Part shown: positions 1 through 64,000 of the stretch, in pieces
How the letters are laid out: every line of letters starts with the position of its first letter
Position numbering within the stretch: the first letter of the stretch is position 1
Origin: Candidatus Cloacimonadales bacterium
Lineage (GTDB): Bacteria > Cloacimonadota > Cloacimonadia > Cloacimonadales > JAIOQZ01
Reading direction: 5' to 3'
Assembly (NCBI GenBank): GCA_963662655.2
Contig: CAXXTU010000002.1
Location: 2,208,001 to 2,272,000, forward strand
Length of the DNA stretch: 64,000 nt
Program-made: the position numbers and the translations under genes
The notes under the pieces: generated by a model
Told to the model about the DNA's origin: nothing
The model's input: only the letters and a program-made list of their open reading frames with translations
Databases searched by the model: none

Positions 1-521
1 GTATTGCGGCTTCTTTCCCTGCCCCGAACGTGCGGTACGATGCAATAGGAACAGAAGTTGTCGCAACCGCGCATGATCGTAACAAAAGCGTTGTTATGAC
101 CACCGCGTACCGGAATCATGTTCTCGTAGTTCTCGGATTCGTGGAAGTCAGTGTTCACCCGCACGCCATAGTTTCCGAGCATGCGGATCATGATCGGCAG
201 CATTCGATACTGGTCAACGCCGGCGACGAGATCGAGGCCGGGAATCATTTCCAGAAGCTTGTCTCCATGCCGCTGCGCCACGCATCCGATCATGATGAAG
301 ATCAGGTTGGGATTCTCCCTCTTGCGCGCAAGTTCACTGGTGAGGCGACCGATCACACGGTCTTCGGCGTGTTGCCGGACCGTACATGTATTGAAGATTA
401 TGATATCGGCGTGATGAATTGAACTGACAGGCCTGAAGCCTTCCCGTTTCAGGATGCCGCTAACGGTCTCCGAATCGGCCACATTCATCTGACAGCCATA
501 AGTTTCGATAAAGTAATTCAA
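1..521 (-). CDS. miaB: tRNA-2-methylthio-N6-dimethylallyladenosine synthase MiaB (5' part; runs off the window start)
   Basis: Hand translation of the minus strand from TTG at 521: NYFIETYGCQMNVADSE...NTCTVRQHAE...GCVAQ...RGCDNFCSYCIVPHVRGRERSR. This has the UPF0004 and radical SAM CxxxCxxC motifs. AGGA lies upstream. Not in the ORF track. Confidence 0.93.
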   Translation of the reverse strand, partial: MNYFIETYGCQMNVADSETVSGILKREGFRPVSSIHHADIIIFNTCTVRQHAEDRVIGRLTSELARKRENPNLIFIMIGCVAQRHGDKLLEMIPGLDLVAGVDQYRMLPIMIRMLGNYGVRVNTDFHESENYENMIPVRGGHNNAFVTIMRGCDNFCSYCIVPHVRGRERSRN

Positions 522-657
522 AGCGATTCCTTCTTCCGTATATTTCCATTATAGATAGAACGAGAAACAAGCCTGAAAAGGAATTTGTCAATCAAATCCA
601 ACGATTTCTTTTGACATCGAACAATACATGATAAAAATCGATAGATAATAATGATTC

Positions 658-1260
658 ATGCAAGGAAACCAAATGGACACAAGAAGAAGACCTAATCAAG
701 GCCTGAAGAAGCCCAAACGCTCCAACAGCAAGTATGCTTGGATATCCATATCCGCGATGGTCGTTTTTTTGGCGATCATGACGGTATTGTATATGAGATT
801 GACCGCGAAGACGAAAGTAGAGCAGGAACCGCAGGATGCGAAAAAGTATTCGGTGCATACAGCGCCAGAAATTCAGTTCAGGAAAGACGGTACGCTACAG
901 TTCAAGAATGACGAAGGTTTTGTAAAATCCGAGATCGAGATCGAAATTGTCTCAACCGAGATTTCTCGCATGAGAGGCTTGATGTTTCGTAAAGAGATGC
1001 AGGAGAATCGAGGGATGCTTTTCATCTTCCCATCCGAAGACGAGCGTTCATTCTGGATGAAGAACACCATTATTCCGCTCGACATCATCTTCACGGATAA
1101 CGGGGGCAAAATCGTTTATATCGCACGCAATACCACACCCTTCAGCGAAGAGATGATCCCCTGCCCGGATCCGGCGATCTTCGTGGTTGAGGTCAACGCA
1201 GGATTTGCGGAGCGAAACGATATCAAAGCCGGAGACTTCATTTCCTGGGTGGAAGAATAA
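658..1260 (+). CDS. DUF192 family membrane-anchored protein
   Basis: N-terminal TM helix followed by RGLMFR...GMLFIF...FWMKNT.IPLDIIF...VVEVNAG, the DUF192 pattern. The start could be 673. Confidence 0.85.
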   Translation: MQGNQMDTRRRPNQGLKKPKRSNSKYAWISISAMVVFLAIMTVLYMRLTAKTKVEQEPQDAKKYSVHTAPEIQFRKDGTLQFKNDEGFVKSEIEIEIVSTEISRMRGLMFRKEMQENRGMLFIFPSEDERSFWMKNTIIPLDIIFTDNGGKIVYIARNTTPFSEEMIPCPDPAIFVVEVNAGFAERNDIKAGDFISWVEE

Positions 1261-1285
1261 AAAAAAGCCCGGCATAACCGGGCTT
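1261..1285 (-). terminator. Intrinsic terminator between convergent genes
   Basis: AAGCCCGG-cataa-CCGGGCTT hairpin with an A-run on its left (U-run on the minus strand). Confidence 0.7.
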
Positions 1286-1305
1286 GCAAATCAGTAAGAA
1301 AACCT

Positions 1306-1800
1306 TTATTCATCAAGAAATTCTTTGATCGATTCCACTTGCTCTTGCAGATCCTTAATTCCATTTCTTGCAACGGTCAATTCCAGACGAATCGTGTCCT
1401 GATAATTCAAGAAGCTTCCTGAACCTGCTACAGGAACAAACCAGCTATAGCGATATGTTTGCAGATAGGCAGGATAGGAAAATCCCTTTTGAAGAAGCGT
1501 TATCGGCTGAATTCCCTCAAAGCCTTCCGGTGGATTCAATCGCTCGTATTTTATCTTGATTTCATCGCCTTCTTTCACATCGATTGCAGTGCGATATACT
1601 TTATCGACTCGCGCTACAACATCGACATTGCAATATTCACCAGGCTCACAGTCTTCAGCCTTCACGGAAATGACGGTGATATCATACTTTTCTGGAGCAA
1701 TATCCTGCGCTTCAAGAAATTGCATGGGCGGTATTTCTGCGGTTAACGCACCGATTGCTACGATCATCAACAACATGCAGGTCCAGATTCTCAGGCTCAT
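1306..1800 (-). CDS. Hypothetical exported protein with a C-terminal coiled coil
   Basis: AGGAGG RBS before ATG 1800 and a signal-peptide-like N-terminus (MSLRIWTCMLLMIVAIGALTA). Confidence 0.7.
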   Translation of the reverse strand: MSLRIWTCMLLMIVAIGALTAEIPPMQFLEAQDIAPEKYDITVISVKAEDCEPGEYCNVDVVARVDKVYRTAIDVKEGDEIKIKYERLNPPEGFEGIQPITLLQKGFSYPAYLQTYRYSWFVPVAGSGSFLNYQDTIRLELTVARNGIKDLQEQVESIKEFLDE

Positions 1801-1926
1801 AAATCCTCCTATAACAAACATTCATTAATAAAATACCCCCATCCGTTCTGTCGTCAAGCAAATAATTCAACTTTTCAGTATTTATCGGATTTACGACTCA
1901 CTCGTGATGGATTTTCCGCCAGTCCG

Positions 1927-2153
1927 GAGCGCTTTGCACGTTCCGCGGCGGGACGGTGCATGCGCTAAGCTTCTGCGCTCGGAAGTCTCAATATAATGTG
2001 GTCTTCCACGTTGAAAAGAGAGACAGGGCATAGATGCCAAGCCGGTAAGCCACTTGCATTACAGCGAAGCATTCTGGGCCGCTCGACCCCCCAGACGGGT
2101 AGCACCCCGTTTTCAACGGGAATGAACCCGTCTGTGGGGTCAACCGACGCCAG
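1927..2153. repeat. Composite of degenerate intergenic elements (partial family A end, degenerate family B on +, B-like hairpin on -)
   Basis: 1944-1970 on the minus strand reads GCTTAGC..CACCGTCCCGCCGCG, like the family A 3' end. 2022-2052 GACAGGGCATAGATGCCAAGCCGGTAAGCCA resembles the family B 3' arm. 2074-2153 is a long hairpin. Confidence 0.6.
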
Positions 2154-3348
2154 ACTGTCTCCGCTTCGCAGACAGTTTCAGCGTCTTATAATCAAGGATG
2201 CCGTGATTGAGAATGATGTCTTGCAGGAATGATGTCAGCTTCCTGTTTCCAAGAAGCTTCATCAGCTCATCGCTTTCAGCAAGATAAATTAGCTTTCTTT
2301 CAAGCTCCAATTGCGTTGCTTTACGCTTGCGATAGAGGTATCGTTTTTCTTCATCCAGCCAGGAAGCGTAACGCTTGAACGCGAGTTTCAGTCGCTGTAC
2401 GTTGATGCCCCTCACTTTAAACAGTTCGATCATGTGTGATAGTAGAACGTAGACCGAATCGTACGCAGGCATCATGTCACGGTAAACTTGGTGGGGGATC
2501 ATATTCGGGAAGCTGAATTGGGTTGACAGGCTGTTCATCCTGCCGTAAATAATGGATGCTTGGGATTTTACCATGTTACCGGAAGCCCTTTCTTCCTTGT
2601 ATAGATTTCGGTAGGCTTCGACAAGATGAGGGTAGTGAGTCTTGACAACGCTCATGTAACAATCTTTCTGGACTCCGGGACGTAGCGTCAGGCCGGAGGA
2701 CAGGACGAAATCGACGTCGAGCTCTTGCATTTTCGTGTAGAAATCAATCAGGTTATCTTCCGTGTCGCTGATGTGTGGGAGAAAGGGCATAGCGCTTATT
2801 CCTACAACGCAACCAGCTTCCTTGAATGTCTGGATCATTCTGACGCGGTCTTCGACGCTGGATGCGTTTGGCTCGAAGTGCTGCCGAATCCGATCGTCCA
2901 GCGTGGTCAACGAGACCATCAGAATGAACCTGCTCTGCTCGTTTACGCGCCTCCAGTTGTCGAGGTCGCGTATTGCAAGGGCAGATTTAGTCATTACGGC
3001 TACGGGGTGATTGTATTCCGCCAGCAATTTGGATGCCTTCGACATGAGGCGGCATTGTTCCTCGATCGGCTGATAGGGGTCCGTCACGCCACTGCTGAGG
3101 AAGAGAATCCCGCGCTCTTTCAGCTTTGGAAGCTCAATCTCAAGCCTCTCGACGAAGTTGGTACGGACGACGATGTCTCTCTCGAAGTCGCCCTCCACGT
3201 AATACTTCTCTGCTCTGCCGTCGCAATACATGCAGGCGTGCTGGCAGGCCCGGTAGGGCGCGCACGAATGCTTAATGAGAAAATATGTGTCGATGGTTCG
3301 ACTACGCCGAAGAAGATTCTTTACTTCACAGTATCTCGGATTGATCAT
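2140..3348 (-). CDS. Radical SAM protein, SplB-like/Rv2578c-type
   Basis: PYRACQHACMYC (CxxxCxxC), TDPYQPIE, TKS, and SLTTLD...FEPNASS motifs. Confidence 0.85.
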   Translation of the reverse strand: MINPRYCEVKNLLRRSRTIDTYFLIKHSCAPYRACQHACMYCDGRAEKYYVEGDFERDIVVRTNFVERLEIELPKLKERGILFLSSGVTDPYQPIEEQCRLMSKASKLLAEYNHPVAVMTKSALAIRDLDNWRRVNEQSRFILMVSLTTLDDRIRQHFEPNASSVEDRVRMIQTFKEAGCVVGISAMPFLPHISDTEDNLIDFYTKMQELDVDFVLSSGLTLRPGVQKDCYMSVVKTHYPHLVEAYRNLYKEERASGNMVKSQASIIYGRMNSLSTQFSFPNMIPHQVYRDMMPAYDSVYVLLSHMIELFKVRGINVQRLKLAFKRYASWLDEEKRYLYRKRKATQLELERKLIYLAESDELMKLLGNRKLTSFLQDIILNHGILDYKTLKLSAKRRQSGVG

Positions 3349-3354
3349 GCGACT

Positions 3355-4452
3355 CTATTCGATTCCCATGTACTCCAACGCATGATTGAAGGTGTCTGGA
3401 TTGATTTGGTGGCCGCCGTCAAAGGTGTCTAGTCTGTGATCGATAGCATGTTTCTCGAGCGCTTCTGCCGCCTTATAGGCTGATTCGACCGATATGACAT
3501 TGTCATGTTCACCGTGGCCGATGAATACACGCAGGTTTTTGGCATCGGGTAGATGCGACTCAACAATGTCCATGAACATCTCGCCACCAAAACTGATAAG
3601 TCCCGTAAACCGTTCGGGATGGGTGATTCCGGTCACGTAGGTCAGAATGCAACCTTGCGAGAATCCCATGAGGAATACTTGATTGATGGCGTATTTCGTC
3701 CTCACTTCATCGAGAACATTCAGAACATGGTCTATTGAAAGCTCGGTGGACCGCAAAAATGATTCATCGTTATCACTCAAACCCCACAGAGACCAGCTAT
3801 AGCCTATTTTCTCACCAACCTTAAGCGGGTATGGGGCTTCCGGAACCACATAAATTACCTGCCTGTTTCTCAGAAGATTCCAGAGCTTCGCGAAGCCGGC
3901 AATATCACCACCATAACCGTGCAGTCCGATTATCAATGGATATTGCCTTTCTGCTGAATAGCCTTCAGGAAGAAAAACCTGATACTCCAGGAGACTGGAT
4001 GCCTCAAGATAGGATTTCTGTCCCGTGAGTGGTTTCTTCTGATTATCCCAGGTTTGTAGAGAATCCATAATGGCTGCAAATTTCTCACTCTCTCGCACCT
4101 TCTCGAAATCCGGGTCGTTTTTGATATGCTGAATATTGCGGAATCCCGCCATATATGCTTTTTCAAGATAGATCGACGCGAGTTCTCCATTCCCCATCAG
4201 ACCAAAGCAGCATGCCAGGTTGTAAAGAGAATTATCGTCTTCGATATTGTATTTCAATGCCGCAAGGTAACAAGCGGCGGATTTATCATATTGTCCGGCC
4301 TGGTAGGCTTGATGAGCTTCCAGCCTTAAGCTGTCGATGTTCACATTGAATATCTCCGCGTTGCCGATATCGAATGGATCGGGAAGCGGCTGTGCCGCAA
4401 GTGAACAGAACGCAACGATCATCATGACTAAAAGAATAGTGGTTACTCTCAT
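3355..4452 (-). CDS. Exported TPR plus alpha/beta-hydrolase (phospholipase/carboxylesterase family)
   Basis: Signal peptide; TPR-like YNLACCFGLMG...DPDFEKVR; LHGYG oxyanion motif; GFSQG nucleophile; HGEHD and GGH triad residues. Confidence 0.85.
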   Translation of the reverse strand: MRVTTILLVMMIVAFCSLAAQPLPDPFDIGNAEIFNVNIDSLRLEAHQAYQAGQYDKSAACYLAALKYNIEDDNSLYNLACCFGLMGNGELASIYLEKAYMAGFRNIQHIKNDPDFEKVRESEKFAAIMDSLQTWDNQKKPLTGQKSYLEASSLLEYQVFLPEGYSAERQYPLIIGLHGYGGDIAGFAKLWNLLRNRQVIYVVPEAPYPLKVGEKIGYSWSLWGLSDNDESFLRSTELSIDHVLNVLDEVRTKYAINQVFLMGFSQGCILTYVTGITHPERFTGLISFGGEMFMDIVESHLPDAKNLRVFIGHGEHDNVISVESAYKAAEALEKHAIDHRLDTFDGGHQINPDTFNHALEYMGIE

Positions 4453-4692
4453 GGGCTCTCCTTTTTCTTTGATCCTATCAAGCGGGGTGAAATGTCAATA
4501 AAAAAAAGGAAAGCAAACAGTATCTACAGCCGCAAAAGAAGAATCGACAGGATACGCTTATCGGGGTGCTCCGATCCCAGTTAAGCTTAAACGGTTTTTG
4601 TTTGAAATGCCAAAAATCATTTGCCTGTTTTTTCCTTGACAAACAACCAGAAAGTGCAAAATAAGCGTATATCTTAACAAAGGAGTCAAACC

Positions 4693-4863
4693 ATGGCAGT
4701 GAAAGTTGACCTTGGAAAGTGCATTGGGTGCGGTGCTTGCATCGATACATGCCCCGTAAGCGCGCTTGAAATGGATGGCGATAAAGTTAAAGTCGACGAA
4801 GATACTTGCGTTGATTGTGGCGCATGCGTCGATGGATGTCCAGTAGAAGCTTTAGCTTTGTAA
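4693..4863 (+). CDS. 2[4Fe-4S] clostridial-type ferredoxin (56 aa)
   Basis: [56 protein letters not shown] has two CxxCxxCxxxCP motifs. AAGGAG RBS upstream. Below the ORF-track size cutoff. Confidence 0.95.
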
Positions 4864-4879
4864 TTTAAAACACTTTTCT

Positions 4880-4910
4880 TAAGGCAGGGCATTTGCTCTG
4901 CCTTTTTTTT
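4880..4910 (+). terminator. Intrinsic terminator of the ferredoxin gene
   Basis: AAGGCAGGGCA / TGCTCTGCCTT hairpin followed by a T8 run. Confidence 0.85.
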
Positions 4911-4990
4911 GTGAAATCCCCGCCAATTCATACGATTTTCCGATTGAAGAATCCCCCATGAATCGTCAAAGCGGAAATGGTAATACAACG

Positions 4991-5067
4991 CTGGTTTACC
5001 GGTTTGGCATTTTCGCCCGATCGCGCGCTCCTTGCGTAGGCGGCAGGTTATCGGACGCGATTCCTTT
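4991..5067 (-). repeat. Family B element, short degenerate copy
   Basis: The minus strand reads GATCGGGCGAAAATGCCAAACCGGTAAACCAG, one mismatch to the 16-nt 3' box. The 5' arm is degenerate (CGTCCGAT). Confidence 0.6.
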
Positions 5068-5068
5068 C

Positions 5069-6274
5069 TTATTCGCCCATCATCTTCAGCAGCTCAGAGT
5101 ATAGTGATTCCAGGCCTTTGCGTTTCGCATCATTGATCGAGTGTTGCGAGTATGCCTCGATCTCTTTGGGCGTCCATCGCCGTAAGATTTTCCCATTCTT
5201 CTCGCGTAATGTGAACTCGCCTTGCACCGTTACCCAGAATCCCGGGAACTCGCTACGTTTTAAGGGGTCTCCCTCGACCACTCCCCGCGGGAATTCAGTT
5301 TCACGAACATCGATGTCGAGGCAATGCGTCGCTTCATCCAGATTTGATGCCGGCAGGAATCCCTGACTGTAACAGCTGGTCTTGATCGCTTCGAGAACGT
5401 CCTTTTCGGGGGAGATGAACAGCCGGGCGGAGGCGAGTCTTTCGACCTCGAACAAACCTGATATGCCGGATATGTTCTTCTCAATAATTTCCTTGGCCAA
5501 CGTGGGGAAGGGGCTGAAATCAATCTTCCAGCCAACCCGGTAAGAATTCTTCGTATCGGGCTCGAAGAGCGAAACATCACCGTTCAGGTCGGATGTTATC
5601 TTCTTTCCGTTAACAGTGAACCGTATTCCCTGCATCGGGATATTGCGCCCGTCCTCAGAACGATAGTAAATACGCAGCTTTCCGTCAAGCGGTTCCCCCT
5701 CGGGCAGTGCAATGGAACGAGGCTCCGTTATGGCAACGCGATGAAGGAACGCCGCCATCGTCTCAACCATTTTGGCCAGGGTAGAATCCGTGGGTGACGC
5801 AGGCAGGGGAATCGAGACCGCGGCGCTCAAAGCTTGGAGATACTCGTTCAGGGCAGTTGTGGGATTTACGATGCCTTTCCGACCTTGCCGGAAGTGGATT
5901 GATACATCCTTGATCATTGGTTGGGAAATCTGTTGCAAGGCCATCTCCACATCATTCCGGTTGACAGACAATACGGCATTGTCCCGATCGCCGGGATGAT
6001 AGAACTTGTGGGGCAGCGAGTCGATAAAATGTTTGGGAAGAATGATATTCGGCTCGACCTGTATCGGGATCAACAGAGGATACAGGTTTTGCGAACAAAG
6101 CAATCGAATGTGCATGAGCATGAAACTGCGCGCATACTCGAATTGGATTGCCGGATTACGTTCGTGAATTGTTACCCGTATCGAATCGGGCGTTGAAAGG
6201 TTCTCATAGAGCTCCATCGCGATGACGTTCATGCACAAAGCGAGAATGAGCAAGATGAGAGTCAGTCTTCTCAT
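5069..6274 (-). CDS. Hypothetical exported protein
   Basis: 401-aa ORF with a signal peptide. Its start overlaps the upstream stop (ATGA). Confidence 0.7.
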   Translation of the reverse strand: MRRLTLILLILALCMNVIAMELYENLSTPDSIRVTIHERNPAIQFEYARSFMLMHIRLLCSQNLYPLLIPIQVEPNIILPKHFIDSLPHKFYHPGDRDNAVLSVNRNDVEMALQQISQPMIKDVSIHFRQGRKGIVNPTTALNEYLQALSAAVSIPLPASPTDSTLAKMVETMAAFLHRVAITEPRSIALPEGEPLDGKLRIYYRSEDGRNIPMQGIRFTVNGKKITSDLNGDVSLFEPDTKNSYRVGWKIDFSPFPTLAKEIIEKNISGISGLFEVERLASARLFISPEKDVLEAIKTSCYSQGFLPASNLDEATHCLDIDVRETEFPRGVVEGDPLKRSEFPGFWVTVQGEFTLREKNGKILRRWTPKEIEAYSQHSINDAKRKGLESLYSELLKMMGE

Positions 6275-8460
6275 GAGAGGTTAAGAGAGAATCTCTCCGT
6301 AAGGACGTCGGATATGTATTCGACTGGCTTCTCGATGATTCCTTCCAGGTGATCGCTGAAGAAGAAATTGCCTTGCTCATACTTGATCAGGATCACCTCG
6401 TTGAGGTTCTGGTACGATTCGTCGATGTTCCCCGAAACCTTGTGGATGCTGAGGGTGTCGCCCTCGCTCAGTCGAACGAACTCGGTATTCATCAGCGATT
6501 GCACGTATTCTCTCCGGTCGGGATCGTCCATGAGCTTCTTGTCGAGAACCTTCTGCATTCGGAAGAAATGGCTGTTCTGGAAATGCTTGAGCGAGAATAG
6601 CGCTTCTCCGGCGATGTTGAAGTATTCGACGTTTTCGAGCTTCTCCGAAGTCATTCGATCGTCGCTGCCGTTGACAAAGGTTCCGTTCGTGCTGTTCAAA
6701 TCTTTGAGGATTCCGCTCGTGAAATCCATTTCGAGGTGGTTGCCGGAAATCCACTCGCTCAGGAGGATCACGTCGTTATCTTGATTTCTGCCGAATCGTA
6801 GCGTGTTCTGAGTGAAAATAACATAGTTGCGCAGACTGAATTTATCGAGGATCACCATACGCAGCTGAGTTGCCTCGGAGGCTTCCGTAATGGAGACGCT
6901 TCGCTTGAGCCGGGAAGCGGTTCTGCGGAATTCATCCAGTTCCGGAGTATGGAAATCGGTTGTGATGTTGACGGCGTGCTCGTATTGCTCGACGAGTCTT
7001 TGCAGATCGGTATTCCCCGATTCGCCTTCATCGAGTTGATCGAGGCGCGCTTGCAATTTACGGAGCTCCCGGAGTTTGTTGATGAGCTTCTTCTTCTGCT
7101 GCTGGAAGGTCTCGATGCGCTCGATATCCGCGATTTTCATCAGGAAATCGAGTATGTCATCGAACGCCTCGATGATGTGCTTGTCCGTCTGGGCCGCCTC
7201 GAGTTTGTCCTGCAAGCTTCGCTCGAAAAACGTATCCAGATCTTCGCGGATCTGCGAGCGCATCTCCGAGAGCTTGTCCTTGATATATTCGGAGATGGAA
7301 TCGTCATCCACCTTTTCGCTTAGATGAAGGTAGAACGCGATCATCTCCTCGATTTTCCCGTCGTCGTCTTCCACGTTGATCATGCGGTTGAATATCTTGT
7401 AGTAGTCCATCAAGTCGCGTCGGTAGACATTCGAAAGCGCTTTCTCGAATCGTTCCGAGATGTCGCTCAGGGACGGCTTGAGGGTCTTCATCTCAATGTA
7501 GTCGGAATCGACGAGATGATGGAAGCTTCTGATCTTGTGGTAGAGGGATATCAGCTTGCGCGTGTCGTTAATTTCACGGGGCAGGGAGAGGTATTTGTAC
7601 ATCTGAATCAGCTCGGGGTAGTCCTCGTTGATGAATTTCATGAACGCGTCGTATCGCTCCTTCTGGTTGATGAAATCGCGATACCTCTTGGCGTAAACGT
7701 ACTGTCGCAGTGGCTGGTAGATGGTCTCGAAATCTCCCACGATAGCGATAAGCTTATGCAGGGAAGGCTCTTTTTTCTTTTCTTCCTGCTCGTAGAGCTT
7801 GCGCGTGTTGAGGAATACTTCTTCCATCTTTGTCCGCAAGAAGCTGACAATGTGTTCGAGCAGCTTCGGATTTTTTCGCAGGGAGAACTCGTGCAATTGC
7901 AGGATTCCTTTCAGGCGCACTGCGATGGTAGGCGTGATGTCTTCCACGGGCGTGTTGAGCATGTTTTCGACAATGTCCTTTACCTCTTCCTGCTGCATGA
8001 ACTGGTTCAGGATGTTGTAATAACCGGTTGCGAGGCGTTTGTTCATCTCCGCGAGCGCGGCGATGGCCTGCTGGATATCGGCAAGATGATTTGTTCTTCG
8101 GGATTCGTCGTGGATGGTCTCTTCCAGGAAATCCAGGATCGTATTGAAGTAGGAACTCTCGACTTTCTCTTTCAGGGAATAGACGCTTTCATCTTTCATC
8201 CGGCTGCTTTCCATCCGGAATTCGCACCGATAGATATTGAAGAGGGACGAGACGAGGTAATTCAAGCGCTCGAGGCCGTAGTAGGAGGTCGATGTGTTGT
8301 AGTGCCGATAGGCGGTGCTGAGCCAGTCGCGGTTCGTTGCCGCCGTACCGATGACCATGTTGATGACTTTCTTTGCATTGTTCCAGCGTTCAACGTGGCT
8401 TGCAACATCGTTCTTCGCTTTCTTTTTCAAATCGGAAATCCGGTAAATTTGATTTCGCAT
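6271..8460 (-). CDS. Long helical/coiled-coil protein with a C-terminal FHA domain
   Basis: FGRNQDNDVIL...ISGNH...LKDLNSTNGTFVNG carries the FHA G-R, S-x-x-H and S-x-N-G-T residues. GGAG precedes ATG 8460. Confidence 0.85.
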   Translation of the reverse strand: MRNQIYRISDLKKKAKNDVASHVERWNNAKKVINMVIGTAATNRDWLSTAYRHYNTSTSYYGLERLNYLVSSLFNIYRCEFRMESSRMKDESVYSLKEKVESSYFNTILDFLEETIHDESRRTNHLADIQQAIAALAEMNKRLATGYYNILNQFMQQEEVKDIVENMLNTPVEDITPTIAVRLKGILQLHEFSLRKNPKLLEHIVSFLRTKMEEVFLNTRKLYEQEEKKKEPSLHKLIAIVGDFETIYQPLRQYVYAKRYRDFINQKERYDAFMKFINEDYPELIQMYKYLSLPREINDTRKLISLYHKIRSFHHLVDSDYIEMKTLKPSLSDISERFEKALSNVYRRDLMDYYKIFNRMINVEDDDGKIEEMIAFYLHLSEKVDDDSISEYIKDKLSEMRSQIREDLDTFFERSLQDKLEAAQTDKHIIEAFDDILDFLMKIADIERIETFQQQKKKLINKLRELRKLQARLDQLDEGESGNTDLQRLVEQYEHAVNITTDFHTPELDEFRRTASRLKRSVSITEASEATQLRMVILDKFSLRNYVIFTQNTLRFGRNQDNDVILLSEWISGNHLEMDFTSGILKDLNSTNGTFVNGSDDRMTSEKLENVEYFNIAGEALFSLKHFQNSHFFRMQKVLDKKLMDDPDRREYVQSLMNTEFVRLSEGDTLSIHKVSGNIDESYQNLNEVILIKYEQGNFFFSDHLEGIIEKPVEYISDVLTERFSLNLS

Positions 8461-8481
8461 CGATCGCTCCACTTACAGAAT

Positions 8482-9117
8482 TTACAGGAAAAACTGCCAC
8501 GCGATAACGAGCAGGTTTTCGAGGAGAAAACCTGCGCTCAGCCATCCGGCATAATATCCTCGCGTAACACGGTTGGCAATGAACAGCGCGAGAAAGGACG
8601 CACCGAGATTGATCAGGAAAAACCAGACGGGCGGTTCATCGGTGTGAGACAGGAGGAAACTCGATTTCAGGTAGACTTCTCCCGTTTCGATTTTATCAAT
8701 GGTTTCCTTCACGCTCAGCTCGTATCGTTTTTTGAACATTCTCGTGTTCTGACGAAGCATAACTTCGCTAATGATCAACCATTTTGCTGGAATGAATACG
8801 CCGATTTCGGGTGTTTTCCCGTTATCATATATCCGATTCTGCTGTTCCATGTTTTCTTTGAATAATTTATGCAGATTCAGGTGATCCACCAGCTTGAATT
8901 CTTGCGCAGCCGATATCCGGACTGCCAACCGGGCATCGAAGGCACGGCCTATATCGTTCTCGGCGGGAGAAAATCTCAATACTTCACCCATCGGGATTTT
9001 CTGGCGCATCTCTGAATAAGCGCGCTCCACCGCCTGATCTATCAGCTGTTCGACGACATCTACAGCGTGGATGTACGACACAATGAGTGCAAAAAAAACG
9101 ATGATGTATTTCTTCAT
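8482..9117 (-). CDS. Hypothetical exported protein with C-terminal membrane helices (weakly CsgG-like)
   Basis: Signal peptide MKKYIIVFFALIVSYIHA; FKLVDH.NL.KLFKE...EIG pattern; two terminal hydrophobic segments. Confidence 0.6.
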   Translation of the reverse strand: MKKYIIVFFALIVSYIHAVDVVEQLIDQAVERAYSEMRQKIPMGEVLRFSPAENDIGRAFDARLAVRISAAQEFKLVDHLNLHKLFKENMEQQNRIYDNGKTPEIGVFIPAKWLIISEVMLRQNTRMFKKRYELSVKETIDKIETGEVYLKSSFLLSHTDEPPVWFFLINLGASFLALFIANRVTRGYYAGWLSAGFLLENLLVIAWQFFL

Positions 9118-9361
9118 TACCGTAACCAGTTTTTGTTTGAATAATTGCCGGGTAACCCACATGCTGTCAAATACTTTCATGTTCGACACTATCCAATCCG
9201 CCTAAAAAACGATAAAAAAAATGGAAATAAATGGTTGTCAATAGATAGTCGTACGATTTATTTGGTATTATTGATTGCCAGCTGTTGCAGATGTTGTATT
9301 ATATTATTGAAGCAATTAGGGATGATTCCACACACAGAAATCTGAATTTCGGAGTAAAAGC

Positions 9362-9571
9362 ATGGAAAAAGTACGTGTTAAGAAGAAACGTCATAAGGGC
9401 AAACATCGTCATCATTCTCATTCTGACCACGTCAACGATGCGTTTCATATCAACAAGTCACGCTATCAAGCTGAGCGATTAATCGATTCCGCGGGAAAGC
9501 TGATCGCATTTTTCGTGGGAGTCGGATTTGTTTTCTTCGTGCTTTACATCATTTTACAATTTATCAAATAA
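9362..9571 (+). CDS. Small Lys/His-rich protein with a C-terminal TM helix
   Basis: GGAG RBS; KKKRHKGKHRHHSHSDH N-terminus; hydrophobic C-terminus. Confidence 0.65.
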   Translation: MEKVRVKKKRHKGKHRHHSHSDHVNDAFHINKSRYQAERLIDSAGKLIAFFVGVGFVFFVLYIILQFIK

Positions 9572-9574
9572 CTT

Positions 9575-10597
9575 CTACTTGATTCTTGCTACACGTTCAC
9601 CCATATGGACGGATGTCTCGATTCTTATCTTTGATTTCTCGCTAATATCTGAGTCAATGGTGATCTTCCCAGGCTCGAACAGCAAAATAACGGTTGACCC
9701 GCCAAAGAAGAAATAACCCTTTTCTTCACCCTTTGCGACCGGATTTCCCGGGAGATATTCTTGCTTAATGCCACCTGTAAGCGTTGATCCCACTTCCATC
9801 ATCAGGACATCGCCAAGCGTGTTATTGCGAATCGTGCAATACTCGCGCTTGTTTTCGCTAAACGCCTTTGCCTTTTTGAGAAGAGCCAGGGGTGAAACGG
9901 AGTAGTATTTTCCTGCGATTTTCGTCGCTTCAGACGGTACTCCGTCCACCGGGAAATGGAATCGATGGTAATCGGCGGGACTTAGCCGAAAGATCAGCAT
10001 GGAGCCTTGCCTGTACTTCTCCGCGAGGGCGGGATTGCCCAGGAGTTCCTGCAGGTTATAATCGAAGCCTTTGATGGGGTATTTACGGTCCAGGCTTATA
10101 TCGCTGAATCCGAGGACTTTGGAATCGGCCGGAGAAACGATGGCGCAGCTGCTGCTTGCGATGGGACGAAACGCTAAGTCGATTCTCCGGGTGAAGAACT
10201 CGTTGAATGTGGTGAATCCTTCGATCGGCTGCGGAAAGGGCGTCATGTCTATCTCGAGTTGCTTGATGAATCCGGGTATTTTCTTCGCGCTGGAAGGCTT
10301 GTCCATCATTTTCCCGTAACAGTCCGAGACAAATTTCCGCGAGACCATGCCTTCCAGAGTCAGCTTACCCAACGGGGCATTGTACAGCCAACGAATCCAG
10401 TATTTGCCAGGAACGATTTCCTCTTTCATGGCTCCGGTCTCCCGGTCGTAGTAGTTTACCGGATCGTTCGTGTAGAGTGTGAAAAAGGCTGAAACGACGG
10501 TCACACCAATTAACAACAGAAGGCTGAATACAAACATGCCGGTGAAATTGTATTTAAATCTCGATTTCTTCTTCAGTTTAACTCGGGAATGTCCCAT
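9575..10597 (-). CDS. psd: Phosphatidylserine decarboxylase
   Basis: FNEFFTR, SPADS, FRLSPADYHRFHFP, ENKR and the GYFFFGGSTVILLF self-cleavage motif; N-terminal TM helix. Confidence 0.92.
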   Translation of the reverse strand: MGHSRVKLKKKSRFKYNFTGMFVFSLLLLIGVTVVSAFFTLYTNDPVNYYDRETGAMKEEIVPGKYWIRWLYNAPLGKLTLEGMVSRKFVSDCYGKMMDKPSSAKKIPGFIKQLEIDMTPFPQPIEGFTTFNEFFTRRIDLAFRPIASSSCAIVSPADSKVLGFSDISLDRKYPIKGFDYNLQELLGNPALAEKYRQGSMLIFRLSPADYHRFHFPVDGVPSEATKIAGKYYSVSPLALLKKAKAFSENKREYCTIRNNTLGDVLMMEVGSTLTGGIKQEYLPGNPVAKGEEKGYFFFGGSTVILLFEPGKITIDSDISEKSKIRIETSVHMGERVARIK

Positions 10598-10701
10598 TGC
10601 ACTTTCTCCTCAATTCATTGCAAACTAATTTAGCAGCTTCGCAATTTCCGGCAAGCTTTTTGAAGGGAGTTTTTCGAGATTGGAGGTCGCGCGCCCAAGC
10701 C

Positions 10702-10817
10702 GCGCGGCGGGACGGCGTTGGAAGCCTTACGGCTTCCTGCCTCCCTGTCCTTTGCAAACATTTGGTTTGCAAAGGACAGGGAGGCGTTTGCTTAGCAAAC
10801 ACGCCGTCCCGCCGCGC
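10702..10817 (+). repeat. Family A four-way-junction element, copy 1
   Basis: Outer stem GCGCGGCGGGACGGCGT/ACGCCGTCCCGCCGCGC encloses three perfect hairpins of 7, 21 and 6 bp. Confidence 0.85.
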
Positions 10818-10836
10818 TCGCTGGCGAGCGCGCAAA

Positions 10837-10865
10837 GAGCCCCGCGAGGATACCTCGCGGGGCTC
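10837..10865 (-). terminator. Hairpin after the giant gene, probable terminator
   Basis: GAGCCCCGCGAGG-ata-CCTCGCGGGGCTC is a perfect 13-bp stem with a short U tract on the minus strand. Confidence 0.6.
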
Positions 10866-10881
10866 GACAGACCGGTAACGG

Positions 10882-13800
10882 TTATTGGGTGGATTTGCGT
10901 AAGGAGCGGACAGCTTCTGTGCTGGCCGTGACGCGGTAATAACGATTTCCTGAAGGAAGCAGGCAATCCCATGATGTTGCGGCGGTGATTGCTTCCAGGG
11001 TCCATTGATCGCCTTGTGCAGTTGGATTCGAAATGGAATAGACTTTGTAGGATGTCGCCCCCGCGACGGAATCCCAGCTCAGGCTGACGTTCCCGCTTTG
11101 TATCGATATCCGCAGGTTTTTCGGTGCGCTCAGGATGCCGGTTGGTAACTGGAATTCGTGCGGATTCACCGGATCACCGATGATCTGATTGCTAACAATG
11201 CTCAGGGTGTCGTCCAGGTCGCAGAATTCACCCGTTTGCTCGTTCCAGGCCTTGAAAGTTACAGTATCGAAGTACTGGTTTGAGTACACCGTGAGGAAAT
11301 ATAGGTAATTTCCCTGTACCTGAATTGGAGAAGCGATTCCCCGGCATTCCTCTCCCACGAAAGCACCGATGACGATGTCCGGGTCGTTCAGAAGCACTTC
11401 ATCTAGCCAAAGGTTTCCTGTGATGTTCGCCGAATACTCGTAATCGAGCGGGTCGAGTTCCCAGCCCGGGATATCCGGTATCGCCGCGATGGCGCGTTGC
11501 GATGTCGCCTGACTGGTCAGTCCGCGCGTCAGGTTGTAGTCAGGGTAGTGGAACGAACCGGAATTCTGCGTGTTAAGCATGTAACCTTCTCCGGGATTCA
11601 TGAACAGCAGTGAACCGACCCAGCCGTAGCCTTCGATGAATTGAGCAAAGCCTTTCTGGCTCTTGATCAGATCGCCGGTCACCGGATTATCGATGTCGTC
11701 GAGCGCTTCGGTGACGCTTACGCTAACGTGCGGGATAAATCCAATCCAGTTCCATCCGCTTCCGTACGTGATACTCGCGGTATATGGGTCTTCCAACAAA
11801 CCGGTAAGCAGAAGCTCATCGTCTGTCGTGAGCTTGATCTTCACCATCTCGGTTGTCGATATCTCAGCCAGAGATCCAACCCATCCGACCCCGTCCACGT
11901 ACTGCGCGTATTCGGTCTGGTTCTTGATTAAATCGCCGGCAACCGGATTCAGGCTCGCGAGCAGCGAATCGACAGACATGGATGTCTGGTTATCCAGATT
12001 CGTGGAGAGCCAGGTCCAGCCCTGGTTGCAGGAGATTGAACGAACCAGATCCGGTTCTGCATGAACAACGGTTGGAGCAACCGGCGTCCCGTAAACCGCT
12101 CCTTCGAGGAACACAAAAGACTCCGCGATTCCATAATGCTCCTTGCATTCGGAGGCGTCCCACACACGGAAGATGATCTCCTCGCCGTACTCGATATCGC
12201 TCTGAACGGTGAGGAAGAAAGCATAGGTGTTCTCGAGGTACGGAACAAGCTCCGTCTGCGCGTAACCGTGGCAGACCAGATTCCCTTGCGCGTCTTCGAT
12301 AAACGCGCCGATAACATCGTTGAGATCGTTCGAGACGACGCCTTCGATAGACATTTGCCCGGTGATCGACATCGAATAATCGTAGCCCCCGATCATCTGC
12401 ATCGACCACGCGGGAGGGTCGGCCAGCACCCCGATCTCGATTACCAGCGGTTCCGATCCCAGTCCGGGGATATTGGCGTAAATCGTATCGCGATAGGTGC
12501 CGAAACCAAGTTGCTCGCTGATGGTGAAGGTCAAAACCTCCGAATCCAGCGGCAACAACGATCCGGACATGGGATTGACGGTAAGCCACACCGGGATGCT
12601 CTCGATGGCGAATGACGAAAGTTGTCCGCCACTGTTGATCAACTGGTTGGTCAGAAGCATCTCCTCTCCCAACGGCTTGATGATCTCCATCTTCGTTGTT
12701 TCCCAGTATACCGGGTTGGCGTTTACGAAGAATTCCCACTCCACCGGCGCTTCGAGCGCGTTGCCGTACAGGTCGTTAACATTCGAAACCGTCACCTCAA
12801 GCGTCTGGTTCTCAATGAAGTGGTTCGCGCTGAGGATCGTAACGACAATCTTGTTCTCGAAACAGCCTACGCCGTATACCACATCGCCGATTCCTCCGAT
12901 AATATCGACCGATACATTCTCGATCGTGACGCTCAAAGGATCGATCAACTCGTCGAAAAAGATGGAAATCTCATCTCCCCTTTGCAGGATTCCGTCGGCA
13001 GGTTCAGGGAGCCCAAGAACCTCCGGACTGTGCTGGTCGATTACGCCGGGAACCGGGGCTGTGTAATACACTCCCAGCAAGCTGTCCACCGCCGCGGCAC
13101 GAATCTCGTACGCATCGTCGCTGAGTTGGTCCACGTACCACGGATAGCGGATGTAATGCGGGGCGGATTCCAGCTCCTCGCGCAGGATTTCGAATCCCGG
13201 ATTCCATATCGTCTCTTCCAGGCGTTTGTACTGGAGCTTGAGCGAATAGAACGAAGGTTTGTCCGTATCGTATTCGCTCAGCAGGACAAACAAGCTGTCT
13301 CCGGCGGCCTGATTGATGATCCAGTTCTCGTGAGGCGACTCAATCGCAACACGGCTGTACGGCGCTTCCCAGGAAACGTCGAACGAGCGCTCGAACTCGA
13401 AGAAGTGGTCGTCTGGGCCATCGTTGCCCCGGTCGCCTTCGCTGTAGAATAGGAGGGTGAGATCATTGTAAACATACTCGGTAGGCCCCTGGCCGACCGT
13501 CATGACCGCCTGGACAGCGCTGTTCCCAAGAACGTCGAACGCCATCGCATCCTCGACCGGCACACCGTTGATCCTGATTTCCGCGCCGTGGGGATTCGTC
13601 TCATTCATCACCGAGAGGTAGTATCGGCGATCCTCGCCCGTCTGGCTCGTGTTGCCCAATGTAAGGACGAATGCGGCCTCTTCTCCTTCAAGAAGGCCGG
13701 TCTCGGTATACCTGTTTGCCGACATGGTCACGCCCTCGCGCGGTTGCGTGTTGGGCTCCCACGGGCAGGATGAAGCGCCCGAAACCAGTTCGAACACCGG

Positions 13801-16800
13801 CGTACCATAGACCGGGTCCACCAGTACATCCACGGTGAAATAGTCAGCGAGCTCGTTCAGATCCGAGGTTTCGTCGTCGTCCGCGAGGGTGAATGACGTC
13901 GTTGTGGTCGTTGTTGTTTCGGAGCTGCTGGATTTGCCTATCGTTACAGCCGTACTGAACTGATAACCCACTTCGCCACCGATTCCGTCTACCGTTCCGC
14001 CAATTTCCAGGCCGAACTCGCCGCTTACCGTGCTGGTGAATTCTATCGTCGCTCCTTCCGTGGATTCGCACTCTTCTTCGTAGGTGTATCCCGCTCCCGC
14101 GTTGAACGAGAGGTTCTCGGGATGATTCGGATTCGGAAGGGCGTTCGCCTTGTTCGTCTCGTTCATATCGAGGAAGCTCTGCCACAAATCGGCGCTCTCC
14201 GCATCTCCGATGGTGATGAGGTTGGGGATAACCGTATTGCGTATCTGATTGTCCGTATATACGTAGACGGTCGCGAATCCGTTGGGGGAGACCATCACGC
14301 TGGTCTCGACATCCACGCTTTGGGTCGTATCATTGTAGCTGATTTCGTTCGTCACGCCCCATATCAGGTTGAGCGCACCGCCGACGAAGAGGTCGGATCC
14401 GTCACCGATAACCTGATCTTCTTCCGATGTTGCATATTCGGTCGAGGTGGTGAACGTGAGCGTCTGTTCCATGCTTTCGGTTTGCTCCGTTCCCACGGTG
14501 ATGCCCATTCCTATGTCCGCCACGATGTCCACTTCGTGCTCCACGCTCATCACGGCGCAACCCGTTTCCCAGGTGAAATCCGGCCCGAGATGAATGTTCA
14601 TGTAGGCGTTGTGCTCCTGACTGGTGCAGACAGCCGCTTCGAAGGAGATGGAGTGACTGCTGCTCTGCGAGAACACGCCCTGGCTGGCGTCTCCGGGAGG
14701 ATCGTGAAGAACCAGGAACGGAATGTCCGGCGATGTTGAGGCGTAGGTAGATTCGAGCGGCTTCACGCCTTCGGTGAGAGCCCAGTCCGTTTGAATGACC
14801 GCGTTGTCGAGGTTGGGATCGTCCACGCGGAATTCGATGCTGTTCTGGTATTGCCGGTTGAATCCGCTGAGCGTGTTGGGCAAGTGCGGTGCGAAACGGT
14901 AAATAACGGATGTTTCACCAGCGAAGTCATGCACGGTTTCGCCCTGCGTTCCGATGTCGTCCTGTACGGTCAGCTCGCAATCCGTGAGCCATGTGACGTG
15001 ATCGGTGAATGAGCCGAAATTGTAGTCTTCAAACGCGCCGATCTCGATCTCGTACCAGATGTTCTGCTGCAACACGTAGAACGGATATTCGGGATACTCC
15101 GCAAACGTGTGTGCTGACAGCGTATCCGGCCATGTGACGCTGATTTCCATGGGAGCTCGCCAAACGTAGGTGAGGGTGTCGGTCACTTCGTCGGGATTCA
15201 GAAGGTCCAGCGCGGCAGTCTTCATGTTCTGGAACTGGTTGTCGATGACCAGGCCGAACGGATCGGAGCCTCTGGGCTCGACGGTTACATTGTAGCTGAG
15301 CGGAGGTACGTTGGTGACCAGATGGGTGCCGTCGAGCCAGCTACCTGTGGTTATCGTGTCACGGTAGCACCCGCAAACCGAATTCAGGTAGATATCAAAT
15401 TCTCCTAACGGCCAGCGGTCGCTTCCGCCTACGACTTCACATCGGAACTGCGTCCGCAGGATGTCCTCGAAATTGATATTGGTGCGCGGATAGGTGACAA
15501 CGCCCAAATCCCAGGTGCGATTCATGGGATGTTCGTTGTAGCTTACCGAGAGTTGGGTATTCTGGCCATGTTCCACTTCCATCGTGTAGTACCCATCTTC
15601 GTCGGTGGTTACGACAGGGATGGTCGTCTCGCCGTTCAGGAGGATCGTGGCTCCATCCACCGCGCAATTCGTTCCCATGAAGATCGCCCTGCCGGTGATG
15701 GGGATCAGCGAGTTATCCGTGAAATCGATGCCGTTCTGCGCGATATTGCTCTCGCTCAGGGTCACGTTGCGCGATTCCGGCTGGAAAAGGTGGCCGGTCT
15801 TGCTGGGGGTAACGGCGAAGGTCGTTACTGCACCGTACGGTATCTGATTAATCTCGTACTCGCCCCACTCGTCCGAGATCGCGCCCAATTGGATATCCGG
15901 ATCGGCAAGCGACCAGTCTGGATTGGCGATTGCGCCGTTGTGGGCGTTGCTGGTGCCGTCGTAGGCGACGCTTCCGGTTCCCTCGTTGAGCGGCCAGTAA
16001 CCTTCAAGTCCCTGCGAATCCCAGGCGACGACGATATTCATGGCTGTCATGATATCGTCCTGCGTACGCGCCGTGCTCCAAACGCGGATGTCGTCGATGT
16101 ATCCCGCGTATCCGGCGCCCGAGACGATGTTCCCGCTCAGCGGGGCGTTCATCAGGAAGGTGCTGTTGGAAGCAACTTCGATACCGTCGATGTAGAGGTA
16201 TGTCGAGGTATTGGCATAGTCGCTGACCATCGCGATATGATGCCAGCCGTTGTCGGAGACGTCGACCGAATCGACAACCTCGGTTATCGTGTGGACTCCA
16301 TCGGTATAGGATAGCGCGCCTCCGCCAATGCTGAACCCGTGGTTCCCCTGGGAGATGACGGGAGTGTTGGCAAGCGGCGTGCGCAGCCAGAGCTCGAAGG
16401 TGCAGTCGTAGGCGTTGTCGCACAGCGGATCCTCGATTTCGAATGAAGAATTTTCGTCGAGTTCCAAGCAGAATCCGTTCGATGGATTGATGGATACTTT
16501 GACGCCGGCAACCGGATTGTTGTTGCTGGTCGTAATCGTTCCGGTGATGACGCCGTTGGGTTTCAGATAGCCGGAATCGCAGTTGGAATCGCCTTCCTCG
16601 TTTCCGTAATATGACTGGACATAGTAGTTGTAGACCTGGCCGGGAACGGCGGTGTAATCCGAATAGGCGTGAGTCTGGCCTTCGAGGGTCACGATGCTGA
16701 TATCGTTCCTGAAAACGCGGAAGCCGGTGGGGACCATATCGTAATCGGGATTGAAGTCCCATAAGAGTTGAACGTATCCCGGATACTCGTTGGCTCCGTC

Positions 16801-19800
16801 CGAGGCGGCCAGATGCCCGGGAGCGAGGTAACCCTGGTGTTCGTACGCGCCCATGTCGACGCGGTCGAATGACGACTCGTCATGCGCGTAGATGCGCGGA
16901 TTGCCGAGAATATCGTTTGCCGGAAGGGCGAGTCCCGTTGTGTCCTCCGTCGCAACGTTGATACAGAACGACCATGCCTCGAGGTCGTAGGGATCGTCGC
17001 CGGATTCCTTGAAATCGGGATCGACGTCGATGTTACCGTCTCCGGCATAACCGCCTTCGATGTCCGACCACGTGATTTCCGTGAGGGTACCGTTCACAGG
17101 ATAGACCGGATCGTTTCCGTTGCCCCAGACGACGCAGTTGGTGATAACGGGCTGGGGATTATGGGTGGAGAAGTTGAGCGCGCCGGAGCCAAGATTCGAG
17201 TTGCCGGCGATCGTGCAGTTTATCAGGCTCACCTCCGACTCGTTGCTGCAGATCGCCCCACCGTCGTCCGGGCAGTAGTTTTCGGCAATGAGGCATCCGG
17301 TCATGTGAAGGTTTGTGTTGTCCAGGTAGATCGCGCCGCCGTCGTCGTAGCTGCTACCATACAAAAGCTTGCAATTGACGAACGTCAAATCCTCGTAGTC
17401 TTCCGCATGGATAATGCCGCCGTCGTTGTGAGAAACATAGTTTCCGGTCAGAAAGTCGGGATAGCTTATGTAGCTTTGCTGTCGGGAGTATTCGATGGTA
17501 CAGTATTCGAAGTGGGAAGATGAAGGGATATCGTCCATGACATCCCGGAAGATGAGGCCACACCACGTTTCGTATTCGGAAGTACGGGTGAATGTTATGG
17601 GCTCGTTGGCGGTTCCGTCCGCGATCAGGTTGCCATAAACGATGAATTCAGAATTGATTGACATGTCGATGGTTACGCCCGGATCGATCGTCACCGTAAA
17701 GCCGGGATAGATGTAGAATCTCCCTTGGAGCGTCTGATCTTCTTCGATTACGGTTCCATCAGGGATGTTGTTGTATCCGAATACCTCGTAAGCTCCGATG
17801 TCGATGCGGTCAAGGGCGTCGTCCAGGCTGCCGACAGCGACTTCGCTATCCATAAAGCGTCCGAAACCGTCGAGTCCTTCCAGCGCTACCCCACTCATGG
17901 AAGTATTGGGATCGCCAGCGTTGATACATGGTGAATTGGAACCCAGTTTCCACGGGAGGTCGCCCGTCTCGCGGAAATTCGGCTGTAAATCAAAGCAGTG
18001 AAGGTAGCTGCCGCCGACCTGCCCCTGATCCTGATACGAGAAGCCTGCCATTCCGCCTTCGATATCGCAGTAAGTGAAATTGATCGCGCTGTATTCCTGA
18101 AAGCTCATCTGATTGCCGTCGGAAGCGGTGTTTCCCCATATGATACAGTTCTTTATGTATCCGTAGACGCTGTAGTAGTACAAACCTCCACCGTGCTCCA
18201 TAGCTGTGTTGCCGGCGATGGTACAGTTGAGGAGATTGACGTCGCAGAGTGTCCAGAGCGCGCCACCCTCCCTGGCGGTGTTATCGACAAACAGGCAGTT
18301 CGTGAACCAGTTTGCGGAGGTGGACCCGCTTTGCGAGACGGCGCCTCCCTTGTTTTGGCATTCGTTGTTCTTGAAGATGCAATTGATGAAGTCGGTATCG
18401 GAGTCGTAAAGGTTGACCGCTCCACCGTCGGCATCGGCGTAGTTGTTCTCGAACACACAGTTTTCTATTACCGGCGTGCCGTGTCCGATGTATATGGCTC
18501 CGCCTTTACCATTGGTTGCTGGCGCGCGGTTGTTCCTGAAAGCACAGTCCTTAACGAGGACTTTATCGACATTGTAGAAAAGGATTCCTCCTCCTTGTAT
18601 ATCGAGTCCACTTCCTCCGGTTTTCCCATTTTCGATAATGCAGTGAATGACTTTGCTGCTGTCATTTGTCGTTGGGGTATTGTAGAAACGTATCGCTCCC
18701 CATCCTGTCGAGGCATCAGCCGTGAAACGAATCGAATCCTGGTGAGAACCGATGGCAAGTAAGCGTCCGTCGATATCGAGCTTATATCGTCCCAGAAATC
18801 TGACGGTCACCCCCGGTTCGATCGTCAGCGTGGCACCGCTTTCAACTGTGATATCGGCGGCGATGTAGATCGTTTCGTCCGACCACACGGTGTCCGAAGC
18901 GATCGATCCGCCCTGTACCTCGTAAGCTGGGATGCCGCTTCCGACCCAATCGGTGTCGTCCATGTTCTGCAGGAATCCCGTATTGCCGTTAGCGATGTCG
19001 TTGAGCTCGGCGCTGGAACCTTCATTGAACTTCCAGCATGCGACAAGGCCGTCTTCGTCGCCCTGAAGGCTGCCATACATTTCCATGCCGATCTCGCTTG
19101 TGGAGAGTGCGCGACTGTAGATATGAAGCTCGTCGATGCAGCCCTCCATGTTGTTGGTAAGTCCCGATCGGTAGATTCCGCCTATCGTCGAGCGGTCGAA
19201 GTTTATCGCTTGCCTGGTGTAACTGAAGTCTGTAGGATCTTCCGTGCCGTCAATATAGAGGTGGGCGTCGCCGTTGTTGTCCGTGAAACAAACGTGATGC
19301 CATGTATCGTCGAACACCACGCCAGCGGATTGGGCTGTATTGATAACGGAGCCCGTCGCGGTGCGAATGTATATCCTGAATGTTCCATCGTGCCCCTGGC
19401 CGAAGCAGAAGAGCGGGTCGTTAACGCCCGTCGTGGATTCGGAGTAGATGCGATCATCGTAGACGGGGGGAGACTTCACCCATGCGCTGATGGTCAACTG
19501 GCTTCCGTTTCCGTAGATCGGCAATCCGCAGTTCTGTTCGACAACAACATAGTCGTCGATTCCGTCGAAATCCAGGGTGGTTCCGGCCAGGACGCCGGTA
19601 GCGGGGATCGTGGAGGCGTGACGCGTGTCTTCACCCATGCCAAACATGTCTCCGTCGCAGGATCCGGCACTATCGTAAACGTATAGCTGGAAGGTCTCGT
19701 CAAGATTCCAGAGCGCAAGGAGCCCGGACTCGGATCCAGTGAGTGATTGAAAACGATTGGCCTTGATCTCTTCCTGCGTTCGAACATCGTTCCACAGGCG

Positions 19801-20292
19801 CACTTCATCGATGAAGCCGTCCATGGTCTCGCTGTAGCCGCTGATCTCGTAATCGCCATTGAACGAATACAGCCCTCCGACAGGCGCAGTTCCTTCACCG
19901 ATCAGGTTACCGTTCAAATAGAGCTTCAAGGTTGTGCCGTCGTAGGATGCGGCAACGTGCTGCCAGGAATCAACCGGCATAACCTGCGGGACTATGATGC
20001 TTTCGAGAAGACCGTCTGATTGCTTGATGATAAATTCCAGGCTGTTATTGTTTTGACAGCGGAGAATAACCGTTTGGGCCTTGAGCGCAACATATCGCTG
20101 GTTCGAGGTGACGTCGCCATTGTGTTTGACCCAGCATTCGAGAGTGAACTCGCTCATGCTCGATGGTATTCCGGAGCCGAGAACGAAGTCGTCAACGCCG
20201 TCGAATTCCAGACAGTTTCCCGGGAAATCCGCATAGAGCAGCGCTCCCGCAACGATGAAAAGGATAAGAAACAATACGTTTGTGCCTTTCAT
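10882..20292 (-). CDS. Giant 3136-aa exported multidomain protein (3 LamG-like, 2 beta-helix regions, FN3/Ig-like modules, DPPG region, C-terminal FN3-like domain)
   Basis: Signal peptide; LamG motifs (FDGVDDFV, WQHVAASYDG, GFIDEVRLW); GGAI..N..F..N beta-helix repeats ending in SPCINAG...DIGAYE; repeated GWxW and YxYSxxITG modules; AGGAG RBS. Confidence 0.9.
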   Translation of the reverse strand: MKGTNVLFLILFIVAGALLYADFPGNCLEFDGVDDFVLGSGIPSSMSEFTLECWVKHNGDVTSNQRYVALKAQTVILRCQNNNSLEFIIKQSDGLLESIIVPQVMPVDSWQHVAASYDGTTLKLYLNGNLIGEGTAPVGGLYSFNGDYEISGYSETMDGFIDEVRLWNDVRTQEEIKANRFQSLTGSESGLLALWNLDETFQLYVYDSAGSCDGDMFGMGEDTRHASTIPATGVLAGTTLDFDGIDDYVVVEQNCGLPIYGNGSQLTISAWVKSPPVYDDRIYSESTTGVNDPLFCFGQGHDGTFRIYIRTATGSVINTAQSAGVVFDDTWHHVCFTDNNGDAHLYIDGTEDPTDFSYTRQAINFDRSTIGGIYRSGLTNNMEGCIDELHIYSRALSTSEIGMEMYGSLQGDEDGLVACWKFNEGSSAELNDIANGNTGFLQNMDDTDWVGSGIPAYEVQGGSIASDTVWSDETIYIAADITVESGATLTIEPGVTVRFLGRYKLDIDGRLLAIGSHQDSIRFTADASTGWGAIRFYNTPTTNDSSKVIHCIIENGKTGGSGLDIQGGGILFYNVDKVLVKDCAFRNNRAPATNGKGGAIYIGHGTPVIENCVFENNYADADGGAVNLYDSDTDFINCIFKNNECQNKGGAVSQSGSTSANWFTNCLFVDNTAREGGALWTLCDVNLLNCTIAGNTAMEHGGGLYYYSVYGYIKNCIIWGNTASDGNQMSFQEYSAINFTYCDIEGGMAGFSYQDQGQVGGSYLHCFDLQPNFRETGDLPWKLGSNSPCINAGDPNTSMSGVALEGLDGFGRFMDSEVAVGSLDDALDRIDIGAYEVFGYNNIPDGTVIEEDQTLQGRFYIYPGFTVTIDPGVTIDMSINSEFIVYGNLIADGTANEPITFTRTSEYETWCGLIFRDVMDDIPSSSHFEYCTIEYSRQQSYISYPDFLTGNYVSHNDGGIIHAEDYEDLTFVNCKLLYGSSYDDGGAIYLDNTNLHMTGCLIAENYCPDDGGAICSNESEVSLINCTIAGNSNLGSGALNFSTHNPQPVITNCVVWGNGNDPVYPVNGTLTEITWSDIEGGYAGDGNIDVDPDFKESGDDPYDLEAWSFCINVATEDTTGLALPANDILGNPRIYAHDESSFDRVDMGAYEHQGYLAPGHLAASDGANEYPGYVQLLWDFNPDYDMVPTGFRVFRNDISIVTLEGQTHAYSDYTAVPGQVYNYYVQSYYGNEEGDSNCDSGYLKPNGVITGTITTSNNNPVAGVKVSINPSNGFCLELDENSSFEIEDPLCDNAYDCTFELWLRTPLANTPVISQGNHGFSIGGGALSYTDGVHTITEVVDSVDVSDNGWHHIAMVSDYANTSTYLYIDGIEVASNSTFLMNAPLSGNIVSGAGYAGYIDDIRVWSTARTQDDIMTAMNIVVAWDSQGLEGYWPLNEGTGSVAYDGTSNAHNGAIANPDWSLADPDIQLGAISDEWGEYEINQIPYGAVTTFAVTPSKTGHLFQPESRNVTLSESNIAQNGIDFTDNSLIPITGRAIFMGTNCAVDGATILLNGETTIPVVTTDEDGYYTMEVEHGQNTQLSVSYNEHPMNRTWDLGVVTYPRTNINFEDILRTQFRCEVVGGSDRWPLGEFDIYLNSVCGCYRDTITTGSWLDGTHLVTNVPPLSYNVTVEPRGSDPFGLVIDNQFQNMKTAALDLLNPDEVTDTLTYVWRAPMEISVTWPDTLSAHTFAEYPEYPFYVLQQNIWYEIEIGAFEDYNFGSFTDHVTWLTDCELTVQDDIGTQGETVHDFAGETSVIYRFAPHLPNTLSGFNRQYQNSIEFRVDDPNLDNAVIQTDWALTEGVKPLESTYASTSPDIPFLVLHDPPGDASQGVFSQSSSHSISFEAAVCTSQEHNAYMNIHLGPDFTWETGCAVMSVEHEVDIVADIGMGITVGTEQTESMEQTLTFTTSTEYATSEEDQVIGDGSDLFVGGALNLIWGVTNEISYNDTTQSVDVETSVMVSPNGFATVYVYTDNQIRNTVIPNLITIGDAESADLWQSFLDMNETNKANALPNPNHPENLSFNAGAGYTYEEECESTEGATIEFTSTVSGEFGLEIGGTVDGIGGEVGYQFSTAVTIGKSSSSETTTTTTTSFTLADDDETSDLNELADYFTVDVLVDPVYGTPVFELVSGASSCPWEPNTQPREGVTMSANRYTETGLLEGEEAAFVLTLGNTSQTGEDRRYYLSVMNETNPHGAEIRINGVPVEDAMAFDVLGNSAVQAVMTVGQGPTEYVYNDLTLLFYSEGDRGNDGPDDHFFEFERSFDVSWEAPYSRVAIESPHENWIINQAAGDSLFVLLSEYDTDKPSFYSLKLQYKRLEETIWNPGFEILREELESAPHYIRYPWYVDQLSDDAYEIRAAAVDSLLGVYYTAPVPGVIDQHSPEVLGLPEPADGILQRGDEISIFFDELIDPLSVTIENVSVDIIGGIGDVVYGVGCFENKIVVTILSANHFIENQTLEVTVSNVNDLYGNALEAPVEWEFFVNANPVYWETTKMEIIKPLGEEMLLTNQLINSGGQLSSFAIESIPVWLTVNPMSGSLLPLDSEVLTFTISEQLGFGTYRDTIYANIPGLGSEPLVIEIGVLADPPAWSMQMIGGYDYSMSITGQMSIEGVVSNDLNDVIGAFIEDAQGNLVCHGYAQTELVPYLENTYAFFLTVQSDIEYGEEIIFRVWDASECKEHYGIAESFVFLEGAVYGTPVAPTVVHAEPDLVRSISCNQGWTWLSTNLDNQTSMSVDSLLASLNPVAGDLIKNQTEYAQYVDGVGWVGSLAEISTTEMVKIKLTTDDELLLTGLLEDPYTASITYGSGWNWIGFIPHVSVSVTEALDDIDNPVTGDLIKSQKGFAQFIEGYGWVGSLLFMNPGEGYMLNTQNSGSFHYPDYNLTRGLTSQATSQRAIAAIPDIPGWELDPLDYEYSANITGNLWLDEVLLNDPDIVIGAFVGEECRGIASPIQVQGNYLYFLTVYSNQYFDTVTFKAWNEQTGEFCDLDDTLSIVSNQIIGDPVNPHEFQLPTGILSAPKNLRISIQSGNVSLSWDSVAGATSYKVYSISNPTAQGDQWTLEAITAATSWDCLLPSGNRYYRVTASTEAVRSLRKSTQ

Positions 20293-20310
20293 GGATTACT
20301 CCTTTGTATG

Positions 20311-20604
20311 TTATTGTACAATTTTATATTGGCCTTCTTTGATTGTCGTGAGCAGATGCCTCGTGGTGCAGTCGGTTACAAGTCGAACTTCAACGTTCGG
20401 GTAGGTGTTGATGATGAAATCGAGAAGCGCGATATCCGAGAGCGACTTGATCTCCAGAAGAACGAGATCGATTTTTTGACGATCCAGAATGGATGCAATC
20501 TGGTGGATCGTATCGGCAGAGAAAACGCTATTGTCAAGATCGGAAAGCAGGTTCCCGAATTTCTCGAACATCGGCTGTGTGCGATTGACAATGAGGATAT
20601 TCAT
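20311..20604 (-). CDS. Degenerate stand-alone receiver-like protein
   Basis: NILIV...IDLVLLEI...VRLVT follows the CheY-like pattern, but Glu replaces the phospho-Asp. AGGAG RBS. Confidence 0.65.
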   Translation of the reverse strand: MNILIVNRTQPMFEKFGNLLSDLDNSVFSADTIHQIASILDRQKIDLVLLEIKSLSDIALLDFIINTYPNVEVRLVTDCTTRHLLTTIKEGQYKIVQ

Positions 20605-20631
20605 TATTCTATACTCCTGAAGGAGATATAG

Positions 20632-20647
20632 GCAATACGCAGGCCAA
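20632..20647 (-). promoter_or_regulatory. Putative sigma54 (-24/-12) promoter
   Basis: The minus strand reads TTGGCCTGCGTATTGC (GG-N10-GC), just upstream of the RBS of 20604, with an AT-rich tract further upstream. Confidence 0.6.
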
Positions 20648-20801
20648 TGCGAACCATTAGATGTTGATCTAATGTAAATATTTATAATAAAAAAAGATGG
20701 ACAGATTTTTCCAGTCCCGGGCCAATCTGGAATGACCGTGCGATTTCGCTATGCCTGCGATATCGCATAGCATTTTCGCAGAGAACGAGTTTGGGGAGAA
20801 T

Positions 20802-23189
20802 ATGACGCACGCGCCGAAATTCATGAGAATGTGGCTGAAGGAACCTCTACTGAGCATCATACTGATTCTGTGCCTGGCTATTGGAATGTCCGCCTATATC
20901 CTGATCACGGTTTACCTTTCGTACCAGCTATCCTGGGACAGGCATCAGCCCAATGGGGAAAACACCTATACATTGCAGACCATCTATACCAAGAACGGCG
21001 AGTGCGGCGGTCCGATGGTTTCCCTGGAACTGGCGAGAACCCTACTGGCGCGGCTTCCGCAGATCAAGGATGTCTACACGGTGATGGCGACCAACTTTAA
21101 TATGCTGTTCATCTACAACGATCAGCCCATCGATATGCGCTCGATATGCATTACATCGAAGAATGCGCTGCAATACCTCGGACTGGATATGCTGTATGGA
21201 GATGCCGCCACGTGCCTGGAGGACAAGAAAAGCCTGGTTATCTCCGAATCAATGGCCCAGAAGATTTTTGGTAATGAAGAGCCCATCGGACAGGTCATTG
21301 AGCAGATGTGGGAAGGGAAGAAGATATCTCGCTTTGTCGTGACGGGTGTTTTTGCCGATTTGCCCGAGAACCGGCATATTCAGACGCAGAGTTTCGTCTG
21401 GATCGACTCGTATGATATAACATTGAAAGAATCATCAACCATGTGCGATCCTGAAGAGTTCAACAAGTCGAGCAGTCGCGTATTCTTCATCCTCGAGGAA
21501 GGTACGGATCCGTCGATTCTGGAAAGGGAAGCGCATAAGATTTTCGATGAAGTGAAAGAGGCCACGCCAAACTACGATCCATCCATCGTACGAATCTTCA
21601 GAGCGGTGCCACTCAAAGAAATCCACTACCAGAATCTGTACTACGAGGAGTTGGAGACCTTCGACAGGAAGAAGCTCGTGAAATTCGGAATTCTCGCGCT
21701 GGCAATTCTCATGGTTCTGGTCAGCAATACGATCATCCTCTTTCTGGTGCGAATTCTCGGGCGCCGCGGCGAAATGGAGATCAGGAGAAGCGTCGGCGCT
21801 TCGGGTACGGATATCGTCAGACAATTTCTGGCAGAACATTCCATTCTTTATATGCTGGTGCTTGTCGTAACATTTGTAACTACCTGGCTAACGATGCCCT
21901 ATATGAAATCCTGGATTCCAGGACTCCCGCATCAGATGTCCATCGATTCGTCATTCTGGCTGTATACGGTCCTCGGGCTGGCGGTTGGCGGTATTGTAAC
22001 GGTGGTTTATCCAGCGCTTCTCGCCAGAATGATGACCGGGAAAAATTCCCGAACAAATCACTGGAAGCTGTTCATGACGATCCAGCTTGTCATTTCTCTT
22101 GTGTTGATGACGAGTTCCATGCTGCTATTCCGGCAGGTTGATCACATCACGAAGAAAGATAACGGTCTCGATGCAAGAAACGTCATGAGCTACCGGTTTG
22201 TGCTGTGCCAGGAAGAGTTTCAGAAACTCGCGCTAGAGCGCACCCGTGATCTACCTGGTGTTGAAAGTGCGGCAGTCACCAATCTGATGCCTACGATGAA
22301 TACGCCATCGACACGCGTAGTTATTCGCGGAAACAAATCCACTGGAGATTATTCCCTTTGTAATATCGGGCTAACAACTCCTGGGCTGTTCGATGTGTTC
22401 AAGATACCCCTCGTGAAAGGACGAGTTTGGGATGACGCCGATTCACCTGGCGTGATCGTCAATGAGGAGTTTGTGAGACGCTATGGACATCACGGGATTG
22501 ACCTGGGGGTTGAAGTCAAAATGGGCGAGGACAACCCAACCGTCGACCATTCCGCGGGTGAAATCATCGGAATTGTGAAGGATTGCTGGTGGACGGATGT
22601 GCGGAAGCCCGTCGATCCGATCGTTTACTGCAACGACAGGATTTATGAAGTGAATTTCCATTACCGCTTACGGCCCGGATACGAGAAAGAGACCATTGCT
22701 GAGATCAAGAAGGTATTCTACGAGTTGGAGAAGCAGTATCAATTCCGTGAGGTGGATTACGATACCCAGTGGACAATCGATCACGACTTCGATGCGGAAA
22801 GGGCGTTCCTGCAGATCGTTCTCGTCGCTTCTCTGATCGGCGTGTTCTTCACCTTTGTTGGCGTCTATGGATTGACGGCGTACACGTTGAAGCGCCAGAT
22901 GCGCGGAATGGCGATTCGGAAAGTGTTGGGCGCTACTTCCTGGGATATGCTGAAACACCTTCTGAAAGATTACACCCTTATCCTCGGTATCGCGCTGGGA
23001 ATCTCGATTCCGTTTTCTTACTATCTGCTTACCCGATGGCTTTACGGGTTCGCAAGCAGGGTGCAGCTGTGCATCGTCGATTTCGCATTTGGCTTGATCT
23101 GCACATTTCTGATCGTCTTCATCGCGGTTTTGATCAATTGGAGCAGGCTCAATCGATCGGATTTATTTGATATCTCGAGAACCGAGTAA
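20802..23189 (+). CDS. MacB/FtsX-like ABC transporter permease (duplicated domains)
   Basis: LAIG..A; EMEIRRSVGA and MAIRKVLGA FtsX motifs; two periplasmic domains; GGGGAG RBS. Confidence 0.88.
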   Translation: MTHAPKFMRMWLKEPLLSIILILCLAIGMSAYILITVYLSYQLSWDRHQPNGENTYTLQTIYTKNGECGGPMVSLELARTLLARLPQIKDVYTVMATNFNMLFIYNDQPIDMRSICITSKNALQYLGLDMLYGDAATCLEDKKSLVISESMAQKIFGNEEPIGQVIEQMWEGKKISRFVVTGVFADLPENRHIQTQSFVWIDSYDITLKESSTMCDPEEFNKSSSRVFFILEEGTDPSILEREAHKIFDEVKEATPNYDPSIVRIFRAVPLKEIHYQNLYYEELETFDRKKLVKFGILALAILMVLVSNTIILFLVRILGRRGEMEIRRSVGASGTDIVRQFLAEHSILYMLVLVVTFVTTWLTMPYMKSWIPGLPHQMSIDSSFWLYTVLGLAVGGIVTVVYPALLARMMTGKNSRTNHWKLFMTIQLVISLVLMTSSMLLFRQVDHITKKDNGLDARNVMSYRFVLCQEEFQKLALERTRDLPGVESAAVTNLMPTMNTPSTRVVIRGNKSTGDYSLCNIGLTTPGLFDVFKIPLVKGRVWDDADSPGVIVNEEFVRRYGHHGIDLGVEVKMGEDNPTVDHSAGEIIGIVKDCWWTDVRKPVDPIVYCNDRIYEVNFHYRLRPGYEKETIAEIKKVFYELEKQYQFREVDYDTQWTIDHDFDAERAFLQIVLVASLIGVFFTFVGVYGLTAYTLKRQMRGMAIRKVLGATSWDMLKHLLKDYTLILGIALGISIPFSYYLLTRWLYGFASRVQLCIVDFAFGLICTFLIVFIAVLINWSRLNRSDLFDISRTE

Positions 23190-23332
23190 ATAATGAGTTA
23201 TCTTCAATAATATCTAGTAATTACAGGAATTCTCTGCCTCGAATACCTAAATTAATCCTGGATTATTAATTTGCTTGACATGAAGTGTGATATATGCAAG
23301 CTTTAATCTTGATTAACCGCATGGAGGCAGCA

Positions 23333-24835
23333 ATGAAGACGTTACTGGTATTTTTCTTACTCGTATTGGCTTTGCAATTGGCAGCAGAAATGGAATTCAC
23401 CCAGCAGGGGACGATTCCTGTGTCGAACGGAACTTTTGCTTATGCGGAACTGAAAAACTATCACGGCGATGAGCGAATCCTCGTTTATTCGCAAACGACA
23501 ACGAGTATCTACGTCAAAGTATGTGATCCGGAAGGCAACTTAATCGAATCGTTTACTTTGACAACGACGGACAATACCGATGAACGGAAGATGAGTTATT
23601 TTGAATACGATGACACTGGTTACATGGTTGTGAATTATACGATTAGGGGTCAACGATCATATAATGGAGATAATTGGACAAGATCAGAAAGGGCATACAG
23701 TGACATATACAATCTGGAAACGGGTTCTCTTGTTGATCATCAAAACGTTGCCAGTAAAACGAGTTCTTATTCTCAGTATGAAGATCCTTATGAACCATGG
23801 TACAATTATGATTCAACAATAACCTGGACGCTAAACCCACAGCAACCTGTCACTCAGTACTTCGGTTCCGGATATTGCAAACTGAATGTACCATTCAGGT
23901 TTAGAAGACATTCATATTACACAGCCTATGATCAGATCAATGAGGAGGATGAAGTTCTCTATCCATTATACGAAGAAGTATTTGATGTGACATCTGTTAA
24001 TTACCAGTATTTTGAAGATACCGGGATGTACATATTGAGTGGGCAGGATGAGCAGCTACCTAAGATTTCTGCAGGATACAATAGGACTTTTTACGATTAC
24101 AACGATGCATGGCCAATTCGGCAATGGGTTGTTTGGGGTTTTATCTATGATGATTCACTGATAATGTCAGAACTGTTAGCGGCTGAAGCAGATTTTTCCT
24201 TTTTCGGAGTCTATGAAACCAGTAGATATGTTTTACTGTCTGATTACTACCCTGAGAGTAGTCAGTCGTTTACATTGTTAACCATTACTGACTACGAAGA
24301 CTTTGAATTCGGTGAACGAGATCTTTCAGGCAACATTATCTGGTCAAGCAGTGAGACGACTTTGGATATGTATGACGACCTTATAGCAAAACAATATCAC
24401 TCCTGTTGCTTCATCAATTGTGAAGGGAATCCTTGTACTCTCTATTACAGGGATGAGGGCAGCTCTTGGGAAGCCAGGAACAGGCTTGACGGTAGTATTG
24501 TAGATCACGGGACTTTTAGCTTTCCCACGCCCGTAAATTTAGGGAGGTTGCTGGACGGAACGATCGTGCTATTATCGGAAGGCGACTCCGATGTGGTGGT
24601 GTATCACGCAAATACAGGAATCATTGAGATTGAGCTGAACATAGAGGCCGGTTCTGGATTTGTGAATCTGGATTGGAATGACATCGAGGGCGCCACAGGT
24701 TACAAGGTCTACTCGGCGGATACGCCCGACGGCGTGTTCACGTTTCTTGCCGATGCGAGCATGAGCCAGCATTACATCACGACTTTACCGGATACGCAGA
24801 AGTATTACAAAGTGACGGCGGTATTTGGGGAATAG
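23333..24835 (+). CDS. Hypothetical exported Tyr/Asp-rich beta protein with a C-terminal FN3-like domain
   Basis: GGAGG RBS; signal peptide; ends in VNLDWNDIEGATGYKVYSADTPDG...KYYKVTA. Confidence 0.8.
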   Translation: MKTLLVFFLLVLALQLAAEMEFTQQGTIPVSNGTFAYAELKNYHGDERILVYSQTTTSIYVKVCDPEGNLIESFTLTTTDNTDERKMSYFEYDDTGYMVVNYTIRGQRSYNGDNWTRSERAYSDIYNLETGSLVDHQNVASKTSSYSQYEDPYEPWYNYDSTITWTLNPQQPVTQYFGSGYCKLNVPFRFRRHSYYTAYDQINEEDEVLYPLYEEVFDVTSVNYQYFEDTGMYILSGQDEQLPKISAGYNRTFYDYNDAWPIRQWVVWGFIYDDSLIMSELLAAEADFSFFGVYETSRYVLLSDYYPESSQSFTLLTITDYEDFEFGERDLSGNIIWSSSETTLDMYDDLIAKQYHSCCFINCEGNPCTLYYRDEGSSWEARNRLDGSIVDHGTFSFPTPVNLGRLLDGTIVLLSEGDSDVVVYHANTGIIEIELNIEAGSGFVNLDWNDIEGATGYKVYSADTPDGVFTFLADASMSQHYITTLPDTQKYYKVTAVFGE

Positions 24836-24925
24836 GAGTCGGAATCATCTTGTTCAGAGCCGGTTCGGAGTAAATATTCATTGACACGGCATCGTGTCTG
24901 CTCACGCTCTTGGTGAGGAGATCCC

Positions 24926-26980
24926 ATGGAACTAACAACCAGAAAATTTCTGCAAGAGCGCGCAGCCATGATCCTCACCGCAGCGCTGGTGGTGCCCATT
25001 TCCATATTTCTTGTAACCGGCTACTTACTGCTCAGTACCATTGCAAAACAGAAGGATGTAACTACCCTGAACAGCCTGGCGCAAAACGTGCGGTTTCTCG
25101 AAAGCAAGCGCACCAGCCAGTCGATCCAGATGCAGGCGGCCATCACCGATACGTTGTATGCTTTCTTCGACGAGAAGCCCGACAGCCGGATTATTTCCTT
25201 TCTGACGCGCGAGAATCCCGACCTGGATTCGTATGTTCTATTCACCGAAGATCATGTCGTTGGCTCAGGGATTCAACTCTCGAAGGAGCAGCGCGAGAAG
25301 CTGATCGAGATTTCCGCAGAGAAGAAGGAAGGCTCGGGCTATTACCTCGGAAGCGGGAAGCGGTACATCATGACTTATTCGGTTATCAACGCCGAATCCA
25401 CGAATCCGACGATCCTTGTTCTGTACTGGAACTACACGCTTCCGGAGAACCTGTACATCAATACACTCAAGGATTTCCACACCATGCGCATCGACTGGGA
25501 TCGCATCAAAACAGCTCCTCAGGACAAGTATGAAACCGAGCGCCGATTGATCGACAACATCAACGCAACTTCGGAAGGTATATTCATCGAGGAGTTGCCC
25601 GGGAATCTACTGTCGGCCCATTTCTTCCTGCACGATGTATTCGGTAAGCCGATTGCGATTGTAACCATGCAGACCGAGCGCTACTTTGTCTTGCAGATGA
25701 AGCGCCTCTTCTGGATCGGAGGGCTCTCGCTTTCGTTCCTCTCGATCGTGTCGGCATTGTTGCTTGCACGCAAGGCCGCGTCCTATCTGATGAATCCGGT
25801 GGAGAAGCTCAGCTATCAGATGAATCAAATCGCGAGCAATCCCGTGCATTCGGAAGAGATCAATCAGGGCGAGTTTTCGCAGTTGGATTTGCTCGTTTCG
25901 TCGTTCAACGGAATTCTTCGATCCTTCAAGGAATATTACGGTTCGGTGCAAAAATACGAGAGCATCGTCACGAACATCAAAGAGGGGATTTTCTGGAGCG
26001 ACGACAAGGGGTACATGGTTATCTCCAACAAAGCCTTCGACGATATCTTCAAGAATCAGGGGCCGATCGGCAATCTCAGCGAGATATGGGGGGGGGGCAA
26101 GGATGATTTCAAGCAAAGGATAGCCGGATTCGAGGACGGGAACGAGATTGAAATCGATGGCCGGTACTATCTGCTTTTCGTTAACGAGTACAGGCAGAAC
26201 GGGAAAGCGAATTACCTCGGTCTCATTTCCGAGATAACCCAGCAAAAGGAAGCCGAGATCGAGCGACAGCGCCTCGAGATGCAGCTTCAGACCACGAAGA
26301 AGCTTGCCGAGATCGGTCTGTTGATTGAAGGGATTTCTCACAACCTCAATTCCCCGCTTCACAACATGCTCGCCTATGTTCACTTCCTTCGGGGTGAGTT
26401 CGGCGACCACAAGGACCTCATCAAACTACAGGAAAACGGTCAACGAATGGCCGAGATCATCAAATCGCTGATGAACAGGATGTCCGAGGCGGTGGTTTTT
26501 TCCGCGAGGCCGATAGACATCAACGAGCTGGTCGGGCTGGAGTTGGCGTTCTTCGAGCATAACTTGTATTTCAAGAACAACGTTCGCAAGGTCATTCGTC
26601 TTCAGGAAAATCTTCCTGATGTGATGGCCGTTTACAGCGATATCAGTCAAGCACTGTCCAATCTGATTTCCAATGCGGTGGATGCCGTGAAGGGCACGCG
26701 GGACAAGACGATTACAATCGAGACCTTTCTGCGCGACGAGAATCTGGTTATCTCCGTGGAAGACACAGGTGTGGGGATTCCGGAAGAAAGGCTGGGAAGC
26801 ATTTTCGAGCCGTTCCAGTCGTCAAAGGAAACCGCCAACGGGATTGGTCGGGGAATAGGCCTGGCGATTTCGAGGCAGTTGTTGGAAAGCTACGACGCCA
26901 AGGTCAATGTGGAAAGCGTTGTCAACCAGGGGAGCCGATTCGAAATCGTCTTCCCGAAGGAGCGCTTTGTCGACGAGTAG
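24926..26980 (+). CDS. Membrane sensor histidine kinase (periplasmic sensor, HAMP, PAS, HisKA, HATPase)
   Basis: Two TM helices; ISHNLNSPL H-box; NLISNAVDA, DTGVGI, IFEPF and GRGIGL boxes. Confidence 0.92.
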   Translation: MELTTRKFLQERAAMILTAALVVPISIFLVTGYLLLSTIAKQKDVTTLNSLAQNVRFLESKRTSQSIQMQAAITDTLYAFFDEKPDSRIISFLTRENPDLDSYVLFTEDHVVGSGIQLSKEQREKLIEISAEKKEGSGYYLGSGKRYIMTYSVINAESTNPTILVLYWNYTLPENLYINTLKDFHTMRIDWDRIKTAPQDKYETERRLIDNINATSEGIFIEELPGNLLSAHFFLHDVFGKPIAIVTMQTERYFVLQMKRLFWIGGLSLSFLSIVSALLLARKAASYLMNPVEKLSYQMNQIASNPVHSEEINQGEFSQLDLLVSSFNGILRSFKEYYGSVQKYESIVTNIKEGIFWSDDKGYMVISNKAFDDIFKNQGPIGNLSEIWGGGKDDFKQRIAGFEDGNEIEIDGRYYLLFVNEYRQNGKANYLGLISEITQQKEAEIERQRLEMQLQTTKKLAEIGLLIEGISHNLNSPLHNMLAYVHFLRGEFGDHKDLIKLQENGQRMAEIIKSLMNRMSEAVVFSARPIDINELVGLELAFFEHNLYFKNNVRKVIRLQENLPDVMAVYSDISQALSNLISNAVDAVKGTRDKTITIETFLRDENLVISVEDTGVGIPEERLGSIFEPFQSSKETANGIGRGIGLAISRQLLESYDAKVNVESVVNQGSRFEIVFPKERFVDE

Positions 26981-27007
26981 GTGACTCTGAGATTCAGCAC
27001 CGACTCA

Positions 27008-27136
27008 GCGCCGGGGGGGCGGCGTCTGCGCGGAGCGCAGTGAAACCATGGGGCGTCAGAAGGATTACTTCTGACGCCCCATGGTTTTCGGGAGCCGAAT
27101 GCTTCCGCATCGGTTCCCACGCCGCCCCCCCGGCGC
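27008..27136 (-). repeat. Family A four-way-junction element, copy 2
   Basis: Perfect 18-bp outer IR GCGCCGGGGGGGCGGCGT encloses three hairpins, including a 6-bp stem with a 3-nt loop and an about 21-bp stem with a 5-nt loop. Confidence 0.85.
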
Positions 27137-27176
27137 GGGGTTAGCTCGCTCGACTTCATTCAATCGGATTCGTGGA

Positions 27177-28289
27177 TCAGAAAGCCTCTTTCACGTTGAA
27201 GTACAAGCCGGTCCTCATCTCGCTTTGATCCGAATCGTCGTAACGATCGCTTGCATTGTTGTAAGAGATGTCCAGGCGAATATTCAGATTCTGCTTCGTG
27301 TCCCACGCATAGCGGAAACCAACGCCTCCTGCGACTTTCGGATCGCCCGATGAGAATTTGTCGAACCTGGAAGCGACGTCCCCCACACCGCCAAAAACGG
27401 CAGCACCAAAACGATAGAATAGAGGGAAACGATATTCGGCTTGCAGCATCAAGGCGTTGTGATCGCGGTAGCGTCCTTCGTAGAACCCACGCATGGTGTC
27501 GTGATCGCAGAGCTCGGCCAATTCTTGAAATGGGGCTGAGCCATCCGTGAAAAGGTATACGTACTGGAAGGCAAGCACATGCTTCTTGAAGAGCGTGTAG
27601 TAGGCGCGAGCGTCGAGAGAAGATTTCGAGAACGTGAAATCGCTGCCCCAGCCTTCGTGGTACTGCATCGATTGCGCTTGAATCAGGTAACCGGATGTCG
27701 GGAAGATGACTGCGTTGCGTACATCGTACGCAGCTTTCAAGCCGATGCCGTGAACCGTAAACGATTCACTGCCGGGCAGGAAGCCGCTGTCGAGAGCTCC
27801 TCCGTTCTCAACTCTGGTAATGTATGATCGGAGCACCCGGTAGTTCGGGCCAATCGAGAGGCTGCCTGAAATGTCGCGCATGACGCCCAGTTCAAACTCG
27901 AGACTGTTGTCCGTGTAGTCTTCCTCTTCCATGATGGTGGTGTCGTTTCCAATTCCGCAATATTGATTAGGGTATTTTCGCAGGTCTATTTCCAGAATGC
28001 CTTGATAGTCGGGGGAAAGGTAATGCTCGGCAGAGATGTTTATTCTGATTTGTTTCTCGGTTGTGTACAGCCCGACCGCGCTATACATGTTCATCGGATT
28101 GGCAAGTCCGGGCGTATCCATGTCATAAGCCTCCCGATAGCGCAAAACATACGCGCCAAGTCCCCAGCCGGTTTCAGGAGAGTGCATGATTACCGGCAGG
28201 ATGGACAGGCCAGAGGTTTCTTCTTCATCCACGGAGAATAAAAAAGTTGCAACCAGAAACAGATAAACAATAAGACAGATTTTTTTCAC
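27177..28289 (-). CDS. BamA/TamA (Omp85) family beta-barrel without POTRA domains
   Basis: Signal peptide; SPETGWGLG; MRGFYEGRYRD loop motif; EYRFP; G.GFRY; terminal EAF. Confidence 0.85.
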   Translation of the reverse strand: MKKICLIVYLFLVATFLFSVDEEETSGLSILPVIMHSPETGWGLGAYVLRYREAYDMDTPGLANPMNMYSAVGLYTTEKQIRINISAEHYLSPDYQGILEIDLRKYPNQYCGIGNDTTIMEEEDYTDNSLEFELGVMRDISGSLSIGPNYRVLRSYITRVENGGALDSGFLPGSESFTVHGIGLKAAYDVRNAVIFPTSGYLIQAQSMQYHEGWGSDFTFSKSSLDARAYYTLFKKHVLAFQYVYLFTDGSAPFQELAELCDHDTMRGFYEGRYRDHNALMLQAEYRFPLFYRFGAAVFGGVGDVASRFDKFSSGDPKVAGGVGFRYAWDTKQNLNIRLDISYNNASDRYDDSDQSEMRTGLYFNVKEAF

Positions 28290-28301
28290 GAGCTTTCTCC
28301 A

Positions 28302-29492
28302 CTAAAAAGCTTCCATGAGTGCAACATAAATACCGTAATAGGTGTCGTCCTCACTGGAAATACCTGGAATTCTGCGAATGTTATTGATGGCGAAATCGAT
28401 CCGGAGGTTGAGGTTCTGCGTTTTTTCGAGCCGATAGCGCAGTCCCATTCCTGCCGCCAGTTTCACTCTTTGCAGGTTTAGCTCTTCCAGATCATGGTAC
28501 ACGTCGCCGATCGCTCCGAATAGGTCTCCTCCGAAGGAACGGTAGATTGGGAAGCGATACTCGAGCTGAGCCGAAAGGTAGTTGCGATCGCGGAAACGCG
28601 TTTGATGGTACCCACGCAGCATCTCGATGCCGCCGAGTTTGTATAGCTGAAGAAACGGAACCTCGCCGAAGCTGTTCTTCGAAATGAGTTGCAGGGCGAG
28701 AATGTGTTTTCTTGCAAGTGTGATGAATTTGCGCATGTCCAGACTTGACTGCGCGAAATTGTAATCGCTGCCGAGCGATTTATGGTGCGACGTGAAATCC
28801 CATGAGACCAGTAAGCCCTTCGATGCGAAGTAAATGTTGTCGCGGGTGTCCCAGTCGGTAGAAATCCCCAGGCCGACAATCTTATAAGTGTCCGATCCTT
28901 CAATGTTCCCATTTCTCAGCATGCCGTCATCGTCTCGCTCCTTGATGTCGGATGAAAAGAAATGGATGCTGGGTCCAAGCGACCAATCGCTGAGTAGTTT
29001 TCGCATTATGGAGAGGTTTGCGCCGTATTGCAGGGACAGGAAGCTTTCTTCGTCTTCGGAACGGGTATCGTTTCCAATACCGTAAAATGATTCCGGGAAA
29101 TGCTTACCCTGGATTAGAAATTTCATGCGGGTTTTATCGAAGATATCACCGTCGAACTGGGCCATGACAATCGCCTGCTCTTCTTGTGTACCGAAGCCCG
29201 TAAAGGTAAAATGGTCGGTTAATTGATGGTTCCGTTCACGGAAGTAAACAACGGAAGCTCCCAGCCCGGTCCCGGTTTCCGGTGCGTAGAAAGCGATCGG
29301 CACGAACACGAATTTGCGATCGTTTTTGCCAGAATCTTCCTTCGGCTTATTCGGTTCGAGATTCAGGATTTCACGTATTCTGCGCACGGATTCCCGGTGA
29401 TCCCGTTCGTCTTCCTCCTTTTCATCCGCGAAAAGGGAGAAAGCCAAAACGAGGAGCAGAACCAGGAAAAACAGTTTATCGTAGATTTTCAT
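28302..29492 (-). CDS. BamA/TamA (Omp85) family beta-barrel without POTRA domains, tandem paralogue
   Basis: Signal peptide; APETGTGLG; LRGYHQTRFRD; EYRFP; G.GLRY; terminal EAF. Confidence 0.85.
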   Translation of the reverse strand: MKIYDKLFFLVLLLVLAFSLFADEKEEDERDHRESVRRIREILNLEPNKPKEDSGKNDRKFVFVPIAFYAPETGTGLGASVVYFRERNHQLTDHFTFTGFGTQEEQAIVMAQFDGDIFDKTRMKFLIQGKHFPESFYGIGNDTRSEDEESFLSLQYGANLSIMRKLLSDWSLGPSIHFFSSDIKERDDDGMLRNGNIEGSDTYKIVGLGISTDWDTRDNIYFASKGLLVSWDFTSHHKSLGSDYNFAQSSLDMRKFITLARKHILALQLISKNSFGEVPFLQLYKLGGIEMLRGYHQTRFRDRNYLSAQLEYRFPIYRSFGGDLFGAIGDVYHDLEELNLQRVKLAAGMGLRYRLEKTQNLNLRIDFAINNIRRIPGISSEDDTYYGIYVALMEAF

Positions 29493-29563
29493 CGGCTGAA
29501 GTTAAAAATGTCCCGTCATTGCATGTCAAGCGAAAAGGCATGGTTGCTTCACATCTTTCCGCG

Positions 29564-30514
29564 TCACGAATACGTGTCCTCCGGTTCGTCATCTTCATCG
29601 ACTCCGAACATTTTCCGGAAGGAGCCGCCTAGATTCTTGAATGCTCCCCATGTCTTTTTTCCGCTCATGACGATCAGGTCCCGGTAGATGCGTTGCAAGA
29701 CATCCGAGAGGATGTTACGGGTGGTGTCCGCAATTACATGAACGGCGGGGAACAGTTCGTTTTCCTTTTTGATGTAGAGCATGGTACAATATCGTTCCGT
29801 GATGATCGAGATTCGGGTGAGGAGCGCTGCGTTCACCATGCCGTCGGCTAGGGAGCTTAGCATGATGTTCGCTCCCGGGAGCTTTTTCATGCCGTCGGTG
29901 GCGTATTTGGAGAAGAGCTCGGTAATGAAGTATTCTACGCCTTCCGATCCTGCGATCATGGTGGAGAGCATGACCAGCCTGCCAATGGATAGCAAATCGC
30001 GATTGGTAACTCTGCCCCGGTAGAGCTTGAAGAGCTCTCGTACCATGTTTATACTGCCCGATAGCATGAGAAACGCGTCGATGAATCCATTTTGGGAAAG
30101 ACTGGTGCTATAGAATAGCGCTGTTACGTACCTTTTCCGAATGCGCGCGCCTTCCTTCTTCAGTTCCTTTACAACGGTATTGTATCCCTTCTCGTCGGCC
30201 GTTATGGAGGAAAAATCGAATGATTGCTCGATAAGGTAATGGTTCCTTCTGAAGCATTGCATCCGTTTTTCGATCAATTCCGGGACCTTGCTCTTATCCT
30301 TGGCCGGAGGCTGATTCGGCTTCAACATGATGATCCGGGTTAAAGGTATTATCACGAAGTACACCGTTAGTCCGGCAAGCAAGACGAGGAAGCCGTACCC
30401 GGCATACGGGTGCAGGAGATAGAGCGATGTGTAGAGTTGCAGGAATTCTTTAATCACGAAGTAGATCAGGAATAGCGACAGGAAAAACAGGATTCGCTGG
30501 ATCGTTTTCATCAT
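29564..30514 (-). CDS. DUF697/YcjF-like membrane protein
   Basis: Two N-terminal TM helices; STSLSQNGFIDA, LYRGR and SLADGMVNAALLTRI motifs. Confidence 0.7.
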   Translation of the reverse strand: MMKTIQRILFFLSLFLIYFVIKEFLQLYTSLYLLHPYAGYGFLVLLAGLTVYFVIIPLTRIIMLKPNQPPAKDKSKVPELIEKRMQCFRRNHYLIEQSFDFSSITADEKGYNTVVKELKKEGARIRKRYVTALFYSTSLSQNGFIDAFLMLSGSINMVRELFKLYRGRVTNRDLLSIGRLVMLSTMIAGSEGVEYFITELFSKYATDGMKKLPGANIMLSSLADGMVNAALLTRISIITERYCTMLYIKKENELFPAVHVIADTTRNILSDVLQRIYRDLIVMSGKKTWGAFKNLGGSFRKMFGVDEDDEPEDTYS

Positions 30515-30523
30515 TCACCTCGT

Positions 30524-31096
30524 TTATTGTGGGAAATGTGTCTTGGATACCCTGCCGTCCGCACCAAAACTGACATACGCTTTCTGCGAAAAATCCCACT
30601 TGTATATCCACAGGCCTTTATCCGGTACCTCAAAGCGAGAGTCGGGAGGGAATCCCAAGGTTCTGATTACTGCTTCTTTACTCATCCCGGGTAAAACGGA
30701 GCCACGAAGGATGTTCTGTCTCTCGGTGTCGGTGAGATTGCCGGTCAGCTCCTCAAAGGTGTTCGAGGTAAACATTCTATGCAGCAGGTCTTCCGTCTGA
30801 AGATGCTTGTCGCTGTCCCGATCGATAATTACAGTAAACAGCTTACCTCGTACCTCGAAGGAAACCTGCGGATTGCTGGATACGGACAGGTCGTCGATGA
30901 CATCAAGTTTCGTGATCATGGTTCCAGCAGGCAGGAACCGGCCGGATATGAAATTGACCGATTCGATATGGGTCGGATCCGTGTACCATAGATTGTGAGC
31001 CAGATACCAGGTTTTGGTTCTGTCGAGTTCATGGCCCTGCGCAATCAGGACCATGGCACAAATCAGGATCATTTGAGCAATAACGAATTTCTTCAT
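30524..31096 (-). CDS. Hypothetical exported protein with an SmpA/BamE-like C-terminal motif
   Basis: Signal peptide; VLPGMSKEAVIRTLGFP...WIY...VSF..DGRV; AAGGA RBS. Confidence 0.6.
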   Translation of the reverse strand: MKKFVIAQMILICAMVLIAQGHELDRTKTWYLAHNLWYTDPTHIESVNFISGRFLPAGTMITKLDVIDDLSVSSNPQVSFEVRGKLFTVIIDRDSDKHLQTEDLLHRMFTSNTFEELTGNLTDTERQNILRGSVLPGMSKEAVIRTLGFPPDSRFEVPDKGLWIYKWDFSQKAYVSFGADGRVSKTHFPQ

Positions 31097-31178
31097 CTTG
31101 TCGTCCTTATCATTTCATGAATGCAATATTGACCTCCTCTTCAAGCAGGCAAGAAAAAAATAATACGAGTTACCGACC

Positions 31179-31359
31179 GCGCGGCGGGGCGGCGGAAGAA
31201 GCCCTACGAATCCAGCATCATGCTTGCACAGGTCGGATCAAATCGGAACAACCATGTGCTGGATATTCCGTAGGGCTTCTTGGTATATTTCCCCATGTAA
31301 ACAATACGCTTACATGGGAAATCTACCGTGTGCGAAGCACACCCGCCGCCCCGCCGCGC
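31179..31359 (+). repeat. Family A four-way-junction element, copy 3
   Basis: Perfect 17-bp outer IR GCGCGGCGGGGCGGCGG encloses a long first hairpin, an about 18-bp second hairpin and GTGTGC-GAA-GCACAC. Confidence 0.85.
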
Positions 31360-31501
31360 TGAGCTGGTGCGCATTCTCGAGTCGGACATTCAGTACAGCC
31401 GGGGTGAACATGAAGATATAGAGATTGGGGCGGTTAAATTTTTCTGGACAAGTCGCGGAAAGAATCTCCTGATTGAGATATCATCCATATTGAGGAAATC
31501 A

Positions 31502-31712
31502 ATGGAACGAAGTGAGCACTTGAAAACAATTTTGGAGAAAGCCAACCAGAAGAGGGACGACGGTGAATATAGCGCAGCGCTGGGAATTCTTGATGGAATT
31601 ATTCAAGAAGCTGACAAGTATCAGGAAGAAACCACGTTGATCAGTTTCTACACACTGAGCGCCACCTGTTGCATGCATCTTCGCGAGTTTGAACGAGCGT
31701 TTCGATTTGCCC
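31502..31712 (+). pseudogene. Truncated TPR-like gene (5' fragment)
   Basis: GAGG RBS and ATG 31502; helical KANQKRDDGEYSAALGIL...CMHLREFERAFRFA. The frame then runs into antisense transposase sequence. Confidence 0.5.
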
Positions 31713-32281
31713 ATTGTCAGGTCGATCACACGCCCGTCCTCATGGTTTGTGATAACCGTTGCATACTTATGCCTTCGCTTATAACCAATCTCGTCAATTG
31801 CAATCTGATCGACATTCGGAACTCGTCCTCTATAACCCTTTTCCAACTTGGATAACTCAATTTTGTCGATTCGATAAATCGTACTCCGATCCACACCGAA
31901 TATCCGTGCTACAGAAGCATTGTCTGAACGAAGCGTGAACTGGAGAACCTTATTGCCGAAGTCTTTAGAGTGTCGATTGAGACCCTCGGCAATATCCTGT
32001 TGTTCAGTTTTCACTCCACACTGAGCGCAGTTGATCCGGCGAAGCGTCAGCACAAGTACTACGGGACGACAGGATATGGATGCATGAAGAATTTTGCGGA
32101 CTCGATGATCATAAACTGTTCCCACAATACCGCATGCAGGACAACGTGGCTCATCTTCCTTTCGAACATGGACTTCAATGCATGGATAAGTTTGATACGT
32201 ACCTTCGATTATCTGGTCGGCAGAATAACCTTGCAAAGCCAACAACGTTTTACAGACTTGTTTTCTGAGAGGATCATTCAT
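31690..32281 (-). pseudogene. ISL3-family transposase, 3'-truncated
   Basis: CPACG...RRINCAQCG zinc finger, HTH (VARIFGVDRSTIYRI) and IAIDE...HKYATVI. Only about 195 aa of transposase-like sequence is present; the rest of the DDE domain is missing. Confidence 0.88.
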
Positions 32282-32378
32282 CTCTATCTCCTTGTTGTGG
32301 TGATTAGGAGATTGTACGAGATCGGGTGATTCCTCTCTATCTTTTTTCCGACTTACCCACTAAGTTTGCAACAGTGCC
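31690..32378 (-). mobile_element. ISL3-family insertion sequence remnant (one end only)
   Basis: The end reads GGCACTGTTGCAAACTTAGTGGGT on the minus strand from 32378, similar to IS1167-type IRs as I recall them. It is flanked by AT-rich TTAATTAA. No second IR was found. Confidence 0.75.
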
Positions 32379-32417
32379 TTAATTAACTATGCTATTGCTG
32401 AAATATAGAAGAGCAAA

Positions 32418-33974
32418 ATGCGCTACTGGCTGCTTATAATAATTACTCTATCATCTTTCCTGTCCGCCCAGGATTCGCTCACGGTTATCGGAGAGATAGC
32501 ATTACCGTCGGAATATGGCAATGCTATAAATTTTCCGAGTGGTTTCCTCAACTACAAGTCAGGCGGTGATTTAAATCAGAATGGATATAGTGATCTCATC
32601 TGTGCGTTCTACAATAGCGAGCTGGAAAACTACTGCCTTGGAGCCTATTGGGGTGGAACAACGCCATGGCTGTATCCGGATGAGATCGCCCCCAATCCCA
32701 ATTCGTTTTTTACAACCCTTTTACCAAGTTGGCAGGGTGATTTGAATGGTGATAGTGCGAACGACCTGGTGATAACGTATTGGAATTATGTCGATATCTG
32801 CTACGTCGGATTCATTATGGGTGATGGAGAATTCACCACAGTACCCGATTCAACCTTTTCTTTCTGGTATTGGGGCGGATTTCTTGCCTGGAATGGAGGA
32901 TATGACTTCAATGCAGATGGATATGACGATATCCTCTGCCTTGATTATACATCCGAATTCTGGAATGGTAATGTGGATATTCTATATGGCGGTGATCCCA
33001 TGGACACGATTACCGATATTCACTTCGAGGGGGACTACGATGATTTCTTCATGCTCGGAGATGTAGCATCCGTTGGCGATGTAAATGGCGATGGTAGTCC
33101 AGACCTATTGCTTTCACATGTGAATTATGAAGATTTTGAGGAACCCGCATCGTTAAGTGTGTACTGTGGTGGTGAAGATTTCGATACATCACCCGAGACA
33201 ACGATCCAAATGCCGGATAATTTCTTTGCCATGAATGCCCTCGGATTAATGGCTTCCAATGGCGATTTCAATGGAGACGGATACGATGACTTAATTGAAC
33301 CGGGGATGGATGCTCTTTACATTCACTGGGGATCTGAGTACCTGTCAAATTTCATCACACCTGATACTTTGAATATTGAGCTTGAGCAGCCGAATTCGTT
33401 ATATATTGAAGGGCATTATTGCAACATCAATAATGACGAATATGATGATATAGTAGTCAAAGCAATGTATGAAGGCAAGGTATATGTGTATTGTGGGGGA
33501 GAAAGTTTGCCGGAAAATTACTCATTTATGTTAAGTGGTACTGAAGTGACATATTATTCTCGTAGCATTGATCTTGGTGATTTCAACGGAGATGGATATA
33601 GCGATATCTTGTACGCTTTAGATGATACTGTTCCATACAGAGCTGCAATCGTTTCACTCGCTCCAGTCTCGATCGATGATGAGGAGATCGAGCAACCCGA
33701 GCTAATCACCTTGTCGAACTTCCCAAATCCGTTCAATCCATCCACAACGATTCGTTTCGATCTTCCCAAGGATAGCGACGTGACGCTCTCTATCTACAAC
33801 ATCAAGGGACAGAAAGTCAAATCCCTGGTGAATGAGAAGCTGGAAATGGGACGCTACAACATTCGTTGGGATGGCGACGACGCAACAGGGAAGCAGATGT
33901 CGTCAGGTGTATATCTGTATCGGCTGGAAGCCGGCGGTCATACGAAGGTCAAGAAGATGCTGCTACTGAAGTAG
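32418..33974 (+). CDS. Exported FG-GAP/VCBS-repeat protein with a T9SS-like/FlgD-Ig C-terminal domain
   Basis: About seven GD(L/F/V)NGDGxxD repeats; C-terminal NFPNPFNPSTTI...IYNIKGQKV...SSGVYLYRL...KKMLLLK. Confidence 0.9.
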   Translation: MRYWLLIIITLSSFLSAQDSLTVIGEIALPSEYGNAINFPSGFLNYKSGGDLNQNGYSDLICAFYNSELENYCLGAYWGGTTPWLYPDEIAPNPNSFFTTLLPSWQGDLNGDSANDLVITYWNYVDICYVGFIMGDGEFTTVPDSTFSFWYWGGFLAWNGGYDFNADGYDDILCLDYTSEFWNGNVDILYGGDPMDTITDIHFEGDYDDFFMLGDVASVGDVNGDGSPDLLLSHVNYEDFEEPASLSVYCGGEDFDTSPETTIQMPDNFFAMNALGLMASNGDFNGDGYDDLIEPGMDALYIHWGSEYLSNFITPDTLNIELEQPNSLYIEGHYCNINNDEYDDIVVKAMYEGKVYVYCGGESLPENYSFMLSGTEVTYYSRSIDLGDFNGDGYSDILYALDDTVPYRAAIVSLAPVSIDDEEIEQPELITLSNFPNPFNPSTTIRFDLPKDSDVTLSIYNIKGQKVKSLVNEKLEMGRYNIRWDGDDATGKQMSSGVYLYRLEAGGHTKVKKMLLLK

Positions 33975-33993
33975 TAGACATTGAAGAAAATGC

Positions 33994-34019
33994 AAACGGG
34001 GATCGTGCGATCCCCGTTT
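33994..34019. terminator. Bidirectional intrinsic terminator
   Basis: AAACGGGGATCG-tg-CGATCCCCGTTT between convergent genes. Confidence 0.75.
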
Positions 34020-34036
34020 CTTATATGGAAATTCGT

Positions 34037-36007
34037 TTATTCGATCACGCAGAGAATGGCGTCTTTCGATACCGTGTCTCCGGCTCCGAACGGGATTTCC
34101 TTGATAACGCCGTCAGCGGTTGCTTCGATGTTGTTGTACATCTTCATCGCCTCAAGAATCAGGATCGTATCCCCGACCGTCACCTTGTCGCCAACCTGCT
34201 TCTTGTACTCGATAACCATGCCGGGCATGGGGGCCGTCACAACATGCTGGCCTTCTGCAACTGCTACCTGAGGCTTGGGAGCTGCCGCTTTTGCAGCAGG
34301 CTTCGCAGCGGGAGCAGGAGTTTCCCGGCGCGCAACCGGCTTCACAGCCGGAGCCACCGCAGGCATTCCATCCGAACCGATCTCGACCTTGAAGTACTCG
34401 TCATCCACGAAGACGTCGAACGTACGGACGTTCTCCGGTTTCGGTGGCGCTTCTTTTGACGGTTTTTCGATCAGCTCGCCGCGCAGGGCCTTTTCCACCA
34501 TCTTGCGTTCGGCCTCAACTTCTTCGATGGTCTTTGGCGCAACGTCTTTTGGCGGTTCTTCCTTACCGTATTTCCATTTGAGGAAACGCTTGCCGGTCAC
34601 CGGATAGAGCGCGACGATCAACTCGTCGTCGATATCCTTCGCAAGGCCTTTGCAGTCTTCCTTCACGGCGGGAAGCTCCGGTTCGAGGACGTCTCCCGGG
34701 CGCACGCTGACAGGTTCCTGACCGCGTGGGTAATCCTTGAGCGCTCTCGCCTGAACATCCTTGTCGATCGGGCGTGGGGTCCTTCCGTACAGACCGTAGC
34801 AAAGGTCCTTCACCTGCTCGGTGATGCGGTTGTACTCGCCGTCTTCCTTGTCGAAGAGGACGTTGTTGACCGTCTGAATACCGACAATCTGGCTGGTAGG
34901 CGTTACCAGCGGAACCTGACCGAGGTCTTTACGCACCTTCGGAAGCGCTTCGAAAACGTCTTCGAGACGATCGAGCTGCTCCATCTGGCGAAGCTGATTA
35001 ACCAGATTGGAGAGCATTCCGCCCGGTGTCTGGTGCAGGATCACGTTGATGTCGATGATGGACAGTTTGGTGTTGTCCAGGTAGTGCATGTATTTCGGAG
35101 CGATCTTCTCGAGCTTTTTGTCGATGTCGCTGAGGAGATTGATATCGAATCCCGTATCACGATTGGTTCCCAGAAGGCTCACAACCAGCGGTTCAACCGC
35201 GCAATGGGAGGTGCGGTACGCAAAAGGCGCCATCGCGGTATCCACGATATCCACACCCGCTTCGATCGCCTTGAAGATGGCGAGGTCACCCATACCGGAG
35301 GTAAAGTGCGTGTGCAGGTGAATCGGAATCGAGACGGTCTCCTTGAGGCCCTTGATGAGATTGTATGCGTCGTACGGCGCAATCAGTCCGGCCATATCCT
35401 TGATACAGATCGAATCCGCGCCCATTCCTGCAAGTTCTTTCGCTTTATCGAGATAGTACTGAAGATTGTAAACATCTCCGCCCATGCGCTGCTCGGTGAG
35501 CGAGTAGCAGATGGTTCCCTGGAAGTGCTTCTTGTTCTTCTGGATGATCTTGACAGCGGTCTCGAAGTTGCGGAAGTCATTCAACGCGTCGAATACGCGG
35601 AAGATGTCGATGCCATTATCGGCAGCGCGCTGTACGAAAGCCTCCACCACATCGTCGGCGTAGTTGCGGTATCCCACCAGGTTCTGGCCGCGAAGCAGCA
35701 TGGAAAACGGGGTTTTCTTCATGTGCTTTTTAAGAAGACGGATTCTCTCCCACGGATCTTCGTTGAGGTAGCGGTGCATCGTATCGAATGTCGCGCCACC
35801 CCATATTTCGGTTGAGTAGAAACCAACTTCGTCCATCTCGGCGGCTACATCGAGCATATCCTCGGTTCTGCCGCGCGTGGCGAAGATCGATTGATGACCA
35901 TCGCGGAAGGTCACGTCCTGTATTTTCACAGGATTCTTTGCGATCGGACGATCCTTACCGTATATCATGTCGGTAAGTTCCAGCGCTCCGTGCTTATCGT
36001 ATTTCAT
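34037..36007 (-). CDS. Pyruvate/oxaloacetate carboxyltransferase fused to a biotin carrier (PycB/OadA/transcarboxylase 5S+1.3S-like)
   Basis: RDGHQS, WGGATFD, IKDMAG, HTH, PGGMLSNL and LVTPTSQI motifs; Ala/Pro-rich linker; EAMKM biotinylation site. Confidence 0.93.
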   Translation of the reverse strand: MKYDKHGALELTDMIYGKDRPIAKNPVKIQDVTFRDGHQSIFATRGRTEDMLDVAAEMDEVGFYSTEIWGGATFDTMHRYLNEDPWERIRLLKKHMKKTPFSMLLRGQNLVGYRNYADDVVEAFVQRAADNGIDIFRVFDALNDFRNFETAVKIIQKNKKHFQGTICYSLTEQRMGGDVYNLQYYLDKAKELAGMGADSICIKDMAGLIAPYDAYNLIKGLKETVSIPIHLHTHFTSGMGDLAIFKAIEAGVDIVDTAMAPFAYRTSHCAVEPLVVSLLGTNRDTGFDINLLSDIDKKLEKIAPKYMHYLDNTKLSIIDINVILHQTPGGMLSNLVNQLRQMEQLDRLEDVFEALPKVRKDLGQVPLVTPTSQIVGIQTVNNVLFDKEDGEYNRITEQVKDLCYGLYGRTPRPIDKDVQARALKDYPRGQEPVSVRPGDVLEPELPAVKEDCKGLAKDIDDELIVALYPVTGKRFLKWKYGKEEPPKDVAPKTIEEVEAERKMVEKALRGELIEKPSKEAPPKPENVRTFDVFVDDEYFKVEIGSDGMPAVAPAVKPVARRETPAPAAKPAAKAAAPKPQVAVAEGQHVVTAPMPGMVIEYKKQVGDKVTVGDTILILEAMKMYNNIEATADGVIKEIPFGAGDTVSKDAILCVIE

Positions 36008-36026
36008 TCCTGTTTCCTCCATATAT

Positions 36027-36212
36027 CTATCTTTTAATCACTCTTCGTTGAAGAAGCTCACGATTCTGCATGATGGTTCGTCTGCCGTGCTGCGCCCATG
36101 GAAGCGGTACATTAACCGGAAGCGGTTCAACGCGAGCCTGCATTGCCTGCTCTTCCTCCAGCAGCATCATCACGCCGGCAATCGCCGCTCTAATTTTTTT
36201 ATCTTTCTGCAC
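36027..36212 (-). CDS. Small accessory subunit (acyl-CoA carboxylase epsilon-like)
   Basis: AAIAGV...W..HGR motif, located between the two carboxyltransferase genes; GGGGAG RBS and GTG start. Confidence 0.6.
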   Translation of the reverse strand: MQKDKKIRAAIAGVMMLLEEEQAMQARVEPLPVNVPLPWAQHGRRTIMQNRELLQRRVIKR

Positions 36213-36221
36213 ATCTCCCCC

Positions 36222-37781
36222 TTACACCGGAATGTTACCGTGCTTCTTGGGAGGCAAGGCTTCACTCTTGGTGGTGAGGATTTCCAGCGCGTCGATGATC
36301 CGGATACGCGTTTCTGAAGGACGAATCACCGCGTCGATATAACCGCGCTCGGCTGCGTTGTACGGATTATTGAAAGCTTCTTCGTATTCGGCTATCAATT
36401 CCTGGCGGAGTTCCGCGGGGTTTTCGGCGTTCTTCATCCGGGCACGGTAGCCGGAAACGATATTCACCGCGCCCTGCGCGCCCATCACGGCGATTTCAGC
36501 CGAAGGCCACGCGAAGATCATGTCGCCACCCAGATGCTGGGAGCTCATGGCGATGTACGCGCCGCCGTAGTCCTTGCGGGTAACGATGGTGAGCTTGGGA
36601 ACCGTTGCTTCCGAATAGCTCCAGAGAAGTTTTGCGCCGTGGCGGATAATGCCGTTCCATTCCTGCTCGCAGCCGGGAAGATAGCCCGGAACGTCCACAA
36701 ACGTGATGATCGGCAGATTGAACGCGTCGCAGAAGCGAATGAAGCGCGAAATCTTGTCGGACGCGTTGATGTCGAGGCAGCCGGCGAGGATCATTGGCTG
36801 ATTGCCGATGATACCAACTGCACGGCCGTTCACTCGGGCAAAACCGATGATGGCGTTTTGCGCGTAGAAGTGATGCGGTTCGAAAAATTCGCCGTTATCC
36901 ACGATGGAGCGCACCACGTCTTTCATGTCGTAGGGTTGGCGAGCGCTATCGGGGATGATCGTATCCAGATCGGGGCAAAGCCTGCCGGGATCGTCTGTGG
37001 GCTCGAGGCGGGGCGCGTCTTCCATGTTGTTGTTGGGAAGGTAGCTGAGCAGCGTCTTGATCTGCTCGATCGCATCTTCGTCGCTCTCGCAGGCGAAATG
37101 CGCGTTACCGCTCTTGGTGTTGTGCGCCATCGCGCCGCCGAGGTCTTCGAACGTGGTATCCTCGCCGGTAACCGTCTTGATGACGCTGGGGCCGGTGATG
37201 AACATGTAGCTGGTGTTTTTCACCATGAAAACGAAGTCGGTCATTGCAGGCGAGTAGACTGCGCCACCCGCGCAAGGCCCCATGATGGCGGTGATTTGCG
37301 GGATCACGCCGGACGAACGCGCGTTGCGGAAGAAGATGTCGCCGTAGCCCTTGAGCGCGTCGATCCCCTCTTCCACGCGAGCTCCGCCCGAATCGTTGAA
37401 GCCGACGATCGGCACGCCTGATTTCATGGCCAGATCCTGGATCTTGGCGATCTTCGCAGCGTGCTTCTCTCCCAGAGAGCCGCCGCGGGACGTGAAGTCC
37501 TGCGAATAGGCGAAAACCGGGCGACCGTTCACCAGTCCGTGTCCGGTAATGACGCCGTCCGAAGGGATATCGTGTTGGGGCATATCAAAGTTGGTCGAGC
37601 GATGTTTAACGAACATGTCGATCTCGCGGAAAGTCCCCGGATCGAAAAACAGGTCGATGCGCTCCCGCGCCGTAAGCTTTCCGGCTTGGTGAAGCTTTTC
37701 GATACGAGCGGGTCCACCCATCTCTTTCGTCTTGCTGATCTTTTGTTCCAGCAGTTCGATTTTCTCTTTTACAGTACTCAT
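36222..37781 (-). CDS. Methylmalonyl-CoA/propionyl-CoA carboxyltransferase subunit (MmdA/PccB/transcarboxylase 12S)
   Basis: GKLTARERI, DSGGARV, GPCAGGAVYSPA, DVPGYLPG, EIAVMG and PPKKHGNIP motifs. Confidence 0.95.
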   Translation of the reverse strand: MSTVKEKIELLEQKISKTKEMGGPARIEKLHQAGKLTARERIDLFFDPGTFREIDMFVKHRSTNFDMPQHDIPSDGVITGHGLVNGRPVFAYSQDFTSRGGSLGEKHAAKIAKIQDLAMKSGVPIVGFNDSGGARVEEGIDALKGYGDIFFRNARSSGVIPQITAIMGPCAGGAVYSPAMTDFVFMVKNTSYMFITGPSVIKTVTGEDTTFEDLGGAMAHNTKSGNAHFACESDEDAIEQIKTLLSYLPNNNMEDAPRLEPTDDPGRLCPDLDTIIPDSARQPYDMKDVVRSIVDNGEFFEPHHFYAQNAIIGFARVNGRAVGIIGNQPMILAGCLDINASDKISRFIRFCDAFNLPIITFVDVPGYLPGCEQEWNGIIRHGAKLLWSYSEATVPKLTIVTRKDYGGAYIAMSSQHLGGDMIFAWPSAEIAVMGAQGAVNIVSGYRARMKNAENPAELRQELIAEYEEAFNNPYNAAERGYIDAVIRPSETRIRIIDALEILTTKSEALPPKKHGNIPV

Positions 37782-37879
37782 TCAAACCTCTTGTTTCAGG
37801 CTCGTTAAAAGCGAGCTATCGTTTTTGTAAAATACTCGTTAGAAAAAAGATTTATCCCGTATAAAGGGCAAGCTTTTTT

Positions 37880-38428
37880 TCACTGATTTCCATTAGCAGC
37901 GTCCAGAATCCGCGCCAGGATTTCATCGTCCTGCCGAGCGCTATTCAGAAAATCGGTGGGGTCCATCCCATGCTCCACCGCGTAAATAAGCGCTTGCAGT
38001 CCCATCTCCAGCTTATCGATTCGGCGCACGAGAATCGCCTCTTCGCTCAGCCCTTCCTCAAACTCCATCCACAAATCGAACAGGTCGTCTTTGCGATTCA
38101 GCAAGCCCAGCACGTTTTCCACCGACTCCCGTTCCCGCGAGTGCTTCTCGCCTGCCGGAACGTCGTCATAAGGCGTGATGTCCCCCGCCTCAATCTCACC
38201 CAGTTCGTGAATGAGCGCCATACGAAGCACTTTCATCTCGTCGAGCTGTGGAAAGTACTCCCGTGCGATCACCCACGCCGTCATTGCCGTTGAAAAGCTA
38301 TGGTCCGCCACCGACTCGCAGTCCCCGCGAGCGATCCCCTTGAGCAGCCACCCCGAGCGGGGGAGGATCTTTAGTTTGTTGATGGTGCGATGGAATGCCG
38401 CGATGGATTCGGGGTTATTATTTCTCAT
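37880..38428 (-). CDS. HD-domain phosphohydrolase (YfbR/HDDC2-like)
   Basis: LK.LPRSGW, ESVADHS, ALIHELGE..GDITP and DKLE motifs. The family HD doublet reads HE here. Confidence 0.85.
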   Translation of the reverse strand: MRNNNPESIAAFHRTINKLKILPRSGWLLKGIARGDCESVADHSFSTAMTAWVIAREYFPQLDEMKVLRMALIHELGEIEAGDITPYDDVPAGEKHSRERESVENVLGLLNRKDDLFDLWMEFEEGLSEEAILVRRIDKLEMGLQALIYAVEHGMDPTDFLNSARQDDEILARILDAANGNQ

Positions 38429-38469
38429 AATGATTCTCCATAATTGCAATCGAAAAGGCCATCCCAGAG

Positions 38470-39234
38470 TTATTCATGACGATCTCCAGAGGATAGTTTC
38501 TCAAGCATTTCCTCTAGATAAACCTCAATCTGCGCCATCCAGTCAAAAGCATCATGATAGAATCTTGAGTTCATTAATCCAGGCATTTCCCACTCCAACA
38601 AGTTTTGCCTATTCCGCTCCTCCCGCGTAACTGCAGGTTTTGCAAATCCATAACCCACCAGTAATCTAGCAGCATGAACATACGGAGCAAATGCAAAAGG
38701 TTTGTGAATACTATACGTTTCTCTGTCTTTCATTACCAAGTATAGAGCACTGAACATCCGATGCATTTGACGGTCAGTCAAACTCAAATATATCTGTGGC
38801 TTGCTAATAGGTATAAAAATTTTGTTAAACTCAGCAAGTTGATTGTTAGCAAGCTTTAGTTCCATTACATCAAGCATTTTGTTCAGGTAGTCGGGTCTTG
38901 ATCTCAATTCAGTATACCCATTGAAATCCAAGAGGATAATGCAAGCTAACGTATCTGAAACCCAGGTAGTCCGTTGCTCGAAAGGATGCTCGCAGCAAAA
39001 GAGCATCAGTTGTTCGATCGTTAATTCAGGCAGAAGCTCTGGCGGAAGCTGGTAAGGGATATCTTCGAATCGAACATGTCCTCTAGCATCTTTCTGTAAT
39101 ACAACCTCTTCGAATACAAATTTCTCCGATATTTCGCTGAACGTCACCCTGACTTGATCTCTAGAATAAATTGTGTTTCCGTAACAATGCATGGAGATTA
39201 TGAACAGCACTAGCGCTAGAATGAGATTTTTCAT
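38470..39234 (-). CDS. Hypothetical exported protein, AT-richer than its neighbours
   Basis: GAGGA RBS and signal peptide; no recognisable motif. Confidence 0.7.
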   Translation of the reverse strand: MKNLILALVLFIISMHCYGNTIYSRDQVRVTFSEISEKFVFEEVVLQKDARGHVRFEDIPYQLPPELLPELTIEQLMLFCCEHPFEQRTTWVSDTLACIILLDFNGYTELRSRPDYLNKMLDVMELKLANNQLAEFNKIFIPISKPQIYLSLTDRQMHRMFSALYLVMKDRETYSIHKPFAFAPYVHAARLLVGYGFAKPAVTREERNRQNLLEWEMPGLMNSRFYHDAFDWMAQIEVYLEEMLEKLSSGDRHE

Positions 39235-39293
39235 GTTGCTTATCCTCTAATCTTTCTGCATTTCAAACGGAAAATCCTCTCTGAGAAAAACTT

Positions 39294-39420
39294 CCGGCGG
39301 CAGATTGGTTCGATCTGTGTACAAGGCGTGGTGTTTCACAGCTTTTGTTCCTTTTGACATTAGTTTCAAAAGGTGTGGTATATCCACGTCTTTCACACAG
39401 ATCGGGCGAAGATGCCCCGG
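39294..39420 (+). repeat. Family B rod-like hairpin, copy 1
   Basis: GCAGATTGGTTCGATC...GGTGTTTC...GGTATATCC...GATCGGGCGAAGATGC with complementary arms. Confidence 0.85.
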
Positions 39421-39465
39421 AGCACCAACTGGCAGAAATGGACATCCTCTCTTCTCTCTCGCCTT

Positions 39466-39580
39466 AATCCTGATCATCCCATAAATCCCGAAAATCCTGC
39501 TTCAAGCAATCTCCAGGAACGCAGGCATCCTGCCTGCTCCCTCTTCCCAATCCTATTAATCCAATAAATCCTGATTCAAA
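39466..39580. repeat. Two blocks of 9-bp-period AATCC repeats around a REP-like mini-hairpin
   Basis: AATCCTGAT CATCCCATA AATCCCGAA AATCCTGCT TCAA; then GGAAC-GCAGGCA-TCC-TGCCTGC; then AATCCTATT AATCCAATA AATCCTGAT TCAA. Confidence 0.7.
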
Positions 39581-39587
39581 CATTTCC

Positions 39588-41669
39588 CTAATACTTGATC
39601 AACTTCTCCCGCTCCACGTAGAATGCCGCATACTGCTCACGCACCGGCTGATTTTCCTTTTTATCGAGCTGGGGATCGTCGCTGACGAGATCGAAGGCGT
39701 CCTTTCTGGCCAGCTTGAGCCACTCTTGATGCCTAATCAGGTTCGCATGCTTGAAATCCGGCATGCCCGACTGCCGGGTTCCGAAGAAATCTCCCGGACC
39801 GCGCAGATCAAGATCCTTCTCGGCGATGTCAAAACCGTCGTTCGTGCGGGACATGGTGGATATCCTCTCCCAGGCATCCTTAGAAACCGGCGGGTAATAG
39901 ATAAGATAGCACGTCGACTGCTGAACCCCGCGCCCCACTCTCCCCCGCAACTGATGCAACTGGCTGAGCCCGAAACGCTCCGCGTGCTCGATCATCATGA
40001 TCGTCGCGTTAGGGACATCGATTCCCACCTCGATCACAGTGGTCGAGACCAGAATGGAAAACTCCCGCTGCTTGAAGGCTTCCATGATCGCGTCCTTCTC
40101 CGAAGACTTCATCCTGCCGTGCAACAGCGCTGAATTGAACTCGGGAAAAATCTCCTGCGAGATGTCCCTGAAAAGCGTCTCCGAATCGAGCAGATAGCTC
40201 TTGTCGGATTCCTCCACCAACGGGCACACCAGATATGCCTGCCGACCTCGCTTCAACTGCTCGCGAATCTCTCGATACACATCGAGCTTTTTCTCGCCCG
40301 TCTTGTGAACCGTCCGGATCGGCTTTCTTCCCGGGGGCATCTCGTCGATCACACTCACGTCCAGATCGCCGAACGCCGTCATCGCCAGCGAGCGTGGTAT
40401 CGGCGTTGCGGACATGTGCAGCAGATTCGGTTTCCGGCCTTTCTCGCTCAGGAGTGCTCGTTGCTGCACCCCGAAGCGATGCTGCTCGTCCACGCAGACA
40501 AAACCGACATCGTGAAACTTCACGCCCTTTTGGATCAACGCGTGGGTACCGAATACCAGATTGACCTCTCCGGAGGCGATCTTCTCGAGGGTGGCCTTCT
40601 TGCCTTTGTAATTCCCGCCCTTGATCATCGCGACGCCAATATCCGGCTGGTTTTCCAACAAACTCATCGTGTTGCGATAGTGCTGCTCTGCCAGAATCTC
40701 GGTCGGGGCCATGAGAACAGCCTGATAGCCGTTTTCCACCGCAAGGAGCATCGCGAACAGCGTAACGATGGTCTTTCCCGAACCTACGTCCCCCTGAAGA
40801 AGGCGATTCATCTGATGCTCGGATTCCATGTCCGCGACGATTTCGCGAATCACTCTCTTTTGCGCGCCGGTCAGCTCGAACGCGAGGCTGTTTTTCAACT
40901 TTGTCGTATAGGTCTTCCGAACCGGGAGTGAAACGCCGAGGGTTTCTATCTTTCGCGTTCCGTACACCCGTGCCAGAAGAAGCTGATGATAAAAAAACTC
41001 TTCGTAGATGAATCGCTTCCGAACCGACTCCACGTCGGTCTCGGGAACGGGGAAATGCATCTTCTCCATCGCCGATTTTCTATCGGGAAACTGGTAGTGT
41101 TCGATGATCCGTTGTGGTAATGTTTCGGCGATGTGATCGTGGTACTTGCTGAACGCGCTGACCACCAGCTTGCGCATCATGTTCAAGGTGATTTTCTCGG
41201 TGAGCGGGTAAACCGGTAGTATCTTCCGGTTTTTCCAGAAGTCGTCGGAAGTGTCCTCGTCCAGGAGAATCTCGATGTCGGGATGGATAATCTGCGGCAG
41301 GCCCTTGTAGCCGGCTACCAGGCCGGACACCCAGACCGACGCGCCCTCCTTCAACTGATCGGAAAGCCATTTCCCGTAACGGAACCAGGTACAGAGCAGC
41401 ACCGCTTCGCCATCGGTAACCGACACATTGAGCTGGTTCTTTCCCCGGGCGGTGCGCCGCTCTTCAATAAACTGGATCGTTCCCACAATCGCGCATTGCT
41501 TGTCGATCTCGATATCGCGGATCTTTTGCATCGTGTGGCGATTGATATAACTGCGCGGAAAGCACTCCAGAAGATCACCCACGCTGTATATGTTCAACTT
41601 CGCAAGAAGACGGGCGCGATACTCTCCCACACCCGTAAGAAATTGTATTTCGGTTTTCCAGGGATTCAT
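39588..41669 (-). CDS. recG: ATP-dependent DNA helicase RecG
   Basis: RLLQGDVGSGKT, MAPTEILAEQH, DEQHRFGV, SATPIPRSL, QLHQLRGRVGRG and DLRGPG motifs. Confidence 0.97.
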   Translation of the reverse strand: MNPWKTEIQFLTGVGEYRARLLAKLNIYSVGDLLECFPRSYINRHTMQKIRDIEIDKQCAIVGTIQFIEERRTARGKNQLNVSVTDGEAVLLCTWFRYGKWLSDQLKEGASVWVSGLVAGYKGLPQIIHPDIEILLDEDTSDDFWKNRKILPVYPLTEKITLNMMRKLVVSAFSKYHDHIAETLPQRIIEHYQFPDRKSAMEKMHFPVPETDVESVRKRFIYEEFFYHQLLLARVYGTRKIETLGVSLPVRKTYTTKLKNSLAFELTGAQKRVIREIVADMESEHQMNRLLQGDVGSGKTIVTLFAMLLAVENGYQAVLMAPTEILAEQHYRNTMSLLENQPDIGVAMIKGGNYKGKKATLEKIASGEVNLVFGTHALIQKGVKFHDVGFVCVDEQHRFGVQQRALLSEKGRKPNLLHMSATPIPRSLAMTAFGDLDVSVIDEMPPGRKPIRTVHKTGEKKLDVYREIREQLKRGRQAYLVCPLVEESDKSYLLDSETLFRDISQEIFPEFNSALLHGRMKSSEKDAIMEAFKQREFSILVSTTVIEVGIDVPNATIMMIEHAERFGLSQLHQLRGRVGRGVQQSTCYLIYYPPVSKDAWERISTMSRTNDGFDIAEKDLDLRGPGDFFGTRQSGMPDFKHANLIRHQEWLKLARKDAFDLVSDDPQLDKKENQPVREQYAAFYVEREKLIKY

Positions 41670-41700
41670 AAGCAACTCACAGGGAAAAACGCATGCCGGA

Positions 41701-44532
41701 TCAGTAAACCTCCACACCCACGGTGGCACGATAATCATTCATCCAGGTATCGAATCTCTGCTGAAGAATTTCCTCACGGAAGCTCTTCAAATTCTGTTCC
41801 ATACTGTCTTTGTCCGCCTTGTGGGTGTTCTCCACACGATAAACCAGATAACTGTCGTTTTGTAGCAGAATGGGGTAGCAATATTCACCCTCCTGCTTCT
41901 TGATCGCGTCGGCTAGGATATACTCGCTGTACTGGACGCCCGGAATCTCACCGTCGACGGTCAGATCCGAAGCGTGCTTCCACTCGCCCAGGAATACAAG
42001 CGACGTCTTGGGATCGTCATCCTGATCGAGGCCGTCGATCAGGTTGATCAGATACTCTTTGCGCGCGCTGCGCCGGGCTTCATCATCGTACATGGCCTGA
42101 ATCTGCGAAATCGCGTCCTCATAGGCGATCTGCCTGCCGTACTTCTTGTATCGCATGAAGACAACGGAATAGCCGTCATGGCTCTTGATGATCGATGTGT
42201 ATTTTTCGTTTCGATAAAGCTGCATGATACGGGTACCGATCTCCTTGATGCGACCGAACGGAGCGAAATCCCCATCGATTGATTGCCTCTCCGTTTCATG
42301 CACATAAACGCTATCGGCAAGCGTCAGGACATCGGCGTAGTAATTCGCGTTATCGAAGATGTACTTCGCCTTCGCGTAGGCCAGGCTGTCTGCCCGGCGC
42401 ATTTCCAGCTTATGACGAATGCTTCCTTTGACCTCATTGAATTTAACAGCGCCGGCCGCTTTCTCGCTGATCTTCATGACCATCAGCCAACCGCCGTTCA
42501 CAAATGCAGGTTCCGAAACCTCGCCGCGGAAAATCCGTTCGAGAATTGTGCGGTATTCAACAGGAAGCTCATCCATATACGTTGTGCCCGATGAGGGAAT
42601 ATCGATCGGAGAACCCATCAGTTCCTGGATCAGCTCCAGATTCTTTTCCCTGCTGGCATAGCGGTAAAGGTACTCAGAATAATCGCGGCGCTTTCCTTCC
42701 GGATCGCTGAGGAAAAACACCTGATATTCCACGCGGGGTGACATATAAAATTCCTTCGGATGATTCTGGAAATAGGTGTGGACTTCCTCCTCCGAAACCC
42801 TTACGGAATCGAGCTCGATCGGGTAGTACACCCCTGCAAGACTCAGGCTGTCCGGAGTTGTGAAAAAGGGTTGATTTCGCGTGTAAAAGAGACGGTAATC
42901 GGACGTGTCCGCCTGTACGGTCTCTTTGTGCAGTTTGGGTAGCTGAATCTTCACCTGTTCGTAAGAAGGAATATACTGGGGGAAAACCGAATCGACGCGG
43001 TAGATCACCAAGCGATCCTGGTAATTCACGATGCCCGACGCGGCATTCTGGTTACGCTTGACTGCGTATGCGATGTAGTCGTCCAGCGGCTCCACATTTT
43101 CCAGCCGGTCCAGGAACACGACGGTCCGTTCGAGTTTTATATTGTATTCCGCAGCCACGGAACGAAGCATCTGGTTATCGAAAAGGACCGGAATAATTTT
43201 CGACCGGATGTCTTCCATGCGCCGTTGAACCGATTCGTTTCGCAGTTGTTCCAGAATCTGTTCGCGCGCCTCACTGAAGGTAAGCCTGTTGCCGCGACGA
43301 TTGAACTGCTGCTGGTGCGATTGATAGTATTGGCGGACGGCCGCTTCGGGTATGTTTATTTTATCCTCGAACTGCGCCTGATCCACGACAACGCGAGTTA
43401 CGTACGCCGCCGGAACGATAAACTGGTCGATATTCTCTTCGTAATACTGCCGAAAATCGCCGGAGAACTGGATGTCCTTATGATCTTCAGCGTAGTCCAG
43501 CCAGACCTCTTTGCCCACTTCTGGAGTCAACCCGGAGTGTGGCTCTTTTTTATCGAGCACACGGAAAAAGAGGAAGCCGAATCCCACATCGTAGATTTCG
43601 GATATTTCCTTTTCCCTCATCTCGAAGGCATCGGAAAGAATCTCTGAGGCAGCCGGGAAATCACCAATCACACCGTCTTCGCGCAGGAAGTCGGTGATAA
43701 CTGGCGAGATCGGCGCTGGATCGTTCATTCTGACCAAATCGCGAATCGATTCCAGGGAATCGCGCACGATCAGCCGCTGCTTTGCTTCCTGAAGTACCGC
43801 CACGAGGCTGTCCCGGATTTCATCCAGAGGATACACGCTTGCGAAGGGCATGTACGTCCTCATCAATTCGTCTTGAGAAATCTTGATCGCGTCCTTGAAC
43901 CGTTCATTCTGGAGGACGAACAATTCCAGGCGCACTTCCGCGGGTGTACGGTACTTGCGGCTGTGATCCTGATAGTACTGCATCGCCTCTTCCGTATTGC
44001 AGGAAGGCGAAACATCCAGCAGCTCCCCGTCGATGGTTATATATCCGATATCGAATCGGAACCGGCTGGTGATATATTGATCCCGAACGATCGCGTCGGT
44101 GATTTCGAAACTTTCCTCGATGATCTTCCTGGTCTTGCCAAGCAGCAAATCCCGCTGAAGGTCCTGCATGATCTTGCGTATTTGCGGACGTTTGCTCAGT
44201 CGTTTGAATTTGAGGTAGCTGAACGCGCCGTTTTCCTGAAACTGCGAGTGATCTCCGTATTCGTTGATGAAGTAAGCCTCCACCTCGCTGCTATCGACGG
44301 TGATGCCGTATTCGTCCGCGAAGCTTACCATGAGGTATTCTTCGATCAGGTTGTTCAGCGCTTGCCGGCGCAACGCGTGATAGGTGCTCGGAGTATGCTG
44401 CAAATCGAAGAGGTAATCGATTTCGTTATCGAGCCTTTCTTGGGTGATGTAATACTCACCCACTCGTGCAACGACCTGAGCGTTGAGGGCGATTACTCCC
44501 AGCAAAAACAGTACAATCAGAATCTTGCGCAT
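41701..44532 (-). CDS. Large SurA/PpiD-like periplasmic chaperone
   Basis: Signal peptide; VVARVGEYYIT...ALNNLIEEYL...GITV..EV SurA N-domain; repeated YY..N...F..P segments. Confidence 0.75.
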   Translation of the reverse strand: MRKILIVLFLLGVIALNAQVVARVGEYYITQERLDNEIDYLFDLQHTPSTYHALRRQALNNLIEEYLMVSFADEYGITVDSSEVEAYFINEYGDHSQFQENGAFSYLKFKRLSKRPQIRKIMQDLQRDLLLGKTRKIIEESFEITDAIVRDQYITSRFRFDIGYITIDGELLDVSPSCNTEEAMQYYQDHSRKYRTPAEVRLELFVLQNERFKDAIKISQDELMRTYMPFASVYPLDEIRDSLVAVLQEAKQRLIVRDSLESIRDLVRMNDPAPISPVITDFLREDGVIGDFPAASEILSDAFEMREKEISEIYDVGFGFLFFRVLDKKEPHSGLTPEVGKEVWLDYAEDHKDIQFSGDFRQYYEENIDQFIVPAAYVTRVVVDQAQFEDKINIPEAAVRQYYQSHQQQFNRRGNRLTFSEAREQILEQLRNESVQRRMEDIRSKIIPVLFDNQMLRSVAAEYNIKLERTVVFLDRLENVEPLDDYIAYAVKRNQNAASGIVNYQDRLVIYRVDSVFPQYIPSYEQVKIQLPKLHKETVQADTSDYRLFYTRNQPFFTTPDSLSLAGVYYPIELDSVRVSEEEVHTYFQNHPKEFYMSPRVEYQVFFLSDPEGKRRDYSEYLYRYASREKNLELIQELMGSPIDIPSSGTTYMDELPVEYRTILERIFRGEVSEPAFVNGGWLMVMKISEKAAGAVKFNEVKGSIRHKLEMRRADSLAYAKAKYIFDNANYYADVLTLADSVYVHETERQSIDGDFAPFGRIKEIGTRIMQLYRNEKYTSIIKSHDGYSVVFMRYKKYGRQIAYEDAISQIQAMYDDEARRSARKEYLINLIDGLDQDDDPKTSLVFLGEWKHASDLTVDGEIPGVQYSEYILADAIKKQEGEYCYPILLQNDSYLVYRVENTHKADKDSMEQNLKSFREEILQQRFDTWMNDYRATVGVEVY

Positions 44533-44533
44533 A

Positions 44534-46069
44534 TTATTCCCACTCGATGGTTGCCGGTGGCTTCGAACTGATATCGTAAACCACGCGGTTGACTCCCTGG
44601 ACTTCATTGATAATCCTGTTGGAGACACGCTTGAGGAAGCTATAGGGCAGCTCCGTCCAGTCCGCCGTCATGCCGTCGGAGCTTCCGACGGCTCGGAGCG
44701 CGCAGACGTTTTCATAGGTTCGCTCGTCGCCCATCACGCCGACCGACTGCACGGGGAGTAGCACCGCGAAAGCCTGCCAGGTGGTATGATAAAGATTTTG
44801 TTCCCACAACTCGCCGATAAAGATGGCATCGATCTTCTGTAGGATATCCACCTTTTCCTTGCTCACATCGCCGATGATGCGAATCGCGAGGCCCGGTCCC
44901 GGGAACGGATGGCGTTCCACGAGTTTTGCGGGTAAACCGAGTTTCCTGCCGACTTCCCGCACCTCGTCCTTGAACAGTTCTCGCAGTGGCTCGACCAGCT
45001 CCAGATTCATTTTTTCCGGCAATCCACCCACATTGTGATGCGATTTGATCGTCGCGGACGGACCCTTGAACGACACGCTTTCGATCAGGTCGGGATAGAG
45101 CGTACCCTGCGCGAGGAAATGGGCATCCGGGTATTTTGCCGCTTCACGCTCGAAAATCTCGATAAAGGTATTGCCGATGATCTTGCGTTTCTTCTCGGGA
45201 TCCGATATGCTTTGGAGCCTTGAATAAAACGTCTCCGCGGCATCGATCACAATGAGTTCCATTCCGAAAGCGTCCTGGAATGCCTCCTCGACCTCCTTCG
45301 CTTCATCCTTCCGCAGAAGTCCTGTATCCACCAGGATGGGGATAAGGCGATTTCCGATTGCCTTGTGCAGGAGCGCGCCGACCACCGAGGAATCGACACC
45401 GCCGCTCAGGCCGAGGATAACCTGCCGATCGCCCACTTGCTCCCGAATCGCGGAAATGGTTGCCTCGATAAACGAGGCCGGTGTCCAATCCCGACTGAAG
45501 TCGGCGATTTCGCAGAAGTTTTCCAGCATTTTGAAGCCGTGGGGCGTGTTGGTTACTTCCGGGTGAAATTGCAGTGCGTACATAGGTTTATTATCATGCG
45601 CGATCGCGGCGAAGGGAGAATTCTCGCTCCAGGCAATGCGATGGAAGCCGTCCGGAATTTTCTCCACCGCGTCGCCGTGGCTCATCCACACATCTTCCTG
45701 TGACGAAAGGCCGTTGAACAGGGACTCGTGGTTTTCCACATGGATGCACGCGTAGCCGTATTCTTTTTTTTCCGACCGGATTACGCGACCGCCCAGCTTG
45801 TGGGTCATGAGCTGCATGCCGTAGCATATCCCCAGAATTGGAATGGGTAGATCGAGAATCCGCTCGTCGGGAATGGGTGCGTCTGCGCTATTCACGCTCG
45901 AAGGGCTCCCGGAGAGGATTATCGCTTTTGGATCCTTCGCAATGATTACATCGAACGATGTGTTGAAGGGTACAATTTCCGAATAGATGTTCATCTTGCG
46001 GATTGTTTTGGCGATCAACTGGGTGTATTGCGATCCGAAATCGAGTATTAAAGCCAACTCGTGTTTCAT
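44534..46069 (-). CDS. guaA: GMP synthase (glutamine-hydrolysing)
   Basis: [41 protein letters not shown] and KPPATIEWE motifs. Confidence 0.98.
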
Positions 46070-46108
46070 TATATCTCCAATCTATTTTATTATAAAAACT
46101 TTGCGTGG

Positions 46109-46687
46109 TTATTTCTTGTCCCGCTCGCGTGTGAAACGGATTCTCTGATCCTTGAAAATAAACTCGAGGTTGTAATTGCGCGGCGGAATCTTCTGGAAAA
46201 ATACATAACCGTCTTTGGTTGCTCCGGGGTGGATTTCCCCGAAATGATACGACTCGCTCATGAGTTTCTGTCGTGCCTCAAGCTGATCCTGATACCACTC
46301 CTGCTCCTGGCGCATATTGACCGGCGTATTCGAGAAATTCCTGAGCGTTGGCGATTCATCTACAAGAAAGCGGATGATGTAATCGGACGAGACGGGATCG
46401 TACTGGTGACGGTTTTCATCTAACAGGATGATGTCATCCGAATCGACCGAAATTTTGTGCGATGTTTTGTTGCGCACCCTGATCTTGAAAGTGGTGTAAT
46501 ATTCTGTGAGATTGTCCGGCTTGTGCGTCCAGAACGATGGTTGGACAATCAACGAATACTCCGGCGTTTCCAGAATCGCGATGTCATCCTGAACACGTAC
46601 GTTGTTCTCTTTCAACGGAACATATCCCACCGTACATCCCGAAAGCAGCGCAATCATCAATAATGTTGTAAAACCTGTTACTCTCAT
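46109..46687 (-). CDS. Hypothetical lipoprotein
   Basis: Lipobox LLSGC after a hydrophobic stretch; Ig-like I.PG..KDGYVFF motif. The start could be 46699. Confidence 0.7.
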   Translation of the reverse strand: MRVTGFTTLLMIALLSGCTVGYVPLKENNVRVQDDIAILETPEYSLIVQPSFWTHKPDNLTEYYTTFKIRVRNKTSHKISVDSDDIILLDENRHQYDPVSSDYIIRFLVDESPTLRNFSNTPVNMRQEQEWYQDQLEARQKLMSESYHFGEIHPGATKDGYVFFQKIPPRNYNLEFIFKDQRIRFTRERDKK

Positions 46688-46751
46688 ACTTTCCACCATG
46701 AAGAACGTTACCTGAAGTCCCCGCAATACGTCAAGACGAATATTATCTGAA

Positions 46752-46952
46752 CCGGTATTCGGAATTCGCGGAAACAGATTCGTTCGCTTCCGCCCGGAGC
46801 CGTATTCTTACACGACGTAACGAAATTAGGTACTCTGGGATACGATGCGGGGGAAGTTCCAGGAAAGATATGGAAATTGTATTCGTGGGAGTCGTGTTGT
46901 TATACGGCGAAGGGCGGATCGGGCGAAGATGCTCCGCGCAATTCGAGACCGG
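46752..46952 (+). repeat. Family B rod-like hairpin, copy 2 (long variant)
   Basis: ACAGATTCGTTCG..TCCGCCC / GGGCGGATCGGGCGAAGATGC, plus GCCGTAT/ATACGGC and ACACGAC/GTCGTGT stems. Confidence 0.8.
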
Positions 46953-46956
46953 CATG

Positions 46957-47069
46957 GTACCTACGCTCGATCCCAACTCCCAACATGGATATAACACGTC
47001 ATAGGGACTATCGAACGCGAATAAATGACGTGTAACACCATGCTGGGAGTTGGGATCAAACGAATCTAC
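46957..47069 (-). repeat. Family B rod-like hairpin, copy 3
   Basis: The minus strand reads GTAGATTCGTTTGATC...GGTGTTAC...GTTATATCC...GATCGAGCGTAGGTAC. Confidence 0.85.
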
Positions 47070-47092
47070 TCACACCTCTGTGCACGTGTTGT

Positions 47093-48271
47093 TTATAAGA
47101 ACTCGATGTGGGTTTCTTTCAGATATTTTTTTTCCAGGACTTCGCAAAAATGTTTAATCAGATTGCGCCGGATCTCCAATTCTTTGGGTAATGAAGGGTC
47201 CTGGTGTGCTTCATTGATGCGCGTTCCGACAATAAACTGAACGATGTCGCTTTCCAGGAAAAGCCTGGCCAGCGTTTTGATCGGGCTGTTTTTCACCTGC
47301 TCCAGGGGATGTTCCTTATCGAGGATACCCAAGCATTTACTCAGGGTAATCGTTCCCTCCGTAACCAGCTCAAATCCTTCCATGGTAGCCGTCGGAGGAA
47401 TATCCGCCCCCCGTTTGACCTCATCCAGATTTACCGACAAGGGCAGATTCAATTCTCGGGAGATGATGGAGGAGGTTGTTCCGCCGCAAATGACTTTCCG
47501 TCCCTTGAAATCACGTGCAATCTGCGCGAGCGTTTTATCTTTCTCGATATCGTACGGCGGACCTGACATCACCAGTAGTTTGCGCGGTTCACGCAGGTAA
47601 AGCGCGGCGCAGGTGATGTCGTCTTTCGCCTTGTGGTTATCGTATTCAAGCGCTCTTCTGGCTGTCTGATAGCAAAGCTCTCCTGCGGAGATGGATCGAT
47701 TATCATTGAGCTCGTGAACCAGGAAGCGCTCCACGCCTTGCTCCGACCATCCTAAAGGCATGTATGCGGATCCCATCCCCGATTGCGTAACGCCATCCGA
47801 GAAAAAGACTAGGCGGTCTTCCGGTTCCATCTTGAACACGGAATAGAACAGCCGTCCTTTGCGATCGTTACTCAGGATAATCTCGTTTTTCTTGACGGGC
47901 TGGCTCTTGCCATCCCGCAGAAGCACGATGGATGGATTGTCGTATTCAATCACCCGTACTTTGCCATCCGTTCCGGCATCGACGATCGTGAAGGTGGAGT
48001 AGCCGATCTTACGTTTTGAGCAAACCGGCAAGGTCTCCAGAATAATCTCGGCAGCCCGTCGGATGTCCATATCGGAAAGCACGAAACGGGAAGCCATCGT
48101 TGTGGTGAGAGTCGCCAGCACGCCGGCTTTCACGCCACTCCCCAATCCGTCTGCGAGAACCGAAACGAGGCGCCCCTTGTCCTTCAGGCTGGTGAAATGG
48201 TCACCGCTGACACCCTGGCCGTCCTTACGAAGCTGATAGTAATCAACCTCGAGATAAACTTCTCCCATCAA
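47093..48271 (-). CDS. SpoIIE/PP2C-type serine phosphatase (hydrogenase-associated, HfsC-like)
   Basis: SGD, LADGLGSGVKA, YSTFT, FSDGVTQSG, DDIT, CGGTT and GTRINEAHQDP motifs. Confidence 0.9.
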   Translation of the reverse strand: MMGEVYLEVDYYQLRKDGQGVSGDHFTSLKDKGRLVSVLADGLGSGVKAGVLATLTTTMASRFVLSDMDIRRAAEIILETLPVCSKRKIGYSTFTIVDAGTDGKVRVIEYDNPSIVLLRDGKSQPVKKNEIILSNDRKGRLFYSVFKMEPEDRLVFFSDGVTQSGMGSAYMPLGWSEQGVERFLVHELNDNRSISAGELCYQTARRALEYDNHKAKDDITCAALYLREPRKLLVMSGPPYDIEKDKTLAQIARDFKGRKVICGGTTSSIISRELNLPLSVNLDEVKRGADIPPTATMEGFELVTEGTITLSKCLGILDKEHPLEQVKNSPIKTLARLFLESDIVQFIVGTRINEAHQDPSLPKELEIRRNLIKHFCEVLEKKYLKETHIEFL

Positions 48272-49962
48272 TCCTGTCCTTTTCTGGAAAACGATTGAAC
48301 AATCGAATTGAGCAGCACTTCGCTGTCGGCGGCATTCTCACCGAGCAGGAACGCGATCTGCTGTACGGTGGTCAGGTTTTTCTTCATCACCTCTCGCGCG
48401 TTCTGAATAATCTTCTCGCTCTGGATAACCGGTTCCGTGACGTCCTGCAAAACCCCTCCAACCGTGTGGTGCGGTTCCACCGTAAACACCGTGAGGCGGA
48501 TCACCTTCTTGTTGTGTTCGATATCCATGACCATCGATTCGTTTCCGTCCTGCAGAACCTGTTTGAACACCTCGTGGAACGGAATCAGCCTTTCCAGATA
48601 GACACCAGCAAGCTCGGGATTGACCTCGTACACGATGCTCGCATCTCCACCGACGATATCCACGAAGCGTGGATTGCACTCGAGGATTTTAAGGTCACGA
48701 TCGACAATCACCACGCCGCTGGGCATCGTTTTGAGGAGCGCGTTCGCCTTGTTCTGCGCCAGTTTACGTAAATGGGAAACACACATGGCCGGTTCGGCCC
48801 GATCCTCGAGCATGGCAACCGCGAAATCCTGACACGAGTTGTATCCGCAACCACCGCAATTCAGTTCGTCGACATGCCGCACCTTTCCGATGCGCAGCAA
48901 CGCTTGAGCGATCTGATCGGAAGTAAACGGCTTCTTTGCTTGCGGCTCGGGATAAAACTGTTTCTCGATCTTGCGGATGCTGTTCCGCGCCTCTTCCTCG
49001 GTGGGGAGCGGAGTCGATTTGAGAATCTGCGAGCGCTTGACGACCGTCGCTCCGCGCTTGGAGACCTGCGGCCCGTTCACGCAACCACCTTCGCATGCGA
49101 GCGCTTCGATGAATACTGGCGCGTCGAGATGAATCTTCCCGATATCCTCGATCGATTCCATGATGTCCTTCACGCCGCTCACGCACAGGAATTGCACATC
49201 CGGGAATTGCCTGTTCTGGCGAATTCCGTCGATCATCCCGCCGTCGATCGGATACCAACCGCCTTCTTCCGCTTTCTCGGGCACGAAGGCGGCCGTATCG
49301 TTCGAGACTACGATTGACTCGCTGTTGAGCCATCTGCGAAGCTCTTTGAAGGTCAGGCTCACGTCGATCGTTTCGCCTGTCTCCGTCTTCTTGGCGATAC
49401 ATGGGCTGAAGAAGACCACCCCGATATCTTCCCCGAACGTATCTCGCAGAATTCTGCCATGCGCTTGAACCGGTGACATCAAGTCGGTGAGGTTGCCGAT
49501 CTGATCCGGGTAATATCGCTCAACGAGCCGAACGACGGACGGACACGCAGTGGAGATGTATACTTTTTTCTCACCCTCGGAAAGAATCCTGGCGCAGGCA
49601 GCGGAAACCTCCTGCGCCCCCAATGCCGTCTCCGAAACTCCTGCAAATCCGAGCTGCTCGATGCACGCCAGAAGCTGACCTTCGGGGATATCGGCAAACT
49701 CGCTTCGGAATGATGGTGCAACTGAAGCGTAAACGGGTTTCCCCGATGCGATGAGCGCTCGAGCCTGATCGATATCGTCTCGAACCTTCTTCGCTCCCAC
49801 GGGACACACCAGCGTACACTTTCCGCAGTACAAACAGTCTTCCGCGATAACTGCTGCGCTGCCATCGCGAACAAGAATCGCTTTGACCGGGCAGTTTCTG
49901 ACACATTTATAGCAGTCCTGGCACTCGGTTTTCTCAGTATAGATCGGATTCTCAGCGTTCAT
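48268..49962 (-). CDS. Sensory group C [FeFe]-hydrogenase with a PAS domain (HydS/HfsB-like)
   Basis: N-terminal 2x[4Fe-4S]; variant H-cluster motifs STACP, SPCIAKK and EALACEGGC; NCGGCGYNSC FeS domain; C-terminal PAS. Confidence 0.9.
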   Translation of the reverse strand: MNAENPIYTEKTECQDCYKCVRNCPVKAILVRDGSAAVIAEDCLYCGKCTLVCPVGAKKVRDDIDQARALIASGKPVYASVAPSFRSEFADIPEGQLLACIEQLGFAGVSETALGAQEVSAACARILSEGEKKVYISTACPSVVRLVERYYPDQIGNLTDLMSPVQAHGRILRDTFGEDIGVVFFSPCIAKKTETGETIDVSLTFKELRRWLNSESIVVSNDTAAFVPEKAEEGGWYPIDGGMIDGIRQNRQFPDVQFLCVSGVKDIMESIEDIGKIHLDAPVFIEALACEGGCVNGPQVSKRGATVVKRSQILKSTPLPTEEEARNSIRKIEKQFYPEPQAKKPFTSDQIAQALLRIGKVRHVDELNCGGCGYNSCQDFAVAMLEDRAEPAMCVSHLRKLAQNKANALLKTMPSGVVIVDRDLKILECNPRFVDIVGGDASIVYEVNPELAGVYLERLIPFHEVFKQVLQDGNESMVMDIEHNKKVIRLTVFTVEPHHTVGGVLQDVTEPVIQSEKIIQNAREVMKKNLTTVQQIAFLLGENAADSEVLLNSIVQSFSRKGQD

Positions 49963-49978
49963 AGGGTGATTCCTTGTT

Positions 49979-50212
49979 TCACAGATTTTCGTCCAAAAGC
50001 CGGACGATGTTTTCCGGTTGCACGTTATGATAGCTTACGCCATCGATGATCATGTTGGGGCCTTGTCCGCACGCGCCAAGGCACAAAGAGCCTTCCAAGC
50101 GGACAAATCCTTCCAGGCCGTGCGATTTGATATATTCCTCGATCTTCGACAGGTTTTCGCGGTTCGCCCTTGCGAAGCAGGAGCTTCCCATGCAGATTTT
50201 GATCACTTTCAT
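49979..50212 (-). CDS. Thioredoxin-like [2Fe-2S] protein (HfsA-like)
   Basis: ICMGSSCFAR...LCLGACGQGP. Confidence 0.85.
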   Translation of the reverse strand: MKVIKICMGSSCFARANRENLSKIEEYIKSHGLEGFVRLEGSLCLGACGQGPNMIIDGVSYHNVQPENIVRLLDENL

Positions 50213-50214
50213 GG

Positions 50215-52212
50215 TTACGCCCTTACCGAGTCCTGTATCATCGCGACCACGCGATCGAGCGTAGCGAAGTGCAGCACGTCGTCGCCAACCGCGACCGATG
50301 GTCCCTTGTCGCATCTTTCGGTACAGAACGTTGCCCCGAGATCGACCTTCTGCGCCCAGTCCTTCTCCTCGATCGTCTTGAGAAGATTTGCCAGAAGATC
50401 ATGAGCGCCACGGAGATAGCAGCTTGTTCCAACGCATACGCGCACCTTGACGCGCTCCTGCGTCGAGGATCCGGTCAGAGAGATGCTCTCATCCGCAATG
50501 CGCTTGCGGCTGGTGTAGTGCGTGTGAAGCATTTTGTGCGCGACTTCGCTGTTGGGCTCGTCGAGCAGCGTGTCGTACAGTTCCTGAATAAACGGATTGC
50601 GGTGGGATTTCTTCAAGGGGCTGATCTTGTCTGTATTGGCGATAGCCTTCGCACGGGCCTGACGTTCTTCGGAGGAATGGACGATCGGTTGACCCGCTCC
50701 GCCGATGCACCCGCCCGGGCAGGCCATCACTTCCACGATGTCGTATTGCAGCTCGCCGCTGAGGACTTTTTCGGCAACGTACGCCGCGTTTTTCAGGCCA
50801 TGAACCACAGCCAACCGCAGGGTTGTTGACCCAAGCGTGATTTCCGTCTCCCGAATCCCTTTTATATCACGGATTTCATCCAGATCGATCGAATCGGGTC
50901 TCTCTTCGCCCAGCACATCAGCGGCATACCGCACGACAGCCTCGCTCACACCGCCGGTTTTACCGAAAAGGACGCCGGCTCCCGTTGCCATACCCATGGG
51001 CATGTCCATCGATTCCGGTTCCAGGGAAGCGAAGTCGATACCGGCTTCCTTGATCATGTTGCCCAGCTCCTGGGTCGTAAGCGCGAAATCGACATCCTGG
51101 AATCCGTCGGTGCGGAATTCCGGACGCGCGCACTCGTATTTCTTCGCCGTACACGGCATGATCGATACCACGGTGAGTTTTCCTTGGGGTATTCCCATCC
51201 TCTGCGGCAGCATGTTACGCGCCAGCGAGCCGAACATTTGCTGAGGCGAGCGGCAAGACGAGAGGTAAGGAAGCAGGTCGGGATGCGACTGCTCGGCGAA
51301 CTTCACCCAGGCCGGGCAGCAGGAGGTGAACACAGGGAGCTTCCCGGCAGCGCTCTTGCGCTTTAGTAGCTCGTTCGCTTCCTCGACAACAGTCAGATCG
51401 GCAGCGAACGAGGTGTCGAACACCAGATCGAATCCCAGCATGCGCATGGCAGCGACAATCTTACCGGTCGTGACTTCTCCCGAAGGCATGCCGAACATCT
51501 CGCCGATCGCCACCCGGACAGCCGGAGCGATCTGCGCGATCACCTTCTGATCGTTGTCTTGAATCGCTTCCCAGACTCCGCCTGTTTGCGAGCGGATAGT
51601 AATCGCGCCCACCGGGCAAACTGCCGCACACTGTCCGCAGTTCACGCAGCCGACATCGGCAAGGCTTTTGTTGAAGGCAGGAGACACCACCACGTCTTCG
51701 CCGCGGTTGGTAAAATCGATCGCCGCGATGCCCTGAATCTCGTCGCAGTAGCGAACGCAGTCACCGCAGAGAACGCATTTGTTGGGGTCGCGAACCAGAG
51801 CGATGGAGCCGAGGTCTTTCTCCTTGGGATTCTTGGTCTTGCGATAGCGCACGTTCTCTATGCCGAGCTTGGCGCTGAGAGAGCGCAGGCTGCAAGTTTC
51901 CGAACGCGCACAGGTCGGGCAGGCCTGGTCGTGGTTTGCCAGCAGCATTTCCACGATGTTCTTGCGCAGGCGTTGAATCTGCTTGGTGTGAGTGAACACC
52001 CGCATGCCTTCTCTTGGAGGTGTGGAGCAGGAGGTTACAATCCCCTTTCCTTCGATCTCCACCAGGCACAGACGGCACGCGCCGTAAACGCTGAGTTCGG
52101 AATGGTAACAAAATGTAGGGATATCGATGTGCGCCTTACGCGCGACGGCCAATATATTCTTCTCCCCTTCCAGAGGGATCGGGCGGTTGTTTATATAGAT
52201 AATGGGTTTCAT
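50215..52212 (-). CDS. hydA: [FeFe]-hydrogenase catalytic subunit with a C-terminal [2Fe-2S] domain
   Basis: N-terminal FeS domains; TSCCPAW, MPCTAKKYE and EVMACPGGC H-cluster motifs; C-terminal VCVGTSC...CTERCDKGP. Confidence 0.95.
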   Translation of the reverse strand: MKPIIYINNRPIPLEGEKNILAVARKAHIDIPTFCYHSELSVYGACRLCLVEIEGKGIVTSCSTPPREGMRVFTHTKQIQRLRKNIVEMLLANHDQACPTCARSETCSLRSLSAKLGIENVRYRKTKNPKEKDLGSIALVRDPNKCVLCGDCVRYCDEIQGIAAIDFTNRGEDVVVSPAFNKSLADVGCVNCGQCAAVCPVGAITIRSQTGGVWEAIQDNDQKVIAQIAPAVRVAIGEMFGMPSGEVTTGKIVAAMRMLGFDLVFDTSFAADLTVVEEANELLKRKSAAGKLPVFTSCCPAWVKFAEQSHPDLLPYLSSCRSPQQMFGSLARNMLPQRMGIPQGKLTVVSIMPCTAKKYECARPEFRTDGFQDVDFALTTQELGNMIKEAGIDFASLEPESMDMPMGMATGAGVLFGKTGGVSEAVVRYAADVLGEERPDSIDLDEIRDIKGIRETEITLGSTTLRLAVVHGLKNAAYVAEKVLSGELQYDIVEVMACPGGCIGGAGQPIVHSSEERQARAKAIANTDKISPLKKSHRNPFIQELYDTLLDEPNSEVAHKMLHTHYTSRKRIADESISLTGSSTQERVKVRVCVGTSCYLRGAHDLLANLLKTIEEKDWAQKVDLGATFCTERCDKGPSVAVGDDVLHFATLDRVVAMIQDSVRA

Positions 52213-52222
52213 CGTTCGCTCC

Positions 52223-54100
52223 TTAGGAAATCGCCTTGAATTTACAGATTTCGATACAGGCTCCGCATTTGATACACTTTCCGGGATCGATCACGTGCGG
52301 TTGTTTGACGGTTCCGGAGATTGCGCCCACCGGGCAGCTTCTCTTGCAAAGCGTACAGCCCACGCAGATTTTCGGATCGATGGTGATTGGGACCAGCGCG
52401 GAACACTCCCGAGTAGGACAATACTTTCCGTTCACGTGCGCTTCGTATTCGTCGCGGAAGTAACGCAGGGTCGATAGCACCGGACTTGGCGCGGATTTCC
52501 CCAGGCCGCAGAGCGAGGTGATTTTCACCGTCTCGGCCGTGTCTTCCAGAAGCGGAATCGTGGTCTCGTCCGCACGACCTTCGGTGATGTCCTCCAGGAG
52601 TTCCAGCATCTGGCGGGTTCCTTCGCGGCACGGGACGCACTTTCCGCAGCTCTCGTGCTGGGTGAATTTCATGAAGAAGGAGGCGATACGCACCATGCAG
52701 GTGCTCTTGTTCATCACCACCAGGCCCCCCGAGCCCACCATCGCGCCGATGGAAGAAAGCGAATCGAAATCGAGCGGGACATCGAGGTGTTCTTCGGTGA
52801 GGCAGCCGCCGGAAGGTCCGCCGATCTGCACCGCCTTGAACGCGGTGTTATCGATGTTGCCGTTCTCGTCGATCACGCCACCGCCGATATCGAAAACGAT
52901 CTCGCGGATGGTCGAACCGAACGGAACCTCGATGAGACCGGTGTTCACGACATGCCCCGTGAGAGCAAAAGCCTTGGTTCCGGGTGACTTCTCCGTTCCG
53001 ATGGAGCGGAATTTTTCCACGCCGTAACGGAGAATCTGCGGTACCGTCGCCAGCGTTTCAACGTTGTTGATGACCGTGGGCTTTCCGAAGAGTCCCACTT
53101 CTGCCGACCGCGGCGGTTTGGTACGAGGCATTCCCCGTCCGCCCTGGATGGAGGCGATCATGGCCGAGCCTTCGCCGCAGACGAACGCTCCCGCGCCTTC
53201 CATTACCTGGATGTCGAACGAATGGCCGGATCCGAAGATGTTATCGCCCAGGATGCCATGCGATTCCGCGTCCTTGATGGCCTTGCGGATCCGTTTGCAG
53301 GCCAGCGGGTATTCCATGCGGACATAGACGTACCCGTGATTCGCAATGGAACCCCTCGCCGCGATCAGCATACCTTCGATCACGCTGTGGGGATTCCCTT
53401 CGAGGATACTGCGATCCATAAACGCCCCCGGGTCGCCTTCGTCCCCATTGCAAATAATGTATTTATCTTCGGAAGCTTGCTTTCTCGAGAGATCCCATTT
53501 AACGCCAGCGGAAAAGCCGCCACCGCCTTTGCCCCTTAAACCTGCTTCTTTGTATGTCGTGCAAATGTCTTCCGGAGCGAGTTCGAGCCATGCCTTGCGA
53601 GCGGCTTCGTAGCCTCCACCCGCGATGTATTCGTCGATGCTCTCGGGGTCGATGTGACCACATTCCTTGAGCACGTTGCGGGTCTGTCTCGAATAAAACG
53701 GTATATCCTGGGTAGTCTTGCAAGGCGAATGATCGGCAGGGTTCTTGTAAAGCAGGCGGTCAACGGCTTTTCCGTTTTGCAGAGTGGTATGTACGATTTC
53801 CTCAGCATCTTCTGGCTTAACATGCGTATAGAGAAATCCTTCCGGTTCCACGGTAACCAATGGACCAACCTGACAGAAGCCCTGACATCCGCTCTGAGAG
53901 AGAAGCACGTCGTGTTTCTCCTCACCCCTGAGCTCGATCGTCACATCGAGGCCTCTCTCGGAAGCGATACGTTTGAGAGCCGCGTGAACCTTCAACGATC
54001 CGTTCGCGATACATCCCGTACCTGCGCAAATAATCACCCTTCGCTCGCAACCGGTGCGAGCCGTCTTGTATTTCAAGGCGATTTCGTTCAAGTTACACAT
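52223..54100 (-). CDS. hydB: Bifurcating hydrogenase diaphorase subunit (NuoF-like)
   Basis: N-terminal [2Fe-2S]; GDEGDPGAFMDR, NNVET, GGPSGG and ESCGKCVPCREG motifs; C-terminal 2x[4Fe-4S]. Confidence 0.93.
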   Translation of the reverse strand: MCNLNEIALKYKTARTGCERRVIICAGTGCIANGSLKVHAALKRIASERGLDVTIELRGEEKHDVLLSQSGCQGFCQVGPLVTVEPEGFLYTHVKPEDAEEIVHTTLQNGKAVDRLLYKNPADHSPCKTTQDIPFYSRQTRNVLKECGHIDPESIDEYIAGGGYEAARKAWLELAPEDICTTYKEAGLRGKGGGGFSAGVKWDLSRKQASEDKYIICNGDEGDPGAFMDRSILEGNPHSVIEGMLIAARGSIANHGYVYVRMEYPLACKRIRKAIKDAESHGILGDNIFGSGHSFDIQVMEGAGAFVCGEGSAMIASIQGGRGMPRTKPPRSAEVGLFGKPTVINNVETLATVPQILRYGVEKFRSIGTEKSPGTKAFALTGHVVNTGLIEVPFGSTIREIVFDIGGGVIDENGNIDNTAFKAVQIGGPSGGCLTEEHLDVPLDFDSLSSIGAMVGSGGLVVMNKSTCMVRIASFFMKFTQHESCGKCVPCREGTRQMLELLEDITEGRADETTIPLLEDTAETVKITSLCGLGKSAPSPVLSTLRYFRDEYEAHVNGKYCPTRECSALVPITIDPKICVGCTLCKRSCPVGAISGTVKQPHVIDPGKCIKCGACIEICKFKAIS

Positions 54101-54593
54101 CGTGCCCCTCCTGCTTTTTCAATTCGTTCACAATCTCGATGGCCTTATCTGGCGTTACCTGCCCATACACGTCGTCATCGACGACCAGAACAGGTGCGAG
54201 TCCGCATGCGCCGAGGCACGATACGGTTTCGAGCGTGAAAAGCATGTCCGGCGTGGTTTTCTTCTTCTCGTTGAGGCTCAGATGCTCTCGAAGGGCTGTG
54301 ATAATCTTGCCGGAACCTTTAACATGACAAGCGGTTCCGTCGCAAATCCGCAGAATGTGTTTACCCTTGGGTTCAAGTGAAAAGTGGCTGTAAAATGTTG
54401 CAACCCCATATATCTTGGCCGGCGAGACGCCCAAGGATGTCGCGACGAATACAAGCACCTCCTGGGGAAGATAGCGATACTCTTCCTGGACGGCCTGCAA
54501 TATCGGGATGATCATCTTCGGGTCCCGCTGGTGCTGATCGAGTATCTCGATCACCTTACGGAAACTACGGTTTGCTTGCAGGGTATCTGTCAT
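54093..54593 (-). CDS. hydC: Hydrogenase NuoE-like [2Fe-2S] subunit
   Basis: GVATFY, CDGTACHVKG and CLGACGLAP motifs. Confidence 0.93.
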   Translation of the reverse strand: MTDTLQANRSFRKVIEILDQHQRDPKMIIPILQAVQEEYRYLPQEVLVFVATSLGVSPAKIYGVATFYSHFSLEPKGKHILRICDGTACHVKGSGKIITALREHLSLNEKKKTTPDMLFTLETVSCLGACGLAPVLVVDDDVYGQVTPDKAIEIVNELKKQEGHDV

Positions 54594-54607
54594 TGTTTCT
54601 CCATGGT

Positions 54608-55249
54608 TTATTCAGATTGTTTCATCAGTTTGACGGCCAGCCTCTGAGAGAGTACGGCCAGGCTGGCATATAAATCGACATTCTCGACGATGATGTTTTC
54701 GGGGACAACAAGCTGAACCGGAGCAAAGTTCCAGATCGCCATGATTCCCGATGCGAGCATCATATCCGCCACAGACTGAGCTGCTTCCGGCGGCACCGTT
54801 ACAATCCCGATATGAACATGCAGACGCTGTGCGAGATTACTGAATTTTTCCATGGCAAAAACAGGGACATCATGAATCTTCGTATCTATTAGTATAGGGT
54901 TTGTATCGAATGCTGCAAGTATTTTCATCCCTTTGGTTTCGAAAATCTCGCGATAACCCATGATCGCGGAGCCGAGGTTTCCCGCTCCAACGATAAAGGC
55001 TTCCGAGGAGTCGTTCCAGTTCAGGAAATCACTGATCGCAAGAGCGAGCTCGTTCACCTTGTGGCCCACCTTTGGCACGCCTACTACACCTGTGGAAGCG
55101 AGATCTTTGCGAACCTGCGTCCTGTGCACTCCGGTGTGATTGGCCAGCGAGGTTGCCGAGATGTACTCCTGCTTATTCTTTTGCGCTTCCAGTATGATTT
55201 GCAGGTACTGGGACAGCCTTCTCAGGGTTAAAATCGATACCGGTTTCAT
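54608..55249 (-). CDS. rex: Redox-sensing transcriptional repressor Rex family
   Basis: RRL..Y, QVRKDL wHTH, VGAGNLG.A and IWNFAP motifs; AAGGAG RBS. Confidence 0.92.
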   Translation of the reverse strand: MKPVSILTLRRLSQYLQIILEAQKNKQEYISATSLANHTGVHRTQVRKDLASTGVVGVPKVGHKVNELALAISDFLNWNDSSEAFIVGAGNLGSAIMGYREIFETKGMKILAAFDTNPILIDTKIHDVPVFAMEKFSNLAQRLHVHIGIVTVPPEAAQSVADMMLASGIMAIWNFAPVQLVVPENIIVENVDLYASLAVLSQRLAVKLMKQSE

Positions 55250-55266
55250 GATGTCTCCTTTCATTT

Positions 55267-55284
55267 TCGATAGATTATTATCGA
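55267..55284. promoter_or_regulatory. 18-bp palindrome, candidate Rex operator upstream of rex-hyd
   Basis: TCGATA-GATTAT-TATCGA; the same pattern occurs three times upstream of adh. Confidence 0.6.
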
Positions 55285-55328
55285 TATGAATTTTGCCATT
55301 ACAACGTCAATGTTTTTCATTCAGAAAA

Positions 55329-55362
55329 GTACGGGAAGGACGCCTGGCATCCTTCCCTGTAC
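55329..55362 (-). terminator. Hairpin after adh, probable terminator
   Basis: GGGAAGGA-cgcctggca-TCCTTCCC followed by a short U tract on the minus strand. Confidence 0.6.
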
Positions 55363-55367
55363 CCTAT

Positions 55368-56579
55368 CTATTTCATCCTGTGCATACTGCTGGTGAAAAT
55401 GCGACGAATCACCTCATCGTCCGCCTTGACGGGCGCAATGCCGAGAAGTCCGTCCAGAGACGGAGTCGTCTTCGTCAGGTGAACCAGCTTGTCGATGTCC
55501 GCATCGGTATAGCCTTCGTCGGAAAGCTTGCGATCGATTCCCAAGCTGAACAGCCAGTCTTCGATAGCCTTCGCGACCATGTCGGCTTCTTCAGGAACGC
55601 CCTTGAGACCCGGGACGACCGGTGAGTAGATGTCGGCGAGAACTTTGGGGCGAGCCGGGTAGATTTCCTTGATCACGGCAGGCAGGATCATCGCCAGGCC
55701 AAGCCCGTGCGCCAGATCGGGTTTCACCGCGCTGAGCGGATGCTCAAGAGCATGTGTGAAGTGGAGGAGTCCGTTGTCGAAAGCGATTCCGGCGATTGCC
55801 GAGGCATACGTGAGAAAATAACGTGCCGTGAGGTCCTTTGGATCCTTCAGCGCGCGTGGGAGGTACTCGGCCACGAGGCTGATGGTTTCCTTGGCCATCA
55901 TCATGACGTAAGGGGTCGCAACGATGGTTGTCGCGGCTTCGGTCACGTGGTTGACCGCATCGATGCTCACGAATCGTGTCTGGTTTTCCGGAAGGCCGGT
56001 CATGAGGCCTGGATCATCGATTGCGTACAGAGGATAGATGCAATCGTATGCGATCGCCGGCTTGTATTCCTTGTCTGAGATGGTTACGACCGCGAAGCGA
56101 TTGACTTCGGTTCCGGTTCCGTGCGTGGTGTTGACAGCGATGATCGGTACGGCCTTGGCAGGAGCAAACTCGAATTCATAGAGGGAACGTGCTGTTTGAT
56201 TCGGGTATTCGAGGAGTATCGCGGTACTCTTTGCTGCATCGATGGGACTACCGCCACCAATACCGATCACCACTTGTGCCCCAAATTCTCTACCGATCGC
56301 GGTCGCTTCATCGACCTGCGCGTCGGTTGGATTCGGTGTTACACCGTTAAACAGTTTATAGTCTATATGATTTTCCTTGAGAGCTGCTTCGATAACATCC
56401 CAGGCGCCTGTTCTACGATAGGATGAGCCGCCGGTCATGACCAGCGCTTTGTTGATTCCAACACCCTTGAGTGTTGCTGCGATTTCCTTCATCTTGTTGA
56501 TGGCTCCGACTCCGAAGAAGTCGGTTGTGCGTGTTCTGAGTTCGAACACTTGATTGATATCGGTTTCATTCTTCCACAT
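55368..56579 (-). CDS. Iron-containing alcohol dehydrogenase (AdhA-like)
   Basis: VTPNP, IGGGSPIDAAK, NTTHGTGTE, DAVNH, HFTHALEH and HGLG motifs; AAGGAG RBS. Confidence 0.93.
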   Translation of the reverse strand: MWKNETDINQVFELRTRTTDFFGVGAINKMKEIAATLKGVGINKALVMTGGSSYRRTGAWDVIEAALKENHIDYKLFNGVTPNPTDAQVDEATAIGREFGAQVVIGIGGGSPIDAAKSTAILLEYPNQTARSLYEFEFAPAKAVPIIAVNTTHGTGTEVNRFAVVTISDKEYKPAIAYDCIYPLYAIDDPGLMTGLPENQTRFVSIDAVNHVTEAATTIVATPYVMMMAKETISLVAEYLPRALKDPKDLTARYFLTYASAIAGIAFDNGLLHFTHALEHPLSAVKPDLAHGLGLAMILPAVIKEIYPARPKVLADIYSPVVPGLKGVPEEADMVAKAIEDWLFSLGIDRKLSDEGYTDADIDKLVHLTKTTPSLDGLLGIAPVKADDEVIRRIFTSSMHRMK

Positions 56580-56596
56580 CTTTCACTCCTTTGTAT

Positions 56597-56658
56597 TCGT
56601 GATTTTTTTATCGATATATATTTATCGAGATTATAATCACGATATCCGCGTCAAGCAA
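56597..56658 (-). promoter_or_regulatory. adh sigma70-type promoter overlapped by three tandem 18-bp palindromes
   Basis: The minus strand reads TTGCTT-17 nt-TATAAT. Palindromes lie at 56597-56614, 56611-56628 and 56625-56642. Confidence 0.65.
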
Positions 56659-56898
56659 ATTTTTTCTTCAATTATTTTTTTGTGAGATGTAATCCAAGTA
56701 ATTATAGACGGTTACGAACGATAAAAAAAACGTGATATCCAGCGATCCAGACATTTTTCACGAAATTCCTTTGCAGCGATAAAGAATTCAATGGAAAAAG
56801 CCCTCCTTCCTTATTGGCAGATAATCTCCTTAATAAACTTGACACTTCCAGCAAGCCGCAATCTCTATTGTGTCAATTCGTTGAAGGATGGAATCGAT

Positions 56899-58119
56899 AT
56901 GCGTACGATCTACCTTATGTCAATTGCCATGATCCTCATCCTCGTGGCTGGCTGCGAAGACGACAGCGACAGCACGACCGGGCCGGCCGGGCCTCCTTCG
57001 ATCGATATCGTCATCCTTGTGGATGGCGCTGCCGTGGATACGCTTCGTATCACGGAGGAAAATGAGGGCGACACGATCCGCGTAATCCACGATAATGAGA
57101 TACTGGGAGAGCTTGAGTTCTCGATACTCGAGGTATCAAATTTGGATAACAATCCTGAGCTGCAAACCGTTTTCAATCTCCTCGCACGGAAAAATGGCTG
57201 CTTCACTCAAGGTTTTGCCTTCAGGCAAAACACGATATTCGAAATCGACTTTGCGACATCGTTCGTCCCATACGATCCCAGTACAAACTGCGGTGTTGTG
57301 GTTAGGAGTGGCGGTTTAGCGGACGGCTTCATGGGCTTACTCAAAGATAAGGATATCGAAATCCTGACGCCCGATTACATGAATAAAGATACCATCTACG
57401 TTGACGCAGACGGAAAGTTCATTACTGACCTCGAAGCCGGCGAATATGTTGCCCGGATACTGAATCCCTATCCCCTGCTGATGGATACGTCCTTTCAATT
57501 GGAATCCGGATACAACGAGTTAAATCTTCCCGTGGGATGTATGATCTGGGCCAAACCCAACATCTACCTCTATCCCACCGAAACAACCACGCTCGACGTG
57601 AGCATCGAGTTCCCGCAGGGAGGAAATGTCACCGTCTCCGATCCGCATTACCCTGATGAGTGGAGAAATATCAAGGTTGAGCCGGACGGCACCATCGACG
57701 GCGAGTACGGTTACTTGTTCTACGAAGCCGAGACACCGGCCATCGCCCAGCAGTCCGCTGGCTGGATCGTGGCACGCGAAGACCTGGAGGACTTCTTCGA
57801 CAACAACCTGCGTCGTACGGGCTTCAGCCAGGCGGAGATCGACGACTTTATCGAGTGGTGGATTCCCCGGCTGACAGATTCCGCTTACTACGCCCTCTAC
57901 CCGCAGTACAAGGAGCAGATCGATCCGGTCGTCGAGCTGAGGATATCACCGCAACCGGACAACATCCTGCGCCTTACCTACTATGTGGCTCCGCTCGATT
58001 CGCCCGATCTCGTGCTGGTTGAGCCGGCGATTCCAGCGTTCGACCGAACAGGCTTTGTGGTGGCCGAATGGGGTTTGATCCTCACCGAAGGTTCGCAGAA
58101 GCAGAACGCGAAAGAGTAA
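56899..58119 (+). CDS. Lipoprotein with a conserved uncharacterised C-terminal domain (KPxIYLYP type)
   Basis: Lipobox LVAGC; KPNIYLYP...YLFYE...EIDDFIEWW.P...R.GF..AEWG. Confidence 0.8.
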   Translation: MRTIYLMSIAMILILVAGCEDDSDSTTGPAGPPSIDIVILVDGAAVDTLRITEENEGDTIRVIHDNEILGELEFSILEVSNLDNNPELQTVFNLLARKNGCFTQGFAFRQNTIFEIDFATSFVPYDPSTNCGVVVRSGGLADGFMGLLKDKDIEILTPDYMNKDTIYVDADGKFITDLEAGEYVARILNPYPLLMDTSFQLESGYNELNLPVGCMIWAKPNIYLYPTETTTLDVSIEFPQGGNVTVSDPHYPDEWRNIKVEPDGTIDGEYGYLFYEAETPAIAQQSAGWIVAREDLEDFFDNNLRRTGFSQAEIDDFIEWWIPRLTDSAYYALYPQYKEQIDPVVELRISPQPDNILRLTYYVAPLDSPDLVLVEPAIPAFDRTGFVVAEWGLILTEGSQKQNAKE

Positions 58120-58357
58120 TTCCAGATTCAAATATCTCACGTTGTTTACACAAATTACAGACGGTTTCTTGCTCCGATTCCCTTTAATCGCCTTCTTTGG
58201 ATTCGATGAAAAACCAATAGCATTCAAAGTAACAATGTAATAATTATTTTAAAATTGTTTTTCAGGCCAAACATTGTATTATTTATATTGAGAAAATATC
58301 GTATTATTATGGACATTTTACATGAAAGTAATCTAACTGTAACAAAATGGAGGTTCC

Positions 58358-60649
58358 ATGAAAAGGTTTTTATTTTGTTTTGTAACCATTCTGATCGCAC
58401 TACCCCTACTTTCTCAGTCGGGGGTCGCGCCTTCGGGACTCGGTACGGAGGCCAGCCCATATCTGATAGCCACGTGGCAGAATCTTTATTGGGTCAGCCA
58501 GAATTCGAGCGAATGGGGCAAGCATTTTCTCCAAACCGCGGACATCGATTTCTCGACAGCTACCCCGGCCATTACAACCTGGAACGGCAATCAGGGGTGG
58601 ACTCCCATCGGTAACGCCACGACACAATTCACCGGCGTCTATGATGGCGATGGATTTAAAGTCATGAACCTCTATCTGAATTACCCTGGAAGCGGTGAAC
58701 CTACTTCTGTTATTGAGGCACAGGCTCTGCCCGGGAACATCGGCCTGTTCGGTTATCTTAAATGCACTTCAACAACGGACGCGATAATCCGCAATCTTGG
58801 GATACTGAACGCTGATGTTACCGGGGGCAGAGGTACCGGAACTTTATTGGGGCGCTCATTGCTCCCAAGCGACGCATCCCATACGACAATCGTCGAGAAC
58901 TGCTACGCGGCGGGAAATGTTACGGTACGCGGATTCGGCGCGACAGGCGGCCTGGTTGGTGCGAACAACTCACAGAAAAAGAACATCGTTCCCATCATTC
59001 GGTACTGCTATGCGGATGCTGACGTGGAGAGTCGCTTCCCGACCAATTCGATTCAGAATCCCGCAGATAACAACGAGTTGTTCAACATCAAGTATGGCGG
59101 ACTTGTCGGCTGCAACGAGAACGGGCTCACCATGGACAGTTATTCCCGGGGGAACGTATACGGTGGCAAGAGAGTCGGCGGTGTGTCCGGCTGCTCCATC
59201 CGCGGCGCGGTAATCCGGTGTTATGCCACAGGCCAGGTTCGCACCGGTTTCCAGAGTCCTCCCTTCACCGCGGATGCCGATCCGTTTGTCGGCGGAATCG
59301 TTGGGCGCGTGGATGGAAAATTACCCGGCGGCTTGGGCGGCTTCTCTGGAAGCGGATCGATTCAGATGTGTTACTGGGATACGACAACTTCAGGAAACAC
59401 AACCTCCGGGGGTGGATCGGGAGCTCAGGGCAGAACAACCGCCCAGATGCAGACACAGGCGAATTATACCGACTGGAATTTTAACGGCGTCTGGTTGATT
59501 TCCGCCAGCCAGTATCCCCGCCTCGGTTGGCAGGACGACGTGAATATAAACCCAACTTCCGACACTTACGAGGGCATGCTTTCCCCGACCGTCGATACGG
59601 GAACAGCCCTCCCCAACGCCCTTTACTCATCCACCAGCGTCGGTGGACAATCAGTATACACGGGCTTTATGCCTTCAGCTACAGAAACCGTCAATATCTC
59701 AATCTACGCGATTTACTCCGAGAATCCCCTGTTCGTTGAAGGCGACTTCCCCAATCCAGAGAACCTCGGCGCCTACTGGAAGTTCTACTGCTCGGACGAC
59801 GCGGTTCTGAGAAACGCTCAATACTTTGACATCCAGATGCCGAACGAATACACGGATATCTGGTACCGATACAGTCGCGACGGAGCTGAAGTGCTTTCCT
59901 GGCGAAAAATCCCTGGCGGAGTATCGGTTTATCAGTCGGGAAGCTATATCTACAGAATCACGATCAGCGGTTTGAGTCTGCCCTCCGGAGCAAGAGCCGG
60001 AGAGTTGGGTGAAATCGAATTCGCGGGAGACATCGGAGGAGGGGAGACCCTTCCTGTAGAGCTCTCCTCGTTCACGGCCACACAAACCTCAGTCAATGCT
60101 GCCACGCTTGCATGGACAACCCAGAGCGAAAGCGATATGATCGGGTACTACGTACTTCGAAGTCAAACCGAAGACCTCGTCGACGCTACCAGAATTTCCG
60201 GATTGATCGCTGCCGGGAACAGTCCCGCCGAGAACTCCTACCACTACACGGACGAGGATGTTTCGTGTGACAACACCTACCGTTACTGGCTTCAAAGTGT
60301 CGCGATGGATGCAACTTCTGCGTTTTTTGGCCCGGTGACTTTGACGATTACCAACAACGAAGGCGAAGGAAACGAAGCTCCGGAAGTCTTTGCCATCGAA
60401 CTGATGGGTTGCTACCCGAATCCGTTCAACCCTGCAACAACCATCAGCTATTCCCTCGCAAAAGACGGCCTCGCGAAATTCACCATTTTCGATCTGAAAG
60501 GACGTGAAGTCGACCGCTTCTCTCATGATGGCGCTAAAGGCTACAACAAGGTCACATGGAACGCGGAAAACATGGCTTCCGGTATTTACTTTGTACGTAT
60601 GAACGCCCAAGGTACCGAACAAACAAGAAAAGTTATGCTTCTCAAATAG
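58358..60649 (+). CDS. Exported GLUG-motif beta-helix protein with a T9SS-like C-terminal domain
   Basis: GLGTEASPYLI, GWTPIG, GLFG and GGLVG repeats; LPVELSSF; YPNPFNPATTI...ASGIYF...KVMLLK. Confidence 0.9.
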   Translation: MKRFLFCFVTILIALPLLSQSGVAPSGLGTEASPYLIATWQNLYWVSQNSSEWGKHFLQTADIDFSTATPAITTWNGNQGWTPIGNATTQFTGVYDGDGFKVMNLYLNYPGSGEPTSVIEAQALPGNIGLFGYLKCTSTTDAIIRNLGILNADVTGGRGTGTLLGRSLLPSDASHTTIVENCYAAGNVTVRGFGATGGLVGANNSQKKNIVPIIRYCYADADVESRFPTNSIQNPADNNELFNIKYGGLVGCNENGLTMDSYSRGNVYGGKRVGGVSGCSIRGAVIRCYATGQVRTGFQSPPFTADADPFVGGIVGRVDGKLPGGLGGFSGSGSIQMCYWDTTTSGNTTSGGGSGAQGRTTAQMQTQANYTDWNFNGVWLISASQYPRLGWQDDVNINPTSDTYEGMLSPTVDTGTALPNALYSSTSVGGQSVYTGFMPSATETVNISIYAIYSENPLFVEGDFPNPENLGAYWKFYCSDDAVLRNAQYFDIQMPNEYTDIWYRYSRDGAEVLSWRKIPGGVSVYQSGSYIYRITISGLSLPSGARAGELGEIEFAGDIGGGETLPVELSSFTATQTSVNAATLAWTTQSESDMIGYYVLRSQTEDLVDATRISGLIAAGNSPAENSYHYTDEDVSCDNTYRYWLQSVAMDATSAFFGPVTLTITNNEGEGNEAPEVFAIELMGCYPNPFNPATTISYSLAKDGLAKFTIFDLKGREVDRFSHDGAKGYNKVTWNAENMASGIYFVRMNAQGTEQTRKVMLLK

Positions 60650-60671
60650 CTCATCACACACCCACAATAAC

Positions 60672-60706
60672 AATCGCTGGCCGGGACTTCCTCCCGACCA
60701 GCGATT
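60672..60706 (+). terminator. Intrinsic terminator
   Basis: AATCGCTGGCCGGGA-cttcc-TCCCGACCAGCGATT followed by CCTTTCT. Confidence 0.65.
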
Positions 60707-60746
60707 CCTTTCTGACGTGTACGTTAGAAGTAAAATACTACCTCGA

Positions 60747-60873
60747 GGCGCGAGCAGATTCGTTCGATCCGCTCCTGAACAGGGTGTTTCCCGGTGGAGT
60801 TACCAATATCAAAATGCCTACGAAACCGGGGTATATCCCTGATCAGGAGCGGATCGGGCGAAGATGCCACGCC
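60747..60873 (+). repeat. Family B rod-like hairpin, copy 4
   Basis: GCAGATTCGTTCGATC...GGTGTTTC...GGTATATCC...GATCGGGCGAAGATGC with complementary arms. Confidence 0.87.
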
Positions 60874-60973
60874 GGTGAAACATCTACTGCAAACTATCGA
60901 TCCCTATTACATTTTCCGCTTTGACAAATCAAAAACCGGGAAATAGAGGAGGCATAAATTGTTTTATATGTGT

Positions 60974-61003
60974 AAAGACCGGTATCCCGGAGGATACCAG
61001 TCT
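60974..61003 (-). terminator. Probable terminator of the LamG gene
   Basis: AAGACCGGTATCC-cgga-GGATACCAGTCTT, 17 nt after the stop codon. Confidence 0.6.
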
Positions 61004-61019
61004 TACACGGCTGGGGAAA

Positions 61020-64000
61020 TTAATCTTTTTTCGCGGTTACACGATAGAACATTCTGCTCAAAGGCAGTGGAGCCGACCACGAAGTCTCCGTTGTCTCTCC
61101 ATTCGTGCAGAGCATAAAGGTTCCATCCAGTGTCTCCGATTGATATACACAATACGAAGTCGCACCATTCACGGCATTCCACGAGACGTAGACGTTGCCT
61201 TCGCCCACATTCAGCGTAAGATTGGTTGGCTTCGAAAGTTGTAAAGCATTCTCGCGCACCAGGATGAATTGCATTCCGTTGATCGCGTTAATCGGATTCT
61301 CGTAAGCTGCGGTTCCATTGACAGGATCGACACTTACTGCGCCAAGAGAAAGCTCATAGCTACTGAAATCTCCATCCGCTCGCTTCAACAATCGGATATT
61401 GGATGGATCGTATTCATCCAAATTATCGAAGCTACCCTGAATTCTGACCGTCATCGTCACATTATCCAGCGCATCTCCGTAATAATGAAGAATGCGGTTC
61501 GGATGAGCAAATTCAGCATCGAATTCGGTTCTCACAGCGCTGAAAACCTCATTTGTTGTGATGTAGAATCTCCCATTCACCGCCGACGGGAAATCGAATG
61601 TCACACCGACTTCCGGGCAGTCGAGAATCCCCGCTACACCCGGCGTCTGATACGAGTAGGTTATCTGGTCGCCCAAAATCAGTGGAGATTCCATCCACGT
61701 TGCCCCGACAACCGTTCCATTCATTCGATAGGTTAGATCATAGACCGTACCGCCTGAACCATGGTTCATCCGCCAGTAGTGCTTGAGATTCGCTGTCGTC
61801 GGATCCGGTTGATTGTGCATTCCCATGCGGATTTCATCCGCTGTCCGCACTCCGTTCCACAAACGCACCTCGTCGATGTAACCGGTGAACGGCAATTGAT
61901 TGTAACTCCGGGAGGCCAGATAGAACGGTGTATCACTATGCGAAGTATAGGTAGTCATGGGATAGGGACCGTTATTGACCAGTGGTATCTCCTTCCCGTT
62001 CAAATACATCGATGCAAATCCAGCTTCGGGATTATACGAACATGCAAGATGGTTCCATACGCCGTCCTCGAATACATTCGCCGGTGTATCGAGGTATACG
62101 TGGTATGCCGGAATGAATCGTATGGCGTTTCCTGCAAGGTGGATCTCGTAGTTCTCGGTATGCTTCGCGCAAAGGAACTGAGCCGATGGTGAATACTCCG
62201 GTCTCATGAACCACATTTCGATCGTGTACGCACTCGTGACCATCCCGGATTCGATCGGGAACTCGACATGCTGATTCGCACCCGAGAAGCTCAATGCATA
62301 CTCGCCGTTCTCCATGTAAAGTCCGGTGCCCGACCATTCGATCGTCTGCGTTGACTGCACGGGATCGTTGGACACGATCTGGAAGGATCCGCTCTGGTAT
62401 TCTTCGGTTGTCGGGTAGTATTTGAACTGCAGGTCGAATCCTGTACCTGCTGCTTGGGTCGCAGAAAGCGTATTGTTATCTTCACCGTTGTAACCGGTAA
62501 CGGTAACAGGTCCCTCAACGGTGACCGTCCAGGACAAATCTGCCGTTCCGTTGTTATCGATATGGAGCCATCCTTCTGAAGCCGTACCGATCAATGTCGT
62601 CCCGAAATCCAGCGTATTCGTATTAACGCTCATAACAGGATAAACCGGCTCTACCTGACGGGTAATGATGAACTGCTGCGCGTTGGGAAGAGCGCTCGCC
62701 AGCGGGAAGGTCGCGCTGTCTGCCGCTGGGTCGACACTGCTCGCACCCGAGAGATTGTCGAAGTTCGCCACGCCACGTGCGTCGCGTCCGTTGAGGTGGA
62801 TGTTGTCGTGAAGAACCTCGTCGGCCGTTGTCATGTCGCCGAATGAACTGAAGGTGATGTCACCAGCCATATTCGTGCTGCCAAAAGTCTGTATAATGCG
62901 GGTGTTGTCGTTGAACACAGTATAGCAACCGGTGGGCGGATTCATCGGCGCACCGTACAGATATGTAACAACGATATCCTGCTGGTCGCAAGCCGAGAAA
63001 TCGAAACGTACGCTGCAATCGAAGCAGTCGAGCGTTCCGCTTCCGGCCGGCGCAACGTAGCTCACGCTGAATCCATCGCCGATAGGGAATCCGGTATCGA
63101 TGCGATCTCCGGCTTCAAAATTCTGGACCTTTGCATGACGCTTGTTTATATCTTCGATCAACCCACCGCCTTCCGTTTCGTTGCAACGCCAGTATGCAAG
63201 CATACCCGGACGGGGCAACGAGAGTGTGAAATGGCGATTCCGGCGAATTTCATCGGCTGTAAGGACGTTCGTCCAGAAGCGGATTTCGTCCATCGCGCCG
63301 TTAAACTGGTACATACCGTCGCATCTTATACCGAAGCGAGTGGTGCTGAGTGGTGTGGGAACCGGCGTGGAGATGGGATTGCCACCGCTTAAAGTGTAAG
63401 GCGTATCTACACCGTTAATGTACACCTTCGCATAGGTGTTTGTCGGGTCGTAAACGAACGCCAGATGCGTCCAGGTGTCGAATGTCACCGAGTTGTTAGG
63501 CGTATCAAGGTAGACGCCCGGAGCCGGGATGAACCGCAAATTGTTATAATTCGTATTCAGGTGAATCTCCAAGGTCTCCATTCCGGAACTGGTCAGGAAT
63601 TGGATTTGCGGACCGCCGCTATACACGTTGAACCACATTTCCATGCTGATCGCAGAACCAGCCGGCAGATCGACGGGGCGGAAGGTTTTGGCATAGTCGT
63701 TATCGTCGTTGAACTGGATCGACTTCGATCCCGTTACCGGCATCCGGGCCGACGCCGATATAATGACATTCTTCGTAAGATTATCCGGATCGTTGGATGT
63801 AAAGTTGAGCGTCGCACTCGTATATGTGCAATCCTCCACAGGCTGGAACACCATATCGAAGTAGTTGGTCGCCCCGTTCTCGCTTAAAATGGAATTGTAT
63901 GTCGAGTAAAGCACGCCATCCGCCCTTATATAGAACGGCTCGGTAACGGATATCGTATATTCCAGCGCCTGAGTACCGCTATTGAATACGGTGAAAGCCT
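61020..64000 (-). CDS. Large LamG plus ASH/choice-of-anchor-D repeat protein with a C-terminal FN3-like domain (5' end outside the window)
   Basis: The frame is open to the window end (AFTVFNSGTQALEY...). Two LamG and two N.G...L...SNDP modules; ends in VSWNAVNGATSY.VY...FYRVTA. Confidence 0.88.
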   Translation of the reverse strand, partial: AFTVFNSGTQALEYTISVTEPFYIRADGVLYSTYNSILSENGATNYFDMVFQPVEDCTYTSATLNFTSNDPDNLTKNVIISASARMPVTGSKSIQFNDDNDYAKTFRPVDLPAGSAISMEMWFNVYSGGPQIQFLTSSGMETLEIHLNTNYNNLRFIPAPGVYLDTPNNSVTFDTWTHLAFVYDPTNTYAKVYINGVDTPYTLSGGNPISTPVPTPLSTTRFGIRCDGMYQFNGAMDEIRFWTNVLTADEIRRNRHFTLSLPRPGMLAYWRCNETEGGGLIEDINKRHAKVQNFEAGDRIDTGFPIGDGFSVSYVAPAGSGTLDCFDCSVRFDFSACDQQDIVVTYLYGAPMNPPTGCYTVFNDNTRIIQTFGSTNMAGDITFSSFGDMTTADEVLHDNIHLNGRDARGVANFDNLSGASSVDPAADSATFPLASALPNAQQFIITRQVEPVYPVMSVNTNTLDFGTTLIGTASEGWLHIDNNGTADLSWTVTVEGPVTVTGYNGEDNNTLSATQAAGTGFDLQFKYYPTTEEYQSGSFQIVSNDPVQSTQTIEWSGTGLYMENGEYALSFSGANQHVEFPIESGMVTSAYTIEMWFMRPEYSPSAQFLCAKHTENYEIHLAGNAIRFIPAYHVYLDTPANVFEDGVWNHLACSYNPEAGFASMYLNGKEIPLVNNGPYPMTTYTSHSDTPFYLASRSYNQLPFTGYIDEVRLWNGVRTADEIRMGMHNQPDPTTANLKHYWRMNHGSGGTVYDLTYRMNGTVVGATWMESPLILGDQITYSYQTPGVAGILDCPEVGVTFDFPSAVNGRFYITTNEVFSAVRTEFDAEFAHPNRILHYYGDALDNVTMTVRIQGSFDNLDEYDPSNIRLLKRADGDFSSYELSLGAVSVDPVNGTAAYENPINAINGMQFILVRENALQLSKPTNLTLNVGEGNVYVSWNAVNGATSYCVYQSETLDGTFMLCTNGETTETSWSAPLPLSRMFYRVTAKKD

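Follow-up and report, generated by a model that had tools for sequence, protein, structure and literature searches.

The Cloacimonadales genome G000 carries 76 intergenic copies of a repeat, family A, whose predicted fold is fixed across all of them, a GC-rich outer stem closing three hairpins (1, 2 and 3). Three of the copies lie in the window, the whole 64,000-nt stretch of DNA that was analyzed. On balance, and by a narrow preference, we read family A as an old non-autonomous mobile element recognized as folded single-stranded DNA (ssDNA) by a trans-acting nuclease or transposase that did not turn up among the enzyme families searched for in G000. What is observed is the number of copies, their geometry and intergenic location, their restriction to a lineage, near copies at non-orthologous sites and enrichment at breakpoints. 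The element is likely of the REPIN/bcr1 kind, orphaned and read by its fold; it lacks at least one defining feature of each of the REP, MITE and attC classes.

Copies and predicted geometry

The three copies in the window are present where the initial annotation had placed them. Copy A1 (10702..10817, + strand) belongs to the short class and has outer arms at 10702-10718 and 10801-10817, hairpin 1 at 10720-10737, hairpin 2 at 10739-10785 (21 bp) and hairpin 3 at 10786-10800 with a TTA loop; its neighbors are the stop of a 3136-aa ORF on one side and, on the other, the phosphatidylserine decarboxylase gene start, at a synteny break relative to the congener G001. Copy A2 (27008..27136, - strand), also of the short class, has outer arms at 27136-27119 and 27025-27008, hairpins at 27118-27090, 27089-27041 and 27040-27026, the last with a TCC loop (a flipped GGA), and sits between convergent histidine-kinase and Omp85 genes that are not adjacent in G001, G002 or G003. 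The long-class copy A3 (31179..31359, + strand; outer arms 31179-31195 and 31343-31359) occupies the gap between divergent genes, with hairpins at 31196-31281, 31282-31327 and 31328-31342, the last with a GAA loop. Its left (31155..31178) and right (31360..31385) flanks on the + strand are weakly conserved, and the right one starts with TGAG, the commonest right-flank start of family A. A degenerate right-end-like remnant at 1942..1970 (- strand) consists of an outer arm and a decayed hairpin 3 without a partner arm. The predicted DNA folds of A1, A2 and A3 have outer stems of 17, 18 and 17 bp closing the three hairpins and minimum free energies of -67, -70.9 and -69.3 kcal/mol (z scores of -14.9, -14.0 and -13.4), and none of 200 shuffles folded as well.

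The three-hairpin topology on which the initial annotation had staked its reading is kept in the further copies found in the genome. A genome scan yielded 69 copies, against none in block-shuffled C2, and end-profile searches added seven more. When the right end was sought by sequence only, 76 of 78 matches fell inside full elements and the other two were truncated. A covariance model, the other means of detection that had been suggested, found the same loci in G000 again (some of them partly) and added a single truncated copy but no further locus, and all outer-arm matches in this genome proved to be family A elements, remnants or chance coding matches.

Elements measure 105-203 nt, and their arm lengths are quantized. 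Hairpin 1 falls into two size classes, 16-33 nt or 75-97 nt. Hairpin 2 is mostly 42-52 nt long and only 18-23 nt in 8 of 76 copies; its sequences, described as unrelated, are indeed diverse but sort into small subfamilies. Hairpin 3 was said always to have 6 bp and a 3-nt loop, which is true of 71 of 76 copies (15 nt), the exceptions being four with a 4-nt loop and one with a 5-bp stem. Junction spacers are short, as claimed, although they range over 0-2 nt, and up to 3 nt in some folds, rather than 0-1 nt. The conserved parts are the GC-rich outer stem, GAAGCC at the base of hairpin 1 and the GTGCGC-GNA-GCGCAC mini-hairpin. Outside the perfect stem the reported relatedness of the flanks amounts to weak conservation over about 20-25 nt, which leaves the element ends approximate, and a left flank pairs with its own right flank no better than flanks do after permutation. 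Two ideas for the variable arms were ruled out: a guide or spacer role for the long hairpin 1, which gave only 16-18-nt matches near chance level, and an origin of hairpin 2 or 1 from captured target DNA, which scored no better than permuted controls.

Pairing, strand and the DNA or RNA level of the fold

Across 28 short copies we counted 260 two-sided changes, compared with 104 in shuffles, and none of 500 shuffles equaled that number; in the outer stem, 102 of 141 departures from the consensus are compensated. Copies are otherwise far apart, the nearest-paralogue arm identity having a median of 0.70 and reaching at least 0.90 in no case except a duplicate carried by ISL3, and what paralogues share seldom reaches further than the element itself plus some 20 nt of flanking sequence. 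Within five close paralogue pairs, differences affect 48 of 175 loop sites and only 44 of 301 stem pairs. Because one-sided changes outnumber compensated ones in close pairs (32 to 9, a count biased by the choice of pairs at at least 80% identity), neutral repair alone fails to explain the fold. We speculate that pairing would be kept by selection on the fold, aided by arm-to-arm template-switch repair. Part-to-part correlations are weak (rho of at most 0.13), a signal that module swapping and saturation produce alike. Family A has undergone no recent self-copying, and this absence of near-identical copies fits a lost enzyme; amplification would have been limited to this lineage and would now have stopped.

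Judged from base composition and pairing, the fold likely forms in ssDNA and not in RNA, because the hairpin 3 loop on the hairpin-1-first strand is GNA or GNNA in 57 of 76 copies (flipped in 5, other in 14), GCGNAGC is a DNA mini-hairpin, and hairpin 2 has few G-T pairs (1315 Watson-Crick, 6 G-T and 12 A-C, hence no G-T excess). The mini-hairpin is a DNA structure whose RNA version, r(GCGAAAGC), is described as much weaker (PMC13037366). Among the three window copies, the GNA triloop is found on the hairpin-1-first strand in A3, on the opposite strand in A2 and on neither strand in A1. In the mechanism that we propose, the hairpin-1-first strand would fold once exposed, and the enzyme would read the junction face and the arm lengths rather than the distal arm sequence.

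All copies are intergenic, in gaps that are tandem, convergent or divergent in 34, 22 and 20 cases, and convergent gaps are over-represented (22 against 10.6 expected). This excess would suit a structured RNA such as a transcript stabilizer, a terminator or a small RNA, as would the very stable predicted RNA folds and the copy that two congeners retain in the region of one promoter. We nevertheless regard an RNA as quite improbable: on neither strand are G-U pairs in excess, whether in hairpin 2 (6 against 12) or in the long hairpin 1 (12 against 20), the triloop is of the DNA type, and there is no orientation by transcription, with 20 copies in divergent gaps and no gene-orientation bias (13 versus 21, p=0.23). 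Rfam 15, a comparison that had also been recommended, gave no match at gathering score for the window and 10 loci, and only sub-threshold miRNA hairpins at the loci. Of the forms that the initial annotation had offered, a non-autonomous unit that likely folds as cross-shaped ssDNA is supported and a cloverleaf RNA is not, given the lack of an Rfam match, of orientation and of a G-U excess.

Natural mini-hairpins are described in the G4 and St-1 origins, ssiA and N4 promoters (PMC13037366), and family A could by analogy be a signal for primase or for single-strand initiation that spread in the chromosome, in the manner of the phage G4 hairpin origin. We consider this highly improbable, since replication orientation shows no bias (37 versus 36), viral contigs and phages gave no match and plasmids only one 30-nt chance match, and the congeners manage with one copy.

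Target sites, enzymes and known repeat classes

Our preferred mobile ssDNA element would be copied into intergenic DNA without target duplication, and HUH (Y1) enzymes insert in just this way. Target duplications, a check proposed at the outset, did not emerge: over 75 copies, which are old and have approximate ends, the mean longest flank repeat was 4.8 nt, compared with about 5.0 nt for permuted flanks, and 5-bp flanking direct repeats were likewise not in excess of permuted flanks. The missing duplication may reflect only age and later rearrangement. A rival notion is that a DDE insertion sequence (IS) gave rise to an ordinary MITE, with outer stems as terminal inverted repeats and an interior that folds by chance, like bcr1. 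Family A resembles a MITE in its terminal inverted repeats without an ORF, its size, its dispersal and its restriction to a lineage; bcr1, at about 155 bp, is itself cruciform with compensatory changes (PMC3184786), and ISL3 carried A3 and abuts a family A element in 2 of its 12 full copies. An ordinary MITE is improbable all the same, given that flanking repeats are not in excess, that the stems do not resemble the ends of ISL3 or IS3 in G000, which carry other repeats (a match to a known IS had been named as the mark of such a MITE), that four IS110 loci in G002 lack the arms, and that the internal geometry appears tighter than a DDE transposase needs. At orphan ends of family A no ORF was found between ends, and thus no autonomous version was seen.

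Our enzyme search covered named families: Y1/RAYT, DUF559, GIY-YIG, reverse transcriptase (RT), IS110, IntI, HNH, tyrosine and serine recombinases, GxxExxY and IS91/Y2. None of these yielded a partner gene adjoining a family A copy. G000 (98.95% complete) gave no PF01797 match for Y1/RAYT, whereas its congeners carry Y1 genes; no family A copy lies beside a Y1 gene in the congeners, and no family A end was present at the 8 Y1 loci of relatives looked at among 35 matches listed. DUF559 is absent from G000, and its GIY-YIG genes are UvrC-sized except for one broken small gene with repeats of its own; in the congeners, those Y1, GIY-YIG and DUF559 genes that were examined have repeats of other kinds on their flanks. 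The co-occurrence with GIY-YIG, DUF559 or RAYT genes that had been put forward for testing was thus not borne out. There is one broken RT gene in G000, with no link to family A, four HNH matches, none adjoining a copy by coordinates, and no IS110, serine resolvase or GxxExxY gene. TIGR02249, for IntI, exceeded its cut-off in none of 8 genomes and likewise in none of 14 controls, and the IS91/Y2 search of G000 was silent, as were its controls, making it uninformative. The genome has six tyrosine recombinases, of which only a xerC-like one adjoins a family A copy; a search for dif-like motifs gave nothing usable.

In the published accounts, REPIN/REP dimers are, like family A, non-autonomous, extragenic and lineage-restricted, with tens of copies, two inverted GC-rich arms that enclose a variable spacer and a fold formed as ssDNA, and one or two small stem-loops occur in the spacers of some REP dimers (PMC8049555, PMC3733652). 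Unlike REP sequences, family A arms are not self-contained hairpins and do not end in a GTAG or CGTC tag, each of the four words looked for being present in no more than 5 of 75 copies on a side, and family A differs from REPINs in the lack of a RAYT in G000, in a fixed three-hairpin junction spacer of quantized lengths and in the lack of tandem clusters. The bcr1 element of the Bacillus cereus group is similar in its cruciform-like fold kept by compensatory changes and in its non-conserved positions, but it is described with 5-bp flanking direct repeats, two side stem-loops and transcription, whereas family A has no detectable duplication (PMC3184786). Three hairpins, the GNA mini-hairpin and two size classes also set family A apart from bcr1, by description and not by sequence. 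The SRM/NTS hairpins of Ssn GIY-YIG enzymes are, as reported, oriented ssDNA repeats expanded in single lineages, as family A is, yet SRMs are simple 20-50-nt hairpins flanking ssn genes (PMC11893778). The GIY-YIG genes of G000 have their own TGTCATCCTGAGCG-type repeats, which are not family A. Integron attC sites are marked by RYYYAAC/GTTRRRY core sites and extrahelical bases; by eye, no such cores occur in the end profiles of family A, whose arms are GC-only. The attC/DUF1874 motif resembles family A in a conserved fold with variable sequence at the ssDNA level (PMC5737381). Family A is branched rather than a rod and lacks IntI, fixed orientation behind genes and cassette arrays, the minimum spacing of 4171 nt leaving no single-gene arrays with the site in one orientation.

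Small palindromic repeats are common, and most of those described form simple hairpins for which an enzyme is known or suspected, whereas family A combines a branched fold, discrete arm lengths and 76 divergent copies; no description of it, or of a four-way GNA repeat class, was found in the openly readable main texts of the literature. These 76 variants, with a conserved junction face and free distal arms, form a natural library on what a protein reads in branched ssDNA. Should family A be only an orphaned REPIN-like relic, its value would be descriptive.

Distribution and breakpoints in gene order

Copies in G000 are spaced a median of 38 kb apart in mixed contexts. One copy was found in each of the congeners G001, G002 and G003, and a pattern search of 37 other relatives found none. 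The sole copy in G002 is 91% identical to G000:C1:115433-115548 and sits at a different, non-orthologous site, among genes without a match in G000 that are matched in G001. A single divergent promoter has a copy in both G001 and G003, although the arms of the two cannot be aligned, a pattern suggestive of a host function or hot spot and not of a dead selfish relic. Beyond these genomes, viral contigs gave 0 matches, a collection of genome contigs two, both congeners, and metagenomes two, neither with the fold and judged to be chance. The covariance model, run on 150 genomes of the phylum with 24 candidates scored per genome, detected G001 only and missed the known long-arm copy of G003. A sequence-free four-way scan of 2.4 of the 3.9 Mb of G001 returned a tRNA and one weak fold; its failure to pick up the known copy marks it as insensitive. 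No clean empty site was found at the one locus compared across four genomes, where G002 has unrelated sequence and not a precise gap. In one sample, possibly the source, contigs, from which rare variants are lost, span A1 and A2 and show no empty allele. Three flanks present in the runs X1 and X2 have no counterpart in G000, which suggests that a lineage at more than 95% ANI to G000 exists.

Gaps holding family A are synteny breaks relative to a congener in 16 of 18 testable cases, compared with 89 of 210 long gaps taken as controls (p=1.3e-4; 8.9 expected when orientation is matched, P=3e-4). Counted by side, breaks account for 35 of the 38 informative ones. At 13 sides checked, the G001 neighbor is kept in G002 at 10 of 12 scorable sides and in G003 at 9 of 12. 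The cross might be a site of recombination, where a tyrosine recombinase or host junction-processing enzyme acts on an ssDNA fold resembling a Holliday junction or attC and so shuffles chromosomal gene blocks; arm length is kept while arm sequence varies, as described for attC (PMC5737381), and one copy lies 28 nt behind the xerC-like gene. We think such a site unlikely, if conceivable. A family A copy occupies the reciprocal side in only 4 of 35 breaks, near the family's 9% share of all break sides, so copies do not pair as reciprocal breakpoints, and the other tyrosine recombinase loci have no family A arm. IntI over the cut-off, cassette arrays and replichore bias are lacking, and other repeats show a like trend: family B lies at breaks in 23 of 31 cases, and G001's own repeats occupy 39 of 197 break junctions versus 9 of 240 collinear ones. 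It is also unlikely that family A represents a separate, shape-read class of ssDNA elements, built as a pre-formed junction of four arms with ruler-like lengths and a GNA mini-hairpin, that needs no dedicated neighboring enzyme, is cut or recombined by host junction-processing enzymes or tyrosine recombinases, spreads by this route and drove the large-scale shuffling of the chromosome in this lineage.

For the mobile element that we favor, the long perfect hairpins may either break and seed rearrangements or collect at operon borders that tolerate rearrangement, and family A offers a test case for telling whether repeats of this kind bring about genome shuffling or only mark it. In the window, an ISL3-linked duplication carrying A3 (31155..32378, + strand) consists of the element and the 5' part of a neighboring gene, together 97.8% identical to G000:C2:2158699-2159255, fused at 31700-31709 to half an ISL3; relative to the paralogous locus, the order is circularly permuted.

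Architecture and copy number of family A

The three window copies of family A (A1 at 10702-10817, +; A2 at 27008-27136, -; A3 at 31179-31359, +) exist with the layout described in the initial annotation, and the fold claimed there, an outer stem around three hairpins, is borne out at 13-15 standard deviations below shuffles. When the host genome (3.81 Mb, two contigs, 98.95% complete) was scanned for hairpin 3 inside a GC-rich inverted repeat, 69 copies emerged, against none in shuffled contig C2. End profiles added 7, for a total of 76; this count excludes the remnant at window 1942-1970 and two right halves that are truncated. Because such a scan favors pairing, we rechecked the topology with a sequence-only profile, and 76 of its 78 right-end matches lie inside complete elements, showing that the topology is shared by further copies. 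A covariance model trained on 28 short copies recovered the family A loci, some partially, together with one truncated half and no new locus. The family is real and apparently undescribed, no description having been found in the literature searched.

The predicted fold has a fixed geometry, with a conserved junction face and free distal arms. Among the 76 copies, the outer stem spans ~13-18 bp (consensus GCGCGGCGGGGCGGCG), reaching 21-24 bp in three of them. Hairpin 1, with a base resembling GAAGCC, comes in a short class of 16-33 nt (33 copies) and a long class of 75-97 nt (42 copies), plus a single copy of 60 nt; in most long forms, a stem at the base is followed by an asymmetric internal loop and then a second stem. 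In most copies hairpin 2 measures 42-52 nt, about two helical turns; in the 8 copies where it is 18-23 nt, hairpin 1 is always long. Between copies, hairpin 2 sequences resemble one another hardly more than shuffled hairpins do (median similarity score 0.09 vs 0.07), and their pairing comprises 1315 Watson-Crick pairs vs 48 defects. The usual form of hairpin 3 is GTGYGC- or GTTTGC-loop-complement, its loop being GNA or GNNA in 57 copies, flipped TNC in 5 and another sequence in 14. Covariation in an alignment of 28 related copies, found partly by pairing and aligned without structural guidance, was higher than in any of the 500 shuffles or any slid control. The flanks show weak, asymmetric conservation over ~20-25 nt and no pairing with each other, and homology to the congener G001 ends 23-49 nt before the stem in six informative comparisons.

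Distribution and past movement

A search pattern for the element matched 58 times in the host genome, once in each of three congeners (G001, G002 and G003) and not at all in 37 other relatives; looser patterns gave extra matches in relatives at control level only, and across public collections of viral contigs, genome contigs, metagenomes, phages, plasmids and phylum genomes the family appeared only in the congeners. The copy in G002 shares 91% identity with one of the host copies, and its surrounding genes have no match in the host genome and match G001 at 70-73%; its contig is therefore not a stray piece of the host genome, and the unit has moved. G001 and G003 each have a copy in the gap that separates queD from a divergent gene; the outer stems of the two differ and their arms cannot be aligned. 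Either a copy was retained there for long while its arms turned over completely, or insertion recurred. At this locus G002, 82-88% identical to G003 there, has unrelated sequence, and the host has a short gap. In G003 and G001 a longer imperfect inverted repeat carries the element at its tip, and the ends of that repeat are formed by the mirrored TCAAACAT/ATGTTTGA boxes from a divergent promoter region.

Within the host genome, the only arms at least 90% identical are those of A3 and its twin, a pair that arose by ISL3-linked duplication, which indicates that the family was amplified in this lineage and that self-copying is not ongoing. At the two loci (window 31155-32378 and C2:2158699-2160623), half an ISL3 and adjoining host DNA are duplicated in circularly permuted order and joined through a microhomology of 10 nt, as if a one-ended ISL3 event had carried passenger DNA along. 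Contigs from two sequencing runs (X1 and X2, compared with window 31172-31368) contain family A arms with flanks absent from the host genome (3/3 tested motifs); these would be further copies, either in a co-occurring lineage or in unassembled DNA. Tandem 53-nt units at C2:772319-772611, and also near 184540-184620, are related to sequence just upstream of one family A copy.

The folded strand and a candidate mode of spread

Family A has moved in the past, with no recent copies; the target duplications that the initial annotation proposed to test for were not detectable. We favor, with modest confidence, an old non-autonomous ssDNA element whose folded strand would have been read by a trans-acting single-strand nuclease or transposase that spread the unit and may later have been lost. 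Family A would most likely work like a non-autonomous repeat of the REPIN (PMC8049555, PMC3733652) or bcr1 (PMC3184786) type, but it differs from REP repeats in having no tag and no RAYT in the host genome. An ordinary MITE is unlikely, since the stems do not match the ISL3 or IS3 ends of the host genome, and a dedicated recombination site is doubtful. The copies also failed tests for attC sites (PMC5737381) and Ssn repeats (PMC11893778).

We infer that the fold matters as ssDNA, on the strand that reads hairpin 1 first. GCGNAGC is an unusually stable DNA mini-hairpin, the tested RNA version being much weaker (PMC13037366). Action as RNA is quite unlikely: the GNA strand has no G-T excess (G-T vs A-C 6/12 in hairpin 2, 12/20 in long hairpin 1 and 4/1 in the outer stem), Rfam gave no match to the window or to ten family A loci, and the copies have no orientation to transcription (13 vs 21). 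Nor are they oriented to replication (37 vs 36 on C2), and a priming signal is highly improbable. With 2868 host genes called by a simple codon model, all 76 copies are intergenic, in 34 tandem, 22 convergent and 20 divergent gaps against 49.5, 10.6 and 15.9 expected, so that convergent gaps are over-represented (p=1e-4).

Template switching, which corrects imperfect inverted repeats in bacteria (PMC5941160) and inverts spacers (PMC8604942), would account for stems that extend into the flanks and for the five flipped loops. In five disjoint close pairs (10/75 copies, chosen for high identity), loops differed at 48/175 sites, whereas in 301 stem pairs one-sided changes numbered 32, compensated changes 9 and doubly broken pairs 3. 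On this comparison template switching alone is insufficient, and the result, in pairs selected for high identity, points to constraint on the stems.

No cognate enzyme was found among the enzyme families searched in the host genome. Y1/RAYT and DUF559 genes are absent from it and present in all three congeners, and the small GIY-YIG gene and the RT gene that it does have are broken. The co-occurrence with GIY-YIG, DUF559 or RAYT genes raised in the initial annotation was not supported. In the congeners, those of these genes that were examined are accompanied by different repeats of their own. Behind a xerC-like gene in G003 and G001 lies a Y1 transposase of 137 aa with palindromic repeats of AGCCCA type, several copies GTAG-tagged; at the corresponding border in the host, a family A copy occupies one side and the other former neighbor has a family B copy. 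G003 has two copies of a small GIY-YIG gene inside a stretch matching the host's repeated rRNA-like region, an insert missing from the host. IS110-family elements number 17 in G002 and 0 in the host, G001 and G003. An integrative element beside tRNA-Arg (C2:3403000-3419500) encodes three tyrosine recombinases and, labeled by eye from translations, ArdC-like and DNA methyltransferase-like ORFs. A further relative, G008, is repeat-rich, with 13 near-identical tyrosine recombinase genes, 18 RT matches, 15 Y1 matches and a tandem cluster of DUF559 genes.

Synteny breakpoints and family B

The host genome is heavily shuffled relative to G001 (376 break sides, 1726 collinear), as compared over 2.4 of the 3.9 Mb of G001. 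Both flanking genes fell in the compared part for 18/76 family A gaps and were non-adjacent there in 16 of the 18; one of the two "adjacent" pairs is separated by 1.45 kb in G001. Breaks occurred at 89/210 long control gaps, 26/158 short controls and 23/31 gaps with family B, a second repeat, and the family A excess holds when controls are matched by gene orientation (expected 8.9, P=3e-4). Among 13 sides chosen for sequence availability or clustering, the G001 neighbor is retained in G002 at 10/12 scorable sides (one 5.4 kb apart) and in G003 at 9/12, and most of these borders are thus stable across the repeat-poor congeners, in a comparison that has no outgroup and whose three congeners are somewhat nearer to each other than to the host. 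Family A marks breakpoints; any causal role is hypothetical. Against a specific role, the reciprocal break side carries a family A copy in 4/35 cases, about chance, and G001's own repeats are likewise enriched at break junctions (39/197 vs 9/240 collinear). Family A accounts for 35/376 break sides. Long hairpins stall replication and destabilize genomes (PMC3733652), and hairpin-induced instability would be a plausible link between family A and the breakpoints.

Family B (window 39299-39420, 46914-47069, 60754-60882 and 4992-5022), also enriched at breakpoints, is a long rod whose internal loops are fixed (GCAGATTCGTTCGATC ... GATCGGGCGAAGATGC) and whose tip varies. Its motif has 101 matches across the host genome, none within 400 nt of a family A start, and is oriented to replication (26 vs 71 on C2; 26/97 in the leading-strand sense). 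It also occurs in G001, with 20 matches at up to 2 mismatches in 2.4 Mb.

Follow-up and report, generated by a model that had tools for sequence, protein, structure and literature searches.

Replication-polarised rod-like hairpins with two mismatched boxes in one genus of Candidatus Cloacimonadales

ERIC, RUP and CIR are imperfect palindromic MITEs of about 110–130 nt, which lie at gene ends and are each limited to a single lineage. REPs are defined by a GT[AG]G tetranucleotide 0–2 nt 5′ of the hairpin foot and by a tnpA-REP gene flanked by the repeat (PMC6006769); their hairpins are recognised in a strand-specific manner with required mismatches (PMC8266576), and compensatory change occurs in the spacer of REP/REPIN elements (PMC3116915). 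The attC site is a folded-strand site, and sedentary integrons show the same replication polarity as the elements reported here (PMC5371416). IS608-type enzymes place their active strand in the lagging-strand template upon insertion (PMC6006769). Here we compare with these systems a family of rod-like hairpins from a 64-kb stretch (the window; G000:C2:2208001-2272000) of the 3.8 Mb genome of a Candidatus Cloacimonadales bacterium, referred to as the source genome (G000).

An earlier note on the window had listed four copies, at 39294-39420 (+), 46752-46952 (+), 46957-47069 (-) and 60747-60873 (+). All of them were present at these coordinates and strands, were found again with a covariance model and carried the box sequences as described (Table 1). 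The inner box, reported in three copies, was confirmed in those three, but copy 2 also has one, with its arm order swapped so that GTATTCTTACAC comes first and GTGTTGTTATAC second. The window copies fold far better than shuffled sequence. In the three that were folded on both strands, z-scores of the motif strand lay between -9 and -12 when it was folded as RNA and between -7.9 and -8.7 when it was folded as DNA, and it did better than its complement in every case; copy 2, folded as DNA, gave -4.9.

Table 1. Copies and remnants of the hairpin family within the window (positions from the first letter of the window).
Feature	Position	Strand	Context
Copy 1, normal type	39287..39427	+	Antisense to its two neighbours, an unnamed gene and recG
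Copy 1, boxes	Basal 39300-39315 / 39400-39415; inner 39328-39339 / 39375-39387	+	
Copy 2, arm-swapped inner box, long terminal loop	46761..46944	+	Tail to tail with copy 3
Copy 2, boxes	Inner 46802-46813 / 46894-46905; basal 46774-46789 / 46917-46932	+	
Copy 3, normal type, GTTCGATAG-loop class, GTA/TAC variant	46945..47082	-	Directly after a SpoIIE-domain gene
Copy 4, normal type	60741..60879	+	Between convergent genes
Copy 5, divergent, arm-swapped inner box	2057..2171	-	3′ end of a radical SAM gene; 45 bits; absent from the earlier note
Right-arm remnant (inner and basal box, tail)	2005..2050	+	Tail to tail with copy 5
Right-arm remnant (basal box and tail)	4995..5031	-	

From the outside inwards, the rod begins with an outer stem of 6 bp, followed by a bulged A (111/124 copies), the basal box, a stem of 11–13 bp, the inner box, an upper stem and a variable loop, of which there are several classes. 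The basal box pairs GCA/TGC, a tandem G·A/A·G, TTCG/CGAA, two T·G and CGATC/GATCG. Its two tandem mismatches were found in 101 and 103 of 124 copies, with mostly G·G in the others, and its two T·G pairs in 110 and 112. The inner box runs GTGG/CCAC, a bulged T (116/117 copies), T-A, G·T (113/117), T-A and T·T (110/117), and ends with a variable pair, which is A-T, T·G, C-G or G-C. Measured from the end of the basal box, the inner box follows after 11–13 nt in 113 of 117 copies, which corrects the 13–14 bp first given. The CCGG(T) tail that had been noticed after the 3′ arm does exist, but it is species-specific and represents the end of the outer stem (sixth pair) plus a weak GGT. Core length ranges from 64 to 257 nt, with one tandem case of 378 nt. 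In the arm-swapped type, with at least 8 copies in the source genome (6 and a further two from the window) and no fewer than 13 in its relative G001, the inner box is the same duplex rotated by 180 degrees relative to the basal box, not an inversion. Sequence conservation stops about 11 nt outside the rod, so there is no promoter or terminator in the element; scans for both stayed at chance level.

Further genomic copies had been predicted, and a search of the source genome with arm profiles detected 144 loci, 128 of them with both arms, while the reversed-genome control returned 0 loci at E<=1. Three close relatives (G001, G002 and G003) have dozens of copies as well. The covariance model of the rod, built from 40 copies of the source genome, matched 4 of 8 genomes of the host's family, all four from one genus, with at least 131, 63, 40 and 33 matches per genome among at most 150 candidates scored in each; the sister genera among these 8 genomes lacked the element. 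In a draw of 151 genomes from the phylum it matched 3, all of the same genus. An exact-pattern search of one genome per species, covering the normal type with a 25–55 nt interior only, gave 47 stretches, of which 37 were in three records named 'Candidatus Cloacimonadales bacterium'; the remaining 10, from non-Cloacimonadales genomes, form no rod and were attributed to chance. Viral contigs gave 0 matches and then 19 that were judged chance, the 8 matches in JGI metagenomes were all chance, and BLAST with one copy against PLSDB and phage sequences returned nothing. Within the genomes searched, the family is confined to a single genus of Ca. Cloacimonadales. The assembly G002 probably contains contigs from another organism, as it has two RNase HII genes and G000-type copies on contig C10. 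The window gave 0 Rfam matches, and 20 copies gave only generic hairpin matches below the gathering threshold. No description of the family was found in the literature searched, which was largely open-access.

Over 49 nearest-sibling pairs, divergence was 3.9% at the non-canonical positions and 4.9% at the box pairs, in comparison to 20% in the middle stem, 20% in the loop, 27% in the outer stem and 69% in the flanks. The observation that the stem between the boxes varies yet stays complementary extends genome-wide. When 40 copies were aligned, 90.6% of cells were paired and 38 of 48 pairs had changed on both sides, a count reached by 0 of 500 shuffles in a control that treats copies as unrelated. 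Among 47 close sibling pairs, 42 of 55 double changes were compensated, while only about 9 double changes of any kind are expected under independence by our own arithmetic, which assumes equal rates across sites. All these covariation counts compare copies directly rather than on a tree, and neither related copies nor related genomes are independent of one another. That the stems keep pace with the loops in changing and yet remain paired suggests arm-to-arm copying or module exchange, and module similarities among the source-genome copies were almost uncorrelated (Spearman 0.06–0.14). The anatomy, the constraint on the boxes and the covariation support the idea, put forward from the window, of selection on a constrained, strand-specific single-stranded fold.

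According to gene calls made in this analysis, 60 of the 144 loci lie between convergent genes, an arrangement that makes up 16% of spacers of at least 130 nt; 73 lie in tandem spacers (48 antisense, 25 sense), 9 in divergent spacers and 2 inside called genes. The origin and terminus of the source genome were placed from GC skew together with a cluster of DnaA boxes and a likely dif site. In 100 of 139 main-contig loci (p 2e-7), the strand with the G·T and G·A pairs is the leading-strand template, with the sequence of the newly made lagging strand, and the bias recurs within arrangements (41/60 convergent, 35/45 co-directional tandem and 15/25 head-on tandem). The same polarity was found in the closed chromosome of G001 for 22 of 22 top-scoring copies and for 24 of 25 right-arm matches with at most one mismatch, one in-gene chance match having been dropped. 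Judged by local GC skew, a replichore proxy that agrees in 121 of 139 source-genome cases, it holds for 22/26 copies in G003 and 11/13 in G002. Base composition was rejected as its cause, for it predicts the opposite sign.

Folds are weaker in copies whose folding strand is on the lagging-strand template, with a median of -33 kcal/mol against -40 kcal/mol (p 2e-4), and such copies make up 14 of 21 in the weakest fold bin and 4 of 38 in the strongest. What the majority copies expose on the lagging template is their complement, which folds at -35 kcal/mol and is tolerated there, so the fold effect is strand-specific. Box mutations were not commoner in lagging-template copies (p 0.33). The GTTCGATAG-loop class is unbiased in orientation (21:18), while all other copies are at 69:14.

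For site turnover, the source genome was covered whole and the relatives were sampled by loci. Empty sites in related genomes, a comparison suggested in the earlier note, were found: of 9 syntenic spacers that hold a copy in the source genome and fall within 1.2 Mb sampled from G001, 8 were empty in G001 and the ninth held a different copy in the opposite orientation, and three G003 sites were empty in the source genome. The sites are species-specific. Of the gene ends, 36 of 135 that are occupied in relatives are also occupied in the source genome, vs 15% expected, with random orientation at the common sites (19:17), so that the shared gene ends are hotspots. Among G001, G002 and G003, some sites are shared with differing interiors, including normal vs arm-swapped type with homologous flanks; since part of the flank likeness is a compound repeat, independent insertion may account for some of these cases. 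The nearest sibling lies within 20 kb for 11 of 119 copies, vs 1.5 expected. There is no target-site duplication, the best of 36 end pairs giving 17/123 for 2 nt, 6 for 3 nt and at most 2 for longer ones. No two copies in the source genome are identical, so that present-day movement stays putative. Contigs of two runs of one sample revealed no joints besides mapping of other copies. A role as rearrangement hotspot was rejected, the excess of synteny breaks not being significant per junction type (tandem p 0.06, convergent p 1).

No cognate enzyme had been seen in the window, and likewise none was detected beside any copy across the source genome. As no cognate enzyme was found in the genome, the enzymatic step is one that we infer. 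Pfam, tblastn, a custom profile and a motif scan all failed to detect a Y1 (HUH) gene in the source genome; three relatives have 2–6 each, and the element was present at 0 of 15 Y1 loci examined in five relatives (of 17 matches). In relatives, a TAG-footed REP-like hairpin lies 20–40 nt 5′ of 20 of 78 sampled copies, on the same strand and never on the other side or strand. Three tnpA genes of the IS200 family are also flanked by this hairpin, which the source genome lacks. The 20 linked copies have a common linker and may go back to few founding events. Two other repeat families in the source genome also have no enzyme gene seen beside their copies, and thus a loss of movers from this genome is plausible.

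Several other enzymes were considered as cognates. Tyrosine recombinases were rejected because none lies beside the element, the source genome having XerC, XerD and island-borne ones; the copy after its xerD is not common to three relatives, and small elements with a 188-aa tyrosine recombinase have only a 10-bp stem in common with the rod. Reverse transcriptase is absent in G001 and broken in the source genome, and GIY-YIG, IS110, GxxExxY, DUF559 and serine recombinase genes were sought beside the element with none found, nor did a HUH motif scan give a candidate there. TnpB was detected in none of 4 genomes and IntI (TIGR02249) exceeded the cut-off in 0 of 4; no Y2 was found, a weak negative, as the positive control was also blank. 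G001 has a PIN-like gene of low GC that is enclosed by two near-identical direct copies. The gene is missing from the source genome and G003 and was rejected as the mover; it is rather a passenger, as 11 homologous loci in other genera have neither the element nor a comparable rod. No autonomous form was found either, as lone arms in the source genome do not pair around a gene and 20 further loci in relatives held none.

The analogy to attC and REP drawn in the earlier note holds for a possible way of working but not for membership. Like REP/REPIN/BIME-RAYT systems, the family is intergenic, multi-copy and lineage-restricted, forms inverted doublets and mosaics without target duplication, folds as a strand-specific hairpin with mismatches and compensatory change in a variable spacer, and is physically linked to a REP-like hairpin in the 20 copies above. 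It differs in being a single rod with two internal boxes at fixed spacing, whereas REPs are short GT[AG]G-footed palindromes. At the basal box, GTAG occurs in 13 of 123 copies and GCAG in 85, paired inside the rod; no Y1 gene examined is flanked by the element, and the strong replication polarity and the arm-swapped variant set it further apart. With attC it shares two boxes on the folded strand, extrahelical bases, a variable terminal structure, sequence-relaxed stems and a folding strand that is part of the leading-strand template. Unlike attC, it has no RYYYAAC/GTTRRRY cores (0/123 copies on either strand), IntI or cassette arrays; its boxes are larger and 12 bp apart, and it occurs as single copies dispersed beside ordinary housekeeping genes, with one cassette-like case in G001. 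Non-autonomous IS200/IS605 derivatives (PMC6006769) are similarly single-stranded, hairpin-recognised, free of target duplication and tied to replication in orientation, but here separate left and right end hairpins are lacking, the folding strand is on the opposite template, and no tnpA/tnpB between ends was seen among the sampled relatives' loci. The palindromic MITEs, compared by description, resemble the family in size, gene-end location and restriction to one lineage; the family differs from them, and from DDE-type MITEs in general, by the lack of target-site duplication, and further by more divergent copies, covarying stems and fixed non-canonical boxes. A Xer site with XerC and XerD arms around a 6 bp centre was not recognised, since the inner box agrees by eye at 7 of 11 positions with the XerC arm of the likely dif and has no XerD arm.

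The rod might work in transcripts, at 3′ ends or in antisense read-through, where an RNA-binding protein or RNase III would bind or cut it. Both G·U pairs and tandem G·A occur commonly as motifs in RNA, RNA parameters give a far stronger fold, and the copies crowd gene 3′ ends. Still, we regard this reading as quite unlikely, for the orientation tracks replication inside every gene arrangement, the fold in tandem spacers is antisense twice as often as sense, sense-only copies stray further from the box consensus (3.0 vs 1.8, p 0.03), and the element has neither promoter and terminator nor an Rfam family. Of the two options raised before, an RNA motif or a single-stranded DNA site, the latter is favoured, because the orientation is aligned with replication rather than transcription, and copies transcribed in sense show no better conservation. 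It is very unlikely that the family is a functionless MITE-like relic, in which arm-to-arm template switching would keep the pairing and replication-biased deletion would give the polarity. Such copying predicts stems that change at loop speed yet stay paired, as observed, and the absent enzyme and the weaker folds on the lagging template would fit as well. RNase H2 loss in yeast reportedly raises palindrome-perfecting mutations, and the RNase HII gene, present in four relatives, is absent from the source genome. However, template switching would erase mismatches, which are the most conserved positions; the complement, with a fold similarly strong, is tolerated on the lagging template, and target duplication is lacking. 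The boxes change 4–5-fold more slowly, which already largely refutes a relic.

Two further readings start from the likeness to attC. The rod could be a domesticated, replication-polarised chromosomal site whose folded strand is read by a host protein, a XerC/D-like tyrosine recombinase or another, with attC-like exchange of interiors and occasional capture of foreign genes without an integron integrase. This is unlikely, though the two-box design with extrahelical bases and variable terminus and the polarity of sedentary integrons (PMC5371416) argue for it, as do boxes constrained in a genome without a mobilising gene, differing interiors at sites shared among G001, G002 and G003, almost uncorrelated modules in the source genome and the PIN-like gene between direct copies. 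Against it stand the missing attC cores and IntI, flanking genes that are housekeeping and not low in GC, an inner box without a XerD arm, a synteny-break excess that is not significant once junction type is controlled, random orientation at sites shared with the source genome and absence from the sister genera. Somewhat more doubtful is that the family forms a dispersed integron, i.e. an integrase-free, replication-polarised single-stranded DNA recombination site with a rotatable inner box, served by a host or other enzyme, which would hop locally, swap interiors and capture foreign genes at gene ends.

The best explanation, to which we assign a probability of roughly 0.5, is a REPIN-like non-autonomous single-stranded DNA element moved in trans by a putative Y1 (HUH, IS200/RAYT-like) enzyme. 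The two mismatched boxes are its predicted protein-binding sites. The enzyme would read the G·T/G·A strand only, nick at the rod foot and paste the rod into gene-end spacers, often nearby. Copies with the folding strand on the lagging-strand template would fold at the fork and be preferentially excised, so that the survivors would point the opposite way, as described for attC arrays. This second step, loss, must be assumed, since the insertion orientation of IS608-type enzymes is opposite to that seen. Stems would drift yet stay paired because one arm would template the other or copies would trade their entire interiors, and the source genome would have lost the enzyme gene. The Y1 reading is supported by the 20 of 78 relatives' copies that follow the REP-like hairpin flanking IS200-family tnpA. 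It is weakened because the source genome, the richest in copies, has neither Y1 nor REP-like hairpins and no Y1 locus examined carries the element, and because GTAG at the basal box is rare and paired. The story of lagging-strand loss is likewise weakened by the unbiased GTTCGATAG-loop class and by box damage that is equal in both orientations.

The hairpin family is real, constrained and undescribed in the literature searched. If it is merely an orphan REPIN-like repeat, it would be a well-characterised curiosity of one uncultured genus. Few folded single-stranded DNA sites are read by mismatches and not by sequence (attC, REP and IS608 ends), and a programmable enzyme has come from each of them; the architecture of this family differs from all three, and for its replication polarity no counterpart was reported for REP in the literature found. 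Hundreds of natural variants already map which positions of the rod matter. The rod is thus a ready bait for finding a new single-stranded DNA-processing protein, and the family lends itself to testing, in a natural setting, if elements of this sort are purged through folding on the lagging strand.

Besides the family copies, the source genome (G000) carries a third repeat, a REP-like hairpin with its own set of conserved mismatches, and it is the presence of this hairpin in the loop that makes the long-loop class of family copies (165-166 nt). Twenty matches to it lie within the loops of 20 family copies and 14 outside, frequently in tandem; no adjoining enzyme gene was seen in G000.

The second repeat type, which is roughly 125 nt long and bounded by TAC..GTA, shows apparent 3-bp duplications (TNA) and is presumably an IS5-like MITE. 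A pattern search returned 8 copies in G000. It interrupts the inner box of one family copy in G000 and of three in the relative G001, and adjoins several other family copies. In spacers of the relatives G001-G003 (L051, L052, L296 and other loci), several additional repeats, hairpins and the ATCCTG type, form mosaics; they are of kinds that occur near DUF559, GIY-YIG and GxxExxY genes. A family copy also lies within segments of 307 and 432 nt that are duplicated in tandem.

Features identified in the window, in the source genome (G000) and at further loci, some of them in relatives (L-numbers)
Feature	Location	Strand	Remark
TAC..GTA-ended repeat	window 4930-4990	-
TAC..GTA-ended repeat	window 39240-39290	-
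TAC..GTA-ended repeat	window 60903-60980	+
TAC..GTA-ended repeat	G000:C2:1053840-1054000
TAC..GTA-ended repeat	L220, L279
Mosaic spacer with hairpin/ATCCTG-type repeats	window 39465-39580
Third REP-like hairpin	G000 C2:184464, 862999, 2347013		examples
Third REP-like hairpin	G000 C2:1736697		four in tandem
ISL3-type transposase fragment	window 31499-32281	-
Rex-like regulator, bifurcating FeFe-hydrogenase genes, sensory hydrogenase with SpoIIE-domain partner	window 47093-55264	-
Small tyrosine-recombinase elements	L118, L121, L123, L124
Small tyrosine-recombinase element	G000:C2:701890		remnant
Low-GC PIN-like gene	G001, L278:3255-4711		downstream of rnhB
Low-GC PIN-like gene	G002 contig C10, L193		downstream of rnhB

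The ISL3-type fragment has 13 near-identical copies genome-wide, 3 of them at most 60 nt from a family copy; 8 IS3-like copies and about 4 related Mu-like prophage regions were also detected in G000. The tyrosine recombinase of the small elements (188 aa) consists of the catalytic domain only, accompanied by a cysteine-rich ORF and a terminal hairpin of the element's own, and one such element is inserted next to rplM. In G001 and G003 (L083, L084), xerC is convergent with one lone tnpA of the IS200 family, which REP-like hairpins border; this arrangement is absent from G000. In the latter, C2:796584-796610, close to the skew terminus, is likely the dif site, and DnaA boxes cluster at C2:2767607.

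RNase HIII was the only RNase H type found in the whole G000 genome; no RNase HII gene was found there, and one is present in four relatives. Contig C10 of G002 (L188, L193), which bears family copies of the G000 type and a second RNase HII gene of G002, probably comes from another organism in the bin. Its PIN-like gene shares 26% identity with that of G001, which lies between two near-identical direct family copies, each with a REP-like hairpin, and this is a cassette-like layout.
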